This document shows positions 1 to 64,000 of a stretch of DNA of 64,000 bases, one piece after another. Position 1 is the first letter of the stretch; the number at the start of each line of letters is the position of its first letter. The stretch covers positions 399,461 to 463,460 of the forward strand of contig JAZDNT010000003.1 in the NCBI GenBank assembly GCA_043799405.1, given 5' to 3'. This DNA is from Candidatus Kerfeldbacteria bacterium (GTDB taxonomy: Bacteria > Patescibacteriota > Patescibacteriia > SBBC01). The notes under the pieces were generated by a model. It was given only the letters and a program-made list of their open reading frames with translations, was not told the origin of the DNA and did not search any database. A program made the position numbers and the translations under genes.

Positions 1-174
1 GAACGGCCGGAAACACTTGATGTCGGCGGCAACGTGCTCGTCGGTTCGGACGAAAAGAAGCTCATCGATGCCGTTGATCATTTCGCGCGAACGAAGATCG
101 AGTGGTCCAATCCATTCGGGGACGGTCACAGCGCCGAACGTATGATCGATATCGCGACGTCGCATGTCGCTTAG
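1..174 (+). CDS. wecB: UDP-N-acetylglucosamine 2-epimerase, C-terminal fragment (gene starts upstream of window)
   Basis: Frame 1 is open from base 1 to TAG at 172-174. The translation ...VLVGSDEKKLIDAVDHF...WSNPFGDGHSAERMIDI resembles the conserved NP(Y/F)GDG..A.RI C-terminus of WecB/MnaA epimerases. It is absent from the ORF track because there is no in-window start. Confidence 0.6.
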   Translation, partial: ERPETLDVGGNVLVGSDEKKLIDAVDHFARTKIEWSNPFGDGHSAERMIDIATSHVA

Positions 175-1612
175 AACTTCCATCATAAAAAATACGGCGT
201 GGCTGTTCACCGCTCAGATCGTCAGCATCACCCTGCTCTCGATCGGCGGTTTGATGCTCGCCCGCGTGTGGGGCAACGCCGTATACGGTATCTACGGATT
301 TGCCATATCCTTCGTAGCACTGTTCGGTTTCCTGATCGAATTCGGCCTGCCGACCCTTCTCATCAACCAGCTTTCGCAACGGCGCGAGGAGATCCAACGC
401 TTCATCAAGAACTACACCGCATTCAAGGTCGTCCTCGCGATCGTCGCGTTCTTTCTCATCACCCTCGTTATCTGCCTTACTGACAAATCCGCCGAGGTGA
501 AGGTGACAGTGGTTCTCATCGCGTGCAATACGATCATCGGATCCTTCATGTCGTTCTACTACGCCGTCTTCCGTTCGTTCGAGAAGATGAAGTACGAGGC
601 GACGTTGACGATGATCTTCAACGCGCTCGCGCTGGTCCTCATCATCGCGGTGCTCGTCGGCCATTTGGGGCTCCGCATATACGTGATCGCGAGCGTCGCG
701 CTGACCGTCCTTAACCTCTTCGTCCTCCTCCGCGTGCTCGGCCGCACCCATGCGCTGTTCGGCACGAAGCTCGATCTTCCCTTCATACGCCAAACCTTCC
801 GGCAGGCGGTCCCGCTCGCACTCAGTACGGTCTTCATCAGCATCTACTTCAGTCTCGATACGGTCATGCTCTCGTTCTGGAAGGACAACGCGACGGTCGG
901 ATGGTACACCGCCGACTACCGCGTCATCTTTTTGCTCATGACCTTCATCAACCTCTTCTTCGCGACGACGTTCCCAGTCATCTCGCGCCTCCTCGACCGC
1001 GAGAACCAGATGATCCGCGTCATCCTCGCTATGTCGCTGCGGATCGTCGTGACGCTCGTCCTCCCGGCAACGATCGCGCTATCACTTCTCGCGCCGCAGT
1101 TCGTCAACCTGATCTTCGGCGCATCGTTCGGACCGGGCGCTAAGGCGCTCTCCATCCTCATCTGGGCGGCGTTTTTGAGCGGCATCAGCATGGTCTATAG
1201 CAACACTGTGCTCGCCTCAGGTCGAAAAAAGATTTACGCATATGGTACAGCAATCGGTGCGCTGCTCAATATCGTTTTGAACATCCTCCTCATACCGCGC
1301 TGGAGTCTCAATGGCTCTGCAGTCGCAACTGTCGCATCCGAAATCATCGTCCTAATATACTTCATGATCTACTGCAACAAACGCGTCATCGGTGTTCCCG
1401 TAGAATCCCGGCTCGCGAAACCCCTAATCCTCTCGACTATCCTCATCCCGCTCTTCATTATTTCGCGCTCACTCCCCGTACACTTCCTCATCACCGGAAC
1501 GGGGATCGGCGTACTCTACTTCGCACTGCTGTTCGCTATAAAAGCCGTGACTCCGAGAGATATCACCGACGTCATCGCTTCTTTGCGATCGAAGGAATCC
1601 ACGACGACATGA
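164..1612 (+). CDS. Wzx-like polysaccharide flippase (MOP superfamily)
   Basis: 482-aa ORF that is hydrophobic throughout (about 12-14 predicted TM segments). N-terminus NTAWLFTAQIVSITLLSIGGLMLARVWG is typical of polysaccharide biosynthesis/flippase proteins. It overlaps the upstream epimerase gene by 11 nt. Confidence 0.75.
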   Translation: MSLRTSIIKNTAWLFTAQIVSITLLSIGGLMLARVWGNAVYGIYGFAISFVALFGFLIEFGLPTLLINQLSQRREEIQRFIKNYTAFKVVLAIVAFFLITLVICLTDKSAEVKVTVVLIACNTIIGSFMSFYYAVFRSFEKMKYEATLTMIFNALALVLIIAVLVGHLGLRIYVIASVALTVLNLFVLLRVLGRTHALFGTKLDLPFIRQTFRQAVPLALSTVFISIYFSLDTVMLSFWKDNATVGWYTADYRVIFLLMTFINLFFATTFPVISRLLDRENQMIRVILAMSLRIVVTLVLPATIALSLLAPQFVNLIFGASFGPGAKALSILIWAAFLSGISMVYSNTVLASGRKKIYAYGTAIGALLNIVLNILLIPRWSLNGSAVATVASEIIVLIYFMIYCNKRVIGVPVESRLAKPLILSTILIPLFIISRSLPVHFLITGTGIGVLYFALLFAIKAVTPRDITDVIASLRSKESTTT

Positions 1613-1743
1613 GAATCGTCATTTCACACAATAATCCCACCGGCGGCGCACTACGCGCTCACTACGCCAAGCGGGGATACCGGAACGTGCAACGGTTCTC
1701 GTGGGAAAAGACGGCCGCTGCGCTAATTGCGGCACTGCAATAA
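1609..1743 (+). pseudogene. Collapsed glycosyltransferase remnant (44 codons)
   Basis: ATGA overlap with the flippase stop. The translation MRIVISHNNPTGG...RFSWEKTAAALIAALQ joins a GT4-like N-terminal MRIV strand directly to a GT4-like C-terminal FSWEKTA...L tail. It sits exactly where GC-rich sequence gives way to AT-rich sequence. Confidence 0.4.
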
Positions 1744-1786
1744 CATCGCATCCAATACGGCTGCGTACGGTCGCCGTTATTGGGCG

Positions 1787-2404
1787 CTATGTGTTCCCGG
1801 TGAATCTGCTTTTTCTTCGATATTCCACAATCTGCAGAAGCATGTAAAATACCAACAAATAATAGACGTACATCGCGAAAGTTTCAGCGAGGAATTCATT
1901 TTTTAGTATGAGAAACAGCGGGCACATGCAAAGACACGTCAAGGCGATACCCGCAATATATTTTGAATCCCATTGATACGCATTGTACACTAAAAATAGC
2001 AGCCAGAAGAGCGCCAATAGCGCCCCGACCTTCCAGAAGAGGAGTACTGCAACCAAGGCGTACACAACGATCTTTATTGTAGATGCATATCGTTTTCGGA
2101 TGATGTCGCTAATGACATTTCCGACCACGGCCCCGACATGTTTCTTAATCGCGTCGATAATCGCGAGGTCTCGGTCATGTCTAGTGAAGGGTGCTATTTT
2201 TTTTATGACTTCAATGACGAGGACTGATAGCAATAAAATGAAAATGACATTAAACAACTGGCTCACCGTCATAATCTGCTGCTTCGAGATCAGCAATGGG
2301 TGAAACAGTATCATGATGCCGATCACCAGAAAAAGATAACTTGAACCAAGCCTCAAGATCAGGCTGAATAGCACGACGGCGATCAAAATTCCCAGGTAGA
2401 GCAT
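1787..2404 (-). CDS. Polytopic membrane protein, unknown function
   Basis: 205-aa ORF with about 6 hydrophobic segments. It is separated by 1 nt from the upstream giant membrane protein gene. Confidence 0.6.
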   Translation of the reverse strand: MLYLGILIAVVLFSLILRLGSSYLFLVIGIMILFHPLLISKQQIMTVSQLFNVIFILLLSVLVIEVIKKIAPFTRHDRDLAIIDAIKKHVGAVVGNVISDIIRKRYASTIKIVVYALVAVLLFWKVGALLALFWLLFLVYNAYQWDSKYIAGIALTCLCMCPLFLILKNEFLAETFAMYVYYLLVFYMLLQIVEYRRKSRFTGNT

Positions 2405-2405
2405 G

Positions 2406-5400
2406 TTAGTTCTTCCGCTTTGTTAGAATGCGCGCCACAGACACACCGACAAGAAGGTAGAGCAGTGCCAGGCCGAACGTTGTGGCGGCCACGTATTGTC
2501 CGATGATGAACATTTTTTGCGGCCTGTACTCAATGATGATCTCGATGTCCTTCGGTTTCGAACCGGCCCGATAGAACCAGATATTCGAGAAACCGTTGAT
2601 CGCCTGGTGGCCGCCTATTTCCTTTAAGTTGTTGGTTTCCCACGCGCTGCCCGACGGCAAGACATCGTTTTGAACGGTCACGGCATTAGCTGCGACGGCG
2701 CCCGAATCTTGCTGCGTAGCATTGTTCGGTGGGATAACTTTTTCTGATGCTACGTATGCCTTCCAGTTAACATTATAATTCTCGGTGAACACTACGGGAA
2801 TGTTACCGCTGGCCGACTTCAGCACCACACGGTACTTCGTCGGGGATATCTTGCGGTATTCCACCCGCGAGACCTCGTAAGCGGCCGGACTCCGTTCTTT
2901 CACGAACGAAATCGTTTCCGGCAGATTGACCTGCCGCAGTTCAAAATTATCGAAATTATTTACCGATGCATGGCTGCTTCCGGGAACGGAGAAGTAGATC
3001 AGCGCCCTATTGGACTCACCCTGTTCGTACACGAATTCCTCGTGATGCCATTTGGTATTGCCGGTAACCGCGCTGATGCCGTGACAGTAATCCTCCTCGG
3101 TCAACTTGAGGCAGACCGTTGGTTGTTCGCCAGATACATGCTGCACGTCATAGGAAAATACGTACTTCTGATGGGGTTGAAGATTGCCCACCACCTTCGT
3201 CTGGCACACGCCTCGCTGCGTGTTGTGGAACTGAAGGATGTGTTTGCGCGTCGCCGAGCTATTGACCGAGTAGTCGGATACTTCCGACGTACAGTTGTAC
3301 GTGGGTTCTGGCCAACCACCAGTCTCGAACGACGAGTCGACGACTAAATTTTGGATATTGATGGCGTCGGATAACTGTAATGTATATTTCCCCTGACGGA
3401 GAAAGATCGTATCGGCATAGAGGGGATTGTTCTGCTGGAGTTGACGTTCGCTGGCATCTTGTTTCTCCAGCAACACCGTCTTCTTGTCCACATCCACGCT
3501 TTTCACGGTAAACACCACCCCGGGCGACGTGGTATCCCGACGCTTCTGATAGTATACGATCTGATACTTACCGTCCTCGGGTATGTTCAATTTGGTGATA
3601 ATTTGATGGTTGTTATGGAAAACATCCAGCGGTGAATCTTCGGAAAACTCAAGAGGGACGACCAATGTATTGGCGTTATATGTGCGTGCAGTGTTCACCA
3701 GGTACGCCGACCTATAGTTTTTGTTCAGAATGATGCCATCCAACACATTTCTTTCATTCCCGGCTATCCATGTTAATTGTTCGGGCACGTAAATGTGCGG
3801 CAGGTATTGTTCGTTTGACAATTGATAAATATCAAAATAATCGTTAGTTTGGGTCTTTGCCGTATCACGTAAATTCTTTAACCACGTATTGTAGTACTCC
3901 TGCGTCCAGTAACTCTCGTTCCTGAACGAGTTTTTATCATCGTACGATGGAATAGCTGAAGAGAAATCCCGTTTCAAATTGATGATGTCGCGAACATTGG
4001 ATAAACCGAGGTATCTTTCAGTGCAATTTTTTATCTGTTGGCAATAGCCAAATTGCACCACGTCAGTTAACAACGGCGATTGATCAGGGGATGAACCGAT
4101 GTCTTGTTTGGTCACCAGGTTAATTAAGGGGCTCACTCCGGAATAGAGTTTTTGGTCATCATTATATTTGACATAAAAACCCAATGGCAGCCAGAGTAGA
4201 CGATAATCACCGAAGTCGTTATTATATTTTTGTGCCAGAGAACTGTAAATATTTGATAATTGATATTGATGCAATCTTGAGCGATAAACATTCAGCACAT
4301 AAGGAGAGGCATTCAATAGTACGAACAGTATCAACGTACCAAAAAATGCCCGTTGATATTTTTTTTCTTTTCGCAGGTTGACATGCAGCGCGTAGACGGC
4401 TAACGCGAAAAGCCAGACGGCACTGAAGGTGATCAGATAGTAGAAATGGTTCAGATCGCGGAACATTCCGGAAAGCGGCAATTTGTAGAACCAGTCTCCG
4501 GTCCAGCTGAAGGGCTCGGCTCTGCCTTTTGCCAATACTATACCGGCTGCGAATATCACGAATCCGATAATGAAAAATCTATTTATAACCAGGCTTATTT
4601 TTTTTCGGTAAATACCGTAGGCGAGAAAGGGAAGGCCAAAGATCACAATCTGGCAAAATGCCCAGATATTATAAAACCATTTTAAATGTATGGTTTGAAG
4701 AAAATCCTTCACTGACCAGGAAACAAAAGGCAGATAGAAAAGATCCATGATGTTGTTCTGTTGGAAGCCCTGATATGAATTTTGCAATAGCCCCTGACTA
4801 AAAGTCGAAATTCCCCGGGGATGAGGCAGATATACCAGTAGCCACGAGGCAGAAAGCAAAAAATTGACGATAATGTAAACAACGAACAATTTAATGAGGG
4901 ATTTCCAGTGACGGAAATAGAAACAGGAAAAAACAAGGAGTAATACGGCATTGATAATAAAGAATTGAATTTGACTGGCAGCTAAGCTGAATACAACTGC
5001 CCCTGCAAGCGCCACGGCAAGGGTTGGCTTTTCAAGATACCGCATAAACAGATACACCAATAACGGCGTGAAACAAAAAGACAATATGTAACTGGTATAC
5101 CCATGATGGGTGACCAGGAATAATTGAGAAGAAGTCAGGTATAATAAACCAGCCATTACCGCTAACCAGGCAGGCAAAGCGATTTTTTTTATGAGCAGAT
5201 ATACGAAAAACGCCGACAGAGAAAACATGCCGACGAGAAATAGTATTGTGATTGCATTGCTGCTTACATGGCAGTTCAATAAAAGCCAGTAAAACAATAG
5301 TACATAATAATGATTTCCAGGAGTTATTTGATTATTTATCCAGGAGGAATTTAAAGGCGCTTTGACAAAATAATCTAAGGTTTGGGGGGGCATCCAGTCG

Positions 5401-5540
5401 TATGACAGTCCTATTGAAGCGGGGTGGACAATCAAGAACAGGAACATAACACAGCTGATGGCGATGAACACTAACAAGACCAAAAGGTTCCTGGTTGTGT
5501 TGCTGCGGAAATTGATGTTCATGCACATTATAGGTGACAA
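2406..5540 (-). CDS. Giant GT-C-like polytopic membrane protein with a large extracytoplasmic domain and C-terminal TM anchor (tentatively AftD/DUF3367- or YfhO-like)
   Basis: 1044-aa ORF. The N-terminal ~440 aa has many TM helices, followed by a ~550-aa soluble region and a final TM segment (FIIGQYVAATTFGLALLYLLVGVSV). The start may be an internal Met at 5522. Confidence 0.6.
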   Translation of the reverse strand: MSPIMCMNINFRSNTTRNLLVLLVFIAISCVMFLFLIVHPASIGLSYDWMPPQTLDYFVKAPLNSSWINNQITPGNHYYVLLFYWLLLNCHVSSNAITILFLVGMFSLSAFFVYLLIKKIALPAWLAVMAGLLYLTSSQLFLVTHHGYTSYILSFCFTPLLVYLFMRYLEKPTLAVALAGAVVFSLAASQIQFFIINAVLLLVFSCFYFRHWKSLIKLFVVYIIVNFLLSASWLLVYLPHPRGISTFSQGLLQNSYQGFQQNNIMDLFYLPFVSWSVKDFLQTIHLKWFYNIWAFCQIVIFGLPFLAYGIYRKKISLVINRFFIIGFVIFAAGIVLAKGRAEPFSWTGDWFYKLPLSGMFRDLNHFYYLITFSAVWLFALAVYALHVNLRKEKKYQRAFFGTLILFVLLNASPYVLNVYRSRLHQYQLSNIYSSLAQKYNNDFGDYRLLWLPLGFYVKYNDDQKLYSGVSPLINLVTKQDIGSSPDQSPLLTDVVQFGYCQQIKNCTERYLGLSNVRDIINLKRDFSSAIPSYDDKNSFRNESYWTQEYYNTWLKNLRDTAKTQTNDYFDIYQLSNEQYLPHIYVPEQLTWIAGNERNVLDGIILNKNYRSAYLVNTARTYNANTLVVPLEFSEDSPLDVFHNNHQIITKLNIPEDGKYQIVYYQKRRDTTSPGVVFTVKSVDVDKKTVLLEKQDASERQLQQNNPLYADTIFLRQGKYTLQLSDAINIQNLVVDSSFETGGWPEPTYNCTSEVSDYSVNSSATRKHILQFHNTQRGVCQTKVVGNLQPHQKYVFSYDVQHVSGEQPTVCLKLTEEDYCHGISAVTGNTKWHHEEFVYEQGESNRALIYFSVPGSSHASVNNFDNFELRQVNLPETISFVKERSPAAYEVSRVEYRKISPTKYRVVLKSASGNIPVVFTENYNVNWKAYVASEKVIPPNNATQQDSGAVAANAVTVQNDVLPSGSAWETNNLKEIGGHQAINGFSNIWFYRAGSKPKDIEIIIEYRPQKMFIIGQYVAATTFGLALLYLLVGVSVARILTKRKN

Positions 5541-5546
5541 CCTTGA

Positions 5547-8213
5547 TTACTCTTTCGTGGTTGTTGGTTTCGAATTTTTCCTTTGTTTCGCCCAGTAGTT
5601 ACAACCCAGAAAGCCGAAAAATCCAAGGAATGCGACCCCAGTAAGCATCATGCCGAGGTAGAACAGCCGTTGCGGGTAATATTCCACCACCAAATTGAAA
5701 TTATACGTTCCGTCCTGATTACGCGTACAGATGATCGATTTTCCGCAAATATCGCTCGTTGTAACGACCCAGCCGTTGGAATACCCGTTGGCCATAAAAT
5801 GATACTGCGCTGGAATTTCCAATGTGTTGTTTGAAGGGAAATACGTTTCGTAGAAATGGCCGGAAGGAATGTTGTCGTTCTGTATGGTGCCTTTAAAGTT
5901 CTTTGATATATAGCGCAGCCCATCATAGGCGAGCAATCCTTCGTCGATCAGCGTCTGCTTGTCGCTCGCGGTAATGCTGAATCTGTCTTGTGTATTGGGG
6001 AGTGACGGCGCGTGGGCGCTCACGATATTCTGCGGCCGTGCGTACAGTTTCCATTTGGCATCATAGGTTTCTGAAAACACGAGGGGGAAGTCTTTCTGCG
6101 CATGCGAAACGGTAATGACGTACTTGATAGGATTGACCTTATGAAAGGCAATGAGGCCCGGTGTCATTAGGGATGTTGGTTGCTGCGTCGCCGAGAGCGA
6201 GGGCGCATCCGTCGCCTTGTCCGTGCTGACGATAAGCGTGGTCTTGTGGAGCGCGATCGCTGCGGCGTTATCGTCTTTGGTGGTCTCAACGTACCTGTCA
6301 AAAAATCCCTTGTTCATCTCTTCGTTGCCGAGCACGTAGAGGCTCCTTGGCGAAAAATCCTCTTTACTTAAAAGATCGGGGTACCGATCGTACCCGATGT
6401 CAGCATAGACGACATCCTTCGGCACATAAAAAAGCGGGAGAAAATACGTTTCATCGATCGTATAGAGGTTGATGTAGTCCTTCTTGAACACCGGCATGAT
6501 GACGCCCCCGTCTTCGAGCTGGGAGATCTTGTCGTTGGCATCACCCAGAAACTTCTCGTCGACGTCCTTGTTGAACACCAGGTAGGAATCGTTCATAAGG
6601 CCCATCAGCCGCATGATCCATTCGGGGCGGGGATAGGTGGCGAACGTCTCTCCGTAGTTGAACCTTCCGATATTGAGGAACGAGGAGGGCGTCTGTACCG
6701 GTTTCCGGAACAGCTTCGTGGTGACGTCGTTGCCGATGAATTTCCATTTCGGGTACTGCGACCACCCCGGTGAATTGATGCAGCCGTAGGGAAGGTACTG
6801 CACCTTGAATTCATAGGGTGATTCGGTATTGACGATGTGCGACGCCTCAGAGTAATCGTCCGGGACCTTCACGAGATAGGAATAGGTAGCGGTCAGGTAG
6901 TTCTTGTCCTGATCGAACGCGAATGAAACGTTCTGCTGCAGCTTGCCGGTATAGAACGGGAGGGGAAATACCACCAGAACGGCGATCGCCACCCATTTGA
7001 TTGTCTGGTTGATCCTGCTTGATGAGATGAAATAGACGTAGATAAGCATCATGACAACAAAAGGAAGGAATACCATGAACTTGTCGTAACTCCTCGTCGC
7101 ATTGACGACGGGGAGGCTGAAGAACTTGACGCTCAATGACGCGAGCGGACCGTAGAATTTCGCTATTGCCACGATCAGTACCGCGAAAAACGACAGGAAG
7201 AACAGTCCGCGCCGCCGGTAGTGATCTGGTTTCCTCAACAATCCAGCCGCTACCAGCATGACCGGCAGGAAGGACAGTACAGTGAGCAGCATCCTCAACG
7301 CGGTATTCCGGATGACATAATCGGGAAATTTCCCGACGGTATTGATCGGCATGAATCGGATAATATCGAGGATATGCGTCGATTGCCACTTGATCCATGA
7401 CACGATGTCCCAACCGTCGAACGAATTCGCGAGTCCAGACGCCCCGCTGAACACGCTCGTGGAATACGGCAACAACCAGAAGATGTTCGTCATGAACAAA
7501 ACGCCATATACAATAATGCTGCGCTGTACGTACAGTGCGCCCTTCCTCAGATTGGAACAAATTATAAAGAGCGACATGAACAACAGCACCAGACAAAATG
7601 CCACCAGAAACCCGGGGTTGTTGAATCCCATCGAGCACAGAAACGATGCAACGACAAAACCAACGAGATGTTTTTTCGAACCGCTTCCTTCGATTATCCT
7701 GTACGCCAGAACCATCATGACCGGAATGAACAGGTAGAAGATCTGCTGGAACGTGTACCCGAACACGTGCATGAACAGATATAGGGTATATCCGTTCAGG
7801 CCGTAGACCAGGGAAAAGAACACCTGCCTGACCGCGGTTTTCTTATCTTCAGGAAACAGTATCCGCAGCGACCAAAAGAACGACGCCGACGCCATAAGGG
7901 TAAAGGCCGGTATACAGAGCGTCTGGAAGATGTTGTCAGGGAGCCTCAACAGCGACACAAGAACAATGATCAGCTGGTACGGCAATACCGCCTGGATCAT
8001 GGATTCCTGTCCCGACCCGTTCCCCAGCGAATTGCCCCAGGTGTAAAAATACGACCGGGCGGCGCCCTTCATATCGAAAAAAAAGGCGTCATCCGCTGCC
8101 GATACGATATAGCCCTTCGGGAACACGTTCGCGAAAAAGATCCACACGAAGATCGTGGCGATACCCACTACTACCGCGATCGAGAAAACTTTCCTGTTAC
8201 GAAAAAGATTCAT
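5547..8213 (-). CDS. Second giant GT-C-like polytopic membrane protein, same architecture as the neighbour
   Basis: 888-aa ORF with an N-terminal multi-TM domain, a soluble domain and a C-terminal TM segment (LFYLGMMLTGVAFLGFFGFLGC). It lies in tandem with 2406-5540. Confidence 0.6.
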   Translation of the reverse strand: MNLFRNRKVFSIAVVVGIATIFVWIFFANVFPKGYIVSAADDAFFFDMKGAARSYFYTWGNSLGNGSGQESMIQAVLPYQLIIVLVSLLRLPDNIFQTLCIPAFTLMASASFFWSLRILFPEDKKTAVRQVFFSLVYGLNGYTLYLFMHVFGYTFQQIFYLFIPVMMVLAYRIIEGSGSKKHLVGFVVASFLCSMGFNNPGFLVAFCLVLLFMSLFIICSNLRKGALYVQRSIIVYGVLFMTNIFWLLPYSTSVFSGASGLANSFDGWDIVSWIKWQSTHILDIIRFMPINTVGKFPDYVIRNTALRMLLTVLSFLPVMLVAAGLLRKPDHYRRRGLFFLSFFAVLIVAIAKFYGPLASLSVKFFSLPVVNATRSYDKFMVFLPFVVMMLIYVYFISSSRINQTIKWVAIAVLVVFPLPFYTGKLQQNVSFAFDQDKNYLTATYSYLVKVPDDYSEASHIVNTESPYEFKVQYLPYGCINSPGWSQYPKWKFIGNDVTTKLFRKPVQTPSSFLNIGRFNYGETFATYPRPEWIMRLMGLMNDSYLVFNKDVDEKFLGDANDKISQLEDGGVIMPVFKKDYINLYTIDETYFLPLFYVPKDVVYADIGYDRYPDLLSKEDFSPRSLYVLGNEEMNKGFFDRYVETTKDDNAAAIALHKTTLIVSTDKATDAPSLSATQQPTSLMTPGLIAFHKVNPIKYVITVSHAQKDFPLVFSETYDAKWKLYARPQNIVSAHAPSLPNTQDRFSITASDKQTLIDEGLLAYDGLRYISKNFKGTIQNDNIPSGHFYETYFPSNNTLEIPAQYHFMANGYSNGWVVTTSDICGKSIICTRNQDGTYNFNLVVEYYPQRLFYLGMMLTGVAFLGFFGFLGCNYWAKQRKNSKPTTTKE

Positions 8214-8379
8214 GGGTCTATGGACATTTCCGGTGATAGTACGCCTCTAGCACATTATAAATATACCATACTCCCAAAGAATCACATACGATACATTGAT
8301 TGAGTGATGACAACGAAAAATCGCGCCATATGCCCGCTGTGCTAACGGTCACCCTAATCGAGGAAAGCGAAGATATTCG

Positions 8380-9315
8380 CTATTCTTTGACCGCAGTGAC
8401 GGTCATCGTCTGACCGTATCCTGTACATGAAAGCACGACCTCGACCGGGATGAATAACAACCGGATGAGGTACCGCGCAACGGATTGGAATAGTAACTTG
8501 TGCAGCTTCGGATTCTTGTCCTGCAGCAGCACGCCGAAATTGTCCATCTGATCACCGAAAAAATTCACGTACGAAATCTTGACTGTCTTGAAGCCCTGCT
8601 GACGCAGCAAGAGCCGCATCGAACCGTTCGTGAACAGCACGACGTGCCGCGGAATATCGTAGTAGTACTTCGTGTGCGACCCGAACCATTTCCCCATCGA
8701 GTTGATGTTCGGGGTCTGCAAGACGAGTTCGCCGCCCTTCTTGAGCTTCCGGTACGCCAGCGCAGCGAATATTTTTGGATCGGGCATGTGTTCGATCACG
8801 TGCGAACCCCGGATTGAATCGAAAAAATCATCGGAATAGACGGAGAGGTCCTTTTCGGTGCCCAAACGCACGTTGTCGAGGCCATGGCTGTGGCAGGTGT
8901 CCACGGCGATGCTACTGATGTCCATCCCATACACATCAAATCCGGCGTTCTTCAACAGGTGCAGAATGTCACCGCATGCACACCCGAAATCAAGGATCCG
9001 TCCGGTCTTCGAAGGAAGCGCGGATACGAACTGTCCGAAAAATTCGGCTATCTTCTTCCACGCGATTTTTCGTGTCGCACGGTATCTCTCTTTAATGATC
9101 CATTCCTTTGCCCTAAACTGCAATGTCCTGTTGCTCTGGAGATCGACGTAGTAATCCGATTGGTAGAACTCGGACAGGTTATCCGGCGGTACGATAAACT
9201 CCGTGTGGCAGTCTCTGCAGCGAAAGACGTCAAATGTTCCCGGCATCGTCTTCCGCCTATCGCGCTGGGAGAACAGAAATTTCGCGACATCACTACCGCA
9301 CACGGGACATTTCAT
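8380..9315 (-). CDS. Class I SAM-dependent methyltransferase with N-terminal zinc ribbon
   Basis: MKCPVCGS...FRCRDCHTEF is a CxxC...CxxC ribbon. ILDFGCACGDIL is a SAM-binding motif I. An alternative start is at 9342. The longer track ORF (to 9618) overlaps the upstream gene and is unlikely. Confidence 0.75.
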   Translation of the reverse strand: MKCPVCGSDVAKFLFSQRDRRKTMPGTFDVFRCRDCHTEFIVPPDNLSEFYQSDYYVDLQSNRTLQFRAKEWIIKERYRATRKIAWKKIAEFFGQFVSALPSKTGRILDFGCACGDILHLLKNAGFDVYGMDISSIAVDTCHSHGLDNVRLGTEKDLSVYSDDFFDSIRGSHVIEHMPDPKIFAALAYRKLKKGGELVLQTPNINSMGKWFGSHTKYYYDIPRHVVLFTNGSMRLLLRQQGFKTVKISYVNFFGDQMDNFGVLLQDKNPKLHKLLFQSVARYLIRLLFIPVEVVLSCTGYGQTMTVTAVKE

Positions 9316-9328
9316 GCCTGCGATGGTG

Positions 9329-10255
9329 CTACCGGTAGCCATGGAACGATATGGTTTTACGGCGAGGGTAGTATTTCTGCGTTGTCTCGGCAAGCTGGTC
9401 CAGTTGCGAACGGCGCAGACTGACATTCCGCCAATGCTCCAGTACACACTCATCTGGATATGTTGAGTACACGTACTGGCCGTAGGTCTCGTAATCTGAG
9501 ACAAACGACCCCTCATTAACGTCGATATTGTCCATGATAGCCCGGTACCATTCCGTTCCGCAGTGCGCTTCGATCTTCCGTTTGAGCGCGGCCATCTTGC
9601 TCTTTTGGACCAGCACATGATGGCTGGTAAAGTTCACCACCGCCTCGACTGTTTCTCCGGTCAGCTTCCGGTATGTGGTAAGGTATGGGATGTGGCAGAA
9701 CTGGCCACTCGCCGGCATGATGACCTTTCCCTGGTCAACGAACTTCTGGGGTCGGCAAAACACGGTATCCGCGTCCGTGATTAAAAAATACTCGTGCGTC
9801 GCGTATACATCTCCGCTCCATTTGAGAAGTTGCTGGAACAGCCAACCGGATCTATCGATGCCTGATACGAAATACCGGATGTCCTTTTTCGTGACCGGCA
9901 ATACGGTATTCTCATCGATAAAAACACACTGTTTCTCCCTGCACAGCGCGACAATAGCTTCCGATTTCGGGCTGATGATGAATATGGTGCCGAGGGGGTG
10001 CCTGACGTACTCCCGTATCGAATCGATCACATGCACGAGAACCCCGTAATCCTTCTCGGCGGCGGCCATTACGACATCGATGGGAACGTCCGAACTGACT
10101 TTGTCGTCGAAGTTAACGTCCTTCCCGCTGATTTTTTTCCACCATAGCCGGGCCATAATGCACCTGTTCTTCAGCAGTACCAGCGGATGGCGCGTGTAGT
10201 ACCGGATGATCGGATGGCCAATATAATACCTAATTTTGTACCATGTTCCCATCAC
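9329..10255 (-). CDS. Uncharacterized GT-A-like nucleotide-sugar transferase candidate
   Basis: 308-aa ORF. EYFLITDADTVF contains a DxD-type motif after a beta-strand, as in GT-A folds. ATGA overlap with the upstream methyltransferase gene. Confidence 0.45.
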   Translation of the reverse strand: MMGTWYKIRYYIGHPIIRYYTRHPLVLLKNRCIMARLWWKKISGKDVNFDDKVSSDVPIDVVMAAAEKDYGVLVHVIDSIREYVRHPLGTIFIISPKSEAIVALCREKQCVFIDENTVLPVTKKDIRYFVSGIDRSGWLFQQLLKWSGDVYATHEYFLITDADTVFCRPQKFVDQGKVIMPASGQFCHIPYLTTYRKLTGETVEAVVNFTSHHVLVQKSKMAALKRKIEAHCGTEWYRAIMDNIDVNEGSFVSDYETYGQYVYSTYPDECVLEHWRNVSLRRSQLDQLAETTQKYYPRRKTISFHGYR

Positions 10256-10881
10256 TCGTTCCTAATAATCGATGCGTTATATGACAGTATCTGCTTCGGC
10301 ATCACCGATTCCATGACCTTTTCGTACCATTTCCACACCGTTAGAAATCGCGAGGGATATACGTGGGCCTCGAAAAACTTGAACGTAGCCGACGGAAACA
10401 CCTCCCGAATGACCTTCTTAAAATAGCCCTGCGCGAAATGGTTATGCCCGAGCATCTTGACCATGTGAGGATAGAACAGCGGGTTATACCGGTTGCCCTC
10501 GATGATGATGATATGGCCGTCCTTCTTGCACACCCGCTTCAGTTCCCGCAGCGCAGCGATGTGCCGCTCATGCCGTTGTCCCTCTTCGTCGATATGGTGC
10601 AGGATGTCGTGCAGAAACACGTAATCGAACGTCGCGTCCGGAAACGGAAGGTCGTAAATGCCTGCCCGCTTAAAACGCAACTCGTTGATTTTTCTCAGAT
10701 CCGCGTGCTCGTAGATATCGATGCCATCAACGTCGAGCTTGTACTCATTAATGAATATCAGCGCGTCGCTGCCGTCGCCGCAACCGACATCGAGAAGTCG
10801 CTTCCCCGGTTCAAAATGGAAATCGAGCTTATTGAACAGATCGTTCTTGTACTGGCCGTAGTGCATTAAATCTTTAGGCAT
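10252..10881 (-). CDS. Class I SAM-dependent methyltransferase
   Basis: LLDVGCGDGSDAL (motif I) and DYVFLHDILHHI (post-I/II) are seen. Confidence 0.8.
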   Translation of the reverse strand: MPKDLMHYGQYKNDLFNKLDFHFEPGKRLLDVGCGDGSDALIFINEYKLDVDGIDIYEHADLRKINELRFKRAGIYDLPFPDATFDYVFLHDILHHIDEEGQRHERHIAALRELKRVCKKDGHIIIIEGNRYNPLFYPHMVKMLGHNHFAQGYFKKVIREVFPSATFKFFEAHVYPSRFLTVWKWYEKVMESVMPKQILSYNASIIRNE

Positions 10882-10915
10882 ACTGCAATTCCTGTTAATT
10901 GTACCTGTTCTTTTC

Positions 10916-11617
10916 TCAACGTACTTTCTTTCTGAATTTCATCGTCATGAAATGGCTGTGACGCGTGTCGATGTTGCCGAGACGTGACGGCAGCGGGAAA
11001 TAGCCGGCGCCGCGTACCGCCTCGGTAGTAAACCCGAAGGCCTCGAAATACTCCTTCAATCCCCGGATGTTGTAGATCCGAATGTGGTGCCAGGATTCCA
11101 AGATAGACCGATCGTCCCGGTGTAGCGAGAAGGGATTACCAATGGCTCCCTTCTTGCTCGATATGTTCGTGAGCGAGAATATCTGCCACCCCATGATACT
11201 CGCGAAGATGTTGCACCAGCTGCTGGCGTTTTCCGTGCTGATGATCGCGTAGCCGCCCGGTTTCAATATCCGGTGTATCTCGGAGATGAAATTGTCGGTT
11301 TTATGGAGGTGTTCTATCACCTGATTCGCATGGATGACGTCGAAGAAATTGTCCCCGAAATCGAACCGGGCGTTCAGATCGAACTTCTTCATTGCGATCC
11401 CTCTTTCTTCCGCCTTCTGTATGGCCTCATCCACAACTTCAACCCCGTACATCCTGTCGGTATGAATCACCTCTGCGAACTTCTTCGTGAGCTCCCCGTC
11501 GTCACATCCGAGGTCCAGGAAGGTCGCGCCCTCGTTCTGTTCCAGCAACCCGATGATGTTCCGATGGTTCAGTTCAACGGCCTGTGCATACAGTTTTTGC
11601 AGTCGTTCTTTCAGCAT
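10916..11617 (-). CDS. Class I SAM-dependent methyltransferase
   Basis: FLDLGCDDGELT (motif I), FDVIHANQVIEHL and LKPGGYAIIST are seen. Confidence 0.8.
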   Translation of the reverse strand: MLKERLQKLYAQAVELNHRNIIGLLEQNEGATFLDLGCDDGELTKKFAEVIHTDRMYGVEVVDEAIQKAEERGIAMKKFDLNARFDFGDNFFDVIHANQVIEHLHKTDNFISEIHRILKPGGYAIISTENASSWCNIFASIMGWQIFSLTNISSKKGAIGNPFSLHRDDRSILESWHHIRIYNIRGLKEYFEAFGFTTEAVRGAGYFPLPSRLGNIDTRHSHFMTMKFRKKVR

Positions 11618-11620
11618 ACG

Positions 11621-12781
11621 TCAGTCCGTAAATAGTGTAGTAAATAACTTGCCGAATATGATATTCCAATCGAATTCTTTCCCGAATGCTATTGCGTTAT
11701 TCTTATACTGCCCGTAGTTCTCCCAGATATCGACGATTTTTCCGGCAATATCATCGGCATCATATCTGGCGATCAGTCCAGCGTGCTTGTGCACAATGTC
11801 CTTTGCGATGGGGGGCACGTCAGTGATCACAATTGGCAGTCCGCAGCCAAGATATATCTTGATCTTCCCAGGATCGGCGAAGTAGCTGAAATTGTTCCTG
11901 TCTTCCGGGTAGTACGGTGCCAACGCCACGGAACACTGCAGCAGGATCTTCTCGATGTCGCTATCGGCGTCGATCCTGCCGTGCACACGGAAACGGTTCT
12001 CGAGCTTGTTGTCCTTGATCTGTTCCCGCAGCCAGACGACGTCGCCACCTCCCACGACCTCGAAAAGAAAATTGTCGTGTCCCTTGTGTATGAGCTGCTT
12101 CGCGATATCCACGAAAAGCTCCACGCCCTTCATCTTGAGCACGGCGCCGAAATAGACAATCTTGTTCTTGTCGTACCTCCGAAAGTCATCCGCCCGGTAC
12201 GACAGTGAATTGTTGCCGTACGGTGCGACGCAGAACCGTATTCTCGCGTGGTCCAGGTGGTGGTCGTGGATTCTCCCCTTGAGCATGTGTTCATTCAGAG
12301 GTACGACGAAATTGCTGTGGTATAGCGCGAATCTGTCGATCGCATAGTATATCCGATTCATCACGGTGTTCTGATACCTGACGGGCGTATAGTCGATGAC
12401 GTAGTAAGCGACCTGTTTCACTACACCCACCTTCTTCAGCGCAATGCCGACGCATGCGAGCAGGTTGTTCATTCCGAAAAACAGATCGAATCCCTTCGCG
12501 TACTTGATCCCATACCAGAAGCCGAGAATGAGATCCTTGACGTATGATACCGGTTCCGGCCTGTAGAACTTAATGCGTGATTTTTTTTGTGTTGCTTTCG
12601 TGTTATCAAAAAACTTCAATCGAATGGCCCCGTCGCTTGAGCGCCTAAACGGAAATTTGATGTTGACGATTTTTTTACAGCCCTGTTTGAGTAGGTAGCG
12701 TACAATCTCATCATCAGTGCCGGTGGTACCCTCATTGTCATGGGAAAAAATCGCGATCTTCTTGTGTTTCAGGTCAACCAT
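11621..12781 (-). CDS. GT-B (GT4-like) glycosyltransferase
   Basis: Two-domain length. KIAIFSHD N-terminal strand and a C-terminal ...LGCGLPIVITD region. The start is chosen at MVDLKHKK and overlaps the upstream gene by 8 nt. Confidence 0.6.
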   Translation of the reverse strand: MVDLKHKKIAIFSHDNEGTTGTDDEIVRYLLKQGCKKIVNIKFPFRRSSDGAIRLKFFDNTKATQKKSRIKFYRPEPVSYVKDLILGFWYGIKYAKGFDLFFGMNNLLACVGIALKKVGVVKQVAYYVIDYTPVRYQNTVMNRIYYAIDRFALYHSNFVVPLNEHMLKGRIHDHHLDHARIRFCVAPYGNNSLSYRADDFRRYDKNKIVYFGAVLKMKGVELFVDIAKQLIHKGHDNFLFEVVGGGDVVWLREQIKDNKLENRFRVHGRIDADSDIEKILLQCSVALAPYYPEDRNNFSYFADPGKIKIYLGCGLPIVITDVPPIAKDIVHKHAGLIARYDADDIAGKIVDIWENYGQYKNNAIAFGKEFDWNIIFGKLFTTLFTD

Positions 12782-13400
12782 GCGATGCCGGATTAATATC
12801 AATCGCTCCGCCGCTCTTTTTCAGGATAAAGTCGATTTCGGTCGCTCCTCCGAACCAATGGCACCAGAACCGCTCGAAGAACGGCGGGGAGAGCCGGATG
12901 AGGAAATTCATCAGCCGCACGAGCGGCCTCAACAGCATCGGACATTGGTTGAAATGGATGTACTTTTCGTACACGCCGTCATTCGGGTAGAGGCCAAAAT
13001 ACTTGATCTCCTTCTTCAACACCTTGAACTCCACGTTCGTGTAGAAGTGCTGATAGTGACCTTTTTCCAGGCAATCGAAGCTGGACCACCCGAACGGCCT
13101 GACATGGGTGAGGTCGGTAAAAGCGCCAAGCGACGAAAAATGGGGGACCCTGAGATACACCACGCCCTCCGGCTTCAGGATTCTGTACAATTCTTCAATT
13201 TTCTTCATTGGCTCATTCAGGTGCTCCAACACGTGGTACATGTGGATCTCATCGAAAGAGCTGTCGGGGAAAGGATAGGGAACCGTATTTAAGTCATGCA
13301 CGACATCAACAGTGCCCTCAATATGCACCCTATCCAGACCGATGCTGCCAGGGATCCTTGTCTTACCGCAGCCGATGTTGAGAACCTTCTTGTCGTCCAT
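12774..13400 (-). CDS. Class I SAM-dependent methyltransferase
   Basis: VLNIGCGKT (motif I), FDEIHMYHVLEHL and LKPEGVVYLRVP are seen. The start is chosen at MDDKKVLNIGCG. Confidence 0.75.
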   Translation of the reverse strand: MDDKKVLNIGCGKTRIPGSIGLDRVHIEGTVDVVHDLNTVPYPFPDSSFDEIHMYHVLEHLNEPMKKIEELYRILKPEGVVYLRVPHFSSLGAFTDLTHVRPFGWSSFDCLEKGHYQHFYTNVEFKVLKKEIKYFGLYPNDGVYEKYIHFNQCPMLLRPLVRLMNFLIRLSPPFFERFWCHWFGGATEIDFILKKSGGAIDINPASHG

Positions 13401-13417
13401 AGTGTCGTTAAGCCCCT

Positions 13418-14470
13418 CTATCGAGCAGATGCACATAACTCAATGATCTGCCGCGCCCTGTTGTGGTAGGTGTGGTCCCGCTGCACCCGTTGCATACCCT
13501 TGGCGATGATATCAACCCTTTTGTCCGGATTCTTGAGGTAATAATCTATCTTGTCATACCATTCATCGCGATTCTTTGCAATCACGATCTCCTCACCCTC
13601 CTTGAAGTACTTCCGGATGCACGCCACGTCATCCGTGATCTCAAACCCGCCGCATAACGGTATCTTGAAGGTCCTCTCGTTGCAGTCGCCGCCGTATTCC
13701 CGTTGGAAATCCTCATGGATGTTAACGGAGATCGTTGACGACCGGTAGATGTTCCCTTCGTCTTCCAGGCTCAATGGAGGTTTTTTAAATGATTTTACGC
13801 CGGGAATGTTGTAGTACTGACCGATCTTCTGGATGAATCCAGTCGCCTTATCAAACAAGTTCCAATCCTGTCCGTATATCTTGGTGCGGTACCGGACCTT
13901 CAGTGGAAAGAGGTACTTATTAAAAAACTCCTTTTTTTGGGGAAGATTCGTCCCGATATACGATATATCGGACGCGAATTCATCCTTAAAAAAACCATGA
14001 AGAGTGACCGCATCGGCTGCCAGGGGAACCGTATGGTAGGCATATCCTGTTTCCTTCTCGAAACCCTCCATCCTCCTGTCGCCCTGTTCGACGACATGAT
14101 AGAACACGTCGCCGTAGCTTCCGTTCTTGATGAGCGCGACGGTATCCCGGTCGTCCTTCAGGCTTTTCGCCTCGTTGATGCGGTTTCTATGCAGCGGCGA
14201 ATCCCAAAAATCGATCCTCACGCAGACCCGCATGCCCGCATTCCGGTACTTTTTCATCAGTTCGAAATCCAGGAACTTCTTGTGGTAGTAGTGCGTCGCG
14301 GTAAGGAAAATATCCGGCCGGTGCTGGTTTAAGAAATCGGCCAGCGAGTCATTCGCGGTGAACGTATGGAATTCGTGGCCCAGATCGGTGAAGGCGTTCT
14401 TGAAACCGTGGTATATCGCCCGATAGGCGTAGATGGAATCGGGATTGGGATAATGGTACGCGATTTTCAT
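13418..14470 (-). CDS. CgeB-like glycosyltransferase (Glyco_trans_1_2-like C-terminus)
   Basis: 350-aa ORF. The C-terminal NERTFKIPLCGGFEITDD...IVIAKNRDEWYDKIDYYLKNP...RVQRDHTYHNRARQI resembles the CgeB/DUF3880 family. Confidence 0.55.
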   Translation of the reverse strand: MKIAYHYPNPDSIYAYRAIYHGFKNAFTDLGHEFHTFTANDSLADFLNQHRPDIFLTATHYYHKKFLDFELMKKYRNAGMRVCVRIDFWDSPLHRNRINEAKSLKDDRDTVALIKNGSYGDVFYHVVEQGDRRMEGFEKETGYAYHTVPLAADAVTLHGFFKDEFASDISYIGTNLPQKKEFFNKYLFPLKVRYRTKIYGQDWNLFDKATGFIQKIGQYYNIPGVKSFKKPPLSLEDEGNIYRSSTISVNIHEDFQREYGGDCNERTFKIPLCGGFEITDDVACIRKYFKEGEEIVIAKNRDEWYDKIDYYLKNPDKRVDIIAKGMQRVQRDHTYHNRARQIIELCASAR

Positions 14471-14596
14471 TGCCGATGGTTGTTCAACATGCTACCGTGA
14501 CACGATTGCTGACGGGACACTCCATGCGGATTAGCTATCAAAGCCACAACCATATACCCGGCGGTCGCTTGTTACATTAAATAGTTTACAATTCGA

Positions 14597-16207
14597 CTAC
14601 TTTTTATTCCAGACATAGAAATTCAATCGATCAAAAACCGAAAACGGTAATATCTTCTGCATGATATTGATAAGATAGGCATCCCTTCCAACCAAAACCC
14701 GGGGCGGCACAGATGGAGCATCTATTAATTTGTTGATAACCAATGCAACATCTTCTGGGGAGGCCAATGGCAAGAGCCATTTAAGAAGAATGCTTTTCTC
14801 CCTCGCCGCCTTGTGCGCCATTTTTTTCTTGGATTCGATGCGTAATGCGCCGGGAGCAACATTCACAACTTTGGTCCCAGGAGATAATTCGTAACGAAGT
14901 GCTAAACCCAACGCTTCCATCGCGAATTTCGATGCGCTGTATAAACCGAAATTTGGAGAGGACAGAAACCCATTGAGTGATGTGATATTGATGACCAACT
15001 TCGGTTTATCCGGGTGCGAAAAAGCCGCCTTAAGCAGGCGAAATGACCCGATACAATTAGTATCCAAAATGTTTTTAAAATCTTCAACGGTAAATCCAAG
15101 GGTCGGCCCTGAAAGTGTTATACCTGCGTTATTGATAATTACATCAATACGTTTTTCCTTCATCAAAATTTCATGTATCGCATTTTGGCATTCATTTTCT
15201 GAGGTAATATCTAGTTTTAACGGACGCAGAGAGGACGTTTCCTCATACGTCGCGTTTCGCGAAGCGCAATATACGATATGGCCTTCTGAGTTGAGATGTT
15301 GTGCGATGGTCTTTCCCAGTCCCGAACTGCCCCCGGTAATTAAAATCACTTTTTTATCGCTCGTGGTATCATGGGTCGCATTCCTCATAACGTTGAACAA
15401 CCATACTTTAATTCTCGAGGGTATGATATAGATAGAGAGATAGTGTATAAGAGAATATAACCGATTAATCACACCGGCCCTGTAACCATTATTTTCATAC
15501 ATACGTCGAACACGAAGTGTCATTAATTCCATCTGTTTTGTAAGTCTGTTTGTCATTGAGCCCTTCACCACCCTGTATTTCAACAACACATCTGATAAAT
15601 TGGCGAATTTCGATTCTTTCCCCATTCTGAAATATAATTCATAGTCATCTGCGGGCGCGTACGCGGGATTATAGTATCCCACTCTATCGAGAATGGATTT
15701 TCGGTACATCACGAGCGGATGCGAAAAAGGGCTGTATCGAAAAAGTCTTTTCCTGATCTCACCGTCGGATAAATGATATTTTCTTTTTCCGATCACCCTG
15801 CCATTTTCATCCATTATCTCCATGACTCCACCCACAATCCCCACTTCAGGATGTGCCTCCATGAAATGATACTGCTTTTCTAACCTATCCGGATACGACC
15901 AATCATCATTATCGAGCCTGGCAACATATTTCCCTTTCGCCAACGAAAGCCCTTTATTCAGTGTATTGCACCCCCCCAAATTAACCTCATTTTTAAACGC
16001 TCTGATCCGTTCATCTTGTTGGGAATACTTCTGGATTATTTCCCAACTGGCGTCTGACGAACCATCATCAATAATGATGAATTCGAAATCAGAAAAAGTC
16101 TGGTTTAAAATGCTTTCAATAGCAAGGCCGACGTATTTTTCAGCATTATATACCGGAGTTATAACTGATATTTTTGGATGATGGCTTTCAACCATATAGC
16201 TTTTCAT
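14597..16207 (-). CDS. Fusion protein: GT2 glycosyltransferase (N-terminal) plus short-chain dehydrogenase/reductase (C-terminal)
   Basis: The N-terminal part has ISVITPVYNAEKYV...IIIDDGSSDAS...LDNDD, which are GT2 motifs. The C-terminal part has VILITGGSSGLGKTIA (TGxxxGxG) and YSASKFAME (YxxxK), which are SDR motifs. It is a single 536-aa ORF. Confidence 0.8.
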   Translation of the reverse strand: MKSYMVESHHPKISVITPVYNAEKYVGLAIESILNQTFSDFEFIIIDDGSSDASWEIIQKYSQQDERIRAFKNEVNLGGCNTLNKGLSLAKGKYVARLDNDDWSYPDRLEKQYHFMEAHPEVGIVGGVMEIMDENGRVIGKRKYHLSDGEIRKRLFRYSPFSHPLVMYRKSILDRVGYYNPAYAPADDYELYFRMGKESKFANLSDVLLKYRVVKGSMTNRLTKQMELMTLRVRRMYENNGYRAGVINRLYSLIHYLSIYIIPSRIKVWLFNVMRNATHDTTSDKKVILITGGSSGLGKTIAQHLNSEGHIVYCASRNATYEETSSLRPLKLDITSENECQNAIHEILMKEKRIDVIINNAGITLSGPTLGFTVEDFKNILDTNCIGSFRLLKAAFSHPDKPKLVINITSLNGFLSSPNFGLYSASKFAMEALGLALRYELSPGTKVVNVAPGALRIESKKKMAHKAAREKSILLKWLLPLASPEDVALVINKLIDAPSVPPRVLVGRDAYLINIMQKILPFSVFDRLNFYVWNKK

Positions 16208-16314
16208 TCATCAATTGCAACGACCCGACACCCATTTCTCTCAGTACCGTATCCCGACTCCGCAATTTTGTTAGTAATTTTTGTATTACTCCCTCTTTAC
16301 TCACGCTCATCTCC

Positions 16315-16554
16315 TCAAGTTCTAGAAAGTTTCCCACGGAACGTTTCAATCGTTATATTCCTCTGGGTTACCTCGCGTTCGAACTTTTTTATTTTCCCGC
16401 TCTTGGCGGCAATTATATTCTGGTAAAATGGAATAGTATGATGATAGTGATACAAAGCTCCTGTTCCTATTACGCCGCCAACAATAAGTATCATGATTAT
16501 CACGAAAAACTTTATAGTTGGTTTTCTAGAAAATAATTTAGTGAAAAAGTTCAT
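16315..16554 (-). CDS. 79-aa membrane-anchor protein, or truncated paralog of the N-terminus of 17683-19014
   Basis: MNFFTKLFSRKPTIKFFVIIMILIVGGVIGTGALYHYHHTIPFYQNII aligns with FLTKFFSKKLSIKFVVVIVVLLAGAAGVGVLYHYRHTIPFYTTII. Nucleotide similarity continues into the 5' flank (CATTGTGGTAA versus CATGGTGGTAA). Confidence 0.45.
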   Translation of the reverse strand: MNFFTKLFSRKPTIKFFVIIMILIVGGVIGTGALYHYHHTIPFYQNIIAAKSGKIKKFEREVTQRNITIETFRGKLSRT

Positions 16555-16716
16555 TGTGGTAAAGAGATAGAAATAAATATTCAGTACGTTCGCTATATTT
16601 CGTGTTTATTTCGCTACATAATATGACTGTTTTCATAACGCAAAAAAAGATATCGGGTAATTGTATTCAACTATTCTTCTTTTATCGGTTGAAGGCATAA
16701 TCTTGGAAAACCACGG

Positions 16717-17658
16717 CTACTTCCTGATTCTGTGATGGTTCTCTACGAACCATTTGTATGACCGTCGCAACCCCTGTTCCAGGTCTACTTTATGCCTCCA
16801 CCCCAACCCATGCAGTTTCGATACGTCCAGTTGCTTTCTCGGCATTCCGTCCGGTTTGGTGCTGTCCCATCGTATCTCCCCCTTGAAACCGACCACGTCC
16901 TTGATTTTCTCGGCTAGTTCGCGTATGGAGATGTCTTTGCCTGTCCCGATGTTCACTATCTCCGAACCATCATAGTGCTTCATGAGAAAATATACCGCGT
17001 CGGCCAAATCATCGATATACATGAATTCCCTTTTCGCCGAACCGGATCCCCACAACACCACTCCCTTTGCGCCGCTTATTTTCGCGTCATGAAATCTCCT
17101 GATGAGCGCTGGCAGCACATGGCTTGTCTCCAAATTATAGTTGTCGTTCGGACCGTATTGGTTGGTGGGCATGACCGAGACAAAATTGGTCCCGTACTGG
17201 CTGTTGAAGCTCTGGCTCATCATGATCCCGGCGATCTTCGAGATCGCGTACGCATCATTGGTCTCCTCCAACAATCCGGTGAGGAGATACTCTTCCTTTA
17301 TCGGCTGAGGACACATCCTCGGATAAATGCAGGAAGATCCAAGAAACAACAGTTTCTTTACCCCATGTTTCCAGGCGTTGTACAGGACGTTGTTCTGCAC
17401 CTCTAAATTTTCATAAATGAAATCGGCTTTCTGGGTCTTGTTCGCCATGATGCCGCCCACTTTTGCAGCCGCCAAAAACACGTACTCGATGCGTTCGCTC
17501 TTGAAGAACTCCTCTACCGCCTTCTGATCGAGCAAATCCAGCTCGGATCGTGTTTTCAGGACGAGATTCGTATATCCCTCGAATTGCAGTTTTCTTAGTA
17601 TAGCCGAACCAACGAGACCACGGTGACCGGCGACGTATATCTTTGAATCCTTTTTCAT
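16717..17658 (-). CDS. fcl: GDP-L-fucose synthase (GDP-4-keto-6-deoxymannose 3,5-epimerase/4-reductase)
   Basis: [14 protein letters not shown] (Rossmann), YAISKIAG (YxxxK), ...[12 protein letters not shown]..., [11 protein letters not shown] and [12 protein letters not shown] give a strong overall family resemblance. Confidence 0.85.
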
Positions 17659-17682
17659 GATGAAGCGCTTCTTAGGTAAATA

Positions 17683-19014
17683 TTATGGCGTGGGAAAATA
17701 TGTCGGGTTGATCTCGGCAACACCTATCGCGTGGGTATACGTGCTGTTCAGTCCGACGTAATAGAGATAGATCTTGTTCGCGTCGATTACAATGGATGGA
17801 TGGTATACGCCGAATGAATCCCAACTTCCGACAGGACCGGCCTGTAGTATGGGGTTGTCCGCGCTCTTTTTCCAGGTCTTCCCATTCGTCGATGATGCAA
17901 GCCCGATTGCGAACCGCGAGGGAAATTTACGGTCGGTCGCTTCATATGCCATGACGAACCCGTTACCGTACTTCACCACGCTATGCACCTCAATGGTATA
18001 CGCGTCAAAATTATTGGAGTTTTTCGAGTGCATGAGGACCGGGTTCTTCGAATAACGCGTCCATGTAACCCCATTATTGCTCGTTGCCAAACCGATACCC
18101 ATCCTTCCGTCTGCGGCATTGCCACCGTACCACATCATGAATGCATCCTTTCCGCCGTACTCGTCGCCGTTGAAGTAGACCGACGGTTCGAATATCCCTT
18201 CAGATTCCCACGACTTTGCATCCGTCGCGGTAAAGATAGGATTATTTTCATACTTCGACCAATGGATCAAATCCTTTGAGAATGCGACGCCTATCGCACC
18301 GACTTTATTCCAGTAGAAGTCGGGAGAACCTTTCGGACTACCCGAATAGTACATCCAATAGGTGCCGTCGTTCCGCTGGATGATGCAGTTCGGGTAGACC
18401 GACACTACCCCGGAGTCCCATGTCCCTGTCGGACCCGGGGTGAGCACAGGAGCGGACAACTTGGTAAATTTTTTATTGTCCTTACTCCTTGCCAACCCGA
18501 CAGAGGCGCCATCTTTTGTGCCCGCATAATAGAATAGATTAATCGTCCCGTGCGCGTCCTTTACGATACAATTCCCGGCAACATGATTATTGCTATCCCA
18601 TTTTGCGCTATCTGTCGAGGCAGTCAGTATGGGTCCATTCTGATATTTCTGCGCCTTCGGTAAGCCCTTCTTTTGTAGATCTTGTATTTGGGCATCACTC
18701 TTTGCGAGCGACTGCTGTGTTTGTTGAAGCGCTGTGTTCGATGTCGCGACATTGCCGTTGAGCTGCTGGATGGTTTTTTCATCTTCGGCGAGTTTTTTCT
18801 GTAACGCTGCAATTGCGTTATTTTTTTCCGAAATTGTCCGTTTCGATTCCCTAAGCTCCTTATTTTTTGTAGTAATTATGGTTGTATAAAAAGGGATTGT
18901 GTGGCGGTAGTGGTACAAAACGCCGACACCCGCTGCGCCGGCGAGCAGCACAACGATTACCACAACAAACTTTATAGACAGTTTCTTAGAAAAGAATTTT
19001 GTGAGAAAAACCAT
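17683..19014 (-). CDS. Membrane-anchored coiled-coil protein with a five-bladed beta-propeller glycosidase/phosphorylase-like domain (GH43/GH32/GH130 superfamily)
   Basis: N-terminal TM segment, a Q/K-rich coiled coil, then repeated W-containing blades (GTWDSGVV, YWMYYSG, IGVAFSKDLIHW, MMWYGG, IGLATSNNGVTW, IGLASSTNGKTW, GSWDSFGVYHPS). The start is chosen at MVFLTKFF. Confidence 0.6.
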   Translation of the reverse strand: MVFLTKFFSKKLSIKFVVVIVVLLAGAAGVGVLYHYRHTIPFYTTIITTKNKELRESKRTISEKNNAIAALQKKLAEDEKTIQQLNGNVATSNTALQQTQQSLAKSDAQIQDLQKKGLPKAQKYQNGPILTASTDSAKWDSNNHVAGNCIVKDAHGTINLFYYAGTKDGASVGLARSKDNKKFTKLSAPVLTPGPTGTWDSGVVSVYPNCIIQRNDGTYWMYYSGSPKGSPDFYWNKVGAIGVAFSKDLIHWSKYENNPIFTATDAKSWESEGIFEPSVYFNGDEYGGKDAFMMWYGGNAADGRMGIGLATSNNGVTWTRYSKNPVLMHSKNSNNFDAYTIEVHSVVKYGNGFVMAYEATDRKFPSRFAIGLASSTNGKTWKKSADNPILQAGPVGSWDSFGVYHPSIVIDANKIYLYYVGLNSTYTHAIGVAEINPTYFPTP

Positions 19015-19140
19015 GGTGGTAATGTTTACATTCGAATAACATGCATTTTGGGTGTGCAAGGCAATACTGTATGTGCGCTATCAGTATATTCTCCGGGTCT
19101 TGTGTCTTTGCTGCCGTATAAAATAACTGTTTTCATATTG

Positions 19141-20088
19141 CTATCGCTTCTTTCGAACAATGTACATTGGACGATTGATCACCTCGGAATGGATGTTCGC
19201 GATGTAGAGCGCAATCAAACCAAGACAAATAAGGATGATCCCAACAAGGAACACGATGATGATCGCGAGAGTTGCAGAACCGGTAATACTCAATCCCCAG
19301 GCGGTAGGGTAGACATATTTAAAGACGACAACTACCAGACCCAACAACCCGGAAAAAAGGGTGATGATAAGCCCCAAGTACCCGGCGAGACGGAGTGGGA
19401 ATAAGCTTAATGAGACAATGCTGGCGAACGCAAGCCTGAACAGCTTGATTGTGCTATAGCTGGCAGAACCCGATGCGCGTACATTGGCGTCGAAGTACAC
19501 GTATGCGCTCCGGAACCCCATCCAATCAATCAACCCGCGGGTGATACGGTTCTTTTCTGATAATGTATTGAATGTGTCAATGACCTCTCGATCGATGAGT
19601 CGAAAGTCGGTCGTGTACGGAATAAGCTTCACATATCCAATCGCATTAATTATCTTATAAAACCAGAATGACCCGATCCTTTTCACAAAATCCTCGCCCT
19701 TGTTGACTCTTCGGATCCCGACAACCACCTCGGCGCCTTCCTCCCACTTTTTTATAAAGTCCGGTATCTGCTCGGGTGGATGTTGTAAATCAGCATCCAA
19801 CATTATACAAACGTCTCCAATACACTGATTGATCCCCGCGGTCGTCGCGATCTCCTTACCAAAATTCCTTACAAACTCGATCACTTTGACTGTTGGATCA
19901 CTCGCGGAAATACCCTCGAGTATTGCTTGTGAACCATCAGTGCTTGCATCATTCACAAAAAGTACCTCTGTATCATACGCGATCGATGACAATACCTGCT
20001 TGAGTTGTTGGTAAAACGTCGGAATACTTAGTTCTTCGTTGTAGACCGGTACCACAATCGATATTTTTTTTCGATGAGGTGAGTTCAT
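19141..20088 (-). CDS. GT2 polyprenyl-phosphate glycosyltransferase (DPM1/ArnC-like) with C-terminal TM helices
   Basis: ISIVVPVYNEE, FVNDASTDGS and MLDADLQHPP motifs, with two C-terminal TM segments. The start at 20088 gives an ATGA overlap with the flippase stop. The track ORF N-terminal extension is rejected. Confidence 0.8.
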   Translation of the reverse strand: MNSPHRKKISIVVPVYNEELSIPTFYQQLKQVLSSIAYDTEVLFVNDASTDGSQAILEGISASDPTVKVIEFVRNFGKEIATTAGINQCIGDVCIMLDADLQHPPEQIPDFIKKWEEGAEVVVGIRRVNKGEDFVKRIGSFWFYKIINAIGYVKLIPYTTDFRLIDREVIDTFNTLSEKNRITRGLIDWMGFRSAYVYFDANVRASGSASYSTIKLFRLAFASIVSLSLFPLRLAGYLGLIITLFSGLLGLVVVVFKYVYPTAWGLSITGSATLAIIIVFLVGIILICLGLIALYIANIHSEVINRPMYIVRKKR

Positions 20089-21368
20089 AATGGTGGTTCG
20101 ATGACGGTGATCGGCGTCAGCTGATCCTTGTTCATCCGCACGCTCTTCAACAGGAATAATAGCAAAAATACGATTGCAGTAAAAGTGGCCGCCATCACGT
20201 ACATCAGGAATTGCACGGTATGCGGACCCATCGTGAATGCCAAGGGAATCACGAAACATCCGCTAAGCAGGGGAAACAGGAAACGCCTGGACGGCGTCGC
20301 GAGAAAATACGTTACCAGGATATGGATCACGGAATACAGTCCGAACACGACGCCGGTCAGCCACAGTACTGATGAGAAGTTCAAGTACCGCGAGCCGAAC
20401 AACACTCGGATGATGAATGGGCTGAACAGCGCGAAAAGTGCGACTGCGCTGATGGTAATGAGCACAATGGCGGAAAGGGCTTTTGCAATGATCGACCTCG
20501 ACGATTCGTTCTTCGCGTGTCTGGAAAGCACCATCGGAAATAACACGAGCGCCAACGATCCGCCGAAAAAGAATACCGCCTTCCCTAACAACGAGATGGT
20601 GCCGTACTGACCAGCGAGGTCGGGAGCTAGGTAGCGCTTGGCAATGAAGAGGTCGATGTTGAGCAGAATCGCAAGACCAATATTCGCTAGCAGCGCGTAG
20701 GATCCTCGACGGAGCAACTCCGGTGTTGAGGGGGGCGCCGTGAGGGCGGTACGCGGAAAACTCCGCAAGCGCGCCCAGAGAAACGCAACGTACACCATGA
20801 CGATCGAACCGACGCCAAGAAGCCCGACAATACCAAGGAGCCGGAATCCGATGATCATTGCAATCGCGACTCCGATCAACTTAATTGCCGGACCCAAGAG
20901 GTTAATCACCGAAAGCCTCATGAACTGCTGGCGCCCTTGGATGACGCCTTGCACGACCGGATAGATGAAGGCGGTCGGTATCGAAATGCCAAGTAGTACT
21001 AACGTGATACCGCTCGAGAAATGGAAAAAGTGTTGTATCAGCGGCGTCAGCATGAAAAACACCACGAAAAGTGCGGCGCCGGCGATCCATGCCTGCCGAT
21101 ACATTCTTTTGACGAAATAACCCGATGCTCTTTCGTCACCCACTGCGGTATAGCGGGATACGAATTGCGTGGTCAAGATGGAGTTTGTATTCGCAGGAAT
21201 TGCAATAACGTTCAACACAGCGAACATGGTCAAGAGCTCTCCGTACTGCGCAGTCGTGAGCAACCGTGCGACCAATGGGTTGTACAAATAATTCAACGCG
21301 CCGCCCACCAACGACGAGACCATGATGATCAGACTTTTCCTATATAGCGGGTCGCTAAACACATTCAT
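20085..21368 (-). CDS. Second Wzx-like polysaccharide flippase (MOP superfamily)
   Basis: About 427 aa and hydrophobic throughout. ...LVGGALNYLYNPLVARLLTTAQYGE is typical of the polysaccharide biosynthesis protein family. Confidence 0.7.
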   Translation of the reverse strand: MNVFSDPLYRKSLIIMVSSLVGGALNYLYNPLVARLLTTAQYGELLTMFAVLNVIAIPANTNSILTTQFVSRYTAVGDERASGYFVKRMYRQAWIAGAALFVVFFMLTPLIQHFFHFSSGITLVLLGISIPTAFIYPVVQGVIQGRQQFMRLSVINLLGPAIKLIGVAIAMIIGFRLLGIVGLLGVGSIVMVYVAFLWARLRSFPRTALTAPPSTPELLRRGSYALLANIGLAILLNIDLFIAKRYLAPDLAGQYGTISLLGKAVFFFGGSLALVLFPMVLSRHAKNESSRSIIAKALSAIVLITISAVALFALFSPFIIRVLFGSRYLNFSSVLWLTGVVFGLYSVIHILVTYFLATPSRRFLFPLLSGCFVIPLAFTMGPHTVQFLMYVMAATFTAIVFLLLFLLKSVRMNKDQLTPITVIEPPL

Positions 21369-21564
21369 GTGAATATAGCTGCAATTATAACTCAACCTGT
21401 ACGATCAGAATGTATGTCGTAAAACTACCATTCAACTTAAAATTATATGCAAAAAATGGGGTTGCGTCAATCGCTCCACGGCATCGATCACTAAGTTATA
21501 CAGGTGGCCTAATTCACGAATAATCAGTACAATAAAAATGACAGGGGCACAAAGCAACAACCCC

Positions 21565-21753
21565 ATGCACATCACCTTCATTACCACGTCTATCCACCAA
21601 AAAAAAGAGGGCGTTGAAAAACACGTCCTACCAGTCGCGTGCGAGTTAATGACGCGAGGGCATTCGATTTCAGTACTCGCGTTCCGCGTTCAGAACGTCA
21701 AGACGAAAGAGCTTATCGCTTCACTGCGATTGAAAGAACCCAGCACTTCATGA
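21565..21753 (+). pseudogene. N-terminal fragment of a GT4 glycosyltransferase (62 codons)
   Basis: MHITFITTSIHQKKEGVEKHVLPVACELMTRGHSISVLA matches the canonical GT4 N-terminus (beta1, G-rich loop, helix, GH.V.V). It ends in a TGA that overlaps the ATG of the complete GT4 gene that follows. Confidence 0.45.
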
Positions 21754-22952
21754 AAATTGCCGTCTACTACAATTTAGGACCCGGCGGCGGAAAAAAGGCA
21801 CTATATTTTATTATCCAAGGAATCCTGAAAAATAACCACACCGTTGATGTCTATACGACATCGTTAGCTGAGCACGAATTCTATGACTTACGGCCGTTAG
21901 TGCGGACCTACATTATTGAGCAAGTGAGCGGCGTTAAAATAATTCCCAGTCACGGACCACTAAAGGTGCTACGAACCATTCGTCACTTATTACCAACTGA
22001 AAAGGCAATCGCAAAAAAAATTCATGCCGGACAATATGATGTGGCGCTAGTTACCAATTGTCGTTTTACCCAACATCCGCAATTACTACGACTCCTACAT
22101 ATTCCAGTCGTACTCTACTCGCAAGAAGTGCTCCGCGGATATTATGAAAAAACTTTGTTACAGAATCTAGGAAGCGCTGGCGAACCGTCGCGTATGAGAA
22201 GTATTCGCTGGAAAACTTTTATCATCTCTTACTTACTCAATACCTGGGCACGCATCGATCGCCAAAATATTCTCTCGGTGTCTCCAGAGCATATTCTTGT
22301 TAACTCGTTTTTTTCCCGCGAGAATTTTATGCGCGCCTATGGTATTACTCCAACGACCTGCTACCTCGGAGTCGAGCGCCAGCAAAGCCGACCGAAAACA
22401 AGAACGGAGCGAAATAATTATATTTTAAGCGTCGGTGGATTTGAACCTACGAAGGGTCATGACTGGGTTATCCGGGCCCTAACAAAAATTCATCCGGATC
22501 TTCGACCCCATCTGGAAATCGTTGGTGATCGTGGATCGAAACAGTACCAAAAGATATTATGCGACCTCTCGGCACAATACGGAGTCACAACTGTTTTTCA
22601 TCAAAATATTCCTGATGCTGGCATACAAGATCTCTATGCGCGTGCGCTCATGGTAGTATGTGCACAGTGGATGGAGCCATTTGGCTTTGTACCGATAGAA
22701 GCTCAATCATTCGGCACCCCGGTAATAGCAGTTCGTGAGGGCGGCCTTCGAGAAACAGTAATCGATCATCACGGTGGTCTTTTGTGTAATCGGGATGTCG
22801 ATGACATGGCTGAAGCAATCTCCCGTCTACTCGAGAATGAGAAATTATGGGCCAAGTTATCAAAAAACGGTCCTGATTTCGTTCAAGAGCGTTTCTCTTG
22901 GGACCAAACCGCCGAGCGTATTGAAGCCTTGTTACGATCAGCCCATGAATGA
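21750..22952 (+). CDS. GT4 glycosyltransferase
   Basis: MKIAVYYNLGPGGGKK N-terminus. The C-terminal EPFGFVPIEAQSFGTPVIAVREGGLRETV matches the E..G....EA...G.PV GT4 signature. Confidence 0.8.
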   Translation: MKIAVYYNLGPGGGKKALYFIIQGILKNNHTVDVYTTSLAEHEFYDLRPLVRTYIIEQVSGVKIIPSHGPLKVLRTIRHLLPTEKAIAKKIHAGQYDVALVTNCRFTQHPQLLRLLHIPVVLYSQEVLRGYYEKTLLQNLGSAGEPSRMRSIRWKTFIISYLLNTWARIDRQNILSVSPEHILVNSFFSRENFMRAYGITPTTCYLGVERQQSRPKTRTERNNYILSVGGFEPTKGHDWVIRALTKIHPDLRPHLEIVGDRGSKQYQKILCDLSAQYGVTTVFHQNIPDAGIQDLYARALMVVCAQWMEPFGFVPIEAQSFGTPVIAVREGGLRETVIDHHGGLLCNRDVDDMAEAISRLLENEKLWAKLSKNGPDFVQERFSWDQTAERIEALLRSAHE

Positions 22953-23862
22953 TACCGAAACCAAAATCGGGGTAATTATACTGAATTGGAATGCGGCGGC
23001 TCAAACTATGACCTGCATACGCAACCTTGACCTGCCACAAAAATTGTCAACACACATTTTTATTATTGATAACGGTTCCAATGAGAACGATAAAGTGTTC
23101 CTACAGGCCGTGGAATCCAAGACCGTATCAGTAATATATCTCCAGCAAAATATGGGTTTTTCTGGCGGAATGAATGTAGGTTTACGTGCGGCAGATCAAG
23201 CCGGCTGTGATTGGGTTCTGTTGTTGAATAACGATGCTCAGCTACAACCTCGAGGTCTTGAGACGCTTGTCACTGAAGCTATCAATACACAGCTTGATAT
23301 AATATCTGCCCGTCTTTGGCTAACAAAAGAGGGTCAAAAAATTCAAACTATTGGCGACAAACTCGGATGGTATCTTGGAACAACGCACACCGAATTCAAT
23401 GGAAAAAAAGATACTGGCCAACAAATTCCTTCTGCAACAATTGATTTTGTTACCGCAGCGGCGGTACTGGTCAAACTGTCAACAATCAAACAATTGAATT
23501 TTTTTGACGATAATTTTTTCACGTATTGGGAGGATGTGGATTTATGTCTTCGCGCCAAAAAATTTGGGTTTTCGATTGGTGTCAGTAACAACGTGGTAGC
23601 CTATCATTCCCCGGGCCAATCAACTCATAATAAACCATATTTTCGAATTTATCTTTTTCAACGAGCTCGTATAATTTTCTTTAAAAAACACTTAGGACGT
23701 CGGCTATGGTTTCGCCTGCCACTATTTATAATCGCAGATTTTTTTGCTCTTCGTTATTTATGGCGAATATACTTTAAAAATGGAAAATTTTTTCAAGTAC
23801 ATTACTGGGGAATAATCGATGGCTTACGCAGTAAACGCGTCAGAAATGCGAATTGGTCTTGA
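22945..23862 (+). CDS. GT2 glycosyltransferase (rhamnosyltransferase-like)
   Basis: IGVIILNWNAAAQT, IIDNGSNEND, LLLNNDA and YWEDVDLCLRAKKFG motifs are seen. The start overlaps the upstream stop by 8 nt. Confidence 0.8.
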   Translation: MNDTETKIGVIILNWNAAAQTMTCIRNLDLPQKLSTHIFIIDNGSNENDKVFLQAVESKTVSVIYLQQNMGFSGGMNVGLRAADQAGCDWVLLLNNDAQLQPRGLETLVTEAINTQLDIISARLWLTKEGQKIQTIGDKLGWYLGTTHTEFNGKKDTGQQIPSATIDFVTAAAVLVKLSTIKQLNFFDDNFFTYWEDVDLCLRAKKFGFSIGVSNNVVAYHSPGQSTHNKPYFRIYLFQRARIIFFKKHLGRRLWFRLPLFIIADFFALRYLWRIYFKNGKFFQVHYWGIIDGLRSKRVRNANWS

Positions 23863-24958
23863 TGCACGTCCAATCTTTACGAGCGAAATAACTGGTATCG
23901 GCACGTACGTACTGAAACTGGTCCAATACCTCCAGCGTCACGGGGTTCGGTTAACGCTTTTCACAAATTCGATTGATGAGGCGCCGGCAGATCTTGACCT
24001 TTCGCAAATCACCGTTGTCCATGCTCCCGGACGTCGGTATGCATGGGAAGTTCGGAGCTTACCCCGACTCATCCGGCAACATCCTATTGATCTTTACCAT
24101 GCGACGTGGAATTTCGGTATTCCAAAAACAAGAATTCCTACTTTATTGTCACTCTTCGACGTCATCCCTCTCGTATTACAAGAACACTATGCAACCTCAC
24201 TGTCGTCCCGAATCGAACTTGCGGTCTATCGCCATTTCGTCGGGCAATCAATCCGAAGAGCTACCGAAGTTGTCACAATCTCTAATGCCTCGCGGTCAGA
24301 CATACTGCGTTTCTTTCCTTCGGCAACATCGAAGTTGAATGTGATCCCGCTCGCGGCAGATCCGCCAGCAACCTCAGACGACTTGAGTAAACCCGCGGAA
24401 GCCCCTGACGGAATGTACCTTCTATACTTCGGCGGGTTTGAAAAAAGAAAAAATGTTGAAACGTTACTTTCAATATTTCCGGAAGTACGCAGGCGTTTCC
24501 CCGACGCTAATCTCGTGCTCATCGGTAAAAAGAACCGATACTACCGAGATAACCTGCAACGATACGAGCATATATCGGGAGTGACATTTACAGACTACCT
24601 CAATCGTACGGTACTCAACGCGCTCATCAAACACGCCACGATTGTACTATATCCGTCCCGCTATGAAGGATTCGGTCTGCCTGTGCTCGAAGCGATGCAA
24701 TTCGGCACTCCCGTTATCACTAGCAACGTATCGTCCCTCACAGAAATTGCCCGCGGTGCCGCCGAACTCATCGATCCGTATAGTCCCGAGCAGCTCATTA
24801 ATGCAATCGTAAAATTACTTTCGGATAAACAACTGCGCCAACAGCTCGGCGAACAAGGAAAGCGTCGGGCTCACGACTACTCCTGGGAAAAAACAATTAA
24901 TTCGACATTTTCCATATACGAACGTATGGTGGGGAAAGATGTATGGACACGAAAGTAA
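23846..24958 (+). CDS. GT4 glycosyltransferase
   Basis: MRIGLDARP start and the PSRYEGFGLPVLEAMQFGTPVITSNVSSLTEI signature. An alternative start is at 23819. Confidence 0.8.
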   Translation: MRIGLDARPIFTSEITGIGTYVLKLVQYLQRHGVRLTLFTNSIDEAPADLDLSQITVVHAPGRRYAWEVRSLPRLIRQHPIDLYHATWNFGIPKTRIPTLLSLFDVIPLVLQEHYATSLSSRIELAVYRHFVGQSIRRATEVVTISNASRSDILRFFPSATSKLNVIPLAADPPATSDDLSKPAEAPDGMYLLYFGGFEKRKNVETLLSIFPEVRRRFPDANLVLIGKKNRYYRDNLQRYEHISGVTFTDYLNRTVLNALIKHATIVLYPSRYEGFGLPVLEAMQFGTPVITSNVSSLTEIARGAAELIDPYSPEQLINAIVKLLSDKQLRQQLGEQGKRRAHDYSWEKTINSTFSIYERMVGKDVWTRK

Positions 24959-25884
24959 GCGTCATCACCACGGTCCTCAATGAGGCCGAAACAATCGATG
25001 CCTTTCTCGGTAGCATCCTCAAACAAACCATGCTTCCAGACGAAATGGTCGTTGTCGACGGAGGATCGACCGATCCGACGGTTGTACGCTTGCGTGAATT
25101 TACGCAACATCATCCCGAGATCAATCTCCGCATCGAAGTAGCCGAAGGGAATCGTTCGGTCGGAAGGAACGCCGCAATCTCCCTAGCCCGAAATGACATC
25201 ATCGCAGTGACTGATGCAGGCAACACCCTTGACCAAAAATGGCTACGTGCGATTACTGAACCATTCCGTACGGATCCGAACGTTGATTTTGTCGGCGGCT
25301 GGTACCAACCGACGGTCAAGACTGTATGGGACCAGTCGCTCGCCATGGTTTTCGGGTTCAGGGCGGATCGGGTAGATACAACAACGTTCCTGCCGTCGAC
25401 CCGCTCCATGGCGTTCAAAAAAACGCTCTGGCAAACCGTCGGGGGGTTCGACGTGACCAACTCCCACTCAGAAGACACGCCGTTCTCAATCGCTATGAGA
25501 AAAGCCGGGAAGAAATTCGCGTTCGCTCCTGATGCCGTCGTCTACTGGCACATGGCTGATGGATACGGACGGCTCTACAGAACGTTCGATCGCTACGCGC
25601 TCGGCGATGGGCAGATGAGATTATGGATGTCCCAATACATTATAGTCCTAACCGGCCTTGCGATCGAACTCACGCTTTTTATCACGGGATTCTTTTTCAC
25701 TTACATTTTGTGGCTTATCGGCATTGCCGGAGCTATCGTGTATCTGTATCTTCCATTACTAAAAACTGGGTACCACAAAAACGCACGGAGCTGGTACCAA
25801 GTTCCACTCATGAAACTTATACTCGTCTGCGGCAACGCTCATGGGTTCGTCCGCGGATTGCTAGAAAAAAGGAAGACCGCATGA
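24943..25884 (+). CDS. GT2 glycosyltransferase with C-terminal membrane helices
   Basis: VSVITTVLNEAETI, VVVDGGSTDPT, AVTDAG and SEDTPF motifs, with two TM segments near the C-terminus. Confidence 0.8.
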   Translation: MDTKVSVITTVLNEAETIDAFLGSILKQTMLPDEMVVVDGGSTDPTVVRLREFTQHHPEINLRIEVAEGNRSVGRNAAISLARNDIIAVTDAGNTLDQKWLRAITEPFRTDPNVDFVGGWYQPTVKTVWDQSLAMVFGFRADRVDTTTFLPSTRSMAFKKTLWQTVGGFDVTNSHSEDTPFSIAMRKAGKKFAFAPDAVVYWHMADGYGRLYRTFDRYALGDGQMRLWMSQYIIVLTGLAIELTLFITGFFFTYILWLIGIAGAIVYLYLPLLKTGYHKNARSWYQVPLMKLILVCGNAHGFVRGLLEKRKTA

Positions 25885-26966
25885 ACGTCCTCTTCATCAT
25901 CAGGTCGTCCATCGAACAGCTGTCGGGTGGTGACAAGATACAGATAATCGGCACGAAACAGGCGCTTGAAAAGCTTGGCGTGACGGTGACGATCTCGAGC
26001 GAGGCGGCACCCGACTTTAGCGGTATCGACATTGTCCACGCATTCAACCCATCTCAGCTATCAGCAGTGCCGCTTCGTGCAGCACATGCCGCCGGCATCC
26101 CGGTTGTCATCTCGACCATCCACTGGGATATGCGCACATACTATCGCGCCATGTTCGCGGTGAATCGCGAGTACCTTTCGCTGAAACCGCCTCACTACGC
26201 ACGCCACTATGTCACATCCCAATTCAAGGCGCTGTTGTACAACTATTTCTGGAACCCCTACGTCCTCCGAAAACTGCGCAGCGTGTTTCATCTCGCTGAT
26301 CTTCTTCTACCAAACTCAAACGCGGAGGCGGACCTTCTCATTAACGATTTTTCCATTCCAAAAGACCGTATTGTGCCGGTCGTGAACGGTTTCGATGCCA
26401 CGATGGCGGAACGCGCGACCGCGGGGCGGTTTAAACGAGAACGTCACCTCGACGATTTTGTCCTCTGCGCCGGCCGCGTTGAATACCGGAAGAACCAGCT
26501 CGCACTGATCGAGGCGCTCATGCATGAACCGTACCCTCTTGTGTTCATCGGCCGGCCGTTCGATCGCGGGTACATGGCGCTCTGCACTACGCTTGGCGAG
26601 CGGCGGGGGAACACCGTGTTCATCGACCACATGGACCAGCAGCAGCTCTACGGCGCGTACCGCGATGCGCGCGTCCATGCGCTCGTGAGCTGGTACGAAA
26701 CGCCGGGCCTTTCATCGCTCGAGGCTGGCGCCGCCGGAACCAACCTTGTGGTAACACGCGGGGGGTGCACGGAAGAGTATTTCGGTACGGACGCCGTCTA
26801 CTGCGAACCGGACGATGCCACCAGCATCAACAACGCGGTATGTAAAGCGTGGGATATGCCAAAATCCGATGCGTTGCGGAAACGGGTCGCCGAGAAATAT
26901 TCCTGGGATGAGGCCGGACGACAGACGCTAGCGGCGTACCGAAGGGTGAAGACCGCGCAGCAATAG
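25881..26966 (+). CDS. GT4-like glycosyltransferase
   Basis: ATGA overlap with the upstream stop. MNVLFIIRSS...GGDKIQI N-terminus and C-terminal SWYETPGLSSLEAGAAGTNLVVT. The track ORF start at 25623 is rejected. Confidence 0.75.
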   Translation: MNVLFIIRSSIEQLSGGDKIQIIGTKQALEKLGVTVTISSEAAPDFSGIDIVHAFNPSQLSAVPLRAAHAAGIPVVISTIHWDMRTYYRAMFAVNREYLSLKPPHYARHYVTSQFKALLYNYFWNPYVLRKLRSVFHLADLLLPNSNAEADLLINDFSIPKDRIVPVVNGFDATMAERATAGRFKRERHLDDFVLCAGRVEYRKNQLALIEALMHEPYPLVFIGRPFDRGYMALCTTLGERRGNTVFIDHMDQQQLYGAYRDARVHALVSWYETPGLSSLEAGAAGTNLVVTRGGCTEEYFGTDAVYCEPDDATSINNAVCKAWDMPKSDALRKRVAEKYSWDEAGRQTLAAYRRVKTAQQ

Positions 26967-27191
26967 CCACCAGTACCACACGGTCAGCGGTATGCCGGTC
27001 GCCAGCGAAAACATGATATTCCGTTCGGTCGACAGATGGAGCACGTCCTGCGCAAAGAACTGCACCGTCTTCACCGGCAGGAACATCGCCCACATGAACG
27101 CGCGAGCGGACGCTCCGTAGTAAAGCCCGACAACCCCGACGAGGAACGCCGCGCCGATGATGATCGGTCCAGTTGCCTTAAAGGACTTCAT
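26928..27191 (-). CDS. Small three-TM membrane protein (87 aa)
   Basis: MKSFKATGPIIIGAAFLVGVVGLYYG... is hydrophobic. The start overlaps the upstream membrane protein stop by 14 nt, and the 3' end overlaps the convergent GT4 gene by 39 nt. Confidence 0.4.
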   Translation of the reverse strand: MKSFKATGPIIIGAAFLVGVVGLYYGASARAFMWAMFLPVKTVQFFAQDVLHLSTERNIMFSLATGIPLTVWYWWLLLRGLHPSVRR

Positions 27192-28683
27192 AGAGCGACG
27201 CCTCGTTGATGCGATGGACTTCCTTGAAATATTTCGTATCATTGAATTTTGCGCGTGAATAACCTGTTCCGTATCGTGCAAAGCTCGCGTCCCAGTACAC
27301 GTACTGCACGCCGAGCGCCTTCGCACGCGCCGCGGCATCCGCTGCGGACGTCGTCACGAACAGCGTACCTACCTGCCCGGCAAGCTGGTATCGAGCATCA
27401 CGACTATCACCACCGACAGCGGTATCCATAACGACTGCGCGCTCGGCGATCGCCGGAAGATAATATCCCCACTTGAACGTGGCCGCGATCACCGACGTCT
27501 TCGGCGTGTTGCCCGCAATCCACTGGTACATCGACACGTCATCGTCGAGGATGACCGACGCGGGGTTCTTCTCCTGGCCGGTGATCCAAAGCCCAAGTCC
27601 TCGAACGTGGAGCACCTGGGGAACGACCATGAATGCCCACATGGCGATGACAAGCGACGGTACGATCAGTCGATTGCCTGAACGGCGCCCCAGCTGAACA
27701 ACGCTGTGGACGAAGACGGCGAAGAGGATCGCGACGCCCTGCATGAAGTACACGTTGAAACGGAAGGGATAGAACATCGATCCGAGGTACGCCGACTGCG
27801 AGAGCATGAACGCGATCGCGAGGTAGGCGAACAATTCGAACCGAAACCGCCGTACCAAGAATATGATCGTGCCAATGCCGACGGCCACGAGCGCGATGGT
27901 CGGCGTTCCCTCTCCGGTCGACAGCATCGGTCGGATACCATACTGTATAGCGTTTGCCGCGAAATACGCGGGACGCAGCGCGAAGACCGTCCCGAATCCC
28001 GCCGTCACAACGACAAGGGCTATCGCGCGCCACTTCGCGCCCCACCGCTGTCCGACCGCATAGACGGACGTGACGGCAACGTACAGCAGGGCGACAAGAA
28101 ACCCGAGTTCGTGGGTCTTTACCAGCATGCCGGTCAACCCGAGCGAGAGCACCAACCAGCGATCATTCCGCGTCGCGATCCATCGGTACTGCGCGTAGAG
28201 TACCCAGCTCACCAACAGCAGACCCGTCATCTGCTCATAGCTGCCCTCGAAGAAGTTCTCAAGGTAGAACTTCGAGAACGCGAGGTACGCGATCGCGAGG
28301 ATGGCTACCGGTCTCGATTTCAGCCAGTCCGCGACGAGAAGGTAGAGGGGGATGAGCGCGAGCGCGATACAGAGCGCCGCGAACGCAATGGTCATCCGAA
28401 ACACGTCTGTATACCCCGACAGGGTCCCGAACGCCGCAAGAAAGACCGGCGTAACGAACCGCTCAGAACCCCACAGTTGTCCCAGTTGGGGAAAGAACGG
28501 CATCGTGAATCGGATGTTCCGTTCGAGCATGAGATATTTTACAACAGACGTATGGTAACCCGGATCATCGCCTGCCGGATACGGTGAAATCGTAAACAGA
28601 AAAACAGCAAGCCCACCGACAATCATGATAAGCATAAGCACTGCGGCTGCTTTGCGTACTGTGGGGTGTTGAACGCTGATCAT
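27178..28683 (-). CDS. Polytopic GT-C/ArnT-like membrane protein with a C-terminal soluble domain
   Basis: 501 aa with about 12 TM segments followed by a ~110-aa soluble tail. It sits within the glycosyltransferase operon. All internal overlapping ORFs on both strands are R/P-rich and are rejected. Confidence 0.6.
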   Translation of the reverse strand: MISVQHPTVRKAAAVLMLIMIVGGLAVFLFTISPYPAGDDPGYHTSVVKYLMLERNIRFTMPFFPQLGQLWGSERFVTPVFLAAFGTLSGYTDVFRMTIAFAALCIALALIPLYLLVADWLKSRPVAILAIAYLAFSKFYLENFFEGSYEQMTGLLLVSWVLYAQYRWIATRNDRWLVLSLGLTGMLVKTHELGFLVALLYVAVTSVYAVGQRWGAKWRAIALVVVTAGFGTVFALRPAYFAANAIQYGIRPMLSTGEGTPTIALVAVGIGTIIFLVRRFRFELFAYLAIAFMLSQSAYLGSMFYPFRFNVYFMQGVAILFAVFVHSVVQLGRRSGNRLIVPSLVIAMWAFMVVPQVLHVRGLGLWITGQEKNPASVILDDDVSMYQWIAGNTPKTSVIAATFKWGYYLPAIAERAVVMDTAVGGDSRDARYQLAGQVGTLFVTTSAADAAARAKALGVQYVYWDASFARYGTGYSRAKFNDTKYFKEVHRINEASLYEVL

Positions 28684-28686
28684 AGA

Positions 28687-29712
28687 TTAGGCCGAACGGG
28701 ATGATAGTGCGTGTTCGAGCGCACGCGCGAACGCATGTACGTCCTTTACCGGCACCAGTTGTGCCCTCTCATCAACGATCTCCCTGTGCGGTCCGATATC
28801 GAATGCCACTACCATCGTACCACACGCCTGAGCCTCGGCGATGGGCATATCGAATCCTTCCCAGAGCGTCGCGGTTGCATACACGTCTGCGGCCGCGTAG
28901 TACTGCGGTAATTGGTCTTCCGGCACAAATCCGACGAAACGGACGCCGTCCCCGGCTTCGCGCTCGAGGCGTTCAGCGTACGCCCTGAAGGTCGGTTTGC
29001 CTGCGATGAGTAACCGGGCTCGGGGGATGCCTCTCCTCGCCTCCTGAAACGCGCGGATGAGAAGGTCAACGCCTTTATGAGGGCTTATGCGGCCGATGTA
29101 CACGACGAGCGGATCTGCGCCAATACCATACTTCTTCCTTACCAGCGTACCATCAATACCGCTGTGGTATGCCTCCCGGTTAATCGAAATGTGCTCGACC
29201 TCGCTGTCCTTTCGGATCTCCTGTTTCAGGACATCAGCAAGGTAGCGGCTGATCGATACGACGCGGTCTGCGGGACGTATCGTCATATTCGAGAGCCAGC
29301 GGAACAGCGTAATGTAAACTTTTTCGAACACCGATGGAAACGTCGAGGTCGGTGGCACTCCGTAATTGTGGGTCCAGTAAACTATTCCGTAACGCCGCTT
29401 TGCAAGCCAGCCGACGATCGTCATAGGATAAAAATGGGCATACACGATCTCGTAGGTCCGCACTGCGCGCGCCATCCGGAAAACTTTTACAATGTCAAGA
29501 AAAAACAGTAACCGATACACACGCTGAAGGAACAACGAGCGCGGCATGCCGAACTTCCGCACCTCAACACCCGGCACCACGATCGATCCGTCAAGGCAGA
29601 AGACGGCGACGTTATCGCCTTGGGCGGCAAATCGCTTCGCTTGCTCTTCGACGACACGGTCAATACCGCTGTAGTGGTGGAGCGTCGGCGTCAAGAGCAC
29701 AATGCGTTTCAT
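28687..29712 (-). CDS. GT4 glycosyltransferase
   Basis: MKRIVLLTPT start with an ATGA overlap to the upstream gene. ATLWEGFDMPIAEAQACGTMVVAFDIGPHREIV signature. Confidence 0.8.
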   Translation of the reverse strand: MKRIVLLTPTLHHYSGIDRVVEEQAKRFAAQGDNVAVFCLDGSIVVPGVEVRKFGMPRSLFLQRVYRLLFFLDIVKVFRMARAVRTYEIVYAHFYPMTIVGWLAKRRYGIVYWTHNYGVPPTSTFPSVFEKVYITLFRWLSNMTIRPADRVVSISRYLADVLKQEIRKDSEVEHISINREAYHSGIDGTLVRKKYGIGADPLVVYIGRISPHKGVDLLIRAFQEARRGIPRARLLIAGKPTFRAYAERLEREAGDGVRFVGFVPEDQLPQYYAAADVYATATLWEGFDMPIAEAQACGTMVVAFDIGPHREIVDERAQLVPVKDVHAFARALEHALSSRSA

Positions 29713-30842
29713 GCGGGTCTCTCTAAGAGCTTCCGATAGAGCGCTTCGTAGGCGGAAATGGCGGTTTCCCATTCAAATCGTTTCTGCGGGACTAATGCGC
29801 GTTGACCCTTAGCAATATCGATTACTGCACGTGCGATTCCCTTTGGATCTCCTGGCTCAAAAAAGTGAACGTCGCCCGAAGCGACCTCAGGAAGGGAGCC
29901 CGCCCTGCTCACGGCAACCGGCTTTCCCATTGCACAACTCTCCGCCGTTGTGAATCCGAACCCTTCCGAAATTGAAGGAACAACAACACAATCAACAACG
30001 CTTAACAGATTAGGAAGCTCGTTCCGGGGCAACGGATCAATGAGTTTCACCTTCTGACCAATGCCGAGCCGTCGTATGGTCTCTTCAATGGCCCGAAATG
30101 GTTGAACAGGATCACGCGATAGTAACAGTAGACAGTATGAACCGGGGATCGCCTGTGCAATTTCAGGGACGCTTTCGAGCAACGAATCAATGCCTTTTGC
30201 CCAGCCGGTCCTTCCGAAGTAGAGGTACAGGAAACCCGATCCAAGATTCAGTCGTTCCCGTTCCTTTGCGCCATCGTGCATCGTCGGGTCGAACAACTGA
30301 TAATCGATGCCGTGGTAGATCCTTTGAATGTTCTTTCCTGACCGGTGGACTGCCTGTATCGCCGAACGCGTAACGTCCGAAACGCCCACATAGGCATCGA
30401 ATGTCAGGCGAACTACGAAACGCTCGAACAGCCAGTGCAGCCACGCGGACAGCTTGTTCATACGAATGGCGCGGAACCAAAGGTCTCCCCAGATCTCATG
30501 CACGGTGATAAGGACCTTCTTGCGGAGCAGTTTTGCGGCAAGCCACGCCGGAAACGCGGCATTATAGGTAGTCGTATGGATCACGTCACACGACGAGGCG
30601 CGACGCCATATCGGGAACACCGCACAGAGAGTAAACCAATAACGAAGCCCGAGTCGCGGCAAGCGGATACGGTGAATAGCAACGCCGTTAAGTACCTCGT
30701 CCATCTTTGTTCCGGGTAGGCACGACGTAACAATCTCTACTTCAATTCCCTTCGCTGCAAGTCCTTCAGCGAGATGCTGAAAAAACGTCTCTACCCCACC
30801 GATGTGCGGAAAATAGTACTCTACAACAAACAGTATCTTCAT
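29709..30842 (-). CDS. GT4 glycosyltransferase
   Basis: MKILFVVEYYFPHIGGVETF N-terminus and PSISEGFGFTTAESCAMGKPVAVSRAGSLPEV signature. Confidence 0.85.
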   Translation of the reverse strand: MKILFVVEYYFPHIGGVETFFQHLAEGLAAKGIEVEIVTSCLPGTKMDEVLNGVAIHRIRLPRLGLRYWFTLCAVFPIWRRASSCDVIHTTTYNAAFPAWLAAKLLRKKVLITVHEIWGDLWFRAIRMNKLSAWLHWLFERFVVRLTFDAYVGVSDVTRSAIQAVHRSGKNIQRIYHGIDYQLFDPTMHDGAKERERLNLGSGFLYLYFGRTGWAKGIDSLLESVPEIAQAIPGSYCLLLLSRDPVQPFRAIEETIRRLGIGQKVKLIDPLPRNELPNLLSVVDCVVVPSISEGFGFTTAESCAMGKPVAVSRAGSLPEVASGDVHFFEPGDPKGIARAVIDIAKGQRALVPQKRFEWETAISAYEALYRKLLERPA

Positions 30843-30881
30843 TCTTGTATTGCTTGTATCATTCTCTCGTACTCGGTATGA

Positions 30882-31226
30882 CTATCTCTTTAATTCCTGT
30901 CCATCAATCTGCTTCAGGGCGTCGTCGCTAATGAAGGCATCGATCTTTCGTTCGGTGCGTTTTAGGATTACGTAGTTCCTAAATGTTATCCCGAAAAGGA
31001 TCACGATCCCGATGATGACGATGAGATCGAACGTCCTGCTGATGCTGAACGTCTTAAGGATAAAATTCACGCTATGGGGGAAAACGACCACTACGATGAG
31101 TCCGATCCACAGCACCTGCCACATGACTGCCTCGACTTTACCGAACTCCTTTCTCCGAAAGTGCAGGAAGGTGAAATAGGTCATCCATAACGCGAAGAGG
31201 ATGGCGACGATTTGGATTCCGATCAT
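30882..31226 (-). CDS. Small membrane protein (DUF2304-like partner of the GT2 gene)
   Basis: 114 aa with 4 hydrophobic segments. ATGA-type overlap with the upstream GT2 gene. This GT2 plus small-membrane-protein pairing is a known arrangement. Confidence 0.6.
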   Translation of the reverse strand: MIGIQIVAILFALWMTYFTFLHFRRKEFGKVEAVMWQVLWIGLIVVVVFPHSVNFILKTFSISRTFDLIVIIGIVILFGITFRNYVILKRTERKIDAFISDDALKQIDGQELKR

Positions 31227-31885
31227 GAAAACCTCCAGATGAGCATGTTAATAAAAATACGCAATCCGTCGATGACTGTAGTTCCCTTATACTTATCATG
31301 GTAGACGGTATCGATCGGTATCTCACAAAAACGAAGATGGTGTTTTCCGGCATTGACAACCATTTCCGTCTCTGCGGCATAGCGGGGCGACCGCCACATG
31401 ATTTTTTCGAACACCGTACTCCGAAATGCCCGAAACCCTGCCTGCGTATCGGATAGAAAAATCCCGAAGAGCAGTTTAGTAGCGATAGAAAAGAAATAAT
31501 TTCCAATCCTCATCGCAATCGGCATTTCGCCTCCGATATGCCGGGCACCGAACACTATGTCAACGTTCCCTGTTTCGATCTTTTCAATAAAGCGCGGAAT
31601 ATCCTTTGGTTTATGCTGTCCATCAGAATCCATGAACACGACAATATCAGCACCCAATTGAATTGCTGCCCGCGCGCCGGTTCGAAGCGCAATTCCCTTT
31701 CCGAGATTAATTCGGTGCCGCAATACGCGCACTTCGGGAGGTACCGTCGACAAAATCTGACGGGATCCTTCATCAGAACCATCGTCAACAATAATCATTC
31801 CGTCGCAATACCGCAGCGCCTCTTTAGCTATCGGGAGTATACGATCTTTTTCGTTGAACGCCGGTATGACGACCCATGTCTTCAT
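31223..31885 (-). CDS. GT2 glycosyltransferase (DPM1-like, soluble)
   Basis: VVIPAFNEKDRI, IIVDDGSDEGS and FMDSDGQHKP motifs are seen. Confidence 0.8.
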   Translation of the reverse strand: MKTWVVIPAFNEKDRILPIAKEALRYCDGMIIVDDGSDEGSRQILSTVPPEVRVLRHRINLGKGIALRTGARAAIQLGADIVVFMDSDGQHKPKDIPRFIEKIETGNVDIVFGARHIGGEMPIAMRIGNYFFSIATKLLFGIFLSDTQAGFRAFRSTVFEKIMWRSPRYAAETEMVVNAGKHHLRFCEIPIDTVYHDKYKGTTVIDGLRIFINMLIWRFS

Positions 31886-32124
31886 TGATCTTGTAAGAAA
31901 TGATTCATGTCTAACAATACGTCAGATATTCTTAAACAAAAACGTCTCTACGTCAATCACAAGCCTTGATTCGTTCTTTCGTGTATCCTACTTTCTACAT
32001 GAGTAATTACTGCCTGTGTCCTACCTTTGTACCATATTCAAAGACCCGAATCAATCCATAAGCGCTAACGTACGAATACGAAAAAGACAACCTCTGAACC
32101 AAGGCTGCTTGTTGTCGATGTTGC

Positions 32125-32295
32125 TTAGCGTGTACCTATACCCGATTCCGTCGCACCGACCTGCTGCTCAATGGATCGGTCAACGGTCTGGTACTTATCG
32201 CGCACGTTCCCGTAAAGGAAGTACACGAACAGCGGGATGCTGAGCGTAAGCACGCATACCCAAACCACCTTGCCGATGTGTGTTGTATGTTTCAT
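32125..32295 (-). CDS. Possible 56-aa single-pass membrane protein
   Basis: Not in the ORF track (under 60 aa). The translation is MKHTTHIGKVVWVCVLTLSIPLFVYFLYGNVRDKYQTVDRSIEQQVGATESGIGTR. It is the only plausible coding potential in the 500-bp gap 31886-32394. Confidence 0.35.
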   Translation of the reverse strand: MKHTTHIGKVVWVCVLTLSIPLFVYFLYGNVRDKYQTVDRSIEQQVGATESGIGTR

Positions 32296-32394
32296 TGCTT
32301 TTTATTTTACGCACATCACTATTGTAGCACCTTTTTCGAACAAAATCAAGCACGACCAGCTTTTACTTAAGCAGCGCTCAATATTTTTTCTCTG

Positions 32395-32742
32395 TTACAA
32401 CTTTTGCACCAACTGCATCATTTCGTTGTAGTGCCGTTCGATGATCTTCGGATCCCGATACCTCGAGGAAAAGATCTTCAGGTGGTCCATCGCCGCAACA
32501 ATTGATTCCTTGATTGGCGAATCAATATCGCCGCCGGTCGCCCGAAAGGCGTTCCGTACGATGAGCTCGATCTGCGTATCAGTGAGCTTTTCCGCTGCTG
32601 ACGGGTCGAGGTCCTCGAGCACCTCTGCCATCTCCTTTGTCTGCGCTTCGCGGTGCGCCTGCTTAAAGCACAGAACGAGCGCTTTGCAGACATCGAGCGG
32701 CGTTAGAGGTTTTTCGCTGTCGATGCCGTATATGATCGCCAT
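32395..32742 (-). CDS. Hypothetical soluble helical protein
   Basis: 115-aa ORF with normal amino-acid composition. No family was recognised. Confidence 0.55.
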   Translation of the reverse strand: MAIIYGIDSEKPLTPLDVCKALVLCFKQAHREAQTKEMAEVLEDLDPSAAEKLTDTQIELIVRNAFRATGGDIDSPIKESIVAAMDHLKIFSSRYRDPKIIERHYNEMMQLVQKL

Positions 32743-32828
32743 AATTCCTCCACAAGTCGTTCAGCTACAGCGTACCGCATGAGGTAACGCTGTCAATCAT
32801 CGGTGCGTGTTCCTTCTTTATGTTGCGG

Positions 32829-33413
32829 TTATTCCCCAGAAACCTGAAATGTCAGGGTCTTCAGCAATAGATTAGGGTCTTTGACTGCGAGACTATAGGT
32901 ACCGGGCGGCGTCCCGGGCAGTACGATCCACGTTTTCGTCATTGACGTAAGGTGTTTCAAGAAGTCTGGGCGCGGGCCGGGCTTCCCTATTCCGATACAC
33001 CCTCCGATATCCTCAATGTACGTTTCAAGGCCTGCCCACGACTTCAGATGATCGTACACATCTTTACGCATGATGCCGCTTCCGTTCCGGAGATAGTTCC
33101 GCTGGTTCTCGGCAATGTTATCTGTACTTCTCTCGTCGGGAGGCATTTGTACGCTGTTCGGATAGAAATCGACCGGCAGAGCGTTTCCGTTATCCCCGGT
33201 CATCGATTGAATGCTGATGCTTTCGCACGTACTGAACCGCCAGCTTGCAACGAAACCGGATGCGCGGATTACAAGCGTATCGCCCGGCCTGACAACAGGA
33301 GTCAAGACCTTCAGACGAATCACGTCGATGCTGTACCAGGCGTATATACAACCTCCGATCACAACGGTCGTTCCCACAATGAATGCGATCGTCTTTCGTT
33401 GAATGTGTTTCAT
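32829..33413 (-). CDS. N-terminally anchored extracytoplasmic protein
   Basis: The start at MKHIQRK gives an ATGA overlap with the upstream hydrolase stop. There is one TM segment (IAFIVGTTVVIGGCIYAWY) followed by a beta-rich domain. Confidence 0.6.
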   Translation of the reverse strand: MKHIQRKTIAFIVGTTVVIGGCIYAWYSIDVIRLKVLTPVVRPGDTLVIRASGFVASWRFSTCESISIQSMTGDNGNALPVDFYPNSVQMPPDERSTDNIAENQRNYLRNGSGIMRKDVYDHLKSWAGLETYIEDIGGCIGIGKPGPRPDFLKHLTSMTKTWIVLPGTPPGTYSLAVKDPNLLLKTLTFQVSGE

Positions 33414-34285
33414 ACGATGCCCATCATCCATTGAAGTATACACCGTGCGAGTTCGCGCTCGTGCTTTACAAAGGAATGGTCAGCGCCGCGTATGATCGAA
33501 CCGTCGTACCGCGGCACGTTCTTCGCCTTTATGCGGTAAAGCTCAATAAGCTCCTTAGCGCTTCGGTCCATGTGTTCATCTCTGCTCCCGAAGACGACAG
33601 CAAGCGGCGAGCGGAGGCTCTTCATCGCGGTCCATCGCGCGTTCGGATTATACACTGGAAAGACGTCTTCTGCCTCGCCGGGATTGTAGAGGCTGATGAA
33701 ACGGCTTGCGCAGTACATTTTCTTGTTGAGCCACACGAGCGCGTTCGGATCGCGGCGCCGGAGTCGCTTCGCTTTCCGGAGCACCCGCTCAACGACTCTC
33801 CGTCCTGCGTGACCCCAATCCGCAGCAATATCGCTCAAACCGCCGGCGAGCAAGAGCCCTTTAACGCGCCGGTCATGCGTACGGTACATGTAGTAGACGA
33901 TCTTGTTCGCTCCGGTCGAGTGTCCTGCGAGAATGACATTTTTATATCCACAACGATGGGCGCATGCGATCATGGCTTTGATGTCGAGAACACACTTCTT
34001 AAAGTCCTCATATGCGACACCGATCGTCTTTTTATTGCTGCGGGCGGCGATATCGTGCCCGCGGTTGTTGAACTTGAAGTACCCGAGGCCATTGAGCGTG
34101 CATCTTTTCGATAGCTCACGTACGAACGGCATGCCATGGTAAAACGCGGACGTAAGCCCATGGAGCCAGATCAGCGCGGTACGCTTTTTGCCGCGCGGAT
34201 GTGCTGTTATTCCGGCAAGCGTAATCCCGTCAGACGTTTTTGCCTCGACAAATTCCAGTCGTTCCATATCGGCATTGTACCACAC
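33410..34285 (-). CDS. Alpha/beta-fold hydrolase
   Basis: Nucleophile elbow GHSTGA (GxSxG), an upstream HG oxyanion region (WLHGLTSAFYHG) and a C-terminal ADH. The start may be at 34267. Confidence 0.7.
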   Translation of the reverse strand: MWYNADMERLEFVEAKTSDGITLAGITAHPRGKKRTALIWLHGLTSAFYHGMPFVRELSKRCTLNGLGYFKFNNRGHDIAARSNKKTIGVAYEDFKKCVLDIKAMIACAHRCGYKNVILAGHSTGANKIVYYMYRTHDRRVKGLLLAGGLSDIAADWGHAGRRVVERVLRKAKRLRRRDPNALVWLNKKMYCASRFISLYNPGEAEDVFPVYNPNARWTAMKSLRSPLAVVFGSRDEHMDRSAKELIELYRIKAKNVPRYDGSIIRGADHSFVKHERELARCILQWMMGIV

Positions 34286-34342
34286 AATTCAGAACAAAAC
34301 GGCGTATACCGCAACGACTGCGAAGAAGCGGCGCGCTTGTTT

Positions 34343-36073
34343 TTACTGCGCCGGCGACGGACACGCATCCTTCAAACCGACACAGGCGTAGACGCACCCG
34401 GGGCACGTAGCGTAATCGCTCGGGTAGCTGCACTCCTGGTTCGGGTCATTGACGTTCTCCGCGATGCTTCCTGATGATCCGCAGACACAGTACCCTTCGT
34501 AGCTCCAGTGTGCGTTCGGGATCTTGTCGGGTGTACAGTTTGCCTGGATGCACGAGATGCCGCTCTGCGGACTGAAGGTATAGCCCGGTTTACAGCCATG
34601 TTCGTCGACGGTAATTTCAGGGGCAGCAGTGTTCGTATTTTCATTGTCGTTCGCGTTCGCCTGATTCGCATTCTGGTACTGTGCCTTTTCCTCCTTCAAC
34701 TGCTTGACGAGGCGGTCGATGATCTCGCTCATCCGTTGTTTCCAGTTCTTCTGTAGGTCTTCCTTGTTCTCCCGGAGCATACGTTTGATCTCATCCCTGA
34801 TACGGGACCGAAGCGCGTCGAGATCGAAGCCTTCGCGTTCTGTTGCGGGAAACAGTCGTTCGAGGTCGCCCCCGAACAGAAGATCGAGGATTGCATCTCC
34901 GCCGCGTTTGTCCTGATCGATGATGCGTTCGAGCACGTCAAAGTTTATAAGCCGGCGGATTTCGTTGCCGACCTCCTGGTACACGATCTGCTGTGCCTGT
35001 CCGAGCACCCGGTTCAGAAGGTCGCGTCCGAGCATCTTTACGACGTTCGCTACCGATATCTTTTCCGCCTCACTGGTGAACCGTTCCGCACCCTTGTCGA
35101 ACTGCTGTGCCATGAGTTCGAGCGCAACGACATTCTCCCGGAACTCTGCCATGGTAATGTCACGATTTCTCAGTTGTTCCTTCAAGTCTTCGTGCGCCTG
35201 CCGCAATTCTGCAGCGCGATTCCGTAGATCCGTCGCTGCATCGCTGTACATCTTTTTCACGTCGGTGACGAGCTTCTGCTGTTCGTTAATGTCATTAATG
35301 ATACGGTTGATCCGTTCGGCACGACCAAAGACGGCGTTCAGGTTCGGATTCTTCACGATGTTCTTCGTGATGATCGCCGACACGATAGGGCCAACGACCG
35401 GACCCATCCACCGGGTCGCGCGATCGGGGAGCGATACGATGAACTGGCAGACGTTCTTGATGCAGCGGAACGCGTTCTTGAGCCGGATCTTCGCCTCTGC
35501 AGCGGGGACCAGGCTGTAACGCGAAGGGAACCCTTCGGAGACGCTCACCGCATTCGCCGCCTCTCCGGTACCGAACGTCTGAATGTAGGTGAGATGACCC
35601 TGCTCAAAGACGATCAGTGCCTGAGCCGACAGGTACGATTCAACGACGCCTTCCTCGTACAACCCTGGAAGGTAATCGACCGCTTCCATGCCCGAGCCGC
35701 CGATGGCTTTTTCTATATCGCTCTTCGACATCGAGTAGTCAAAATCCTGCGGCGATAGGGTTGTTGCCGTTGAGGTCGCTTCCGGGACGTATTCATCTAC
35801 CGAAGCGATGCTGCCGCCTAAAAATGTCACTTTTTTTCCGATTTCGGGATAAAACCATACCTCATTCCTGGCAAGAAACGACGCCGTATCCGACTCCTGC
35901 GGAACATAGGTAATCGCGAATTGCGCCGGCTGACCGTAGGCATCAATGACCTCCTGCTGTGCCGAGACAACGTCGCCGGAGTTCCCGGATTTCCTCTGTG
36001 ACCAAACAAACCACAACGCCGCTGCAATAATGACGACAATCACTAGTATCAGCAGCCCCTTTTTCATACACAA
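34343..36073 (-). CDS. Secreted or anchored protein with a long coiled coil and a Cys-rich C-terminal module
   Basis: N-terminal TM/signal (GLLILVIVVIIAAALWFVW), a central helical heptad-rich region, a low-complexity N/A/D tract, and a final ~90 aa containing 11 Cys (HGCKPGY...SCIQANC...GYCVCG...ECSYP...TCPGCVYACVGLKDAC). Confidence 0.65.
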   Translation of the reverse strand: MCMKKGLLILVIVVIIAAALWFVWSQRKSGNSGDVVSAQQEVIDAYGQPAQFAITYVPQESDTASFLARNEVWFYPEIGKKVTFLGGSIASVDEYVPEATSTATTLSPQDFDYSMSKSDIEKAIGGSGMEAVDYLPGLYEEGVVESYLSAQALIVFEQGHLTYIQTFGTGEAANAVSVSEGFPSRYSLVPAAEAKIRLKNAFRCIKNVCQFIVSLPDRATRWMGPVVGPIVSAIITKNIVKNPNLNAVFGRAERINRIINDINEQQKLVTDVKKMYSDAATDLRNRAAELRQAHEDLKEQLRNRDITMAEFRENVVALELMAQQFDKGAERFTSEAEKISVANVVKMLGRDLLNRVLGQAQQIVYQEVGNEIRRLINFDVLERIIDQDKRGGDAILDLLFGGDLERLFPATEREGFDLDALRSRIRDEIKRMLRENKEDLQKNWKQRMSEIIDRLVKQLKEEKAQYQNANQANANDNENTNTAAPEITVDEHGCKPGYTFSPQSGISCIQANCTPDKIPNAHWSYEGYCVCGSSGSIAENVNDPNQECSYPSDYATCPGCVYACVGLKDACPSPAQ

Positions 36074-36180
36074 CTACTGTAGCTTGTTGGATTGAACCTC
36101 GTCAAAAGAGTCATACACATGCAACACAACGCCACATGCCATTTTGTAGGCATAAGGCATTGTGTTTTTATCCTCAACGT

Positions 36181-36579
36181 TTACTCAGTGGTTACGCCGT
36201 CGAATTCCGGACCGTCCGCTGTTGCCTCCTCTTTCGTCTTCCTGACGATCCCGTCCTTGTGGTGCGCAGGCGAATAGATCGTATAGAGCTTCAGGTCCTC
36301 CGTGTCAGAGGTGTTGATCACGTTGTGCTCGGCTCCTGCCGGAACGACAATGACCGAACCGTCGCTGAGCGCGTACTCGTTTCCGTCAATGATGCACTTT
36401 CCCTGCCCTTTTTCAAAACGGAAGAACTGGTCGTTGTCGGTATGGACCTCCATGCCTATCTCTTCAGAGGGCTTTAAGCTCATCAGTACGAGCTGGCTGT
36501 GCGTTCCGGTATACAACACCTTCCGAAAGTTGGTGTTCGCGATCGTATCCTTCTCAATATTCGTGTTAAATCCTTTCAT
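36181..36579 (-). CDS. Cupin domain protein
   Basis: EIGMEVHTDNDQFFRFEKGQG...DGSVIVVPAGAEHNVIN matches the two cupin motifs (H.H...E and P.G..H.). Confidence 0.75.
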   Translation of the reverse strand: MKGFNTNIEKDTIANTNFRKVLYTGTHSQLVLMSLKPSEEIGMEVHTDNDQFFRFEKGQGKCIIDGNEYALSDGSVIVVPAGAEHNVINTSDTEDLKLYTIYSPAHHKDGIVRKTKEEATADGPEFDGVTTE

Positions 36580-36701
36580 ATGTACCTCACTGAATTAATT
36601 GTTAGGAATATTCATAATGTTTAGTCAGCTATCAGCTATAGGGGACGATGTTAGAACTCTTTTTCCCTCGAAGCTGGGTCAACGTCGGACACCTCAAGAC
36701 A

Positions 36702-37283
36702 CTATCTAGTTGCAGCCGGTGGTTCTTTTGTCGAACCGCGGGCGAGAACCTGATCGAGAAGGTCTGGTTCGTTATCCTGTAATTCCGCCAGGTACATTCT
36801 TACGTTACTAGACGCGGGCGTCCGACACTCGGCCGCGGCGAGCGCGAAGGCCACAGCGCGATGATGACCTTCGAGCAGTACGATCCGACCATCCGGTTTC
36901 CGGAGACCGATCATCGTGGTCGGCGCGGTAAACGACTCGCTCATTTTTCTGATATCAGCTCGGGCTGACCATTCGCTCTTTTGTGCTGGATCCGCGAGCA
37001 GGTCGGCGAACGTGGTCTCGTTCTTTTTCGTCACCCGCGCCTGCCATCCTGAATACGGGCCAATGAACATGGCAGGTATTTCGGTAGCCGGCTCGGACAG
37101 CTCATAGAGTGCCCACGCACGATCCGCTAGCCGGAGCTGAGTTGCGGTAAACGTCCTCCATGACGTCCAGTCCGGCCAGCCTTTAATTTCGGTCGCAGTC
37201 TTGATCCAGCCCGGGTTCGTCGCTTCTCGCGAGGTCCAGTCGGCGAAAACCTCGGACCAGTTCGAATCACGAAGCTTTTTCAT
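36702..37283 (-). CDS. Hypothetical protein with a possible ParB/sulfiredoxin-like motif
   Basis: 193-aa ORF. IVLLEGHHRAVAFALAAA resembles the (D/E)GHHR motif of ParB-like nuclease domains. This is a weak single-motif call. Confidence 0.5.
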   Translation of the reverse strand: MKKLRDSNWSEVFADWTSREATNPGWIKTATEIKGWPDWTSWRTFTATQLRLADRAWALYELSEPATEIPAMFIGPYSGWQARVTKKNETTFADLLADPAQKSEWSARADIRKMSESFTAPTTMIGLRKPDGRIVLLEGHHRAVAFALAAAECRTPASSNVRMYLAELQDNEPDLLDQVLARGSTKEPPAATR

Positions 37284-37376
37284 ACACCTAAAATATCATA
37301 ACAATAGTAAGCCCTCAATGTCGTACATGGTCGGGGTGATCCCACCCATCGGCGGGACGACCTTCCCGCTCCACAG

Positions 37377-37551
37377 TCGGGGTACCGAGATTCGAACTCG
37401 GGACCTTCCCGCTCCAGTCGGGGTGACTGGACTTGAACCAGCGACCTCTTGGTCCCAAACCAAGCGCTCTAGCCAGCTGAGCTACACCCCGACTGGAGCG
37501 GGACGCGCGGACTTTACCCCGCCGGATGGCGGGGAGCTGCGCTATACCCCG
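37377..37551 (-). pseudogene. tRNA-Pro-like shell U2, split by the intact tRNA-Pro
   Basis: The 5' half is CGGGGTA TA GCGC [30-nt D-loop containing the hairpin CCCCGCC ATCC GGCGGGG] GCGC G TCCCG CTCCAGT. The 3' half is CTGGAG CGGGA AGGTC CCGAG TTCGAAT CTCGG TACCCCG A. The acceptor (7/7), anticodon stem and T arm are intact, but there is no anticodon loop and no G18G19. Confidence 0.6.
37418..37491 (-). tRNA. tRNA-Pro (anticodon TGG), no encoded CCA
   Basis: The minus strand reads CGGGGTG TA GCTC AGCTGGCTA GAGC G CTTGG TTTGGGA CCAAG AGGTC GCTGG TTCAAGT CCAGT CACCCCG A. All four stems are Watson-Crick, and C1:G72 with A73 is typical of bacterial tRNA-Pro. Confidence 0.9.
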
Positions 37552-37634
37552 ACTGTGGTGCGGGACGCGCATCTTTTTCTGCGCCAATCCCCGTCATGCC
37601 GACTCTACCAAGTTCTGCCCCAGCCGACAAGCGA

Positions 37635-37943
37635 TTATATGAGCGCGACGGTAACAAGGGCCGTTACCGTTATAAGCGCAAGCCACCCGATCGTCATCAC
37701 AACCGCAGTAATCGCCTCCCGTTTCTGTCCGTTCATGAAAAGGACAGCCGGGTAGCCGAACACAAGGCTTCCGACGACCGCGGCCGATACACAAAAAAGC
37801 AGCAGGAACGCGGTCGCGGCGAGAACCGTCGTCATCTGGCCGAACAGGCGTTCGCCATTTCGCATGATCGTTGCGACGACTGCGACGTACGCCGCGACGC
37901 CGAGCGCGTTCAAAAGGGTCCTTGATACAACCGATTTTTGCAT
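37635..37943 (-). CDS. Small three-TM membrane protein
   Basis: The start is chosen at MQKSVVSRTLLNALGVAAYVAVV. The protein is hydrophobic and lies downstream of the TSP3-repeat protein gene. Confidence 0.55.
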   Translation of the reverse strand: MQKSVVSRTLLNALGVAAYVAVVATIMRNGERLFGQMTTVLAATAFLLLFCVSAAVVGSLVFGYPAVLFMNGQKREAITAVVMTIGWLALITVTALVTVALI

Positions 37944-37975
37944 ATCGATGATTCGATTATAGCTATAGAGTAGAC

Positions 37976-39301
37976 TTACGGCGCGACGAACGTCGCATCC
38001 GCCGATGTAGTGCACTTCGGGTTCGGTGCGGTCGAGCAGCCGCGTATCGCGTAGTGGTACGTCGTTCCGGATGTTACGGTAAACGAAATCGCGTGGCTCT
38101 TCGTGAACGCGAAGTCGCTCCGATGGCTTCCGTACGCCGTGGTTGGTCCCCAGTTGACGATCCCGTCTGCCGATACGTCAGTCGACCAGCTGACCGTCGC
38201 CTGTCCGCCGCTAAACGTTACCGTTGTGCCGGAGATGACCGGCGCGGTCGAATTCTTCATGCGTGCCCAGCGTGCAGACTGTTCGTCAGTCGCGGCACCA
38301 GGACCTAATGGGTTCGACTTCTGATCAACCTCCGTCTTATCACTAACGCCGTCGCCATCCGTGTCCTTATAGAGCGGCGACGTTTCATACGCGTAGAATT
38401 CATCACCGTCTTTTAATCCATCACCGTCAGTGTCTGCTTTATCCGTTTTCGTACCAATCAGAAGCTCAACGCGGTTCACGAGCCCGTCCTTATCAGTATC
38501 GTTCGACTGGTCTTTCAGCACTGCGGGAGTATTTTCCGAATCCGGCCAGTTCTTCGGGAAGATGTACACGGTGAACTGGATATCGTTCCGGACGCCCATA
38601 GTGTAGCCATCGTCGCACGTGTACTGCGCTCCATAGACCTTGGGGTGCGCGAGCGACTTGTAGTAGTTAATGTCGCACTCACCCGGTTCCGTTGAGATCT
38701 TCTGCACGATTGTCTGGTCCTCCGGATCGACGTTGCGGAACGTGAATGTTAACGGTACTGCAGGGTCAAAGACACCGAGACGCTGCGCGTAGAACCTTCC
38801 GGTGATCATCGCGTTCCTGTTCGTGCAGTCGCCGCTGTAGAGGCCGAGCGGCACGGTCGTTACCGCGTCCGGCGTGTACGATAGATAGACCGCGGCTGCC
38901 GAGCACCACCAGTTCGTCATAAGATACATCGGGCCTAATGGAGCATCCGCAAGGAATTCCTCCCTGGTGATCATGGTCGGTTTCGACGCGCCCGATGCGG
39001 CGTTACCGGGATTCACATCGCCGTAGTTATACAGGTCGAGCTGCGGACCCTGTTGTTCGACCGTTTTCAACACCTTGTGATTATCGTCAGAAAGGTACTT
39101 AAAGTAGTTCACGATCGAGCTCTGCTTCGTCGCCTTGACCCGTTTCGCCTTCTGGGTCACCTTTATCTGCTGGCGGTGCTTTACGGTCATTCCAGAAATA
39201 CGGATCTTCGTTGCTGCGTCTGCGGCGAATCCTGCGCAGAGAAACACCAGCAACGTCGCGATAATAAAACTCGGACGGAAATGCGTTCGTAGAATTTTCA
39301 T
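37976..39301 (-). CDS. Secreted protein with thrombospondin type-3-like Ca-binding repeats and a C-terminal FN3/PAP-N-like domain
   Basis: Signal-like N-terminus (FIIATLLVFLCAGFAADA). Three D-rich repeats: DTDKDGLVNRVE, DTDGDGLKDGDE and DTDGDGVSDKTE. The C-terminal ISGTTVTFSGGQATVSWSTDVSADGIVNWGPTTAYG is an FN3-like beta sandwich. Confidence 0.7.
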   Translation of the reverse strand: MKILRTHFRPSFIIATLLVFLCAGFAADAATKIRISGMTVKHRQQIKVTQKAKRVKATKQSSIVNYFKYLSDDNHKVLKTVEQQGPQLDLYNYGDVNPGNAASGASKPTMITREEFLADAPLGPMYLMTNWWCSAAAVYLSYTPDAVTTVPLGLYSGDCTNRNAMITGRFYAQRLGVFDPAVPLTFTFRNVDPEDQTIVQKISTEPGECDINYYKSLAHPKVYGAQYTCDDGYTMGVRNDIQFTVYIFPKNWPDSENTPAVLKDQSNDTDKDGLVNRVELLIGTKTDKADTDGDGLKDGDEFYAYETSPLYKDTDGDGVSDKTEVDQKSNPLGPGAATDEQSARWARMKNSTAPVISGTTVTFSGGQATVSWSTDVSADGIVNWGPTTAYGSHRSDFAFTKSHAISFTVTSGTTYHYAIRGCSTAPNPKCTTSADATFVAP

Positions 39302-39395
39302 ACGTAATTCATTAGCGGATAAATGCACAATTGGTGCGACTCTATCCTAACGCAAAAACGTCGTGTACGCCAATCGATGCATCATCATGGATCGC

Positions 39396-39736
39396 TGGTG
39401 CCGCGGATCAGAACCCCGTAACGCGAGGTTACTCCCCGCTTGGTGCCTGGGGTCAGAATCGAACTGACGACGCCTGCCTCTTCAGGGCAGCGCTCTACCA
39501 TTGAGCTACCCAGGCACCAAGCGGGGACTAAATGTTCACTCGCTTGAGATTATTCCTATCAATCGAACGGTCCTAGTATACGCCTCGCGTACGGGGCAGG
39601 TCGAACTGACAGAGTTTACCCCGAGCTTGCCTCGTGGACAGGCTCTTTCCCGCCACCTTAAATCCGAATCTTCAACGAAGGCGGGATCCCGCAGTAGGCG
39701 GGACAGGGCTGCGCTCTACTACTGAGCTACCGCGGC
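39396..39736 (-). pseudogene. tRNA-Phe-like shell interrupted by a 56-nt anticodon-loop insert and a T-loop insert that contains the intact tRNA-Phe
   Basis: The sequence is GCCGCGG TA GCTC AGTAGTA GAGC G CAGCC CTG [56 nt, 39703->39648] AAGA GCCTG ... GTCAG TTCGA [insert including tRNA-Phe] TT CTGAT CCGCGGC A CCA. The acceptor is 7/7. The CTGAAGA and TTCGATT loops are restored when the inserts are removed. The D-loop lacks GG, and the anticodon stem has a C-C mismatch. Confidence 0.55.
39441..39515 (-). tRNA. tRNA-Phe (anticodon GAA), CCA encoded
   Basis: The minus strand reads GCCTGGG TA GCTC AATGGTA GAGC G CTGCC CTGAAGA GGCAG GCGTC GTCAG TTCGATT CTGAC CCCAGGC A CCA. The cloverleaf is canonical. 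Confidence 0.9.
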
Positions 39737-39797
39737 ACCAAGAGATTTCATATTAAAAAACTACGCGCCGAAAGAATACCACAGCGATTCTTCCGAA

Positions 39798-40307
39798 TCA
39801 AGCGTGGGAAAAGATCTCGAGCGTCTTCTTCACCTCCTCGGGCACGCCGAGGATGCAGTCGTGCTGATCGACAGTTGTGGCGTCGACCCAGGCGAACCCG
39901 TCGAACTCATCTTCTGGGTAGACGACGTCGCCCGAGTTTGCCCGGCATGCGAACTTCGTGCAGACGACCGGCGTGCCGTCGGGCCGGCGGAAAACGACGC
40001 TGTCGATGTAATGGAAATCGAACACGTCGAGTCCGCTCTCCTCTTTTGCCTCCCGCGTCAGCATTTGTTCAACGAGGTGCTCCCAGTCGACGACATCGCC
40101 GTTCATGCGCGTCGGCGGAGTACCCGTCATATCCTTGTGCTCGAGCTTACCGCCGACCGGCGCGTACTTTCCCGGATGTGCGATCTCGTGCTTTGCGCGC
40201 TGCAGCAGCAGGCACTTCCCGTCCCGGTACACGATGGCTGTCGCAACGAAGTAGAACAGCTTTCCGGGCTTCGCCTTATCGAGCATGATCGGAGGAACTG
40301 GAATCAT
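39798..40307 (-). CDS. NUDIX hydrolase
   Basis: GGKLE...REAKEESGLD is a Nudix box (REx2EExGU) with an unusually long insertion between the G and RE parts. Confidence 0.7.
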   Translation of the reverse strand: MIPVPPIMLDKAKPGKLFYFVATAIVYRDGKCLLLQRAKHEIAHPGKYAPVGGKLEHKDMTGTPPTRMNGDVVDWEHLVEQMLTREAKEESGLDVFDFHYIDSVVFRRPDGTPVVCTKFACRANSGDVVYPEDEFDGFAWVDATTVDQHDCILGVPEEVKKTLEIFSHA

Positions 40308-40480
40308 ATATCTCCTATTAATCCGTCGCGACCGAAGCGGCGAGGATCAACGAAGGGAAAGTCGCCGACGCGCCAACGCGCTGTGGCGACGGCGCGAGTG
40401 GTATCGCCTGCCCGCCGTACAAAGGACCTTTGTACTTTGGCAGGCGGGGACGAGGAAACTGTAGGTGTCCTCGCCGAACA

Positions 40481-42436
40481 TCATAGGATCTGGTACGTAC
40501 CTTCCTGGTACGCCCATGAAGCGCCGGGACCTGACGAGAACCAGACGCTCGAGAGCCCGGACTCATAGGTGATGATCGCATTGTTCTCAAGGTACAGCTT
40601 CTGAGCTGTAACCTCCTTCATTTCCCCGTTCTGGCTTACTTTCGCGACGCCCTTCGGCGCATAGACGACGGCGGCTGCGTTCGGATTAATGCTCGGCTTC
40701 GAGAAATTGTTGCCGATGTCGAAGGCGGCGACGGTCGGATCGAGGCTTGCGCTCATCGCGATCCCCATAATGAACGTTCCCGCAGTCGAGTTATGCAGGA
40801 ACATGGAATCGTTCTGTGCTATGATACGCCCGCTCGTCACTTTCGTACTCTCATCTTCCGGATTGTCGGCAATTATAACCCCGCTCTTGGATCCGTACGC
40901 GTCCGAGAGCGCAAGATTCGCACCATTGATCAGGGTGATATTCCCTTTGACCCAGACTGCCCCGGCAAGCGTTACGGTGTTAGAGATCGTTACGTCTCCA
41001 ATGTACTTTCTCGATCCGATGCTGCCGCCGGTAATGTTGCACGGATCCGGGCTGCCGCCGCACGGGATCGGTTCTCCGGCATCCTCTGCCGCCTGTTCCC
41101 ACACTGCGATCTGCTGGTCGGAAATTGGGAACACGACCGGCTCGGGATCGGTGCTACCAGGAACCATATCGATGTCAATACAGTATAGGGTGTTATCACC
41201 ATTGTCGCATTGTTCCGTACCGCCATTTGCATTAACATTACCGCTCGTGACGTTCCGGTAGTACGCCTTTTTTCCTATGCTGGCTTTTGTCATGGTATAT
41301 GCGCGCGCATCGCCGCCGATCGTTTCTATTTCTAACGTCGGTTGAACGCCTCCCATCCATACCTGAAACGCTACATCGCACGCCGGAGAAGAGCAGAGTT
41401 CCGCGACCGATGCGAGCGGGTTGCCGGTCATTGCCGTATTATTAGCATATGCCGTATCGGTCGTTGACCTGACCATTGAAAAGTAATTGCTGCCGTTTGC
41501 TCCGCTTACTTGTAAGACCAGCCAGTATCTCACTCCGGAAGAGAGGAGGGTCTGTGGAGTAAATGCGAAATCTTTATAAGCATCCTGCCATCCTGGGTCG
41601 GTGATTAGCGGAAGTGATGACGCGTTAATAGGTATCTGCGCTCCTGAAACCATCATTCCTGGTATACCACTGCCGTTATCATAGTAGATGGAAAGAGTGG
41701 GGTTCGCGGGGGCAGAGCTTGTACGCGCCATCTTCAAGCTCACCTTCGTCACCTTATCGACGGTCGTCGGTTTGAAACTCTGAACAACGTACCGAGTGGA
41801 GGTTGATCCGCGTACATCGAAGGTTGTGTAGGAAGCGGCAGGGTCCGTCTCGGCTTCGATTACGGAATCGCTAATTGACAGGATCGCGTCCCCCGAAATT
41901 TCAGTACCGCTGCCGCTCCCAGTCGCGATACTGATAGGCCCGGCAACGTACACGTTCCCGGGAGTACCGCCTGCGCCGAGGATTTTTGCACCGTTGTTGA
42001 ACACGATGCCGCCGGTTCCTGACTGAACACCGTAGACGAACGAGGCGTGTTCGCTGTTAGTAGAAAGCCGTACCTGTATCTGTTTTGAAAGTGACTGACC
42101 CCTAAACGTCGTTGTTCCTGTTGCTGTTATGATCCTATTGATGCTGTCCCAGCTGACAGAGAATTTTCCCTGACCGAATGACGTATCGGTCTCCCCAGAG
42201 TAGTTCGATGGGTTACCCTGGCAATCCGATGTGTTCATCGGGTTGTTCAGGCACCACACCGCTTTCTCTATTCCCGCCTCGGCGATCTGGATAGTATTCT
42301 GCTCACTGGTGCGTTTTCCGCTCGCCGATGTGTTGGTCTGGGTATAATCAAAGATTGCGATCGTGATGATGAGCACGACGCTCGTGAAGATGAGCACAAA
42401 TGCGAGGCTGTTACCGCGGTAACGTTCTTTATTCAT
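40481..42436 (-). CDS. Large pilus-associated protein (PilX-like N-terminus, minor pilin or tip candidate)
   Basis: 651 aa. N-terminal RGNSLAFVLIFTSVVLIITIAIF hydrophobic helix without Glu+5, then a G/S/T-rich beta-rich region. ATGA overlap with the upstream pseudopilin gene. Confidence 0.6.
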   Translation of the reverse strand: MNKERYRGNSLAFVLIFTSVVLIITIAIFDYTQTNTSASGKRTSEQNTIQIAEAGIEKAVWCLNNPMNTSDCQGNPSNYSGETDTSFGQGKFSVSWDSINRIITATGTTTFRGQSLSKQIQVRLSTNSEHASFVYGVQSGTGGIVFNNGAKILGAGGTPGNVYVAGPISIATGSGSGTEISGDAILSISDSVIEAETDPAASYTTFDVRGSTSTRYVVQSFKPTTVDKVTKVSLKMARTSSAPANPTLSIYYDNGSGIPGMMVSGAQIPINASSLPLITDPGWQDAYKDFAFTPQTLLSSGVRYWLVLQVSGANGSNYFSMVRSTTDTAYANNTAMTGNPLASVAELCSSPACDVAFQVWMGGVQPTLEIETIGGDARAYTMTKASIGKKAYYRNVTSGNVNANGGTEQCDNGDNTLYCIDIDMVPGSTDPEPVVFPISDQQIAVWEQAAEDAGEPIPCGGSPDPCNITGGSIGSRKYIGDVTISNTVTLAGAVWVKGNITLINGANLALSDAYGSKSGVIIADNPEDESTKVTSGRIIAQNDSMFLHNSTAGTFIMGIAMSASLDPTVAAFDIGNNFSKPSINPNAAAVVYAPKGVAKVSQNGEMKEVTAQKLYLENNAIITYESGLSSVWFSSGPGASWAYQEGTYQIL

Positions 42437-42993
42437 GGTTGTTTATAGTTGTTTAGGTGAGCATTAAGGATCGAGTATTGGGTGTAGGTTGAACCAACGA
42501 GTGCGTGCTGGGTCGCGAGCGTAATCGTCACTGCAGAACGGAGCGCTACCGTTGGTGAATTATACCTGAAATACACCTCTTTCACGCGATCAGCGACCGA
42601 CGTTACGCCGGCTGTTCGTATGCTGTCATCGTGTGGGTCGAGCACGTACTTGAGCTCAGAACCGTCAACATACAGTGCGCCGTAGTCGACTTTGTCCGAA
42701 GAGATGCTGTCAGCGGTTAATTTTGTTGGGAGCGTAAACACCAGCACGGTATCGCTCGTCGTATGCGTCGTACCGTCGAAATCGTGGCTTGATTCGACCG
42801 TTTTCGCCTGCCGCAGGGTATCGTTCAGCGTCGTAAGGATCCTGCTCGCGCTTAAATCCACTTCGATGCGTATCTGCTCGCTGTTCATGAACGTTCCGGC
42901 AACGAGGTAAACGTTGTAGACAATTATGCCGACGACCGCGATCGTGAACATCGCGACGAGCATTTCGGCAAGGGTAACGCCGCGCCGGTTCAT
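42433..42993 (-). CDS. Type IV pilin-like protein (prepilin-type N-terminal domain)
   Basis: MNRRG|VTLAEMLVAMFTIAVVGIIV has Gly at -1 and Glu at +5 followed by a hydrophobic helix. ATGA overlaps on both sides. Confidence 0.75.
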   Translation of the reverse strand: MNRRGVTLAEMLVAMFTIAVVGIIVYNVYLVAGTFMNSEQIRIEVDLSASRILTTLNDTLRQAKTVESSHDFDGTTHTTSDTVLVFTLPTKLTADSISSDKVDYGALYVDGSELKYVLDPHDDSIRTAGVTSVADRVKEVYFRYNSPTVALRSAVTITLATQHALVGSTYTQYSILNAHLNNYKQP

Positions 42994-44126
42994 AGGCCGA
43001 GCCCGCTCTGACCGATGAGCGACGAAGCAGAATAGGTTTTCGTCGCTCCGTTTGACTGTTGCCACGTTATCGTCACTGTTGCCTGCTTCATGGTCGTGCT
43101 ACCTGCATCAGGGTACGGCTCGATCACGACGTAGCCATTGTCGTTGAATACCGTCGGCGTGCTGTCCGGAAGGTCGTTAAGGCCGAGGCGGATCCACGCC
43201 GCCGGCATTGTCGGGGTCACGGGCGTATCGAAGTTCCACGTTTTTGTTTCCGTCGTGACTGTCTGTATATCGTCAACCTCGGCGTGTACGCCGTTCCACC
43301 CGACGAGTGCTGCTGCGCCGCTCGTCAACGGACTTGACGCATCAGTCGCGGTCGCGACAGTATTGCTGTTTATCTTTACCGTAATTGTAACTGGCGTGGG
43401 CGTATCGGAAACAACTAGTTCCAATGTGTACCACTCGTTCTTTGCAATAGTCGCATTTGCCGAAGCCAACCTCGACGACACTCCGTTAACAAGCTTCTCA
43501 AGGTAAACGTTCTCTTTGCCCGGAGCCGTGGGAACCGTATCGTAGTCGGTCTGTATACCACCGATTGTATACTCACCGATCCTCAAGCGGTATAGTGTTC
43601 CTGCATACGAAGCGCGCGCGACGTAGCCGATTGACCAACCGATGTTCGGATCATTGCTCGAAACGCTGTCGCTTACTACTTTCCACTTAGCAATCAGCGC
43701 GACGTTGCCATAAGTCTCCTCCGGAAACTTCAGAAGTCCAGAGGGTGTGCCTGAAAATCCCGTTGATTTTGCGAGCATAAGAACGTTCGGGACAGTATGG
43801 CTGCTGCTATCGTTATTGTCGACGACAACGCTCCACGATCCGGCATTGTAGAGCACGTTCCGTAACGGACAGTTCGTAACAGGTGTACAGCTCGTCTGCG
43901 TCGGAAGGTTCTCAAATCCCGCCCTCCGAAGTGCATTGATCTCTTCGTCCGCTAATACTGCCGCCTGTGAACGGAACGCGGTACTGCGGTTTACCCCCCG
44001 GACACTCGCCATCGATACCATAAGGACCGATAGTAGTAGGACGACTGCGAGCGACAGCAATGCCTCAAGAAGCGTAAAACCACACTGTCTCGGAGATGGG
44101 TGTCTTTTTCGTTTTATTCTTCGCAT
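42990..44126 (-). CDS. Type IV pilin-like protein (prepilin-type N-terminal domain), large
   Basis: ...RQCG|FTLLEALLSLAVVLLLSVL is the canonical prepilin peptidase site G/FTLLE. The protein is 378 aa. Confidence 0.75.
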   Translation of the reverse strand: MRRIKRKRHPSPRQCGFTLLEALLSLAVVLLLSVLMVSMASVRGVNRSTAFRSQAAVLADEEINALRRAGFENLPTQTSCTPVTNCPLRNVLYNAGSWSVVVDNNDSSSHTVPNVLMLAKSTGFSGTPSGLLKFPEETYGNVALIAKWKVVSDSVSSNDPNIGWSIGYVARASYAGTLYRLRIGEYTIGGIQTDYDTVPTAPGKENVYLEKLVNGVSSRLASANATIAKNEWYTLELVVSDTPTPVTITVKINSNTVATATDASSPLTSGAAALVGWNGVHAEVDDIQTVTTETKTWNFDTPVTPTMPAAWIRLGLNDLPDSTPTVFNDNGYVVIEPYPDAGSTTMKQATVTITWQQSNGATKTYSASSLIGQSGLGL

Positions 44127-44255
44127 GGCATATACAGTATCTCACACGCACCACGCCTGCTCAAGCCCAGCAGCCTATGGGACGTTTACGTTTTATTCCG
44201 TTACCTATATGCTACCTGTAGGCTCACGACCAATGAGACAGTCCTTGAACCTGAT

Positions 44256-44996
44256 ATGAGAAACGGAAAAAAGATCATCGCCGTGCTTCCAGCGTACAAT
44301 GCAGAGAAGACCTTATCGTTGACGCTCAATGACATTCCAGAGGATTGGATCGATGAGATCATTCTCGTCGATGACGCGAGCACTGATGGCACCGCTGCGC
44401 TCGCGCGAAGCCTCGGTATCACCACGATCGTGCACCAGAAAAACAGGGGTTATGGCAGGAACCAGAAAACATGCTACCGTGCTGCCCTTGAACGCGGGGC
44501 CGACATCGTCATTATGGTGCATCCCGATCACCAGTACGATCCAACGCTCGTCCCACAGCTCCTCGGCCCGATCATAGATGGAAGCGCTGATGCCGTATTC
44601 GGTTCACGAATGCTCGTTCATGGCGGAGCGCTTAAAGGGGGTATGCCGGGCTGGAAGTACGCTGCCAACGTCATGCTCACTGCAATTGAAAACAGCGTTC
44701 TTGGTCTCCGTCTGAGCGAATACCATTCCGGCTTCCGCGCATATAGCCGCCGCGTCCTTGAATCAGTACGGTACAATGACAACTCCGATGGTTTTGTCTT
44801 TGACACCGAGATCATCGTCCAGTTGAAGCTACATGGATATAAAATCAAAGAGGTCCCCATACCGACACGGTACTTTAAAGACGCATCATCAGTCGGCCTT
44901 CACGGAAGCCTCGTCTATGGTACGAACATCCTCCGCGTTATGGGGCAGTATATCCTGCACAGGTTGAAGCTCCGTCGTTATACAAAATTCTTGTAG
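44256..44996 (+). CDS. GT2 polyprenyl-phosphate glycosyltransferase (DPM1-like)
   Basis: IIAVLPAYNAEKTL, ILVDDASTDGT and VMVHPDHQYDP motifs are seen. The start is at MRNGKK, and the track N-terminal extension is rejected. Confidence 0.8.
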   Translation: MRNGKKIIAVLPAYNAEKTLSLTLNDIPEDWIDEIILVDDASTDGTAALARSLGITTIVHQKNRGYGRNQKTCYRAALERGADIVIMVHPDHQYDPTLVPQLLGPIIDGSADAVFGSRMLVHGGALKGGMPGWKYAANVMLTAIENSVLGLRLSEYHSGFRAYSRRVLESVRYNDNSDGFVFDTEIIVQLKLHGYKIKEVPIPTRYFKDASSVGLHGSLVYGTNILRVMGQYILHRLKLRRYTKFL

Positions 44997-44997
44997 T

Positions 44998-46485
44998 ATG
45001 AGGCGGGTCTACCTAATCGTGATCGTTGCTATCGCGGTCGGCATGGGACTGCGGATCGCCGCAGGAGGAACGAGGTTGCTGTGGAACGACGAGGCGGAAA
45101 CAACAATCAATAGTCTGCAGATACTCGACCACGGTTACCCTTCGAGCACGTACAAGGGGAAAGCGCTCTATGAGAACGCGGTCTACATACCCTCGGATGA
45201 TCCGAAGTACGCGTACGAATCGACAAACTACTATGGAACAAAGTTCGAACGCAACAAGGGCTGGCTGACGTACTACTACCAGGCTCCGTTCTTGAAACTG
45301 TTCGGTTTTTCGACGACCAGTGCGCGGTTACCATTCGTGCTGTTGTCCGGCGTAACGATCCTCCTCATTTTCGTGCTCGGCAGAAAACTATTCACCCCGA
45401 TGGCTGGCGCAATTGCTGCATCGCTCTATGCCATTAATTACTTCAGTATCTGGTACGAGATGCAGGCACGGTACTATTCGCTACTCGCAACACTTGCAGT
45501 TCTATTCCTATATTCGTCGTACCGGTCAGTGACCGACGGAAAGTGGCGGTCCTACCTGCTCGCTTTACTTTCGCTCGTGCTATTATTCTATACTCATCTT
45601 GTCGCATTCATCGCCGCTGCGCTCTTTTTCGTATGTGCACACACGTTCAAGGCCCGAACAATACGCTCGGTCGTCTCGACCAAAATCGCTGTAACTGTTG
45701 TCGGTATTGCGATTACTGTCATCCCCTGGATACTTGTTGTCCGGCTTTGGGAGGTGCCAAAGTCGTTCTCCGATTATTCGCTCGTTATGTATTGGTCAAT
45801 CATCCTCGTGCTGATAGGGGCCGGGATCGTAGCTGTGCTCCGTTATACACGGAACCTCATCGAGTATTCCTTCTCTCGTTTCACGGCGGTCAACTATCTC
45901 CTCCTCTACTGCGTAGTCGTCACCGTGCTCAAGCCGTTCCTCACGCCGGACGAATCGTTCGGTGCCCGTACCTTCATCGAACTTAATCCAATATTTTGTA
46001 TCCTTGGCGGTACGCTCGTCACGCAGTTCATGGACCGCCAGTGGCGCCAACGAGCGTCTGCGCTGTTATTTCCCTGTATCTTTCTGGTCTGCACATTCGC
46101 CTTCTTCAATGTCGGCATGACGCGCACTGCGCCGGTCAGCGTCGATGCGGGGTGGGTCAGATCATCGATCGCTGCACTCGACCGAATGAGTGTTTCTGCA
46201 ACGACGCCGGTCTTTGTTTCGTTCCAACAATTCCCGTTCATGCTCTACAGCGATTACAACATCGACCTCGTTTGGCCGATTCGAACGTCCTACCTGGATT
46301 CATATCCGAATCGACTCATTATGATCCTCGACCACCGCATGCTCTGGCCTAGGATCTTCTACCGCAGGGAACTATTGCCGATGCGTGAGTACAACTTCGC
46401 ACAACGACTCAAGCGATGTACGGCGCAACAGGTGATACCCGAAGTTGTACTCTATGATTGTCCGGCCTTGAGACCAGCAAACTAA
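44998..46485 (+). CDS. GT-C membrane glycosyltransferase (ArnT/PMT_2-like)
   Basis: 495 aa with about 11 TM segments. The first loop has LWNDEAETTINSL (DE motif after TM1), as in ArnT/PMT family enzymes. It starts 2 nt after the GT2 stop. Confidence 0.65.
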   Translation: MRRVYLIVIVAIAVGMGLRIAAGGTRLLWNDEAETTINSLQILDHGYPSSTYKGKALYENAVYIPSDDPKYAYESTNYYGTKFERNKGWLTYYYQAPFLKLFGFSTTSARLPFVLLSGVTILLIFVLGRKLFTPMAGAIAASLYAINYFSIWYEMQARYYSLLATLAVLFLYSSYRSVTDGKWRSYLLALLSLVLLFYTHLVAFIAAALFFVCAHTFKARTIRSVVSTKIAVTVVGIAITVIPWILVVRLWEVPKSFSDYSLVMYWSIILVLIGAGIVAVLRYTRNLIEYSFSRFTAVNYLLLYCVVVTVLKPFLTPDESFGARTFIELNPIFCILGGTLVTQFMDRQWRQRASALLFPCIFLVCTFAFFNVGMTRTAPVSVDAGWVRSSIAALDRMSVSATTPVFVSFQQFPFMLYSDYNIDLVWPIRTSYLDSYPNRLIMILDHRMLWPRIFYRRELLPMREYNFAQRLKRCTAQQVIPEVVLYDCPALRPAN

Positions 46486-46534
46486 TCGACGGAACGCTCA
46501 TGAGTACGGTATACTTCAGCAAGGATGACATAGT

Positions 46535-46762
46535 ATGAGACAGTATCGTAAAACAATTCGTACCGTTATTATTGCAGCCGCCTTCCTTCTCCTCGAGCCT
46601 AGGGAAACGCACGCCTACCTCGATCCGGGGAACGGCAGCTACTTCATCCAGATTGTCATTGCGGCGGCGCTCGGCGGGCTTGTCGCAATGAAGTCGTCGT
46701 TCTCGAAGATCAAGGGCCTTTTCACCAAACTCTTTTCGAGACGACAGAACACGAAAGATTAG
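46535..46762 (+). CDS. Small two-TM protein with a YLDPGNGS motif
   Basis: 75 aa: a signal-like helix, then AYLDPGNGSYFIQIVIAAALGGLV, then a basic tail. Confidence 0.5.
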   Translation: MRQYRKTIRTVIIAAAFLLLEPRETHAYLDPGNGSYFIQIVIAAALGGLVAMKSSFSKIKGLFTKLFSRRQNTKD

Positions 46763-46768
46763 GAGTGT

Positions 46769-48145
46769 ATGGGAAAGCTCCCGAGTTCATACCGTGATCC
46801 GAGCGGCTTCGTGTTTTCGCATGATGGCGCAATCTACCGGCAGGTAAACAGCTCATACCGCGAGCACTACGACCTCTTCATGCAGTCGGGGCTCTACCAC
46901 GAGTTGCAAAAGCGCGGACTGCTTGTATCACATACCGAGGTTGCGATCAGGAGCCCACAACCATCGACCTTGTATAAGATCCTGAAGCCGGAACGTATTC
47001 CTTTTGTCTCGTATCCGTATGAATGGTGCTTCAGTGAGCTCAAGGATGCAGCGCTCCTTACGCTCGAAATCCAAAAAACCGCGCTGCGATCCAGTATGTC
47101 ACTGAAAGATGCGAGCGCATTCAATGTACAGTTCATAGGTACGCGTCCGGTATTCATCGATACGCTCTCGTTCGAGCGGTACCGGGAAGGCAAGCCGTGG
47201 GTCGCTTACCGGCAGTTCTGCGAGCAGTTCCTCGGTCCGCTCGTGCTCATGAGCAAACGTGACGCAAGGCTCGGCCAGCTCCTGCGGGTATTCCCTGACG
47301 GGATCCCCGTAGATCTCGTAAGCACGCTCCTTCCGCTAAAAACATGGATGGCGCCGTCGCTTCTCGCCCACATCCACTTGCACGCAAAAAGCCAGCGTCG
47401 ATTCTCGACGACCGCCGCATCAACGCCGCACCGTTCCATTGATAAGCCGATCCTCGAACGACTCATCGCGACGCTCCAATCGACGGTTAAAGGCTTGTCA
47501 TGGGAACCGCAAAAAACGACGTGGACGAGTTACTATGAATTAACTAACTACACTGATAGAGGAATGGAGCATAAAAAGAAGGTCGTTGAGAGCTTCATGA
47601 ACAAGCTTTCACCGAAGACGGTCTGGGACCTCGGTGCGAACACCGGTACGTTCAGCGATATTGCGGCGTCAAAAAAAATATCGACGATCGCGTTCGACAA
47701 CGATATTTGTACGGTCGAGCTCCTGTTCCGCCGCTGCACGGAAAGAAAGGACGCGAATACCCTTCCGCTCATCCTCGACCTTACGAATCCAAGTCCGCCC
47801 GTTGGTTTTGCAAACAGAGAACGAATGACGCTCGAGGAGCGCGGGCCGGCTGATATGGTACTTGCATTAGCGCTCGTCCATCATCTCGCAATTGGAAAGA
47901 ACGTTCCGCTGAGCTCGCTTGCTTCGTATTTCTCGAGGATCGGAAAGTCCCTCATCATCGAATTCGTTCCGAAATCGGATTCGCAGGTGCAGGCCATGCT
48001 CTCGAACAGGGATGATATTTTTGACGACTACGACGAAGAATCGTTCAAGCGCGAATTCTCCCGTCATTTCACGATACGATCTTCCGAGCAGGTCGCTGAT
48101 TCCTCAAGGATCATCTACCTCATGGTCAGGAAACATACCGCATGA
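46769..48145 (+). CDS. SAM-dependent methyltransferase (large, C-terminal MTase domain)
   Basis: VWDLGANTGTFSDIAA (motif I) and DMVLALALVHHL are seen. The N-terminal ~270 aa is uncharacterised. Confidence 0.65.
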   Translation: MGKLPSSYRDPSGFVFSHDGAIYRQVNSSYREHYDLFMQSGLYHELQKRGLLVSHTEVAIRSPQPSTLYKILKPERIPFVSYPYEWCFSELKDAALLTLEIQKTALRSSMSLKDASAFNVQFIGTRPVFIDTLSFERYREGKPWVAYRQFCEQFLGPLVLMSKRDARLGQLLRVFPDGIPVDLVSTLLPLKTWMAPSLLAHIHLHAKSQRRFSTTAASTPHRSIDKPILERLIATLQSTVKGLSWEPQKTTWTSYYELTNYTDRGMEHKKKVVESFMNKLSPKTVWDLGANTGTFSDIAASKKISTIAFDNDICTVELLFRRCTERKDANTLPLILDLTNPSPPVGFANRERMTLEERGPADMVLALALVHHLAIGKNVPLSSLASYFSRIGKSLIIEFVPKSDSQVQAMLSNRDDIFDDYDEESFKREFSRHFTIRSSEQVADSSRIIYLMVRKHTA

Positions 48146-49677
48146 ACGTTCTTGTCCTCATCTATCCGTATCTGTTCGCCGTTTTTCCCGTGCTCTTCTT
48201 GTATTTCCACAATGTACAGCGGTACCCCGTACCGTTGAGCGAGGTTATTGTTCCACTCATCATCGTTGTGGTTGGTGTATTCGCTTTGCAGGCAGCAATC
48301 AGACGAGCCATAAAAAATCAAGATAAAACATCATTACTTATTTCTGTTTTTTGCCTGTTATTTTTCTCTTTTGGATCTGTTTCCGAGCTCTTCCATAGTT
48401 ACGATAGGTCATTATCGATCGCTTTTTTGGGACTGCTCTTTTTTTCGTTCTCGTATCTATTGCTGACAACAAAAAATGATCTATCGTATCTCAGCCGGAC
48501 AGCGGCATTCATAGGAATCATACTGGTCGTCCTCCAGCCTGCACTATATACCCTAAACGCGATCGGTGCGTACGGTTACGCTCCACGTAAGCTCAGTATC
48601 ACGGACGAAAACTCCACATCGGCATCAGAAAAACCGAATATTTTCTACATTATACTTGACGGATACGCCCGACAAGACATTCTCAAGAGTCTGTACGATT
48701 ACGACAATGAATTCTTCCTCTCGTCGCTTAAACAACGCGGATTTTTCATCGCAGAAAAGAGCAGGACGAATTACAACCAAACGCTTCAGTCAATCGCCTC
48801 ATCGTTGAACATGCACTATTTGACCGCGCTCGCACGTTCAAGCGACGATCCATATCGACATGAAGCGCCGCTCTATGAGGCGATCAGGAATAACGCCGTC
48901 TTCTCGTTTGTGAAAAAGCTTGGGTATACCACAATAGCCTACGGATCCGGACTCAACGGAACAACGTTCACGACGACAATTACGAATGCGGACATTTCGA
49001 TTGCACCGTCAAACGCGCTTACAGAGTTCCAAAATCTCCTGATCAACACAACGCCAATCCCGACGCTTTTGGAATCCGTCCATCTCGCGACCCAAACCGG
49101 ACTTTTCAGGAACAGGGTATCATATCCGCTTAAACATCTCGCTGACCACGCGGGAGATAGCGGTCCACAATTAATTTTTTCGCACATCATCTGTCCGCAT
49201 CCGCCCTTTGTCTTTGATGAAAACGGCAATCCTGTATACATGGAAAATTTTCCTTGCCTTGCTGACGGCAGCGTATGCGTTATCACTGATAAAGACCGAC
49301 AGATCTACTACACCGGTTACCGACAACAGGTAACGTTCATCAGTAATGCCATCCTTAAAGTCATCGACGATATACTACAGCTATCGTCAACGCCGCCGAT
49401 CATCATTCTACAATCCGATCATGGTCCCGGCATGCAGTGGATCATGAACGACGTTGGCGCGACCAATCTTCAGGAGCGCGTACCGAATTTTATCGCGCTC
49501 TATCTACCAGGCGAAAGCACAGTACGTCCATACGATACAATAACGCCGGTTAACATCTTCCGTCTTATCTTTAACCGATACTTCGGGACTTCGTACGAAA
49601 TGCTTGATGACCGAAGCTACTTTGCTACAGTTAAGCATCCGTACACTTTTATCGACGTGACCGACAAAATTCGATAA
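48142..49677 (+). CDS. Membrane-anchored alkaline-phosphatase-superfamily enzyme (sulfatase/LTA-synthase/phosphoethanolamine-transferase-like)
   Basis: Five N-terminal TM segments, then NIFYIILDGYARQD (metal/nucleophile region) and IILQSDHGP (SDHG motif). ATGA overlap with the upstream methyltransferase gene. Confidence 0.7.
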   Translation: MNVLVLIYPYLFAVFPVLFLYFHNVQRYPVPLSEVIVPLIIVVVGVFALQAAIRRAIKNQDKTSLLISVFCLLFFSFGSVSELFHSYDRSLSIAFLGLLFFSFSYLLLTTKNDLSYLSRTAAFIGIILVVLQPALYTLNAIGAYGYAPRKLSITDENSTSASEKPNIFYIILDGYARQDILKSLYDYDNEFFLSSLKQRGFFIAEKSRTNYNQTLQSIASSLNMHYLTALARSSDDPYRHEAPLYEAIRNNAVFSFVKKLGYTTIAYGSGLNGTTFTTTITNADISIAPSNALTEFQNLLINTTPIPTLLESVHLATQTGLFRNRVSYPLKHLADHAGDSGPQLIFSHIICPHPPFVFDENGNPVYMENFPCLADGSVCVITDKDRQIYYTGYRQQVTFISNAILKVIDDILQLSSTPPIIILQSDHGPGMQWIMNDVGATNLQERVPNFIALYLPGESTVRPYDTITPVNIFRLIFNRYFGTSYEMLDDRSYFATVKHPYTFIDVTDKIR

Positions 49678-49692
49678 TCGTTAGGACCAATG

Positions 49693-50145
49693 TTAATTGC
49701 GTATATCCCTGTTCCGTAGCGCGACCCCGCTTAGTACAAACAACAACGCGACGTACGTTACGATAAGCCACGGCATGGAAAGCCAGTCCCACCATCCATG
49801 AACCGTGAATCTTGATACAGGCCAGAGCAACGGTGTCAAAAGTTCCCGGTGTCCTGGGATATCGATGAGAATATGCACAGCCCACGGCCACGTCACCATA
49901 TACACGCGGCGAAAGTACAGCATCGCGAACAGTGTCACCGCAGCCCACACGATGAGACTGTGGGATATATCATAGAGCGGTAGGGAGAAGCGGATGCGCC
50001 CTTCTGTTACCAGCCAGAACGTCGTTGCAGGAAGCCAGATGAGGTCGGGTAGAATACCAAATAACACGAGCCACTTCCAGTGATGCGGCGTTTTTTTCGC
50101 GCTGGCTATCACATACGTGACAAGCCCATGTGCAAGGATATCCAT
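49693..50145 (-). CDS. Membrane-bound metal-dependent hydrolase (YdjM/DUF457-like)
   Basis: 150 aa. MDILAHGL N-terminus, conserved His residues (SHS, HILIDIPGH) and 4 TM segments. Confidence 0.55.
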   Translation of the reverse strand: MDILAHGLVTYVIASAKKTPHHWKWLVLFGILPDLIWLPATTFWLVTEGRIRFSLPLYDISHSLIVWAAVTLFAMLYFRRVYMVTWPWAVHILIDIPGHRELLTPLLWPVSRFTVHGWWDWLSMPWLIVTYVALLFVLSGVALRNRDIRN

Positions 50146-50278
50146 ACCGTCGTTACTGCCAGGTCCGGCTCTGCCGGAAACCTCTTAATACGACCTCGCC
50201 TGCCTTCGCCGTAGCGAAGCTCCGGCTTCGCGCAGGCAGGTCATTATCAGCTCCGCCTAGCACCAGAACGGGCATTAT

Positions 50279-50661
50279 TGGAAGACATGTGAGGGATCGA
50301 ACCTCCGACCTCGTCATTACCTGCCCGCCGTACGGAGTTATCTTATCAAACGTCCTTTTGGTGGGCGATCCAGGACTCGAACCTGGGACCTCGTCATTAT
50401 CAGTGACGCGCTCTAACCATCTGAGCTAATCGCCCACCAAAAGGAAACTTGATATAAATTCTATTATTTATCCAGTTGTAACGTTCTGCAAACACTCCGT
50501 ACTCCGGTCACCGCTTTCTGCGGGATCCCGCCAGAGGCGGTGACAGGCGGGTCAGTGACCCCGCACAACTCGCTATCGCTCGTTTGCGGGGCAGGCGCGC
50601 TTCCTTCATCTAACCACCTGCCTGCCCGCCACAGTGGAGCGACGGCGGGAGCTACATGCCC
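50279..50661 (-). pseudogene. tRNA-Ile-like shell whose anticodon loop is interrupted by an insert that contains the intact tRNA-Ile
   Basis: The 5' part is GGGCATG TA GCTC [29-nt hairpin insert] AGGTGGTTA GATG ... GGTCA CTGA | CCCGCC.... The 3' part is ...GGCGGGCAGG | TAA TGACG AGGTC GGAGG TTCGATC CCTCA CATGTCT T CCA. The acceptor pairs 7/7 with two G-T wobbles. CTGATAA is restored when the insert is removed. The D stem is broken. Confidence 0.5.
50359..50435 (-). tRNA. tRNA-Ile (anticodon GAT), CCA encoded
   Basis: The minus strand reads GGGCGAT TA GCTC AGATGGTTA GAGC G CGTCA CTGATAA TGACG AGGTC CCAGG TTCGAGT CCTGG ATCGCCC A CCA. The cloverleaf is canonical. Confidence 0.9.
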
Positions 50662-50821
50662 ACCATCTGCCGACCTTCAATTTTCAAATTACTGCCCAAC
50701 CGACAGCGTGTCTAGGGTAACAAATTGTCCGTCCCAACACAACCCTTCCGGCAACGCGAGCGGCGTACCTTGCGTCGGTTCCTGGATTCTGGTATACTCA
50801 CGCTTTCGTTTTGATGATTGT

Positions 50822-52579
50822 ATGAAACCCGTCACACGAGACACGTTCAAGCTGTACTATCAGCACTCCATGCGGCACCGCGGCGTCATGTTCCTTGTGC
50901 TAGGAGGTGTCATCGGCGGTGTAACAGTCAGCACCGCCATTCCCTACTTCTACAAGGTGTTCTTTGACGTGCTCACAAAAAGCGGTGCTAAAAGCGCTCT
51001 CGGACACGACCTGGTGCACATTATTCTCATTATCCTTGCGCTGAACGGCGTCGGTTGGATGTTCTGGCGTATCGCGACGTTCGCGGTCAACCGCTATCAG
51101 CCGAGAGTCATGGCCGACCTGTACAACTCATCGTTCGAGTACCTCCACGGCCACTCGGTGAGCTTCTTCCTGAACCGCTTCGTCGGATCCATCGTCCGGA
51201 AGGTCGGACGCATGGTGCGCACCTTCGAGAGCATCTCCGATCGCCTGATGTTCAATCTGCTCCCGCTCGCGATCCGTATCCTTATCATCGTCGGCGTCCT
51301 TGCGATCTGGCGTCCGGTGCTCGGCCTCATCCTTGCGGTCTGGACAGCGATCTACCTGACCGCAAGCTACTACTTCGCGTTGTACAAGCTCCAGTTCGAC
51401 GTAAAGGCCGCTGCTATCGATTCCAAGGCGACCGGCTACCTCGCCGACACCATCACGAATAATACGAACGTCAAGCTCTTCACCTCAAAGCTTGCCGAGC
51501 TCGCTGGTTTCATGAAACTGACGGACAAGCAGCGCCGCCTCCATACCTTCTCCTGGGACCTCGCTGCGTACATGGAGGCGTTCCAAGGTGGGTTCATGGC
51601 CATCCTTGAGTTCACGGTGTTCTTCTTCGCCATCCGGCTCTGGCAGGCCGGCACGTTCTCCGTCGGCGATTTCGTCCTTATCCAGACCTACCTCATCCAG
51701 CTCATGTCAAACCTGTGGGAAGTGTCCCGCATCATCCAACGCCTGTACCAGGACCTCGCGGAGGCGGAGGAGATGATCGAGATCCTGAACGAAACGCATG
51801 AGGTCGTCGACAAACCGGGCGCGAAGGAACTCGTCGTCCGGGAAGGCAGGATCGTTTTCGATCGCGTCTCCTTCATGTACAACCAGACGCGCGAGGTCGT
51901 GCACCGCCTCTCGCTAAATGTCGCACCGGGCGAACGGATCGGCATCGTCGGTCCCTCAGGCGCCGGCAAGACGACGATCATCGGGCTCCTGTTCCGGTTC
52001 TTCGACGTTGCCAGCGGACATATTACCATTGACAGCCAGGACATTGCTGACGTGACGCAGGATTCCCTGCGGAGGCAGACCGCGTTCGTGCCGCAGGACC
52101 CGATACTGTTCCACCGGACCATCATGGAAAATATCCGTTACGGCCGGCCAGACGCGACCGACAAAGAGGTCATCGCTGCGGCGCGCGACGCCCACTGCGA
52201 TGAGTTTATTAGCCAATTCCCGGATGGATACTACACCTACGTCGGCGAACGCGGCGTGAAGCTCTCCGGCGGCGAGCGCCAGCGCGTCGCCATTGCGCGG
52301 GCCATTCTCAAAAGCGCCCCTATACTGGTGCTGGACGAAGCGACAAGCAGTTTGGACTCGCACGTCGAAGCGCTGATTCAGGACGCGCTTACAAGGCTCA
52401 TGCAAGGAAAAACAACTATTGTTATTGCCCACCGTCTTTCAACGGTCAACAAGATGGACCGCATCATAGTACTCGACCACGGCCACGTGACCGAAACCGG
52501 AACGCACAAAGAACTCCTCGCGAAAAGCAGCGGATTGTACAAGAAGCTCTGGAAGCTCCAGGCCGGCGGGTTCATCTGA
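50822..52579 (+). CDS. ABC transporter, fused permease/ATPase (MsbA/lipid-exporter-like)
   Basis: Six-TM N-terminal domain. Walker A GPSGAGKTT, signature LSGGERQRVAIARA, Walker B ILVLDEATSSLD and H-loop IAHRLST are seen. The start is at MKPVTRD. The track start at 50540 reads through the tRNA-like region and is rejected. Confidence 0.9.
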   Translation: MKPVTRDTFKLYYQHSMRHRGVMFLVLGGVIGGVTVSTAIPYFYKVFFDVLTKSGAKSALGHDLVHIILIILALNGVGWMFWRIATFAVNRYQPRVMADLYNSSFEYLHGHSVSFFLNRFVGSIVRKVGRMVRTFESISDRLMFNLLPLAIRILIIVGVLAIWRPVLGLILAVWTAIYLTASYYFALYKLQFDVKAAAIDSKATGYLADTITNNTNVKLFTSKLAELAGFMKLTDKQRRLHTFSWDLAAYMEAFQGGFMAILEFTVFFFAIRLWQAGTFSVGDFVLIQTYLIQLMSNLWEVSRIIQRLYQDLAEAEEMIEILNETHEVVDKPGAKELVVREGRIVFDRVSFMYNQTREVVHRLSLNVAPGERIGIVGPSGAGKTTIIGLLFRFFDVASGHITIDSQDIADVTQDSLRRQTAFVPQDPILFHRTIMENIRYGRPDATDKEVIAAARDAHCDEFISQFPDGYYTYVGERGVKLSGGERQRVAIARAILKSAPILVLDEATSSLDSHVEALIQDALTRLMQGKTTIVIAHRLSTVNKMDRIIVLDHGHVTETGTHKELLAKSSGLYKKLWKLQAGGFI

Positions 52580-52584
52580 TAACA

Positions 52585-52616
52585 AAACCACCGTCTCATC
52601 GGCGGTGTTTTTTGAC
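52585..52616 (+). terminator. Intrinsic terminator after the ABC transporter gene
   Basis: AAAACCACCG TCTCATC GGCGGTG TTTTTT is a GC stem followed by a T6 run, 6 nt after the stop. Confidence 0.6.
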
Positions 52617-52631
52617 AATTCGCGCGCTCAG

Positions 52632-53936
52632 CTAAAGGCCCAATACGTCGCATGCATACAGGAAGGTTCCAGCGGTCCATCCTAGCATCGGTGGTAAGCC
52701 ATATTCATTTGCAGTATCGATTCCCCCTGTTATCACATTATATTTTTCCCACAAATTTCCAGTACGAATGAAATTAATCGTCACACAGGATAGGTATTTC
52801 TCCGCCAGTCGCTTCGCAGTATCAGAAAAACCGTACCGCAAACAACCCGCAATGGCCGTAAACTGCAGCGGCGGCCAACCATTCGGCGCATCCCATTGGT
52901 ATGTTTCACCGTCATGACCGGCCCCAGGAACGCATGTGACGATCCCATGCTCAAGTTCAAGCGATAAGATATTTTGATGGATCCTTTCCGCCTGTTGCTT
53001 CGAGGCAAGGCCCAACCAGAGCGGAAATAGCGTTGCGGCGGTCATGATGCTTGAGCGATGTTGTCGTGCAGCATCATAATCATAGAAACATCCTGTTCCG
53101 TCATCCCAACAGTATTGATTCATTAGTTGACTACGTTGCACTGCGGCCATTTCCCATGTGTTGCTCTGGCCGTTCTTTAAGATACGAGACGACTCAGCCA
53201 TATTGTTCTCAAACGCAAACAATAACGAGTTGAGATCGACCGCGTAGAAATCTAAACACCGGCGTTTAAAACGAGGTGTAAAATCCCATCCGGATTCAGC
53301 TTCTGCAGAAGCATGGTACATAAATGCCGATCGTTCCGTACGGGCTTTAGGAATTCGAATGATACGTTTTTCGACATAGTTCCCAAACTCTGCAATTTCA
53401 GCGGTCGACTCGCTGCTTCCGTAATGGTTCAGCCCTCGTGGTCCCTTTCGTTTCGACATCCAAAATAGGTATTCTTTCTCAAGGGTCGCATACGCAGCGC
53501 GGAGCCACACGTCGTCCTTTTTGAATTCATACAACGCCCGAACCATACACGACGCAACCGGTGGTTGCGAACGGGTCATGCCGCCTTTTCCGACAAAGTT
53601 AGGCATGTACCCGAAGGAATCAATCATGAACAGCACATCGTCTACATTGTGCCGTGCCTGCTCATGTTGACCATCCCGTAGCAACCCCTCATTAATGAAA
53701 TACGTGTCCCAATAGAAAAACATATGGAACACCGGGCCTGCGGTCGGGACGCTGAACGGATACGGCAAACGGATTTCAACGACATCATTAGGTGATGATG
53801 TCCTGACTGTATCGTTCCAATGGTCATGTATGAACTTCTTGACGACGAATACCTTGGATGCTACTTCGGGCCTCATGCAATTCACTATACCAAAAAGCGG
53901 CCTATGAGACGATGGGCAATCCGTCTTTGCGCCCAT
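52632..53936 (-). CDS. treA: Trehalase (GH37)
   Basis: YQWDAPNGWPPLQ matches GH37 signature 2 (QWD.P.GW.PLQ). FFYWDTYF, SQPP and GWDFTPRF blocks are also consistent. The start may be the internal Met at 53876. Confidence 0.8.
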   Translation of the reverse strand: MGAKTDCPSSHRPLFGIVNCMRPEVASKVFVVKKFIHDHWNDTVRTSSPNDVVEIRLPYPFSVPTAGPVFHMFFYWDTYFINEGLLRDGQHEQARHNVDDVLFMIDSFGYMPNFVGKGGMTRSQPPVASCMVRALYEFKKDDVWLRAAYATLEKEYLFWMSKRKGPRGLNHYGSSESTAEIAEFGNYVEKRIIRIPKARTERSAFMYHASAEAESGWDFTPRFKRRCLDFYAVDLNSLLFAFENNMAESSRILKNGQSNTWEMAAVQRSQLMNQYCWDDGTGCFYDYDAARQHRSSIMTAATLFPLWLGLASKQQAERIHQNILSLELEHGIVTCVPGAGHDGETYQWDAPNGWPPLQFTAIAGCLRYGFSDTAKRLAEKYLSCVTINFIRTGNLWEKYNVITGGIDTANEYGLPPMLGWTAGTFLYACDVLGL

Positions 53937-54036
53937 GATAAAACCGCCTCATCGACGGTTCTTTATGTTGACGACTGGAATGCGGTTTTGAAATTTCAGT
54001 ATGGTGGCCTCGACCAGCCCACTTACTTCTTCCGCT

Positions 54037-54846
54037 TCAATTACATTCTATTACTCGATTATTCCAAACAGCAGTGTACCAGAAGATATGGTGTTTGATG
54101 GTTACTTGATTGGCTTTTTCCCAATTACATTTTTTTCCTTCTTCGTCCGATAAAAGAAATGTATAATTTTTTCCACCATCATTAATCACGATGTTATATT
54201 GGGTATAAAAGTCCGGAAGCTTGTATTTGTAAATCGCAAGAGAACCGCTCTCCATACTGACTCCCACAATTGTACCCTTTGTTGTTATAGGGATACCTAC
54301 GGTTAACAGGAAGATGGCCGAGTATAACAAAAAGAGGGCGTAGGCAAACGCCGTCGTTATTTTAAATACTACATTCTGGTTTGCTATCCCTAACCAGTAT
54401 ATGTAATTTAGTTTTGACATTCGTTTGGAAAGGGTTTTATCTTTGAACGCAAGGAAACCAAGAGCTACTACAATATAAAAGATATTCCAAAGAGTAAACG
54501 CAGTAAAATAAAAAGCAGATCCTGTGGTTTCGATATTATGAAAATGAAATACCAGATCGTACAAGTAAAAAAGTGAAATAATAAAAAAGGAAAAGCCAAT
54601 TATGTGCCTAGCGGAAAAATTTTTTAGAGACCTGATGATAATGTTTCTAGAGTTTTTGAAAAATGCATTGATTATGGAATAAACGGCTATGATTATCAGA
54701 ATGAGTACAGTGTACGGCGCTACAGCTTTAAGGTATTCTGGTTTGGCTTGGTGCAAATTATAAATAGTGTACACGTCCAGAATGGCGAAAAGGGCCAGAA
54801 AACATATTAAAATTTTGGCTCCGGATGATAAAAATTTCATTTTCAT
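54037..54846 (-). CDS. AT-rich polytopic membrane protein with a small C-terminal soluble domain
   Basis: 269 aa with about 7 TM segments. A sampled 60-nt row (54421-54480) counted 21 G+C. Confidence 0.6.
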   Translation of the reverse strand: MKMKFLSSGAKILICFLALFAILDVYTIYNLHQAKPEYLKAVAPYTVLILIIIAVYSIINAFFKNSRNIIIRSLKNFSARHIIGFSFFIISLFYLYDLVFHFHNIETTGSAFYFTAFTLWNIFYIVVALGFLAFKDKTLSKRMSKLNYIYWLGIANQNVVFKITTAFAYALFLLYSAIFLLTVGIPITTKGTIVGVSMESGSLAIYKYKLPDFYTQYNIVINDGGKNYTFLLSDEEGKKCNWEKANQVTIKHHIFWYTAVWNNRVIECN

Positions 54847-54970
54847 GTTATTAAGTCCTCAATTGAAGCGCCAAGAGTTTTAACGATAATTGCCATAGTT
54901 TGATATATACGCCACGTACGACGCAACATGCTAATGGTAGCAATAAAATTGGGATCCATCCAGTAACAAA

Positions 54971-55000
54971 GCACCGCCCACAAGGCGGTGTTTTGTTGTT
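54971..55000 (-). terminator. Hairpin terminator downstream of 55015-56550 (bidirectional appearance)
   Basis: GCACCGCC CACAA GGCGGTG is flanked by A-rich sequence on one side and T-rich sequence (TTTTGTTGTT) on the other. Confidence 0.55.
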
Positions 55001-55014
55001 CTGGATGATCAAAG

Positions 55015-56550
55015 TCAACGGATATCCAGGCGCTTCACGGTCACATCAAGTTCCGGCGTCATAGTCGATGCGTAGTACCGTCCTTTTTTCAAATCCATTT
55101 TCTGAAGCAGTACCCGTGTAGTGCTGCGGTATAGGACGTCACTCGCGAACACGACACCCGGTTGATTCGGCATCAATCGCGCCTTTTTCTGGGCCATATG
55201 CATCGCATGACTCGCTGGGAGTACGCCAATATAATACGTCATATCCGGTGTGAAATGAGTACCGGTCAGTATAACCGTACCATTCTGCTTGAGTTGGGCA
55301 TTCTGTAGTTTCGGCGACGTTGCGGAGTGGGTAAAAGAATACACAATCTGGACTTCATTAATGAAGACGTTGCTGACGGAGGGCAGTCCGACGATCCGCC
55401 ATCGCAACCCTTTTGTAGTGTCCCAATCTGACGGAACGGTCGTCTTTTCATCGCGATAAATAGGAAGCCACTGGATGCCGTCCGGCGATATGGCAAATTG
55501 GAGCGACTCCTGCAGCGTCGGGATCCAATCCGTTCCGAGCCGGACCGAGAGGACCATAACCCCTGGCGGCGTGAACGGACGGGATACTGCGACTTTGTTT
55601 CCGTCGCTCATCGTCGTCGTGCCATCAAAGTCCAAATACCCGCCGCGCACCCGGACACCCGAGCTCAGCGTCGTATCGATCCCACCGACATCAAGACCGT
55701 TCTTCTTTGAAAACGTCTCGACATAGCGCGCGGTGCGCACGCGTTGGTTTCGTTCGCGGACCAGCACCTCGTTCTTACCGCTCGACAACACCAGCGGCAT
55801 ACAGGTCATACACACGCGGGTCATCGTCAACGACGAATCGAGTGCCGATACCCGCCCGAGATCGACCGTCTGTCCTTGATCGAGCGTGACCGAAAGCTCG
55901 GGGAACTCGATCCACGTCGACGAAAGCGTATTAAGAAGAAGCGCCTTCACCCGATACGTGCCTTCGGTCAATGACAGTGAAAATGAACCGTCGCTTGCAA
56001 CCATGGCCGTCCGAAAGAAGTTCGGATCTGACACAAGCTCCACCTGAATCCAGATATGGCCGGCGACAAATTCTTTCTTTAACTTTTTTTGCAGCGAATC
56101 CACGGTGCCCTTGACGGTCGAGCGGAGTCCGGCCCGTTCCATGGTGAAATTGACGGTATTCGTCTCGTCGGTCGACCCCTCGGAAAAGGAAAAGAATCGC
56201 TTATCGGGGAACTTCAATGTCGCGCTCCCGGCTGAAACGAAATGCACCTGATCTGGCTCGATGACCGCTTTATACAACCCGGTGTCCGTGCCAACGTCAA
56301 TCTGGTAACGCCCGTTCGCATCCGAGTGTGCATATCCCGCGCTTACGGTCGATTCCTTTCCGTAATCCAGCGGGCTGGTCACCCCGTACACATCGACGCG
56401 CTGATTGACTGCTGGCTGGCCAAGCGGATCGGTCAGTACCCCTGATACAGAATTCGCAGACGCGGTATTCGCATACAAACAACCCATACAAACAATACCG
56501 GCTACAACGACCAGGACTGGTAAATATGTTCGCTTCCTAGATATCCACAT
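55015..56550 (-). CDS. Secreted protein with an N-terminal carboxypeptidase-regulatory-like (Ig-like) domain
   Basis: Signal/anchor (YLPVLVVVAGIVCMGCLYA), then SGVLTDPLGQPAVNQRVDVY...SDANGRYQI, typical of CarboxypepD_reg-like beta sandwiches. The rest is beta-rich. Confidence 0.65.
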   Translation of the reverse strand: MWISRKRTYLPVLVVVAGIVCMGCLYANTASANSVSGVLTDPLGQPAVNQRVDVYGVTSPLDYGKESTVSAGYAHSDANGRYQIDVGTDTGLYKAVIEPDQVHFVSAGSATLKFPDKRFFSFSEGSTDETNTVNFTMERAGLRSTVKGTVDSLQKKLKKEFVAGHIWIQVELVSDPNFFRTAMVASDGSFSLSLTEGTYRVKALLLNTLSSTWIEFPELSVTLDQGQTVDLGRVSALDSSLTMTRVCMTCMPLVLSSGKNEVLVRERNQRVRTARYVETFSKKNGLDVGGIDTTLSSGVRVRGGYLDFDGTTTMSDGNKVAVSRPFTPPGVMVLSVRLGTDWIPTLQESLQFAISPDGIQWLPIYRDEKTTVPSDWDTTKGLRWRIVGLPSVSNVFINEVQIVYSFTHSATSPKLQNAQLKQNGTVILTGTHFTPDMTYYIGVLPASHAMHMAQKKARLMPNQPGVVFASDVLYRSTTRVLLQKMDLKKGRYYASTMTPELDVTVKRLDIR

Positions 56551-56585
56551 ATTGTTTAAAGTTTACACCACTCGCTAACCAATCC

Positions 56586-56612
56586 AAAACCGCCTCGTTG
56601 GCGGTTTTGTTG
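56586..56612 (-). terminator. Hairpin terminator at the end of the 16S transcription unit
   Basis: AACCGCC TCGTT GGCGGTT is flanked by A-runs and T-runs on both strands. It lies between the 16S trailer and the start of the next protein gene. Confidence 0.55.
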
Positions 56613-56839
56613 TTGACCCCGTTAGAGAGCCGCATGAAAAACCATACACGCTCAGCTACCAAAAGAGAGTCACCAAAGGGACTCTCTAACGGGGTTGACA
56701 ATCTGGAATGCGGTAAGGCATGTCCCGTACCTTCGCGTGAGCGATGGTGCGGGAACGCAAGCGATCTGCGTCATGACCCGTCACGGACATTAGCAGAGGA
56801 CGTTTCACGTCCATAAGTCCTTCTCATGGTACGTCGCAT

Positions 56840-56917
56840 CCAGCACCATTTCCACCTCTACAATCGCCGATAACGCCGGATTTTCGCCGACGATTTCAGA
56901 AATAGAAATGGTGCTGG
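56840..56917 (-). repeat. Trailer hairpin module A (copy 1 of the A/B pair)
   Basis: CCAGCACCATTTC...GAAATGGTGCTGG forms a 13/13-bp closing stem. It lies about 110 nt 3' of the mature 16S end. Confidence 0.8.
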
Positions 56918-57472
56918 AGGATTTCCCGAGGAGAAGAACACGACCTCTAGGTTCACGCAGAAAGTACACAATCTGCGCTGAACTCGAAACGACTAGCCCG
57001 AAGGCGAGTCGCTTCAGGTCTCCCTAGAAAGGAGGTGATCCATCGACAGCTTCCGCTACCGATGCCTTGTTACGACTTAGCCCCTATCATCGAGCCTACC
57101 TTGGTTCCCCGTACGGGGCATTTCAGGTATTCCCGACTCTCTTGGCTTGACGGGCGGTGTGTACAAAGCCCGAGAACGTATTCACCGCACCATGGCTGAT
57201 GCGCGGTTACTAGCGATTCCAGCTTCATGAGGGCGAGTTGCAGCCCTCAATCCGAACTGAGGGGTGGTTTGGTGGGATTGGCTCCGCCTTACGGCTTCGC
57301 AGCCCATTGTTACACCCCATTGTAGCACGTGTGTAGCCCAGGTCGTCAGAGGACCATGCTGACTTGACGTCATCCCTTCCTTCCTCACGCTTAAAGCGTG
57401 CAGTCTCGAGCGAATATTTTAACACTCGACAGGGGTTGCGCTCGTTAGGGGACTTAACCCAACAGCTCACGC

Positions 57473-57503
<31 letters not shown>

Positions 57504-57619
57504 TCAGCACCCTCGAAGGCTTCCCTAGTTTCCTAGGGCGTGCAGCTGAATTTCTAGACCTGGTAAGGTTCCTCGCTTAGCGTCGAATTGAACCACATGC
57601 TCCACCGCTTGTGCGGGCT

Positions 57620-57668
<49 letters not shown>

Positions 57669-57773
57669 GATGCTTATCGCGTTAGCTGACGATACTGCGA
57701 GGGTCGATACTCGCAACATCTAGCATCCATCGTTTACAGCGTGGACTACTGGGGTATCTACACGATTGTTACT

Positions 57774-57850
57774 TTCGGCGAGGAAACCTGAACGGTTTCC
57801 TCGTCCGATACCACTCCTTCCCTTTCATGGTGTCGATCCTTGCGCCTCGG
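57774..57850 (-). repeat. Module C (copy 2), at the 3' end of the 16S insertion
   Basis: TTCGGCGAGGAAACCTGAACGGTTTCCTCGTCCGATACCACTCCTTCCCT...CCTCGG matches about 46 of the first 50 positions of module D. It ends 13 nt inside the insertion. Confidence 0.8.
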
Positions 57851-58486
57851 CTAGGGTCCCGCCCTTCGGGCACCCTGATCCTCGGCGCTGCGGACTCGAC
57901 GTTCCATTTTGTCCCCTCCTCATGTGAGGAGGGGTGTCCGGTCGAATGACCGGACGGGGTGGTCGTGGTATGGACGCATCATTTCTGTGCGTCTCTGCAT
58001 GTCGCCATGCAGGTCAGACTATATCTTTCACCCGAAGGGTGACTCGGCGTATAGTCGTTGAGGGGTTTAGTGCTCATCCAGTCGTTAGAAAGGTTAGGGT
58101 GAGGGTCGATGGATTCTATAGTTTATACACGCCGCTAACCCGTAGGCGTGTCACGCCCCGCAGTTTCCAGGCACGCGTTTTCGTGTCCCGCCTTAACAGA
58201 TCACGAAGCTGTTTTTCGACCCCCACCCACTTCTAAAGACCAAAAGAGCACTAAACTTCCCTGCGGGTTGTCTGCACCGAATGATTTTTACTGTTGCCAG
58301 TACATTCGGATACTCAGAGTTTCCCGCAAATAGCCAAGTTTATTTATTCTCGCCTTGCGACGAGAGAGGACATGAGGCTTTTTCTCTCCCTTCGATCGTA
58401 CCCCTACGATCTTTCAATCAATCACATCGCGAACGTGAATTTACTTCACGTGAGCGATACAACTGAAGGGAAGGGGGAGCATCAAC

Positions 58487-58565
58487 CCAGCACCATTTCT
58501 GCCTCCGACAAAACTCACAAACGATTTCCCATCGTCGAAGTTTTCAGAAGTAGAAATGATGCTGG
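58487..58565 (-). repeat. Module B (copy 2), at the 5' end of the 16S insertion
   Basis: It has the same 13-nt start, CCAGCACCATTTC. The other arm, CGTCGAAGTTTTCAGAAGTAGAAATGATGCTGG, matches about 28/33 against module A. It begins 12 nt inside the insertion. Confidence 0.8.
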
Positions 58566-59291
58566 GAGAATTGCTTTATCCCATTCGCTCCCCACGCTTT
58601 CGTTCGTTGAGTGTCAGGATCGTTCCAGCACACTGCCTTCGCTATTGGTGTTCTTGCCGATATTAACGCATTTTACCGCTACACCGGCAATTCCGTGTGC
58701 CTCTCCCGTCCTCGAGTTCCGTCGTATCACCTGCGGCCTCACGGTTGAGCCGTGAGATTTAACAGGAGACGTGCGGAACCACCGTTGAACGCTTTACGCC
58801 CAATAAATCCGGATAACGCTCGGGGCCTTCGTATTACCGCTGCTGCTGGCACGAAGTTAGCAGCCCCTTATTCCTTCGGTACACTCAGTGTTGTTCCCGA
58901 AGAAAAGCAGTTTACACCCCGAAGGGCTTCTTCCTGCACGCGGCGTCGCTCCCTCAGACTTTCGTCCATTGGGGAAGATTCTCGACTGCAGCCTCCCGTA
59001 GGAGTCTGGGCAGTGTCGCAGTCCCAGTGAGGCGGGTCGTGCTCTCACACCCGCTATCCGTCATAGCCTTGGTAGGCCATTACCCTACCAACAAGCTGAT
59101 GGACCATAGGCCCCTCCCAAGGTGGCTTGCGCCTTTACTCCCGTTCCATATGGATCGGGACATCATCCGGAATTAGCCCGTCTTTCGACGAGTTATACCG
59201 AGCCTCGGGGTAGGTTACCAATGTGTTACGCACCCGTTTGCCACTCATACCTGTATTGCTACAGATCTTCGTTCGACTTGCATGCCTAAGA

Positions 59292-59331
<40 letters not shown>

Positions 59332-59631
59332 ATAAATGACGCGTATGGGTTTGGCTCCCCATACACCGCGATTCGATTGTTGGGATGGACGAATCGCTTA
59401 AGCACCTAGAATTTGACGTTTATCCCGTGTTTGACACGGGATCTTGTGACGGACCGTCGGAGAACAGAGAGGGGAGCCGGTACCGAAAGAGCAAAAGTTA
59501 AGTCGCTCTGGACCTTTGATCTCTACCCTCGGTTCTCCGGCGATCGCGTCGTTTGCTTGCTTGTCCAGCACCGAACAGAGTTCTGGTGCTGGGTTCCTTA
59601 CCGCATTTCAGTTGTCAACGTACCGGATCGA

Positions 59632-59698
59632 TTCGGCGAGGCAACCTACGGTTTCCTCGTCCGATGCCACTCCTTCCCTCGTCGGGGTCGCTCCTCGG
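59632..59698 (-). repeat. Leader module D (copy 1 of the C/D pair)
   Basis: TTCGGCGAGGCAACCTACGGTTTCCTCGTCCGATGCCACTCCTTCCCT...CCTCGG lies about 300 nt 5' of the mature 16S start. Confidence 0.8.
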
Positions 59699-60072
59699 AT
59701 TTCCCCTGAAATGAATTCAGGGTCGTCCTCGTCCCGACGTTCTTTGAGGTACAACGTTCACAGCACTCGGATATCCACTCATCTGAACGGATACAGACTG
59801 ATGTGAACGGTTTGGGGCGAGGCGACGAATTCATTTCGCGCCGAGCCTTGAGGTGCGACGTCCGAAGCCCGTCGGACGGAGTTGCTCTTTCGGAAGAAAA
59901 AACAGTGAGTGCCGATGGTACAGCAATCCCTGTTTTTCCTCCTTACGGCCCCTTGTTACAAAGAGTGTAAGGTTATCGATTTAATGTGCGTGTGTGTTGC
60001 CGAATGTATCGTCTCCTTTTAACGGTCTTATCCTCGGAGGACAAGAACGACAATAGATTATCGACGTTCATG

Positions 60073-60101
60073 AGCATACTCTCTTTAAAAGTCCCTGTCA
60101 A
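60073..60101 (-). promoter_or_regulatory. Candidate sigma70-type promoter for the 16S transcription unit
   Basis: The minus strand reads TTGACA-17 nt-TATGCT. It would give a leader of roughly 730 nt. This is sequence-pattern evidence only. Confidence 0.35.
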
Positions 60102-60270
60102 GTGGATGCTGTAACAGAGCCTTACGTTAGAGATCCCTTGACAAGAGGTTACTTTTTATGTACCGTCTATAGTTTCCGGCCTATCGGGACACAGCAGGCT
60201 TGTACGTCCACCGTGCAGCCGCTCGCTGCACATTGACATCAACGGTTCTCCTTCAAAAAGGAGGCAGCTT

Positions 60271-60756
60271 ATGGTGCTCTCCCAGAGGAAGGTCTGGGAG
60301 TGGGTTCGTAGGTACGGACCACAGGAAGGCGCCGCACTGATCGGAGCACTGATCGCGGCGTACATCCTTCGACCGCTCATACTCGCGAGCGGGCTTCCGT
60401 GGAGTACGGTCGTAACAGCGTACGTCGTCACGTTCGCGGACGCGCTCACCTACTACATCTTTGCGCAGGTCCGCGAGTACCGCCGCCATCGCCGTGACGG
60501 CGTACGGAAACGCGTGGCTTTCATGCTCGCGTTCCGCGACCTCGCGGTCGAGTACGGCGTCGCGGACATCGTCGACACCGTGATCACGCGCCCGTTCTGT
60601 ATGTACTGGGCGTTTCGGATCACCAGCAACCCGGTTTTCGGCGTACCGCTCGGTATGCTCGGAGCTGGGTTGGTCTTCTACACAATGGTCATACCGGGCT
60701 ACGAGCTCCGGAAACAGCTGTTCGACCCTAGCCGTAATCCAGGGAGGGAGCGATGA
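60271..60756 (+). CDS. GC-rich cassette gene A: four-TM membrane protein
   Basis: AAGGAGG lies 7 nt upstream of the ATG. 161 aa with hydrophobic segments. It forms an ATGA overlap with gene B. Confidence 0.65.
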   Translation: MVLSQRKVWEWVRRYGPQEGAALIGALIAAYILRPLILASGLPWSTVVTAYVVTFADALTYYIFAQVREYRRHRRDGVRKRVAFMLAFRDLAVEYGVADIVDTVITRPFCMYWAFRITSNPVFGVPLGMLGAGLVFYTMVIPGYELRKQLFDPSRNPGRER

Positions 60757-61148
60757 AGATGCTGCGGAGGGACAAAACGCTCCACCTGCAGCTCGACACG
60801 GAAGATCCGGGGATCGTGCTCATGGCGATCGCACGGGTTGCCTTCGGGCTGTTCAGCTATCCGCTGACGGTCCAGCCGGGTGACCCACCGATCACAGCGC
60901 CTCCGGAACTCCCGAGCGACGTCGCGCACAGCCTTATCGTACACACCATCGAGGACCGCCTCGGATTCAACCCGTTCGCGTACGACAATCGGCAATGCAT
61001 GATCTCCGCCCAACAGCAGGCAGGCAACACGATCGTCGTCGGGCGCAGCATGTCCGACGCGATTCTCGGGATGTTCCTCACGGATCTTACCCGGATGATC
61101 GCCGAAGCGTCGGCGTCGTCCGAGAGCGCTGCTCACATGGAAGTCTGA
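60753..61148 (+). CDS. GC-rich cassette gene B: hypothetical 131-aa protein
   Basis: GGGAGGGAG Shine-Dalgarno sequence and translational coupling to gene A. No family was recognised. Confidence 0.6.
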   Translation: MKMLRRDKTLHLQLDTEDPGIVLMAIARVAFGLFSYPLTVQPGDPPITAPPELPSDVAHSLIVHTIEDRLGFNPFAYDNRQCMISAQQQAGNTIVVGRSMSDAILGMFLTDLTRMIAEASASSESAAHMEV

Positions 61149-61169
61149 ACCCACAAGGAGGCACGAGAC

Positions 61170-61334
61170 ATGAACGAGAAGGGAAGGTGCCCGGTTTGCG
61201 GCAAGTCTGATGCGCCGCTCACGGAAATGGATCGCCGCGTTGTGATCGGGGTGCACGATGACGCCGCTGTTGGAGGGACGTGCGACGGCGTTGGTGAGCT
61301 GCCGGTACAGAGCGGCGACGAGATCCCCGACTAG
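61170..61334 (+). CDS. GC-rich cassette gene C: 54-aa protein with an N-terminal CPVC knuckle
   Basis: Not in the ORF track (under 60 aa). AAGGAGG lies 8 nt upstream. The translation is MNEKGRCPVCGKSDAPLTEMDRRVVIGVHDDAAVGGTCDGVGELPVQSGDEIPD. Confidence 0.5.
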   Translation: MNEKGRCPVCGKSDAPLTEMDRRVVIGVHDDAAVGGTCDGVGELPVQSGDEIPD

Positions 61335-61344
61335 GGAGGCACGG

Positions 61345-61683
61345 ATGAGCGGCAAGAAGAAGCCCAAGAAGGCCTTCATCCGCCCGGCAGGTGGATCTTG
61401 GCAGGAAGTACCCGACCCAATCATCACATTCGCGATGGGCGACCTGCCGATCGGTGTCGGGGGCACAGAGTTCGCCGACTACGTCGCCCGAAGCATGGGG
61501 TTCACCGGCCGCTACCTCCTGGAATACCGGGAGATACAGGACGACGGCTCCATGAAGTCCATCGGAGTGATCGAGGGCGAAGTGCCATCCCGCGCACCAG
61601 GCGACCAGCTCATGGTGCTTCCAGACGGCAACGAGCTCGTCGCGACCTACGTCGCCCCACAGGAGGAGAACCCTGCACCGTAA
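61345..61683 (+). CDS. GC-rich cassette gene D: hypothetical 112-aa protein with a Lys-rich N-terminus
   Basis: GGGAGG Shine-Dalgarno sequence 6 nt upstream of ATG 61345 (MSGKKKPKKAF...). The track start at 61258 lacks a Shine-Dalgarno sequence. Confidence 0.6.
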   Translation: MSGKKKPKKAFIRPAGGSWQEVPDPIITFAMGDLPIGVGGTEFADYVARSMGFTGRYLLEYREIQDDGSMKSIGVIEGEVPSRAPGDQLMVLPDGNELVATYVAPQEENPAP

Positions 61684-61752
61684 CCAACGTGCTGTCAGCC
61701 GTCGAGCAAACGCCCGACTGGCAGACAGCAAACATTTCAGAAGGATGACGCC

Positions 61753-62193
61753 ATGAGCGACGAGAAGTTGCTTCACCGGGGACGCAGCTTCCCCGAGGTA
61801 TACGTGAGATCTGCAATCTGCATCTTCACGCTGGTTCCGGAGGTCTCGTCGGACGCATTCTACGAAGTGACCGTGCAGATTCCTCCAATCGACAATCGGG
61901 GAAGGGGCTTCACGTTCCCGGCGCTCAACGAGGCCGAGGTCTACGAGCGGGACGGGACGGGCGTCACGAGGTTCGCACTCACGCAGGCCGGGCGCTCGAA
62001 GATGCCCGGCTTCTACCAGCCGATGCTGAAGGGGGCGAGAGGCCGGATCCCCTGCCTGGCCCCTTGGTTCACGGGATGGAGGGTGACGTCGATCCGACTC
62101 GAGCCCTGCGGCGACATCCCCATGATCGAAGGTGCGCTCTACTGGGAGGAGCGTACCGACATCCCGATCAAGCCGAAGCGGCACAAGAAGTAG
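61753..62193 (+). CDS. GC-rich cassette gene E: hypothetical 146-aa protein
   Basis: GAAGGA lies upstream of the ATG. Amino-acid composition is ordinary, unlike the R/P-rich antisense ORFs. No family was recognised. Confidence 0.6.
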   Translation: MSDEKLLHRGRSFPEVYVRSAICIFTLVPEVSSDAFYEVTVQIPPIDNRGRGFTFPALNEAEVYERDGTGVTRFALTQAGRSKMPGFYQPMLKGARGRIPCLAPWFTGWRVTSIRLEPCGDIPMIEGALYWEERTDIPIKPKRHKK

Positions 62194-62328
62194 CTCGAAG
62201 TAAGGCGTGTCCCAATCGTCCGCAAACTGACGAAACGGACCGACAACCACAAGAGCCCCAACGGACTGAACATCCTGCGGGGCTCTTAGCATATGCCTCG
62301 CCAACCTCCCCCGTTGCTCCGCAACAAC

Positions 62329-62350
62329 CCCCTCCACAATTGTGGAGGGG
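62329..62350. repeat. Perfect 22-nt palindrome between convergent genes (terminator-like); related copy inside the 16S insertion
   Basis: CCCCTCCACAATTGTGGAGGGG followed by TGTCC. Compare 57913-57934, CCCCTCCTCATGTGAGGAGGGG, which is also followed by TGTCC. Confidence 0.7.
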
Positions 62351-62376
62351 TGTCCTGCAACAGCAGGACGGGGAGG

Positions 62377-63660
62377 TCAATCCAACCGCACGCTGTTAAT
62401 CTTTCGATTCTGCCTGACGCTCAAGAATGCCAGCAATATCATGGCAATGCCTATGCCAAAGAACACGCGCATGATCGGGTAGTGCTCGCCGAGCCAGCTC
62501 ACGATGAGTATCATCGGCAATCCGACGAGGTTCATGAGCGTAATGAGAGAACCGAACACGCGTCCGCGCGTGTGGCCCGGCGTCTCCTCGTGGAACGTCG
62601 TTTGCGCCGCGACGATGATCAGCACGTCGGCAAAGCCGGTAAGGAACACAAGCGCCATGATATACCAGAGCCGCACCACGTCGTGGACTACCAAGACGTC
62701 AGGATTGCCAAGGTAATTCACGAAGGGAATAAGACAGAGCGTAACGCCAGCGCCAACGATCCCGGAGATGATAAGGGTCGACTTCTTCCAGCGACGCTTC
62801 GCGATATTCCCGACGAACGCGCCGATCGCCGCGCCGAGGCCAGCCGGCAGGATCAGGAACAGCGACATCTGCTGGACATTGAACCCGAGAACGTTCGTTG
62901 CGAGCGCCGGGATGAGCGCAACGACAGACCGCTCGAACCCGAACACGAGCGAGAACTGTACGACGAGCATGAGGATGATGGGCGTGTGCCTTATGAAGCG
63001 TACGCCGTCCCTGATCTCACCCTTGAGGTTACGGAAAAATTCGATCGTCTTGATACGATGTTCGAGGTGTCCTGTCAGCCTCGGAAGTATTGCGTTCAGG
63101 GCTGCTGATACAAGGAATGCAAAAAAGAGAATTGCGTAGACCTTCGTCGGACCGAGGAGCTGTATGAGCGGACCCGCAATCGAGTAACCGATCAGGAATG
63201 CGATGTACACCGTTGAAACGAACATCGCGTTCGCGATGAACAGTTCGGTCCGCGGAACGAGCTCAGGAATCGTCGCGCTTTCTGCCGGACCAAAGAACTG
63301 GCTTATCGCGGATATGATGAAACCGAGCACAATAAGGGCGGCTGGCGAGTCTCCGCAAGCGAAGAATACCACAACGACTAGCGCCCGGAGGATGTTAGAG
63401 AGGAACAGGATCGTCTTGCGGTCGAACCGGTCCGCCATAGCGCCAGCCAACGAGGAGAACAGTATCGGCGGTACACTCACCACCGCGACGAGAACGCCGA
63501 CGAGCGTGCTGGAGTGCGAGATCTCGAAGATACGCACAGCAAGGGCGAAGTTCAGGATATGTCCGGCCGACTGGTTCAAGATCTGCGAAGACCAAAGCTT
63601 CAGGAAGTTGCCGTGGCCGAGAATGGGAAGCGCCTTCAGGACGCCTTCACGGAGTTTCAT
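62377..63660 (-). CDS. MFS transporter
   Basis: 427 aa with 12 TM segments. N-terminal NFLKLWSSQILNQSAGHILNFAL and the loop motif GAMADRFDRK (the G..aDR.gR motif between TM2 and TM3). Confidence 0.8.
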   Translation of the reverse strand: MKLREGVLKALPILGHGNFLKLWSSQILNQSAGHILNFALAVRIFEISHSSTLVGVLVAVVSVPPILFSSLAGAMADRFDRKTILFLSNILRALVVVVFFACGDSPAALIVLGFIISAISQFFGPAESATIPELVPRTELFIANAMFVSTVYIAFLIGYSIAGPLIQLLGPTKVYAILFFAFLVSAALNAILPRLTGHLEHRIKTIEFFRNLKGEIRDGVRFIRHTPIILMLVVQFSLVFGFERSVVALIPALATNVLGFNVQQMSLFLILPAGLGAAIGAFVGNIAKRRWKKSTLIISGIVGAGVTLCLIPFVNYLGNPDVLVVHDVVRLWYIMALVFLTGFADVLIIVAAQTTFHEETPGHTRGRVFGSLITLMNLVGLPMILIVSWLGEHYPIMRVFFGIGIAMILLAFLSVRQNRKINSVRLD

Positions 63661-63672
63661 GTTTTTAAAATA

Positions 63673-63999
63673 TCATTTGGCGAAATGACCATACCACTCC
63701 ATTTTTGTTCGTAACGCAGTGACGTCGTGTTCATTAAGAGCATCAAGATATTGCTTTAGTTTTTCAAAGCTAACGATGTCGACAATGAAAAACTCATTCT
63801 TTTTATTGTTGTCAACATCAATAAATGCATAGTTTATTTCAGCTTGAAACACATCAGTTATTTGTTCGATTTCTGTCTTATCAGTGTCAACCTTAAAACA
63901 CTTTTGATATCCATCACAAACTATTACCGGATAATTGAGTGTAAAAATGATGTTGCTTTGCTCATTTTCTGGAAGAATTGAATCTGTGTTTCGAAAATA
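63673..63999 (-). CDS. AT-rich hypothetical protein, C-terminal part (gene starts beyond the window end)
   Basis: The minus-strand frame is open from 63999 to a TGA whose complement is at 63673-63675. The translation is ...NYPVIVCDGYQKCFKVDTDKTEIEQITDVFQAEINYAFIDVDNNKKNEFFIVDIVSFEKLKQYLDALNEHDVTALRTKMEWYGHFAK. Confidence 0.45.
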   Translation of the reverse strand, partial: YFRNTDSILPENEQSNIIFTLNYPVIVCDGYQKCFKVDTDKTEIEQITDVFQAEINYAFIDVDNNKKNEFFIVDIVSFEKLKQYLDALNEHDVTALRTKMEWYGHFAK

Positions 64000-64000
64000 T

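Follow-up and report, generated by a model that had tools for sequence, protein, structure and literature searches.

The stretch of DNA analysed here (the window, 64,000 nt) comes from a genome of Kerfeldbacteria, in the candidate phyla radiation (CPR), and three tRNAs of this genome, those for Pro, Phe and Ile, are covered. At each of these loci, the working tRNA is closed by stems and nested within the split relics of older copies of the same tRNA, which gives a Russian-doll layout. All three tRNAs have perfect leader/trailer inverted repeats at their flanks, here called clamps, and each is enclosed by one or two tRNA-like shells. Folding of the three loci compared with shuffled sequences gave z-scores of -10.5, -8.1 and -7.8, and the predicted fold of the Pro locus is a nested cloverleaf with three levels. 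We found no published account of tRNA-in-tRNA nests in the literature.

The Pro locus (37328-37593, on the minus strand as are the other two) has at its centre a functional tRNA-Pro(UGG) (37418..37491) that was detected by ARAGORN (tgg) and Rfam (tRNA, 68.9 bits) and does not encode CCA. It is bracketed by the clamp strands UCCCGCUCCAGU (37492..37503) and ACUGGAGCGGGA (37407..37418), the first A of the latter being the discriminator base. With the acceptor stem included, these form a 19-nt inverted repeat (37407-37425 and 37485-37503) that is 100% complementary. Around this lies a second shell, U2. Its 5′ half, assigned from fold and sequence (CGGGGTA TA GCGC AG...GCGCG, 37504..37551), has the hairpin CCCCGCC AUCC GGCGGGG (37517-37534) inserted in the D loop, and the relative L132 has a homologous hairpin and tail (CCCCGCC ATAC GGCGGGG TAAACTCC). 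The U2 3′ half (37377..37406) consists of variable loop AGGUC, T arm CCGAG UUCGAAU CUCGG, acceptor strand UACCCCG and discriminator A; real tRNAs aside, just one other hairpin in the window resembles a T arm, and it lies in coding DNA. U2 in turn sits inside an outermost shell, U1, where the strands of the closing stem, TCCCGCACCACAGT (37552..37565) and ACUGUGGAGCGGGA (37364..37377), occupy the expected place of the anticodon arm; the inverted repeat at this level is 21 nt long with 95% complementarity (37364-37384 and 37545-37565), and the junction of GCGCG with TCCCGCACCA is also present in L121. The U1 5′ half (37566..37593; acceptor strand CGGGGAT, D arm and G26) matches the plain functional tRNA-Pro of the syntenic relative L122 at 22 of 27 positions, with the first 15 nt identical. 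In the U1 3′ half (37328..37363; AGGUC, a hairpin, then CACCCCG A CCA), the T arm is replaced by the hairpin GUCCCGCC GAU GGGUGGGAU (37339-37358), which has G.U pairs in the RNA sense; L077 has a similar hairpin at the T-arm position.

At the Phe locus (39396-39736), the functional tRNA-Phe(GAA) (39441..39515; ARAGORN, Rfam) is of a GCCUGGG type with an encoded CCA. Its clamp strands are UCCCCGCUUGGU (39516..39527) and ACCAAGCGGGGA (39433-39444), the latter seen in both the fold and the inverted repeat, which extends over 23 nt at 96% (39429-39451 and 39509-39531). The shell 5′ part (GCCGCGG...CAGCCCUG, 39704..39736) corresponds to positions 1-34 of a former resident tRNA-Phe and is identical to the functional tRNA-Phe of L122 at 32 of 33 positions, as against 28 of 33 for the inner tRNA-Phe of the window. 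The insert in its anticodon loop (39528..39703) contains the hairpins UCCCGCC UACU GCGGGA (39687-39703) and UCCCGCC...GGCGGGA (39648-39686). It also includes one strand of a distal stem, CCCCGUACGCGAGG, and AT-rich DNA in which a weak promoter-like site lies (39604-39575, 9/12 matches). This insert and the one upstream of tRNA-Phe in L122 have AGCGAGTGAAC in common. After the trailer comes the other distal stem strand, CCUCGCGUUACGGGG (region 39414..39444), followed by the shell 3′ part from T loop to CCA (UUCUGAUCCGCGGCACCA, 39396..39413), which is identical to the 3′ end of the L122 tRNA-Phe at 17 of 18 positions and forms a perfect 11-nt inverted repeat with the shell 5′ end. The same pairing of a GCCGCGG shell with a GCCTGGG inner tRNA is found in L131.

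The Ile locus (50192-50661) has a stem-closed cassette (50320..50551) inserted between anticodon positions 35 and 36 of its shell. The cassette runs from CCCGCC...AGUACGGAG through a weak promoter-like site (50492-50463, 9/12 matches), clamp leader CCUUUUGGU (50436-50444), the functional tRNA-Ile(GAU) (50359-50435; ARAGORN (gat), Rfam) and clamp trailer ACCAAAAGG (50354-50362) to CUCCGUAC GGCGGG CAGG, and its inverted repeat spans 26 nt at 88% (50344-50369 and 50429-50454). A homologous cassette with a compensatory change in the clamp occupies the same site in L160. The shell 5′ part (50552..50661) comprises GGGCAUG UA GCUC, two hairpins, and the anticodon stem and loop to CUGA; the first hairpin, CCGCC...GGCGG in the D loop (50626-50648), is also in L156, and the second, CCCCGC...GCGGGG at position 26/27 (50559-50591), is also in L160. 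The 3′ part (50279..50319) resumes with UAA UGACG AGGUC, T arm GGAGG UUCGAUC CCUC and acceptor CAUGUCU, followed by U and CCA. CAUGUCU pairs with GGGCAUG by means of two G.U pairs. In L160, CATGCCC is kept on the 3′ side and the 5′ side is mutated, so that opposite strands of this stem have changed in the two genomes. Beyond the shell is an older partial tRNA-Ile copy (50192..50250; CUGAUAAUGAC, a hairpin insert, then CGAGGUC), which is homologous to the 3′ part of the shell in L161 and, in L159, to a 3′ partial copy that follows tRNA-Ile on its downstream side.

A preliminary description of this DNA had proposed that clamps continue each acceptor stem through CCA in helices of 19, 19 and 16 bp. 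The perfect repeats are there at all three tRNAs, but two details needed correction. The Ile clamp is 10 bp and its helix 17 bp, with a second tier of 6 bp (TATCAA/TTGATA) past a 4x4 internal loop. Pairing through CCA occurs only in Phe and Ile, since the Pro gene has no encoded CCA and its trailer is A-CUGGAGCGGGA. All the DNA retrieved contained 167 tRNAs. Leader and trailer pair over at most 4 bp in 162 of them and over 0-2 bp in 161; pairing of at least 10 bp was confined to the three tRNAs of the window and to two close relatives. Within the clade, 9 of 16 tRNAs have at least 8 extra bp, their clamp sequences differ with complementarity kept, and orthologous clamps have compensatory changes. 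More than 4 extra bp was seen in none of about 150 tRNAs of other bacteria outside the clade. Because the clamps covary in the clade and are absent from these other tRNAs, they look like a selected, lineage-specific structure. As a way of building tRNA genes they are not universal in the lineage, for tRNA-Pro and tRNA-Phe of L122 are plain and clampless. In silico, the inner acceptor stem was predicted to pair with a probability of 1.0 when the clamps were intact and of 0.34-0.73 once they were broken or deleted, and the role of the clamps is most plausibly that of a leader-trailer helix for folding and processing.

The recurrence of hairpins of the type (T)CCCGC(C)…(G)GCGGG(A), also pointed out earlier, was borne out as a clustering in the three tRNA loci. 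CCCGC-N2-30-GCGGG occurs 8 times in the window compared with 2.7 +/- 1.7 in shuffles, 1 of 100 of which reaches 8. Six of the hits fall within the roughly 2% of the window taken up by the tRNA loci, and the other two are at 40411-40448 and 56336-56374. The hexamers alone have no window-wide enrichment, so the signal is one of clustering rather than abundance. Two CCGCC...GGCGG hairpins (54974-54988 and 56590-56604) are ordinary terminators. Hairpins lacking a payload occur only in shells and never in functional tRNAs, and the Phe and Ile inserts open with a common sequence, CCGCC...GGCGGGATCCCGC (family D20). A link to the 16S gene that had been drawn in the preliminary description was rejected: the single 822-nt 16S insert has the ends and core of a group I intron and lacks CCCGCC/GGCGGG closure, and the CCCGCC found at 57664 belongs to the normal conserved sequence of 16S.

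The loci of relatives identify the shells. L122 has the syntenic order NUDIX, tRNA-Phe, TSP3 protein, tRNA-Pro, and both of its tRNAs are functional counterparts of the outermost shells of the window. Judged by these matches, the shells are former resident tRNA genes. Elsewhere at the same loci, other tRNA variants are the functional gene or the shell, and the site of insertion is the D loop, the anticodon loop or the T loop. U1-type shells surround one, different tRNA-Pro in L121 and L130, and U2-type shells surround tRNA-Pro(UGG) and tRNA-Pro(GGG) in L131 and L132. The complete tRNA-Ile of L161 has as its sole interruption a clamp-flanked tRNA-Ile of the window's inner type, which lies in the D loop; L160 has the anticodon-loop cassette of the window; L159 has an intact tRNA-Ile gene and only a 3′ partial copy; and the functional tRNA-Ile gene of L156 is yet another variant. 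Decay also varies, with the 3′ half lost from the L121 shell and the T arm disrupted in that of L130. As read from these comparisons, the layout turns over quickly between relatives. Sharing of the nest does not track the ranking of relatives by protein identity: L160, at 79%, shares it and L159, at 85%, does not, a distribution that needs losses or recombination between lineages. The same loci were recovered in independent NCBI, ENA, JGI and Logan assemblies, and outside the clade there are nests around tRNA-Val, tRNA-Thr and tRNA-Gly in Saccharibacteria, Paceibacterales and Roizmanbacteria.

We lean, with some reserve, toward the idea that each locus is a pile of successive gene replacements in which the halves of the old gene stay as relics. 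A tRNA copy with the same anticodon, bracketed by an inverted repeat, would enter the D, anticodon or T loop of a functional resident gene, or replace the whole anticodon arm. The inserted copy would assume the function, with the halves of the old gene left flanking it as a shell, and repeated rounds would leave the genes ordered by age, from the newest at the centre to the oldest relic on the outside. The shells may later decay and gain small GC hairpins of the family described above, which could be payload-free or collapsed versions of stem-closed inserts. Insertion probably proceeded by recombination or repair using tRNA homology, with the shell halves as homology arms. Against this reading stand the distribution across relatives, the absence of visible target-site duplications and the lack of a recombinase, reverse transcriptase or homing endonuclease in or beside the nests of the window. 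So does the mixed origin of the inner copies. In L131, tRNA-Lys lies in the T loop of a shell identical to it at 27 of 27 positions, and two compensatory pairs are what separates the members of the Phe pair; both suggest local duplication. For the Pro levels, with differences at many positions, a different gene or lineage is indicated as the donor. Closing stems and clamps would be kept by selection at the RNA level, where both may hold the inner tRNA in the correct register amid several near-identical acceptor strands. We infer that the nest is co-transcribed and that its leader-trailer helix, much like that of an rRNA precursor, could be cut by a double-strand-specific nuclease before RNase P and 3′ trimming act. 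The preliminary description had proposed an RNase III-like cut of this kind and expected that leader pairing would hinder RNase P; no RNA-processing gene lies within the window.

The preliminary description had also raised a small structured element that invades stable-RNA genes, and this comes close to the pattern in relatives, where residents are split by stem-closed inserts carrying a replacement tRNA. A stricter form of this idea, which we consider possible but clearly less probable than a pile of replacements, is a dedicated, non-autonomous mobile element. It would be a small hairpin whose ends, (T)CCCGC(C)/(G)GCGGG(A), are conserved; it would target loops in tRNA genes or tRNA-like DNA and be moved in trans by some enzyme. 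Some copies with tRNA cargo would enter essential tRNA genes, bring the replacement and so could not be lost ("destroy and rescue"), and payload-free copies would persist only in dead shells, to which such hairpins are indeed confined. One end motif closes inserts in the Pro, Phe and Ile tRNAs of the window and recurs in relatives found without bias, namely in the Phe insert of L122 and in the Lys shell of L131. In the window, the inserts for Phe and Ile have their start sequence in common, and the position of inserts in cloverleaf loops suggests structure recognition. The motif is also in Val, Thr, Gly, Arg and fMet shells of distant CPR classes, although conservation of GCGGG(A/G) in distant phyla was partly forced by the search pattern. 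However, CCCGC...GCGGG hairpins are nearly absent from the window outside the tRNA loci, no target-site duplications were seen at the nests, and the window has no candidate transposase, nor is there a recombinase, reverse transcriptase or homing endonuclease in or beside its nests. Viral contigs that we scanned did not yield such cassettes, and the identical or near-identical shell and inner pairs (L131 Lys, Phe) are better suited to local copying.

A further possibility, which we hold to be improbable, is that the whole nested precursor is selected as an adaptive RNA device in which anticodon-less shells are functional scaffolds, either protecting or chaperoning the inner tRNA or serving to recruit the CCA enzyme, RNase P or RNase Z. 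In the Pro nest, the anticodon arm is swapped exactly (positions 27-43) for the stem bearing tRNA-Pro and the U2 cloverleaf is flawless, a precision that could also mean selection on the shell as an RNA structure and that counts against a stack of replacements. In addition, two compensatory pairs in the T stem distinguish the U2-type shell of the window from that of L132, and Peribacteria and other CPR lineages have stand-alone tRNA-like genes without an anticodon arm. Against this, L122 has plain functional orthologues with no shell, truncation and mutation of the shell differ in each relative, and the outer shells of the window are incomplete, U1 being without a T arm and the Phe shell without most of its 3′ half.

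It is very doubtful that the inserts are introns, cut out by a helix-specific endonuclease and ligase or by self-splicing, with the shells also maturing into tRNAs. The Ile insert does lie exactly at 35/36, a site favoured by group I introns in tRNAs of Patescibacteria (PMC13011429), and its removal would rejoin CUGA to UAA and give a GAU anticodon loop. But the Ile shell contains three further inserts, an anticodon arm is entirely missing from the Pro shells and the Phe shell lacks positions ~35-55, so that for Pro and Phe splicing is already contradicted. A search of the three loci against Rfam (E <= 10) gave no group I core and no other family, the junctions are continuous helices without bulge-helix-bulge geometry, and the rRNA is bacterial. 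Finally, chance or chimeric joining of tRNA repeats, conceivable in a metagenome-assembled genome, can be set aside given perfect 19-nt inverted repeats at three loci, folding z-scores down to -10.5, homologous nests in independent assemblies from four repositories, and independent samples (L156/L157 and L158/L159) with the same layout and identical gene coordinates and tRNA positions.

Several known systems resemble the nests in part. In tmRNA, two-piece forms included, and in the bacterial Y RNA-like YrlA, a long helix stands where a tRNA-like module would have its anticodon arm. The shells have this topology: the acceptor stem and the T arm are present, the D arm may or may not be, and the long helix leads on to another domain. 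By contrast, tmRNA and YrlA are single conserved functional RNAs, whereas in the nests a bona fide tRNA takes the place of that domain and, among relatives, the shell is seen to decay. Integrative elements also leave tRNA fragments in bacteria, where att sites are duplicated, and an archaeal example carries a partial tRNA gene (PMC3293823). As with these, the tRNA is restored by the newcomer, a fragment of the displaced resident is left and close relatives rapidly become heterogeneous. Such elements span kilobases, carry a recombinase gene and leave a one-sided fragment; the nest inserts are 100-330 nt, encode no protein, are closed by an inverted repeat and have nested fragments to either side.

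Archaea and red algae have multi-intron, split and permuted tRNAs whose junctions are of the bulge-helix-bulge kind (PMC4033280, PMC3978253, PMC3218864). These and the nests have several interruption positions, including the D, anticodon and T regions, and GC-rich complementary flanks that unite the halves. Their pieces are spliced into one functional tRNA, whereas in the nests the interrupted gene is dead and the insert carries a complete replacement tRNA, in a bacterial host and without bulge-helix-bulge geometry. Patescibacteria, the same phylum, also have group I introns in their tRNAs (PMC13011429). These likewise insert in the anticodon loop, with Ile at their favoured 35/36, but the nest inserts have no detectable catalytic core, carry a tRNA and could not restore the interrupted tRNA by excision at the Pro and Phe loci.

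There are also parallels with rRNA. Intervening sequences in rRNA are cut by RNase III, and there, as here, a stem closes inserts in stable-RNA genes. In bacterial rRNA precursors, RNase III cuts the leader-trailer helices (PMC11404451, PMC10250234). Here too, the flanks of a stable RNA pair into a long helix around the mature molecule and covary between relatives; by analogy, RNase III could cleave the clamps. Unlike the rRNA helices, the clamp helix encloses a single tRNA and is coaxial with its acceptor stem, taking in the discriminator base and CCA.

The three tRNA genes of the window, tRNA-Pro(tgg) (37418-37491), tRNA-Phe(gaa) (39441-39515), and tRNA-Ile(gat) (50359-50435), were called by both ARAGORN and Rfam on the minus strand, and each lies inside the split remains of another tRNA-like sequence. 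We refer to these remains as a shell and to the inner tRNA with its shell or shells as a nest. The Pro locus (37593 to 37328 in the RNA sense) is a three-level Russian doll. Its outermost shell, U1, has an acceptor strand (CGGGGAU), a D arm, a GC hairpin replacing the T arm, and the end CACCCCGACCA; a 14-bp stem stands where its anticodon arm should be and bears the second shell (U2), a perfect cloverleaf whose D loop holds an additional hairpin. The anticodon arm of U2 is replaced by a 12-bp stem bearing the real tRNA-Pro. The predicted fold of the 296 nt around this nest (37320-37615) has an energy of –176 kcal/mol versus –120 ± 5 for shuffled sequences (z = –10.5). At the Phe and Ile loci the outer tRNA is Phe-like or Ile-like, respectively, and has kept the pairing between its acceptor strands. 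This outer gene is broken in the anticodon loop by an imperfect hairpin of 230–330 nt that carries an intact tRNA at its tip (z = –8.1 for the Phe locus and –7.8 for the Ile locus, against shuffles). Overall, the inserts are 100–330 nt long and have no ORF, and fragments of the 5' and 3' halves bracket the intact gene in nested order. T-arm-like hairpins in the window were confined to the three tRNAs and U2, besides one in coding DNA. The surrounding protein genes encode glycosyltransferases, pilin-like proteins, a NUDIX hydrolase, an ABC transporter, and trehalase. RNA-processing enzyme genes, including those for a splicing endonuclease and an RNA ligase, were absent from the 64-kb window. 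Glycosyltransferase, methyltransferase, and polysaccharide-export genes are clustered over more than 20 kb (8380-31885), an ordinary arrangement for surface glycan synthesis. Three proteins of the window have 100% identity with proteins labelled Candidatus Kerfeldbacteria at NCBI, which puts the organism in the candidate phyla radiation (Patescibacteria).

The inner tRNAs are flanked by leader/trailer inverted repeats that prolong the acceptor stem, which we call clamps. An inverted-repeat search recovered them exactly where the preliminary description had placed them. Together with the acceptor strands they form repeats of 19 nt at Pro (37407-37425/37485-37503; 100% complementary), 23 nt at Phe (39429-39451/39509-39531; 96%), and 26 nt at Ile (50344-50369/50429-50454; 88%). 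Pairing through the CCA end, previously described for all three, applies to Phe and Ile and not to Pro because the Pro gene has no encoded CCA, and the Ile clamp, described as 9 bp, is 10 bp with a second tier of 6 bp. The continuous helices are 19, 19, and 17 bp, about the two turns enclosing a mature RNA that characterize a leader–trailer helix. The inner clamps of Phe and Ile each have weak promoter-like hexamers immediately upstream. In all DNA collected, leader/trailer pairing was 4 bp or less in 162 of 167 tRNAs (0–2 bp in 161), and pairing of at least 10 bp was confined to the three tRNAs of the window and two from close relatives. tRNA genes in general do not have such long leader/trailer helices. 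Within the clade, 9 of 16 tRNAs had at least 8 extra base pairs, with clamp sequences that differ yet remain complementary, and compensatory double changes were seen between orthologous clamps (the window versus locus L160 at –8/80; locus L156 versus L161 at –9/81). These comparisons argue that clamps are a feature separate from the shells and under selection.

In silico, the pairing probability of the inner tRNA-Pro acceptor stem was 1.0 with clamps and fell to 0.34–0.73 once the clamps were broken or deleted because three near-identical acceptor strands compete. From this drop we infer that the stems would act as folding insulators and as a leader–trailer helix comparable to that of rRNA precursors. 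RNase III cleavage, raised in the preliminary description, is plausible for predicted helices of 17–19 bp. A tRNA leader–trailer helix that includes the CCA end predicts an unusual order of maturation, in which a double-strand cut would come ahead of RNase P. The U1 hairpin and the Ile shell acceptor stem contain G.U pairs in the RNA sense, which would fit pairing at the transcript level.

To place the shells we compared the loci with relatives in other genomes and metagenomes. Relatives of the Pro and Phe loci were found with the TSP3-repeat protein encoded between them; a search of genome contigs with the NUDIX protein gave no relative. Locus L122 (67% protein identity; gene order NUDIX, tRNA-Phe, TSP3, tRNA-Pro) has a plain tRNA-Pro, CGGGGATTGGCGCAG..., whose first 15 nt are identical to U1. 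Its tRNA-Phe is nearly identical to both parts of the window Phe shell (32 of 33 positions in the 5' part, 17 of 18 in the 3' part), and the shell is closer to this gene than to the window's own inner tRNA-Phe. MAFFT placed the plain L122 tRNA against the inner tRNA and not the shell, so the shell comparisons were done pairwise. Ahead of the 'plain' tRNA-Phe of L122 (5665-5812) are an 11-nt repeat of the gene's 5' end (GCCGCGGTAGC) and a 130-nt GC-rich insert with GTCCCGCC GAGA CGGGAAG; this arrangement is a half-nest that lacks a 3' shell. Locus L121 (75%) has a one-level nest with the same junction as the window, between GCGCG and TCCCGCACCA, holding another intact tRNA-Pro and lacking the 3' shell half. 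A metagenome scan for this junction gave 19 matches, of which 16 were chance occurrences in GC-rich coding DNA and three were further nests. One of these (L130) has a U1-type shell, and the other two have U2-type shells surrounding tRNA-Pro(UGG) (L131) and tRNA-Pro(GGG) (L132), with a D-loop hairpin homologous to that of the window. L131 also has the Phe arrangement of the window, a GCCTGGG inner gene inside a GCCGCGG shell, and a tRNA-Lys placed in the T loop of a shell with which it is identical at 27 of 27 positions. The anticodon arm of this Lys shell is a TCCGCC CUU GGCGGA hairpin. Directly 3' of the nested tRNA cluster lies a gene with a SocA/Panacea antitoxin domain, both in L121 (4189-4704) and in L131 (~1526-1800; oriented coordinates; Pfam E = 4.5e-12). 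Panacea antitoxins partner, among others, with tRNA-attacking toxins.

Relatives of the Ile locus were found with the adjacent ABC transporter. The nearest homologue of the trehalase is only 52% identical, so this gene was useless as a synteny anchor. L160 (79%) has the window's cassette, a stem-closed insert carrying a tRNA, at the same position (35/36) with one compensatory clamp change, and the acceptor stem of its shell is mutated on the strand opposite to that in the window. In L161 (84%) a complete tRNA-Ile has its sole interruption in the D loop, where a tRNA-Ile of the same type as the inner gene of the window sits between clamp strands. In L159 (85%) the gene is intact and flanked by a clamp, and a 3' partial copy bears two hairpin inserts and is homologous to window fragment 50192-50250. 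In L156 (86%) the functional gene is another variant, surrounded by fragments of two others. This comparison shows that the same few variants (GGGCGGC, GGGCGCG, GGGCGAT, and GGGCATG) are functional in one genome and relics in another.

Nests with the same architecture were met by chance in other classes of the candidate phyla radiation during a pattern scan (GCGGGRAGGTC plus a T loop) of species-representative genomes (L063 ~6160-6340 and ~7490-7680; L070 ~2600-2960; L061 ~1740-1960; L004 ~420-620; L084 ~5555-5785). The scan was too loose and nests were sorted out by hand. Saccharibacteria had one tRNA-Thr nest and two tRNA-Val nests, the latter with a 12-bp closing stem (CCCGCCCTTTC/GAAAGGGCGGG) that Val nests of two classes have in common. 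A tRNA-Val nest in Paceibacterales has three to four levels; in sequence, the first of its shells is the tRNA-Val that is functional at the Saccharibacteria locus. In Roizmanbacteria the D loop of a shell holds an inserted tRNA-Gly. Most matches were tRNA-like units uncalled by ARAGORN, among them arrays in Bacteroidota. In these arrays (L001, L016, L020, L030 with nine copies, L119, and others), tRNA-Pro-like or tRNA-Ala-like units with the anticodon arm TCCCG CAGNNNTG CGGGA and an 8-nt loop stand in tandem and adjoin normal tRNA genes. Several lineages have tRNA copies in which a CCCCGCC-NNN-GGCGGGG hairpin forms the anticodon arm. In tRNA-like genes with a complete or partial cloverleaf (L003 ~5080-5190; L051 ~1140-1240; L010, L039, L043, L044, L077, L035, L008, and L085), the arm is a GC hairpin of 6–9 bp with a loop of 2–4 nt; some stand alone and some adjoin an intact tRNA, and ARAGORN missed nearly all, apparently calling one in L051. 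These genes may be nests that have collapsed, or an RNA class of their own.

Together, these comparisons show that the shells are former resident genes and indicate that the innermost copy is the newest and that insertion was into loops of the cloverleaf. Shell decay is lineage-specific, with loci turning over within approximately 15–30% protein divergence. The best-supported reading of these sequences is that a tRNA gene is serially replaced by a stem-closed copy inserted into the resident gene. Some inner copies look local and others foreign: the Lys copy of L131 has the same sequence as its shell, two compensatory acceptor pairs separate the members of the Phe pair, and the Pro levels differ throughout. 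No recombinase, reverse transcriptase, or nuclease was found in or beside the window nests.

A dedicated small mobile element is a rival that we keep alive. Terminal inverted repeats of the form (T)CCCGC(C)...(G)GCGGG(A) close inserts in the three loci and their relatives, as expected of a MITE- or REP-like element, and the Phe and Ile inserts begin alike. The hairpin form of this motif (CCCGC-N2-30-GCGGG) occurs eight times in the window versus 2.7 ± 1.7 times in shuffles. The bare hexamers have no window-wide enrichment, so that the signal is one of clustering: six of the eight matches fall in the three tRNA loci (~2% of the window). Such an element would also be expected to leave target-site duplications and many dispersed copies; no duplication was seen at the insert junctions of the window nests, and the 64 kb lack a dispersed population of copies. 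Two CCGCC...GGCGG hairpins (54974-54988 and 56590-56604) considered as copies are ordinary terminators with T runs behind them, and a 14-mer (GTACGGCGGGCAGG) that the Ile insert has in common with a hairpin at 40411-40448 is at chance level for 64 kb. The second rival, that the shell is a functional scaffold, is kept alive by the flawless cloverleaf of U2. A phage origin is unsupported because scans of viral contigs for clamp-plus-tRNA patterns gave nothing or ordinary phage tRNA arrays only. An assembly artefact is excluded by homologous nests in independent NCBI, ENA, JGI, and Logan assemblies.

Serial replacement might have a selfish cause. We consider it rather unlikely that the nests record a 'destroy-and-rescue' tRNA cassette, protein-free and stem-closed, that kills an essential tRNA gene by loop insertion and is indispensable because it carries the replacement. 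Recombination, with the shell halves on either side as homology arms, would carry such a cassette from one related cell to another, and acceptor stems would diversify because the levels of a nest must differ to fold. If this were true, an element that survives by taking the place of an essential gene that it destroys would form a new class among bacterial mobile elements and would give tRNA genes a new way to evolve across the candidate phyla radiation.

The phylum is known for odd stable-RNA genes, and the window also contains a bacterial 16S gene with a group I intron (57028-59337; ARAGORN and Rfam scan). The intron is a single 822-nt insert (58578 to 57757, minus strand) between GGGAU and UAGAUACCC in the 790 loop, with group I-type ends and an Rfam core. 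It is not closed by the motif, and the link first drawn between it and the tRNA inserts does not stand. Approximately 90 nt at its start are homologous to a long hairpin 104–188 nt downstream of the 16S 3' end (56840-56923), and approximately 68 nt at its end to DNA that precedes the 16S 5' end (~59632-59695; 32 nt at 97%). Two small hairpin-type repeats are therefore common to the intron and the rRNA flanks. The usual place of tRNA-Ile(GAU) is the 16S–23S spacer; here it stands downstream of the 16S gene, at a distance of 6.6 kb that includes protein-coding genes (50359-59337), and because the window has no 23S gene the rRNA operon is unlinked.

As a comparison with known systems, the Ile insertion site is the favored site of group I introns in Patescibacteria tRNAs (PMC13011429). 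However, an intron reading of the inserts is contradicted by Pro shells with no anticodon arm and a Phe shell lacking approximately 20 positions (about 35–55). Removing the insert would not restore a complete tRNA in either; in the Ile shell it would regain the anticodon loop, yet three other inserts remain. No Intron_gpI match was found at E ≤ 10 in 37000-40000 and 50050-50850 with the Rfam library that detects the 16S intron at 62.7 bits, and group I remnants are absent from the inserts. The junctions have no bulge-helix-bulge (a 4-bp helix with two 3-nt bulges) and instead have predicted uninterrupted helices of 12–14 bp. The shells resemble the tRNA fragments left by integrative elements, but integrase-mediated insertion is rejected by inserts with no ORF and by fragments of both tRNA halves around an intact gene. 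They also resemble the pieces of archaeal disrupted tRNA genes. On defining features, the nests appear to match neither of these nor the Patescibacteria tRNA introns, and the clamps would work like rRNA leader–trailer helices. A full-text literature search turned up no account of bacterial tRNA genes that sit inside relics of tRNAs. With complete tRNAs recursively nested in what is left of their predecessors, the nests would be a new addition to the types of disrupted tRNA gene, the first such in Bacteria. Loci of this kind confuse tRNA annotation, and shells and tRNA-like genes with no anticodon arm go unreported. The loci also supply orthogonal acceptor stems, and tRNA scaffolds bearing another RNA, that occur in nature, and the turnover of tRNA genes in this phylum can be read from them as from a fossil record.

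Follow-up and report, generated by a model that had tools for sequence, protein, structure and literature searches.

Small palindromes that invade structural RNA or coding genes are known as the palindromic elements of Rickettsia and the GC clusters of yeast mitochondria. The rRNA genes of CPR bacteria contain insertion sequences with homing endonucleases (PMC11270868). In Patescibacteria, group I introns are found in the anticodon loops of tRNA genes, with site 35/36 highlighted (Nakagawa et al. 2026, PMC13011429). Disrupted tRNA genes of Archaea comprise multiple-intron, split and permuted genes with bulge-helix-bulge motifs (PMC4090602, PMC3218864). In the tRNA-dependent lysogeny of actinobacteriophages an essential host tRNA gene is disrupted by insertion without being rebuilt (Guerrero-Bustamante & Hatfull 2024, PMC10865867). 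SegB, a free-standing GIY-YIG homing endonuclease from the tRNA gene cluster of phage T4, cuts the tRNA-gene DNA of the naive genome and biases inheritance towards the tRNA region that carries it (Brok-Volchanskaya et al. 2008, PMC2330249). The literature that we searched (nested tRNA genes, Kerfeldbacteria/Patescibacteria tRNAs, palindromic elements, GIY-YIG) gave no account of nested hairpin-bounded tRNA replacement.

The locus described here comes from a Candidatus Kerfeldbacteria MAG and lies in a 64-kb stretch of DNA that was analysed as a whole and is called the window below. On the minus strand, the 341 nt from 39736 to 39396 form a tRNA-Phe-like shell that encloses an intact tRNA-Phe(GAA) (Table 1). 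The acceptor strands of the shell pair at 7/7 positions. The inner gene is called by both ARAGORN and Rfam (69.7 bits), and the shell itself by neither. The nested structure is the fold of the whole 355 nt, with z = -7.7 against shuffles. A shell with an interior tRNA-Phe and a fully paired acceptor had been claimed at these coordinates from the letters of the DNA (the original prediction), and this claim holds.

Table 1. Coordinates of the nested tRNA features in the window
Feature	Position	Strand	Remarks
Phe shell, positions 1-34	39704..39736	-	GCCGCGG TA GCTC AGTAGTA GAGC G CAGCC CTG; acceptor 5' strand, D-arm (G18 to A), anticodon stem 5' strand, loop CTG
Anticodon-loop insert, 56 nt	39648..39703	-	Between G34 and A35
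Phe shell, anticodon loop and stem	39639..39647	-	AAGA (loop) and GCCTG (anticodon stem 3' strand; G to C gives a C-C mismatch)
Variable-loop hairpin, 28 nt	39611..39638	-	Hairpin with TAAACTCT tail in place of variable loop GCGTC
Phe shell, T stem 5' strand and T-loop	39601..39610	-	GTCAG and TTCGA; 10/10 identical to orthologue
T-loop insert, 187 nt	39414..39600	-	
T-loop insert, outer arms	39596-39583 / 39428-39414		CCCCGTACGCGAGG / CCTCGCGTTACGGGG
T-loop insert, inner arms	39526-39516 / 39444-39434		CCCCGCTTGGT / ACCAAGCGGGG, lengthening the inner acceptor stem
Inner intact tRNA-Phe(GAA)	39441..39515	-	Acceptor GCCTGGG/CCCAGGC, CCA encoded
Phe shell, 3' end	39396..39413	-	TT CTGAT CCGCGGC A CCA
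tRNA-Pro locus	37328..37593	-	Two shells around intact tRNA-Pro(TGG), 37491-37418
Pro outermost shell	37593-37552 and 37376-37328		
Pro middle shell	37551-37492 and 37417-37377		D-loop hairpin CCCCGCCATCCGGCGGGG with TAAAGTC at 37534-37510
tRNA-Ile locus	50231..50661	-	Around intact tRNA-Ile(GAT), 50435-50359
Ile shell	50661-50649 ... 50319-50279		GGGCATGTAGCTC ... TAATGACGAGGTCGGAGGTTCGATCCCTCACATGTCTTCCA

The shell is interrupted three times. The anticodon-loop insert consists of two hairpins, TCCCGC CTACT GCGGGA and TCCCGCC..25 nt..GGCGGGA, and has no cargo. A 19-nt hairpin is found at the same 34/35 site in L132 (related loci are given by L numbers). The stretch at the variable loop reads TCCACGAGGCAAGCTCGGGGTAAACTCT, where the orthologue has GCGTC, and its junction, ...GGGR TAAACTCT followed by (G/C)TCAG, is also present in the shells of L007 and L132. 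The T-loop insert contains the inner gene and a spacer of about 56 nt with a promoter-like TCGACC-18-TATACT. A promoter and terminator scan called this one promoter-like site inside the block and none upstream of the Phe shell. In L001 the T-loop is occupied at the same position by the 3' part of a block homologous to this one, and the TT/CTGAT junction occurs in L132. The inner acceptor stem is lengthened by 12 extra base pairs, in which the leader TGGT pairs with ACCA. Leader and trailer pair perfectly over 10-12 bp in the nested tRNAs of the window and over 0-2 bp in plain tRNAs.

The original prediction had recognized two of the interruptions, both of which are real, and had overlooked the one at the variable loop. 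As it stated, taking out the 56-nt block recreates the loop CTGAAGA, taking out the T-loop block recreates TTCGATT, and the latter block is closed by CCCCGTACGCGAGG / CCTCGCGTTACGGGG around a complete tRNA-Phe(GAA). The C-C mismatch that it reported in the anticodon stem is present. It had also reported the loss of G18G19; G18 is indeed changed (AGTAGTA against AGTGGTA), but G19 is kept. The T stem of the shell has one G.U pair (CTGAT). The L132 shell has the same base, so this pair may belong to the allele and not be a sign of decay.

Loci L002 and L004 have the gene order of the window, NUDIX - tRNA-Phe - TSP3-repeat protein - tRNA-Pro. In both, the tRNA-Phe gene between the NUDIX and TSP3-repeat genes is uninterrupted (8399-8473 in L002, 1500-1574 in L004). 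This gene, GCCGCGG...CCGCGGCACCA, is identical to the shell at 67/70 positions, with the four shell pieces collinear and 32/33 positions identical in the first of them. The sequence GTTTTTGCGT directly follows the shell and likewise the plain genes in L002 and L004. Since the syntenic tRNA-Phe matches at 67/70 positions, the comparison indicates that the shell is the original chromosomal tRNA-Phe gene. The match is not due to chance, because four collinear pieces agree to this extent and the nested fold has the z-score given above. The inner tRNA-Phe differs from the orthologue at 7 positions, namely three compensated stem pairs and one D-loop base. It is a different, structurally compensated allele, probably brought by the T-loop insert, and is presumed to be the working gene. 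Uninvaded alleles in relatives are the plain tRNA-Phe and tRNA-Pro in L004 and the plain tRNA-Pro in L002. A profile search of genome contigs with the flanking proteins gave L007 as the only useful locus. An exact-protein look-up of the NUDIX ORF gave no match; its true start codon probably differs.

A comparison of the window with L001 gives 2/58 differing positions for the inner tRNA (one compensated pair) and 8/45 for the shell and insert region (Fisher p=0.02). The shell region thus changes about 5 times faster than the inner tRNA. The changes that disable the shell are the three insertions, G18A and the C-C mismatch. Together with the intact syntenic orthologues and the faster evolution, they uphold the earlier view of the outer copy, and we suggest that the outer gene is interrupted at the DNA level and probably non-functional. 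Its inactivation is recent or incomplete, because the acceptor stem is still perfect and the shell has only three substitutions.

Nesting is found at 3/3 tRNA loci of the window: Phe, Pro with two shells, and Ile with at least one shell. The 5' end of the Pro outermost shell, CGGGGATTGGCGCAG, equals that of the plain tRNA-Pro of L002 and L004. The folds of the Pro and Ile loci have z = -9.2 and z = -7.6, respectively. The Ile shell is interrupted at site 35/36, and this locus also contains several CCCGC(C)/(G)GCGGG hairpins and an extra anticodon-arm fragment at 50251-50231. In relatives, we found a nested tRNA-Pro in L001 and layered tRNA-Phe loci in L007 and in L130/L132, which stem from two different metagenomes and are identical over the displayed region of about 560 nt. 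In all, nested loci occur in five independent assemblies (NCBI MAG, Logan, ENA MAG, JGI, ORJL). Across this family of loci, at least five tRNA positions have been invaded: the D-loop, the junction before the anticodon stem, the anticodon loop, the variable loop and the T-loop. Older shells lack the anticodon loop, the T-loop or a whole half or arms (Pro outermost, L001, L002, L133). In L007 and L132 the 3' halves or 3' ends of tRNA-Phe are duplicated a few tens of nt apart.

The inserts have common inverted-repeat ends, YCCCG...CGGGR, in some cases followed by TAAASTC. The core CCCGCC/GGCGGG is concentrated at the three tRNA loci, where 11/31 of its copies in the window fall into 1.6% of the sequence (p about 1e-12), and CGGGRTAAASTC is found exclusively at tRNA loci. 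The longer TCCCGCC/GGCGGGA shows no overall enrichment in the window and is merely clustered at the tRNA loci. Two of its copies were considered as hairpin inserts and ruled out, as the one at 57664-57670 belongs to the 16S gene proper (CCGCCTGGGGAGTACG) and that at 58186 is inside a group I intron. A scan for perfect CCCG...CGGG hairpins with 7-bp stems gave 16, where shuffled sequences had 6.6 on average and 17 at most, and such hairpins are informative only at stems of at least 9 bp. BLAST searches of the 56-nt and 28-nt inserts and of the flanks of the T-loop block against the window and the loci gave no second copy; only the short palindrome GCGGGATCCCGC is common to the Ile locus. Regarding the original question of a mobile family, the exact blocks thus occur only once in the window, but the motifs at their ends are found again at further tRNA loci and in further genomes. 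The viral-contig scans show no sign of a phage donor, because the 120 matches to the 14-mer TGCGGGATAAACTC are chance (loci L010-L129 are noise) and the 18-mer TAAACTCTGTCAGTTCGA had no match.

Repeat-bounded elements of this architecture in related Patescibacteria are empty or contain either a tRNA or a minimal GIY-YIG nuclease gene. The broken tRNA-Ala of L132 holds a 19-bp TIR, an 81-aa GIY-YIG ORF and a second TIR, and this unit adjoins another one in which the inner tRNA-Ala is placed between TCCTCG and CGGGA. In L133, L134 and L135, homologues of this ORF extend into the 5' end of a tRNA-Glu sequence, the inner copy of nested genes, and an interrupted 5' fragment of the outer tRNA-Glu is located upstream of each nuclease ORF. 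The interrupting hairpins of L133 and L135 have the arms TCCCGATTTCT/AGAAATCGAGGA, identical to the L132 TIR. Identical arms of 11-12 nt are thus found around a nuclease gene in one genome and around empty hairpins in two others. In L136 the same ORF family is fused to tRNA-Met fragments. The GIY-YIG proteins here are limited to the catalytic domain and have no DNA-binding domain that is obvious. The stand-alone GIY-YIG family has at least 5867 proteins at E<=1e-10, from Patescibacteria and Bacteroidota.

No GIY-YIG gene or detectable ORF remnant was found in the window or its three tRNA loci, and a tblastn search of these loci and of the relatives' tRNA loci, with 11 GIY-YIG proteins as queries, gave only noise. 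The reading 'RILGPFD*' in the T-loop block was considered as a remnant of nuclease tails '...RLIGPIV*' and rejected, as the likeness is too weak. The elements of the window may be linked to the nuclease-bearing ones via short end motifs and shared architecture, without long identity. A chain of homologous junctions runs from the window to the Phe locus of L007/L132 and further to the Ala locus of L132.

Based on these observations, we think it fairly likely that the original tRNA-Phe is a dead shell with three inverted-repeat-bounded loop insertions, of which the T-loop cassette delivered a replacement tRNA-Phe allele. The sequences suggest a family of hairpin-bounded cassettes that replace tRNA genes at the DNA level in a nested manner and that may spread by nuclease-driven homing. 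In brief, the nuclease would cut an intact tRNA gene, and the invaded allele would serve as repair template, so that the unit of nuclease and replacement tRNA is copied in. A cell would survive such an insertion only because the cargo tRNA matches the destroyed single-copy gene in identity. The nuclease ORF would then decay, leaving ORF-less hairpins and tRNA cassettes as in the window, and repeated rounds would give the Russian-doll layers. Taken on its own, the homing mechanism with a nuclease and a replacement tRNA falls just short of an even chance in our estimation. The inner gene would supply tRNA-Phe, and the shell would at most be transcribed as a structured leader and trailer. The extended inner stem probably insulates the folding of the inner tRNA or gives a double-strand processing site, after which RNase P and 3' trimming would finish the ends.

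The arrangement could also have grown locally, with no mobile element, if template-switching at tRNA inverted repeats and local duplications had made the hairpins, the stems and the extra copies. Correction of quasipalindromes yields perfect palindromes, and the perfect palindromes of 17-19 bp that continue the acceptor stem fit this process. The exact blocks being unique in the window also speaks for such an origin. We nevertheless consider local growth improbable. Several compensated stem pairs differ between the inner and outer genes, so neither was recently copied from the other. Loci for Phe, Pro, Ala and Glu, in different genomes, share the end motifs, and the identical 11-12-nt arms bound the nuclease gene as well as the empty hairpins. 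Moreover, the T-loop block appears to be present in hosts of two types. A homologous block follows TTCGA in both; the outer acceptor strand is CCGCGGC in the window, from a GCCGCGG-type host, and the 3' acceptor strand of the L001 host is CCCAGGC-type. The 5' half of L001 is beyond the contig, and the arrangement there may also stem from inheritance followed by conversion.

Scars of tRNA-directed integrases were one of the explanations offered in the original prediction. Elements with a tyrosine integrase would have repeatedly entered att sites in the anticodon loop and T-loop and then decayed to fragments. These two loops are reportedly the classical att sublocations (Williams 2002). The duplicated 3' halves or ends of tRNA-Phe in L007 and L132 resemble attL/attR repeats, and disruption with complementation by phage tRNAs is documented (PMC10865867). 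We find this explanation quite improbable. A Pfam search of the 47 window ORFs revealed no integrase, transposase or other recombinase, and none of the genes called at the loci of the relatives was a recombinase. In the window, the outer gene keeps its 5' part up to the T-loop together with a complete inner gene, which is not the product of an integrase crossover, and a 3' segment is not directly repeated. Insertions are also found in the D-loop and variable loop, giving the at least five positions listed above, and their ends are inverted repeats and not direct ones. The sole mobile-element gene found in such an architecture is the GIY-YIG nuclease.

The original prediction had alternatively proposed that helix-bounded intervening sequences are removed at the RNA level. 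The outer gene could then be a working tRNA-Phe, with the helix-closed inserts, including that with the inner tRNA, excised after transcription and the exons joined in the manner of the multi-intron tRNAs of Archaea. Every insert is indeed in a loop and closed by a helix, two removals recreate perfect anticodon and T loops next to a fully paired acceptor, and tRNA introns are known in Patescibacteria (PMC13011429). However, there is no bulge-helix-bulge (two 3-nt bulges, 4 bp apart). The junctions, CTG^TCCCGCC...GGCGGGA^AAGA and TTCGA^CCTGCCCCG...ACGGGG^TT, abut continuous helices without staggered bulges. An Rfam search at E<=5 of 37200-39850 and 50050-50800 gave only tRNAs and chance hits, with no group I intron (RF00028) or ribozyme, and the same method detects the 16S group I intron at 57995-58425. 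The 56 nt are also far under group I size. Three inserts would need removal, and the variable loop is replaced and thus not restored. The 98-nt product of two splices is not a tRNA by ARAGORN, because 28 nt stand in for the variable loop; the spliced shell was called tRNA-Phe only when this stretch was also swapped for GCGTC. The shell with its G18A and C-C mismatch evolves about 5 times faster, older shells are without whole parts, and a shell gene would be redundant with the intact gene inside it. Taken together, this makes splicing very improbable. Neither a splicing endonuclease (EndA) nor a ligase was found among the ORFs of the window, which covers 64 kb of the genome. Conserved tRNA segments can cause misjoins in MAGs assembled from mixed strains, but the chance that the locus is a chimera or collapse of tRNA-Phe alleles of a mixed population is negligible, given five independent assemblies, the identity of L130 and L132 over their displayed region, and a symmetric helix-closed nesting (z -7.6 to -9.2) not expected of misassembly.

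The preferred reading, replacement of the tRNA gene by hairpin-bounded cassettes, can be extended to a new class of selfish elements. In these, cassettes with a GIY-YIG protein of about 80 aa would invade tRNA loops together with a complete replacement tRNA and without splicing, ORF-less derivatives would persist, and successive invasions would nest. We offer this class tentatively, as somewhat less than an even prospect. Introns are spliced out of RNA, and inteins out of protein. If our reading is true, carrying a spare copy of the gene destroyed would be a third route of survival in an essential gene, a strategy for which the comparable case so far is only that of whole prophages. Foreign alleles could then replace single-copy tRNA genes in very small genomes without a lethal intermediate, and tRNA-like debris would be expected around the tRNA loci of candidate phyla, where it would confuse annotation. 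The stand-alone GIY-YIG family would have a concrete proposed function as tRNA-gene homing endonucleases, and these nucleases would be among the chief causes of the turnover of tRNA genes in reduced genomes. The layered shells would be a fossil record of successive invasions, which could date or trace tRNA exchange between lineages.

Among the known systems, the actinobacteriophages are similar in that the element disrupts an essential tRNA gene, which is left unrebuilt (PMC10865867). Their system involves a whole temperate phage, a tyrosine integrase, an att core of about 10 bp and one defined site (PMC10865867), whereas here inserts of 19-300 nt, without an integrase, occupy several loops and end in inverted repeats. 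Furthermore, the replacement is here inside the broken gene, and layers accumulate. As in the case of SegB, a GIY-YIG gene is embedded among tRNA genes (PMC2330249). SegB, however, is located between genes and not inside them, with no nesting and no hairpin-bounded cassette. It is longer than the 80-aa proteins found here, which have the catalytic domain only, and the copies in the window are without an ORF.

The group I introns of Patescibacteria (PMC13011429) occur in the same phylum and the same kind of gene, likewise as anticodon-loop insertions, and the Ile shell is interrupted at their site 35/36. The inserts described here appear to be different, being Rfam-negative for group I, too short, and having a complete tRNA as cargo. 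With the archaeal disrupted tRNAs they share non-canonical positions (D-, anticodon, variable and T-loop), closure by helices and GC-rich complementary flanks. In contrast to these, our locus is from a bacterium and has no bulge-helix-bulge motif, and the interrupted gene is decaying and redundant with the intact gene in its interior. Like the palindromic elements, the inserts are short GC-rich hairpins inside structured-RNA genes, and CPR bacteria tolerate numerous insertions in genes of the translation apparatus (PMC11270868). The palindromes of Rickettsia and yeast and the CPR rRNA insertions carry no replacement gene. The latter are removed or tolerated, and their host gene continues to work, in contrast to the abandoned host gene of the present locus.

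The original prediction placed a complete tRNA-Phe inside a tRNA-Phe-like gene on the minus strand (39736->39396), and this nested arrangement is borne out by the sequence, with three corrections. The outer gene, here called the shell, has 7/7 acceptor pairs, and the loops CTGAAGA and TTCGATT are regained once the 56-nt and 187-nt blocks are taken out. The C-C mismatch is also present, and the T stem contains one G.U pair. G18 and G19 were both thought to be lost from the D-loop; G18 is altered, but G19 is still present. A third interruption had been missed: 28 nt stand in place of the variable loop, and therefore the 98-nt product of the two predicted splices is not a tRNA according to ARAGORN. 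The spliced product becomes recognisable only if the 28 nt are also exchanged for GCGTC. The only tRNA called in the region by ARAGORN and Rfam is the inner tRNA-Phe(GAA). The nested fold of the whole region has z = -7.7 vs shuffles.

Parts of the tRNA-Phe locus and other features of the window
Feature	Position	Strand	Detail
tRNA-Phe shell, 5' part	39736-39704	-	GCCGCGG TA GCTC AGTAGTA GAGC G CAGCC CTG
56-nt insert	39703-39648	-	
tRNA-Phe shell	39647-39639	-	AAGA GCCTG
28-nt stretch	39638-39611	-	TCCACGAGGCAAGCTCGGGGTAAACTCT
tRNA-Phe shell	39610-39601	-	GTCAG TTCGA
187-nt block	39600-39414	-	
Inner tRNA-Phe(GAA)	39515-39441	-	69.7 bits
tRNA-Phe shell, 3' end	39413-39396	-	TT CTGAT CCGCGGC A CCA
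tRNA-Pro(TGG), inside two successive tRNA-Pro shells	37491-37418; whole locus 37328-37593	-	fold z = -9.2
tRNA-Ile(GAT), inside a shell	50435-50359; whole locus 50231-50661	-	fold z = -7.6
Hairpin downstream of 16S	56618-56693	-	perfect 12 bp, CCCCGTTAGAGAG...CTCTCTAACGGGG, 52-nt loop
16S rRNA gene	57028-59337	-	2310 nt
16S group I intron	57995-58425		Rfam 62.7 bits

Relatives were retrieved via homologues of the protein whose gene separates the Phe and Pro loci; this protein is 100% identical to one of a Candidatus Kerfeldbacteria MAG. Two of the retrieved loci, L002 and L004 (flanking protein identity 67% and 58%), share with the window the gene order NUDIX - tRNA-Phe - TSP3-repeat protein - tRNA-Pro. 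Both have an uninterrupted tRNA-Phe, GCCGCGGTAGCTCAGTGGTAGAGCGCAGCCCTGAAGAGGCTGGCGTCGTCAGTTCGATTCTGACCCGCGGCACCA, and the window's four shell pieces agree with it at 67/70 positions. GTTTTTGCGT follows the Phe gene in all three, and the distance from the NUDIX stop codon to the Phe gene start is ~50-60 nt in the window and L004. The outer gene is therefore the chromosome's original tRNA-Phe. Seven positions distinguish the inner tRNA from it, namely three compensated stem pairs and one D-loop base; the inner gene is a separate, structurally intact allele. Homologous tRNA-Phe 5' fragments, G(C/T)CGCGGTAGC...AGAGCGCA with a D-loop insert of ~100 nt, lie upstream of the intact tRNA-Phe in both L002 (8252-8375) and the relative L007 (3520-3645). 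The central hairpin of this insert shows compensatory changes (GCGAGTGAA/TTCACTCGC vs GCACGTGAA/TTCACGTGC) and is preserved despite the fragment not being a tRNA.

There is good support for the outer gene being a disrupted orthologue that is probably dead, in agreement with the earlier suspicion that it is non-functional. It carries G18A, the C-C mismatch and the exchanged variable loop, and it changes faster than the inner tRNA. When the window is compared with the related locus L001, 8/45 positions differ in the part downstream of the inner tRNA (shell and insert), against 2/58 (one compensated pair) in the inner tRNA itself (Fisher p=0.02). Older shells lack whole arms or halves. All of this also counts against the suggestion that the inserts are intervening sequences removed by splicing of the outer transcript. 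The insert junctions adjoin continuous helices, without bulge-helix-bulge (BHB) geometry, and even at E<=5 Rfam detected neither a group I intron nor a ribozyme in the inserts, using the library that recognises the 16S group I intron. RNA-level removal is therefore highly improbable; the resident tRNA-Phe gene was disrupted at the DNA level. The alternative of integrase scars found no support, as a scan of 47 window ORFs found no integrase (nor a transposase, RtcB-like or EndA-like protein).

Every tRNA of the window is nested (3/3: Phe, Pro and Ile). The outermost Pro shell starts CGGGGATTGGCGCAG, as the plain tRNA-Pro of L002 and L004 does, and has lost its anticodon arm and T-loop. The Pro cassette arms, TCCCGC/GCGGGA, sit where the outer anticodon arm would be, and CCA is encoded in the outermost shell only, the inner and middle copies ending ...CCCCGA. 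The Ile shell extends from GGGCATGTAGCTC (50661) to CATGTCTTCCA (50279) and contains many CCCGC(C)/(G)GCGGG hairpins. [quoted passage not shown] Leader and trailer form 0-2 bp in plain tRNAs, against 10-12 further perfect pairs in the window's nested tRNAs, where they prolong the acceptor stem and leader TGGT pairs with ACCA. Among the relatives, L001 has a nested tRNA-Pro and the 3' part of the same T-loop arrangement at Phe, the L007 Phe locus is layered, and two separate metagenome records, L130 and L132, carry one multi-layer Phe locus (displayed sequence identical). Assembly error is excluded as the source, since nesting recurs in independent assemblies.

The inserts have in common inverted repeats at their ends, of the form YCCCG...CGGGR. 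In brief, arms TCCCGC(C)/(G)GCGGGA bound the 56-nt insert, both Pro layers, L001 Pro and L007 Phe; CCCCGC/GCGGGG surrounds the inner Phe; and CCCCGTA.../...TACGGGG surrounds the T-loop block and the L132 Phe cassette. A TAAASTC tail closes several inserts. Exact matches to the motif CGGGRTAAASTC occur at tRNA loci only (window twice, L001 once, L007 twice), and 11/31 window copies of CCCGCC/GGCGGG fall within the 1.6% of the window taken up by the three tRNA loci (p about 1e-12). Junctions are also shared: TAAACTCT|(G/C)TCAG in the variable region (window, L007, L132), TAAACTCCG|CCCTG (L007, L132) and CGGG(G/A)|TTCTGA in the T-loop (window, L001, L132). The insert between G34 and A35 is 56 nt long in the window and 19 nt in L132. 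Inserts hit the D-loop, the junction before the anticodon stem, and the anticodon, variable and T-loops. This loop-only placement possibly reflects a cut that depends on structure, made where tRNA-gene DNA is extruded or single-stranded, or possibly selection during the time the host tRNA was still required. Promoter-like -10 boxes occur in cassette 5' arms (window 39575-39604, minus strand, TCGACC-18-TATACT across the T-loop junction; L132 2760-2800, TATAAT ~16 nt upstream of the inner tRNA-Phe), and the inner tRNAs may have their own promoters.

The 16S gene contains, besides its intron, ~350 nt more inserted sequence after model position 720. The window holds no 23S gene, and tRNA-Ile lies 6.6 kb downstream of 16S with protein-coding genes between. 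A hairpin 335 nt downstream of 16S, followed by a terminator-like hairpin, contains a tRNA-5'-like TTTTGGTAGCTGAGCG in its loop and may be an eroded cassette.

A nuclease gene is present in some members of the family. L132/L130 also have a nested tRNA-Ala locus. Inside the broken outer tRNA-Ala are three short hairpins (arms TCC(C/G)CG.../...CG(A)GGA), then a 19-bp inverted repeat, TCCCGATTTCTATAAATG ... CATTTATAGAAATCGAGGA, around an 81-aa ORF that has both its start and its stop codon inside the repeat, and immediately next a cassette TCCTCGACAGTTTGGGT-[intact tRNA-Ala]-CCCAAACTGTCGGGA. The ORF encodes a GIY-YIG catalytic domain (Pfam PF01541, E = 4e-16). We looked up four homologues (L133 to L136). 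In L133, L134 and L135 a hairpin-interrupted outer tRNA-Glu 5' fragment precedes the ORF, which extends into the start (5' end) of tRNA-Glu sequence. The hairpin arms of L133 and L135, TCCCGATTTCT/AGAAATCGAGGA, are identical to the L132 repeat, and in both loci the inner tRNA-Glu provides, with GGYCCYATCGTCTAR, the codons for the C-terminus ...GPIV*. ARAGORN calls this tRNA in L133 only, because the L135 contig stops within it. The outer tRNA-Glu 3' end is visible downstream in L133, and L135 retains the end of an older ORF joined to a tRNA 5' end. In L134 the ORF end, ...GPIPGRH*, falls in a 5' fragment of tRNA-Glu, after which comes a hairpin.

A profile search with a cut-off of E<=1e-10 gave at least 5867 family members, in Patescibacteria and Bacteroidota; some have N- or C-terminal extensions resembling translated tRNA (e.g. 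GSEHLPYKQGVTGSNP, AGSEHPD). In L136 (positions 1-900), which comes from an AT-rich genome, ORFs of the same family are fused to tRNA-Met fragments (3' part) in tandem units. This fusion and the tRNA-like tails of the GIY-YIG proteins P0156, P0186 and P0238 lie outside candidate-phyla bacteria, and tRNA-gene association may be a trait of the whole small GIY-YIG family. A 2006 survey (PMC1564403) describes stand-alone prokaryotic domains of this kind as the minimal form of GIY-YIG. L007 contains another, different small GIY-YIG gene (8520-8840, within 8440-9000); it is flanked by repeated GTCATCCTGAACTTGTYTCAGGATYTC-type hairpins of another repeat family, and has no adjoining tRNA.

The replacement tRNA came in a repeat-bounded cassette, and disruption with replacement recurs. 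Nested tRNA gene replacement via a hairpin-bounded cassette family is the explanation we consider probable. Nuclease-driven homing as its engine is a more tentative proposal, given somewhat less than an even chance. No nuclease gene or ORF remnant was found in the window, whose elements would be tied to the nuclease-bearing ones by short motifs and a chain of homologous junctions. The nuclease would cut an intact tRNA gene, and repair would copy nuclease and tRNA from an invaded allele. A cassette would survive only if its cargo matches the single-copy gene that it destroys, and this would account for Phe-in-Phe, Pro-in-Pro, Ala-in-Ala and Glu-in-Glu. The ORF would then decay, as in the usual homing cycle, leaving ORF-less elements like those of the window, and fresh invasions of the inner copy would add layers.

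The literature searched gave no account of one tRNA gene nested in another, and none of this cassette family. Only in position do the window inserts resemble the group I introns of Patescibacteria tRNAs (PMC13011429) and the archaeal BHB introns; the defining features of both were tested for and are absent. The arrangement is a variant of strategies already known from selfish elements. Its closest enzymatic counterpart is SegB, a GIY-YIG homing endonuclease of the T4 tRNA cluster (PMC2330249). The nearest functional analogue is tRNA-dependent lysogeny, in which an essential tRNA gene, broken by a phage integrase, is complemented by a tRNA of the phage (PMC10865867).

Follow-up and report, generated by a model that had tools for sequence, protein, structure and literature searches.

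Transfer RNA genes are standard targets for integration, and the ends of the resulting islands are marked by a regenerated gene and a displaced fragment (PMC4383910, PMC9897764). The islands and prophages concerned (tyrosine-integrase or Islander-type) enter anticodon and T loops, the incoming tRNA sequence keeps the cell supplied and fragments pile up beside the live gene (PMC4383910, PMC9897764). These properties recur at a tRNA-Ile locus in a MAG of Candidatus Kerfeldbacteria, a member of the candidate phyla radiation, which we have analysed within a window, the whole stretch of 64,000 nucleotides to which all positions refer. Unlike in the case of islands, the insert at this locus brings a whole tRNA gene and not just its displaced part, it is flanked by the two parts of the old gene, and its length of about 0.2 kb, its inverted-repeat ends, the absence of a repeated att core at its junctions (CTGA/CCCGCC and CAGG/TAAT) and the lack of an integrase in the flanking reading frames scanned are equally distinct.

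Similarities also extend to disrupted tRNA genes and to small mobile repeats. In the multi-intron genes with non-canonical BHB motifs and the split and permuted genes of archaea, as in the described locus, short hairpin-like inserts are found at several non-canonical positions, the pieces join to a perfect cloverleaf and leader and trailer form GC-rich complementary stems. Group I introns in tRNAs of Patescibacteria, which belong to the same phylum-level group, are inserted in the anticodon loop at sites including 35/36 (PMC13011429), the position of the large insert investigated here. The REP/BIME sequences, PATE and other IS200/IS605-derived MITEs, the Rickettsia palindromic elements and the GC clusters of mitochondria are, like the elements of this locus, short GC-rich hairpin-forming multicopy repeats that occur in both orientations without target duplication, some families of which go into genes, and in integron gene cassettes (attC) conserved hairpin-forming ends bracket a variable cargo.

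The organization of the locus on the minus strand is summarized in the following features:

50552 to 50661, minus strand: 5' half of a tRNA-Ile shell (nucleotides 1-35) in four pieces split by three inserts, GGGCATGTAGCTC (50661-50649), AGGTGGTTAGA (50619-50609), GCGCG (50600-50596) and TCACTGA (50558-50552), assigned by splicing with ARAGORN and spliced alignment
50620 to 50648, minus strand: 29-nt hairpin insert in the D arm of the shell, an empty copy of the H-CAGG family
50601 to 50608, minus strand: 8-nt insert TGAAGGAA at the D loop/stem of the shell, not a hairpin
50559 to 50595, minus strand: 37-nt hairpin insert CCTGCCCCGC...TGCGGGG in the anticodon stem of the shell (28/29)
50320 to 50551, minus strand: 232-nt cassette with ends CCCGCC...GGCGGG+CAGG, from sequence and inverted-repeat scan
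50494 to 50505 and 50330 to 50338, minus strand: inverted repeat GGAGTACGGAGT / ACTCCGTAC of the cassette
50463 to 50492, minus strand: promoter-like site TTTGCA-18-AATAAT from a consensus scan, a consensus match only
50436 to 50444, minus strand: leader CCTTTTGGT of the inner tRNA-Ile, pairing with discriminator, CCA and trailer ACCAAAAGG (50362-50354)
50359 to 50435, minus strand: intact innermost tRNA-Ile(GAT) with encoded CCA (ARAGORN; Rfam tRNA, 73 bits, E = 8.7e-16)
50279 to 50319, minus strand: 3' half of the shell (nucleotides 36-76), TAATGACG AGGTC GGAGG TTCGATC CCTCA CATGTCT T CCA
50164 to 50250, minus strand: remnant of a third, older tRNA-Ile layer, from sequence, with a T-arm trace read by eye only

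An initial annotation had placed an intact tRNA-Ile inside the anticodon loop of a shell resembling tRNA-Ile, and all sequence elements that it named are present on the minus strand where it had placed them. The nesting is borne out by the removal of four inserts from 50661-50279, which leaves an exact 77-nt cloverleaf recognized by ARAGORN as tRNA-Ile(GAT), and by spliced alignments of the intact gene against its own flanks, which score z = 6.8 and 7.5 relative to shuffled flanks. Two of these inserts, the 29-nt hairpin and the large one, had been recognized before, whereas the 8-nt and the 37-nt inserts had been missed. At the join specific to the shell, GTCACTGA on the side of nucleotide 35 meets TAATGACG on the side of nucleotide 36, the 3' half reads TAATGACGAGGTCGGAGGTTCGATCCCTCACATGTCTTCCA, and an uninterrupted tRNA-Ile of this type would contain GTCACTGATAATGACGAGGTCGGAGGTTCGATCCCTC. 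The proposed pairing of GGGCATG with CATGTCT holds in all seven positions of the acceptor stem, with G1:T72 and G3:T70 as wobbles.

Inner gene and shell are identical at 61 of 77 positions. Three pairs of the acceptor stem and one of the T stem are changed on both sides with retention of pairing, and stem pairs co-vary between the 5' and 3' halves of the shell, which are about 330 nt apart. These compensated differences show that the distant halves belong to one gene, which is not the inner gene, and judged by its sequence the shell is a different allele. This allele carries a G3:T70 pair, a T73, a G:A mismatch at 49:65 of the T stem and the three further inserts. G3:T70 is the identity pair of alanine tRNAs, and position 73 usually holds an A; these substitutions, together with G49:A65, are hard to square with function. 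We thus consider the shell as best read as a dead older tRNA-Ile gene: the two parts that had been termed exon-like do restore a cloverleaf upon joining, but the implied splicing is not upheld in light of these defects and of the absence of a BHB motif and of a group I intron match in Rfam at E <= 10.

The intact gene, which we presume from its sequence to be the working one, is recognized in the covariance-model search that had been proposed as a check. Its acceptor stem is self-consistent, pairs with neither half of the shell and is lengthened by 10 bp through the complementarity of leader CCTTTTGGT and trailer ACCAAAAGG, with equivalent extensions of 12 bp in the inner tRNA-Phe and 11 bp in the inner tRNA-Pro of the same window. 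The 232-nt cassette, located in the anticodon loop of the shell between nucleotides 35 and 36, contains a double hairpin resembling the E element defined below (50551-50507), the inverted repeat, the promoter-like site, which is placed 28 nt upstream of the inner tRNA-Ile, and the gene itself. Its backbone includes CCGGAGTACGGAGTGTTTGCAGAACG, and its end CGTACGGCGGGCAGG is shared with a solitary hairpin at 40405-40448 and, in flipped orientation, with the cassette of the tRNA-Phe locus. The shell resumes directly after the insert (CTGA/ and /TAAT), with no overlap, gap or duplicated core. A search of 49800-51000 with Rfam (cmscan, E <= 10) found tRNA plus two chance matches only.

The smaller inserts carry the same signatures. 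In the register of the element the 29-nt insert reads CCCGCC-13 nt-GGCGGG-CAGG (50649-50621), with an exact end GGCGGGCAGG, and the 37-nt insert (CCTG-CCCCGCA...TGCGGGG) is a flipped H-CAGG copy with a predicted DNA fold of -11 kcal/mol (z = -4.8). Of seven small hairpins tested from the three tRNA loci and 40405-40448, six have a significant DNA fold, with z between -3.1 and -5.2; the exception is the 29-nt insert (z = -1.0). The downstream Ile-derived fragments that had been reported are equally found, as a third copy at 50250-50192 consisting of CTGATAATGA (50250-50241), a 42-nt hairpin (50240-50199) and CGAGGTC (50198-50192). It is followed by a tentative T-arm trace, AGAGGTT[TCCGGCAGAGCCGGA]CCTGG, read by eye only; hairpins of this remnant fold with z = -3.4 and -4.8, and the layer reaches the start codon of the reading frame 49693-50145.

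The nest is real, and it is not a one-off: all three tRNAs of the window are layered, as are loci in many uncultivated bacteria. The Pro and Phe loci and the solitary hairpin are composed as follows:

37331 to 37593, minus strand: three-layer tRNA-Pro locus (ARAGORN, direct reading)
37417 to 37491, minus strand: intact tRNA-Pro(TGG) in the clamp TCCCGC-TCCAGT...ACTGGA-GCGGGA
37535 to 37551 and 37377 to 37406, minus strand: 5' and 3' parts of Pro layer A, each with its own leader and trailer
37579 to 37593 (tentative) and 37331 to 37363, minus strand: 5' and 3' parts of Pro layer C
39396 to 39736, minus strand: two-layer tRNA-Phe locus
39441 to 39515, minus strand: intact tRNA-Phe(GAA) inside a 187-nt cassette (39600-39414) with ends CCTG-CCCCGTACGCGAGG...CCTCGCGTTACGGGG
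40405 to 40448, minus strand: solitary empty H-CAGG hairpin CCCCGCCTGCC...GTACGGCGGGCAGG, intergenic, after the reading frame 40481-42436

At the Phe locus, the cassette resides in the T loop of the shell (58/59), which is split without overlap or gap and also holds a 56-nt E element in its anticodon loop (39703-39648) and two 12-nt inserts. Upon splicing, it is called as tRNA-Phe(GAA) by ARAGORN and aligns with z = 11.9 and 10.1. In tRNA-Pro, each of the three layers has a matched leader and trailer of its own, differences in acceptor stem and leader/trailer are compensated inside each layer, and the layering rests on direct reading: the shell contains no anticodon arm, and the spliced alignment is not significant (z about 0.6-1.1) because the Pro shells lack the middle of the gene. 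The solitary hairpin has a predicted DNA fold of -15.7 kcal/mol (z = -5.2). Within the 64-kb window, hairpins of the type CCCGC..GCGGG are found almost exclusively at the three tRNA loci; GGCGGGCAGG is present in three exact copies and GCGGGATCCCGC in two.

The repeats fall into two families of GC-clamped palindromes, H-CAGG (CCCGCC...GGCGGGCAGG) and E (TCCCGC...GCGGGA), the latter of which forms a double hairpin TCCCGC..GCGGGA-TCCCGC..GCGGGA, and their interior can be as short as 4 nt or as long as an entire tRNA gene. Such elements are found elsewhere, in public genomes and metagenomes, within dead tRNA copies adjoining live tRNA genes, and in three other contigs they enclose a live tRNA within an older gene with the same anticodon. 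In L151, a live tRNA-Leu(TAG) occupies the loop of the second E hairpin, with E at T-loop position 56/57 of an otherwise complete older tRNA-Leu(TAG) that differs in its acceptor stem. In L235, a live tRNA-Thr(TGT) is contained in a cassette with ends CCTGCCCGCC...GGCAGGCGGGG inside a tRNA-Thr shell, and in L005, from Doudnabacteria, an anticodon loop holds a nested tRNA-Thr(CGT) (z = 15). The loci L155, L166, L167, L180 and L185 are also layered; the cassettes of L166 and L180 have no visible hairpin boundaries, and the shell of L067 lacks the 3' acceptor strand.

A genome scan with the E motif yielded at least 120 matches, with the source MAG not among the matches listed. Of 120 T loops with E, 57 follow an intact tRNA at a distance of no more than 80 nt, and the flank after E mostly repeats the 3' tail of that tRNA. 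Deletion of E restores a tRNA in only two of the 120 T loops, the loaded nest L151 and a dead tandem copy adjoining a live gene, and in none of the 120 is E the sole defect of a sole tRNA copy. The distribution suggests that the elements prefer the loops of tRNA genes, above all TTC/RAA of the T loop. Their flanks are poorly defined, with a loose T-K-T / A-M-A around E and no conserved flank, target motif or target duplication in the five H-CAGG copies, whose left flanks are AGCT, CTGA, TCGT, GTGA and AGAA. A long target duplication was ruled out for T-loop fragments, where GGTTC recurs directly left of E, as was the junction logic of tyrosine or serine recombinases, as no core or dinucleotide is repeated at both junctions. 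A viral scan gave eight matches, seven of which were due to chance in a GC-rich phage gene, and E thus does not appear to be phage-associated. No match was obtained in a metagenome scan with the leader plus 5' end of the Pro cassette. Neither a protein family travelling with E (all-against-all BLAST) nor a recurrent transposase was found among the reading frames of 57 E-bearing loci, and no Rfam family corresponds to E in 17 E-bearing loci. Reading frames for four-helix bundles, similar to those in 23S intervening sequences (IVS), occur in six E-bearing loci, not consistently next to E.

Compared to the known small palindromic repeats, the elements described here are distinguished by constant 6-bp clamps around an interior able to hold a complete tRNA gene, by their concentration in the dead tRNA copies of the window and by the lack of a conserved flank. 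REP/RAYT repeats are palindromes of 20-40 nt with a GTAG or CGTC tetranucleotide at one of their ends (PMC3733652), whereas our elements begin with (T)CCCGC or CCTGCC and carry no such tag. They resemble PATE, an IS200/IS605-derived hairpin MITE, in their hairpins and the absence of target duplication, but the feet of the hairpins are located at the very ends of the element as terminal inverted repeats, and in place of the fixed tetra- or pentanucleotide that precedes PATE insertions, the left flanks of five H-CAGG copies all differ. Terminal inverted repeats are shared with classical MITEs, whose target duplication is absent from all Ile and Phe junctions, as is evident from the exact resumption of the shell sequence. 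Unlike integron cassettes, the units contain no GTTRRRY R box, are nested instead of arranged in tandem, carry tRNA genes as cargo and are found in tRNA loops.

Collectively, we favor a process where hairpin-bounded tRNA cassettes insert into the loops of resident tRNA genes and replace them, with the dead shell gathering further hairpins, a reading to which we assign a probability of about 0.6. The region 50160-50661 would accordingly hold three tRNA-Ile(GAU) genes stacked in succession, of which only the innermost is alive. This gene would have arrived on the 232-bp cassette, which can form hairpins at its ends, carries a promoter-like site of its own and would have entered the anticodon loop of the previous resident at 35/36 without target duplication. 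Since the cassette supplied a working copy of the same tRNA, the loss of a presumably single-copy and essential gene would have been survivable. The dead shell would then have drifted (G3:T70, G1:T72, T73, A65) and, as a neutral and structurally preferred target, gained the 8-nt insert as well as two further empty hairpins of the cassette's family, with the outermost fragment at 50250-50164 left by an earlier round. We infer that the cassettes are mobile at the DNA level, that one step brings both insertion and rescue, that events followed this order and that loop targeting operates on folded single-stranded DNA. As no enzyme, no polymorphism between empty and filled sites and no cassette copy in a second genomic context were found, mobility is deduced from the anatomy only.

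The same architecture could be the debris of classical integration, where islands or prophages repeatedly entered anticodon and T loops and were later deleted, leaving att-like fragments and short palindromes behind. Besides the known role of tRNA genes as integration targets with regenerated genes and fragments at island ends (PMC4383910, PMC9897764), this would account for 3' fragments that begin in the anticodon loop (50319; 50250) or T loop, for the fragment after E in metagenomes, which often matches the 3' tail of the live tRNA in 17 of 17 positions like an att repeat, and for the tandem units in L236 and L183. We nevertheless regard this origin as unlikely. Integration is expected to generate one hybrid gene and one fragment on one side, whereas here a complete new gene is preceded by the old 5' half and followed by the old 3' half, and its acceptor stem pairs within itself and with neither of them. 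The shell is cut exactly at 35/36 with no duplicated core, the supposed element spans just 232 bp, and recombinase domains (integrase, transposase) are absent from the 11 scanned reading frames flanking the three tRNA loci.

Distinctly improbable in our view is an origin without any foreign cassette, by slippage or template switching on the long palindrome into which leader, acceptor stem and trailer combine, which would generate local partial duplications that decay and become colonized by hairpins. Several metagenome loci conform to this scenario: their 5' and 3' fragments do not differ from the live gene and, instead of abutting, either overlap or are separated by gaps. The upstream 5' fragment matches in 29 of 29 positions in L166, where a 33-nt direct repeat is found, in 24 of 24 in L167 and in 22 of 22 in L180, and the leaders of Pro layers A and B form direct repeats that are nearly identical. 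Such identical, overlapping fragments fit local partial duplication as well as insertion. However, in the Ile, Phe, Pro, L151 and L005 loci each layer represents an allele of its own, with changes in the stems that are compensated, no overlap or gap is left where the Ile and Phe shells are cut, and the insert ends belong to an element family that has solitary copies as well.

A working disrupted gene, from which the inserts are excised at the RNA level to religate the shell into a second tRNA-Ile and to free the inner tRNA from its 'intron', appears very improbable, despite the perfect length of the cloverleaf after removal of four inserts, the location of the inserts mainly at loops or loop/stem borders, the folding of the whole transcript into a nested cloverleaf (dG = -180.8 kcal/mol, z = -6.9) and the use of 35/36 by group I introns in Patescibacteria tRNAs (PMC13011429). 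The 16S rRNA of the window is of bacterial type, and the locus further differs from the disrupted tRNA genes of archaea by a complete copy placed inside the interrupted one and by the truncation of equivalent shells elsewhere (no anticodon arm in Pro, no 3' acceptor strand in L067). In a BHB motif, two bulges of 3 nt, each with a splice site, are joined by a helix of 4 bp. In contrast, the minimum free energy fold of the junction contains a 4-nt bulge (G/UAA), a 3-bp helix (CUG/CAG) and a 1-nt bulge instead of a 3-4-3 geometry, and the 29-nt insert has no outer helix. The intact identity elements of a functional BHB-spliced tRNA are lacking in the spliced Ile shell (G3:T70, T73, G49:A65), whose product would by established identity rules be a substrate of AlaRS. 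Unlike group I introns, the 232-nt insert has no Rfam match to such an intron at E <= 10 and consists mostly of a tRNA gene and palindromes; searches of the window, the Ile locus (E <= 10) and 17 E-bearing loci found only tRNA, 16S rRNA and its group I intron, latter of which was detected in the window by the same library with 62.7 bits. Finally, in none of the 120 T loops with E is a lone tRNA copy damaged by E alone.

That a metagenome assembler has stitched strain variants of one tRNA locus is hardly credible, even though the source is a MAG and the layers represent variant alleles of the same gene, since three loci on one 495-kb contig share the same ordered, hairpin-punctuated nesting, many other projects have yielded MAGs and metagenome contigs with this architecture, and the junctions coincide with element ends and not with repeats internal to tRNA.

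The layering of several tRNA genes in many uncultivated bacteria suggests an undescribed way to replace essential tRNA genes, and a full-text literature search, which included the element sequence itself, found no description of nested tRNA genes or of this palindrome. If our preferred reading of inserting tRNA cassettes is correct, essential and presumably single-copy tRNA genes of reduced genomes would be replaced by a foreign copy landing in the old one, by a route of turnover distinct from duplication and loss and from island integration, and the layers would provide an ordered, datable series of alleles at one locus. The hairpin clamps would imply an insertion activity with structure- or T-loop-based targeting, which is of interest for the study of mobile elements and possibly as a tool. 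With respect to the debate on split tRNAs, bacteria would be capable of holding tRNA genes cut at many non-canonical positions as relics, without a splicing system. More tentatively, and with odds that we place below even, tiny non-coding mobile cassettes with clamps TCCCGC/GCGGGA and CCCGCC/GGCGGGCAGG, which home to tRNA loops, mostly to TTC/RAA of the T loop, and replace the gene by one with the same anticodon, might form a class not described so far and act as addictive 'kill-and-rescue' elements. In that case, they would offer a route for the horizontal replacement of tRNA genes across phyla, and the earlier genes of each locus would be preserved as fossils stacked in order of time.

Such loci also affect annotation, as tRNA-like fragments can mislead gene calls and MAG quality checks and may cause spurious extensions of reading frames. 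This is illustrated by the neighboring ABC transporter, whose start at 50540 had been suspected to be spurious, in agreement with our finding that the Pfam domain ABC_membrane begins only at residue 121 of the 679-residue frame. The first ~94 residues, which overlap the shell, have no match, and the true start is likely the methionine of MKPVTRD at about 50822. A lookup of identical proteins gave no match for a neighboring reading frame of 150 residues. Another neighboring gene encodes a trehalase, whose nearest relative is only 52% identical.

The intact tRNA-Ile(GAT) gene at 50435-50359 on the minus strand, the sole intact one detected by both ARAGORN and Rfam, is surrounded by the pieces of an older, interrupted tRNA gene, which we term its shell. 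In a reading of the minus strand of 49900-50900, all elements listed in the initial annotation were found at their coordinates, including an Ile-derived fragment further downstream; of the four interruptions of the shell, it had recognized two and missed the others. The locus contains the following parts:

50661-50649, minus strand: first 5' piece of the shell, GGGCATGTAGCTC, upstream of the intact tRNA-Ile and followed by a 29-nt insert
50619-50609, minus strand: second 5' piece, AGGTGGTTAGA, followed by the 8-nt insert TGAAGGAA
50600-50596, minus strand: third 5' piece, GCGCG, followed by the 37-nt hairpin CCTGCCCCGC...TGCGGGG
50558-50552, minus strand: fourth 5' piece, TCACTGA, followed by a 232-nt insert, the cassette that carries the intact gene
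50319-50279, minus strand: 3' piece of the shell, TAATGACGAGGTCGGAGGTTCGATCCCTCACATGTCTTCCA, with which the sequence resumes past the 232-nt insert
50250-50192, minus strand: downstream fragment, consisting of CTGATAATGA, a 42-nt hairpin and CGAGGTC

Once joined, the five pieces amount to 77 nt with a normal cloverleaf, which is classified as tRNA-Ile(GAT) by ARAGORN, and when the intact tRNA, its gene being masked, was aligned to its own flanks with splicing allowed, z = 6.8 and 7.5 were obtained relative to shuffled flanks. A promoter-like site for the inner gene is located within the insert, and its leader is complementary to its own discriminator, CCA and trailer. On the opposite strand, the match of the 679-aa ORF from 50540 (plus strand) to ABC_membrane begins only at residue 121, and that to ABC_tran at residue 455. 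The proposal that this start is spurious is borne out by its first ~94 residues, which match nothing and overlap the shell, and the true start is likely the ATG at about 50822, with 50540-50821 as an extension devoid of homology.

The inner gene and the shell are identical at 61 of 77 positions, with a single base different across positions 8-49. In the acceptor pairs 5:69, 6:68 and 7:67 and the T-stem pair 51:65, both sides have changed between the two genes with pairing kept, thus indicating that the shell halves, although 330 nt apart, derive from one tRNA-Ile gene and that this gene was not recently copied from the inner one. In addition, G1:T72 and G3:T70 are found in the shell, together with a G:A mismatch at the T-stem base and a T in place of A at the discriminator position. 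By established tRNA identity rules, G3:U70 is the determinant for AlaRS, and A73 is usual in bacterial tRNA-Ile. Given its G3:T70 and T73, the spliced shell would thus be a poor or harmful tRNA, and it is probably a separate, dead gene.

The window is part of a 495-kb contig of a Candidatus Kerfeldbacteria MAG, and its remaining two tRNAs, Phe and Pro, share the build of the Ile locus. These loci and a related hairpin are located as follows:

39396-39736, minus strand: tRNA-Phe(GAA) nest with its live gene at 39515-39441, a 187-nt cassette and 14-nt inverted ends
37331-37593, minus strand: tRNA-Pro(TGG) locus of three layers (successive older copies nested around the live gene), with its live gene at 37491-37417 and the clamp TCCCGC-TCCAGT...ACTGGA-GCGGGA
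40405-40448: solitary hairpin CCCCGCCTGCC...GTACGGCGGGCAGG, belonging to the family that forms the Ile cassette ends

The Phe cassette is inserted at the T loop (58/59) of an older tRNA-Phe, whose shell is further interrupted by two 12-nt inserts and, in the anticodon loop, by a 56-nt double hairpin, termed E; once spliced, this shell is classified as tRNA-Phe(GAA) by ARAGORN. The live tRNA-Pro lies between the two parts, 5' and 3', of an older gene with its own matched acceptor stem (CGGGGTA/TACCCCG versus CGGGGTG/CACCCCG) and its own matched leader and trailer (CCACAG/CTGTGG versus CCAG/CTGG). A third, more decayed layer is outermost, likewise consists of a 5' and a 3' part, and again has its own matched leader and trailer.

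Within the 64 kb of the window, CCCGC..GCGGG hairpins are nearly restricted to these three tRNA loci, the exceptions being a 6-bp match spaced by 229 nt near 1447-1675, one hairpin inside the 16S intron and the solitary hairpin at 40405-40448, which is intergenic and directly follows the stop codon of the ORF 40481-42436. The solitary hairpin repeats the Ile cassette end CGTACGGCGGGCAGG, whose flipped copy forms the end of the Phe cassette, and in their left parts the Ile cassette and the Phe anticodon-loop insert have CCCGCCT...GCGGGATCCCGC in common. Seven small hairpins, from 40405-40448 and the three tRNA loci, were tested for folding as DNA, which was significant in all except the 29-nt one.

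The distribution of E was investigated in a scan for CCCGCCT-N-GCGGGATCCCGC in one genome per species. Among the matches listed, those in GC-rich genomes look like chance occurrences in coding DNA, and at least about 55 reside in low-GC genomes of the candidate phyla radiation, Omnitrophota, WOR-3, Margulisiibacteriota, Ignavibacteria, Bacteroidota and Planctomycetes. The latter define a double hairpin of ~32 nt, T-CCCGCC-loop-GGCGGG-AT-CCCGC-loop-GCGGG-A, with constant 6-bp clamps, interiors of 4-30 nt and a co-varying seventh pair, which is found in both orientations relative to the tRNA. E corresponds to no Rfam family, and a literature search by its sequence gave no match. Often, it has short AT-rich heptamer repeats on its flanks or is located at the tip of a longer AT-rich palindrome (for example L072, L070, L129; L-numbers denote matching loci from other genomes or metagenome contigs). 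No shared protein family was found among the E-bearing loci compared; ORFs of ~110-130 aa (stop to stop) recur in L003, L024, L073, L095, L112 and L120, which by eye look like four-helix-bundle or 23S rRNA intervening-sequence proteins, and one of them abuts E directly (L073), the distance being otherwise inconsistent. Most of the listed copies are found away from tRNAs and several within tRNA debris. Debris and nests in other genomes include:

L004: tRNA-Leu and, downstream of it, a 3' duplicate whose T loop contains E
L067: tRNA-Asp, truncated and bearing three hairpins
L108, another Kerfeldbacteria: tRNA-Glu and, downstream of it, a 3' duplicate whose T loop contains three hairpins
L005, Doudnabacteria: shell tRNA-Thr(CGT) whose anticodon loop contains an intact tRNA-Thr(CGT), z = 15

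In metagenomes, a scan for E after GTTC provided 120 listed non-identical matches for analysis, 57 of which are found at most 80 nt downstream of an intact tRNA on the same strand, with 28 anticodons represented; for most of the 57, the sequence following E repeats positions 57-73 of the neighbouring tRNA. The E-bearing copies among the listed matches are pseudo-genes that have lost the 5' acceptor strand, often with the anticodon arm swapped for a hairpin of 16-17 nt, and removal of E restores a tRNA in only two of the 120. Where the 17-nt arm is replaced by a GC hairpin (TCCCGAT-NNN-ATCGGGA or CCCCGCCATCGGCGGGG; L183:1600-1720, L222, L172, L166), length is preserved, and some arm-swapped copies are in tandem repeated units. 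At least 11 of 50 testable loci contain a 5' fragment of the same tRNA also upstream of the live gene and are thus nests, and L155 has three layers. The clearest case found is L151, one of the two matches restored by removal of E, where E interrupts an otherwise complete tRNA-Leu(TAG) at T-loop 56|57 and the loop of its second hairpin houses a live tRNA-Leu(TAG), whose acceptor stem is different and self-consistent. In L235, a live tRNA-Thr(TGT) resides inside a shell tRNA-Thr, in a cassette whose ends, CCTGCCCGCC...GGCAGGCGGGG, belong to the same family as those of the window. In L120:2464-2670, the spacer between the adjacent tRNA-Met and tRNA-Leu genes is itself a 13-bp TCC...GGA hairpin (TCCCGTTAGAAGC/GCTTCTAACGGGA), and the leader/trailer stems of the tRNA-Gln of this locus are GCCAAAGC/GCTTTGGC and CCCCGCC/GGCGGGG.

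The anatomy of the Ile locus points to insertion rather than duplication or integration, since the old gene was split at a single site without loss or repetition of sequence, the new gene is a complete copy of a different allele, and the ends of the insert copy an element family also known in empty form. Some metagenome loci such as L166, where fragments are identical to and overlap the live gene, fit a partial local duplication, but this reading is at odds with the compensated differences between alleles in Ile, Phe, Pro, L151 and L005. L166 also contains a 33-nt direct repeat (AGGACA-hairpin-CGACAxCGGT) around the live tRNA-Glu and its spacers, which looks like a long target duplication or recombination footprint and is unlike the exact split in the window. 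Classical integration of an island at a tRNA gene accounts for 3' fragments adjoining tRNA genes (PMC4383910, PMC9897764), yet it leaves unexplained the upstream 5' half, the exact split without a repeated core and the self-consistent inner gene. Misassembly is unlikely, as one long contig contains three such loci and contigs of many other projects show the same pattern. The view that the shell is spliced and functional is contradicted in several ways: BHB geometry is missing, no ribozyme was matched, identity elements are defective, and shells elsewhere are truncated.

With respect to insertion, we infer the mobility of the cassette from its anatomy; the 11 flanking ORFs scanned contain no transposase or integrase. 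Insertion into a presumably single-copy tRNA gene would be lethal unless the insert brings a working copy of the same tRNA, which would explain why loaded cassettes reside in genes with the same anticodon, and why intact genes are hairpin-free and dead shells gather several hairpins. Repeated rounds could build up layered stacks. Insertion sites are mostly cloverleaf loops or loop/stem borders, and for E the palindromic centre TTC|RAA; this bias suggests that a putative enzyme may recognize a target that is folded, either single-stranded or cruciform.

Among known systems, those that come nearest are tRNA-targeting integrative elements, which likewise restore their target, archaeal disrupted tRNA genes, small palindromic repeats, integron cassettes and group I introns in tRNAs of Patescibacteria, site 35/36 included (PMC13011429). 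Under the defining tests that were applied to each, the locus falls outside these five classes, and full-text literature searches revealed no account of one tRNA gene nested in another or of these palindromes. The locus would represent mobile DNA that disrupts and replaces a tRNA gene, with a substantial chance that its vehicle constitutes a new class of element.

The 16S rRNA gene of the window (57028-59337, minus strand) extends over 2310 nt, of which ~850 nt are additional and lie between model positions ~720 and ~750; part of this addition is an Rfam group I intron at 57995-58425, and comparable rRNA insertions were described in CPR bacteria (PMC11270868). Its 515F primer region reads CAGCAGCAGCGG.
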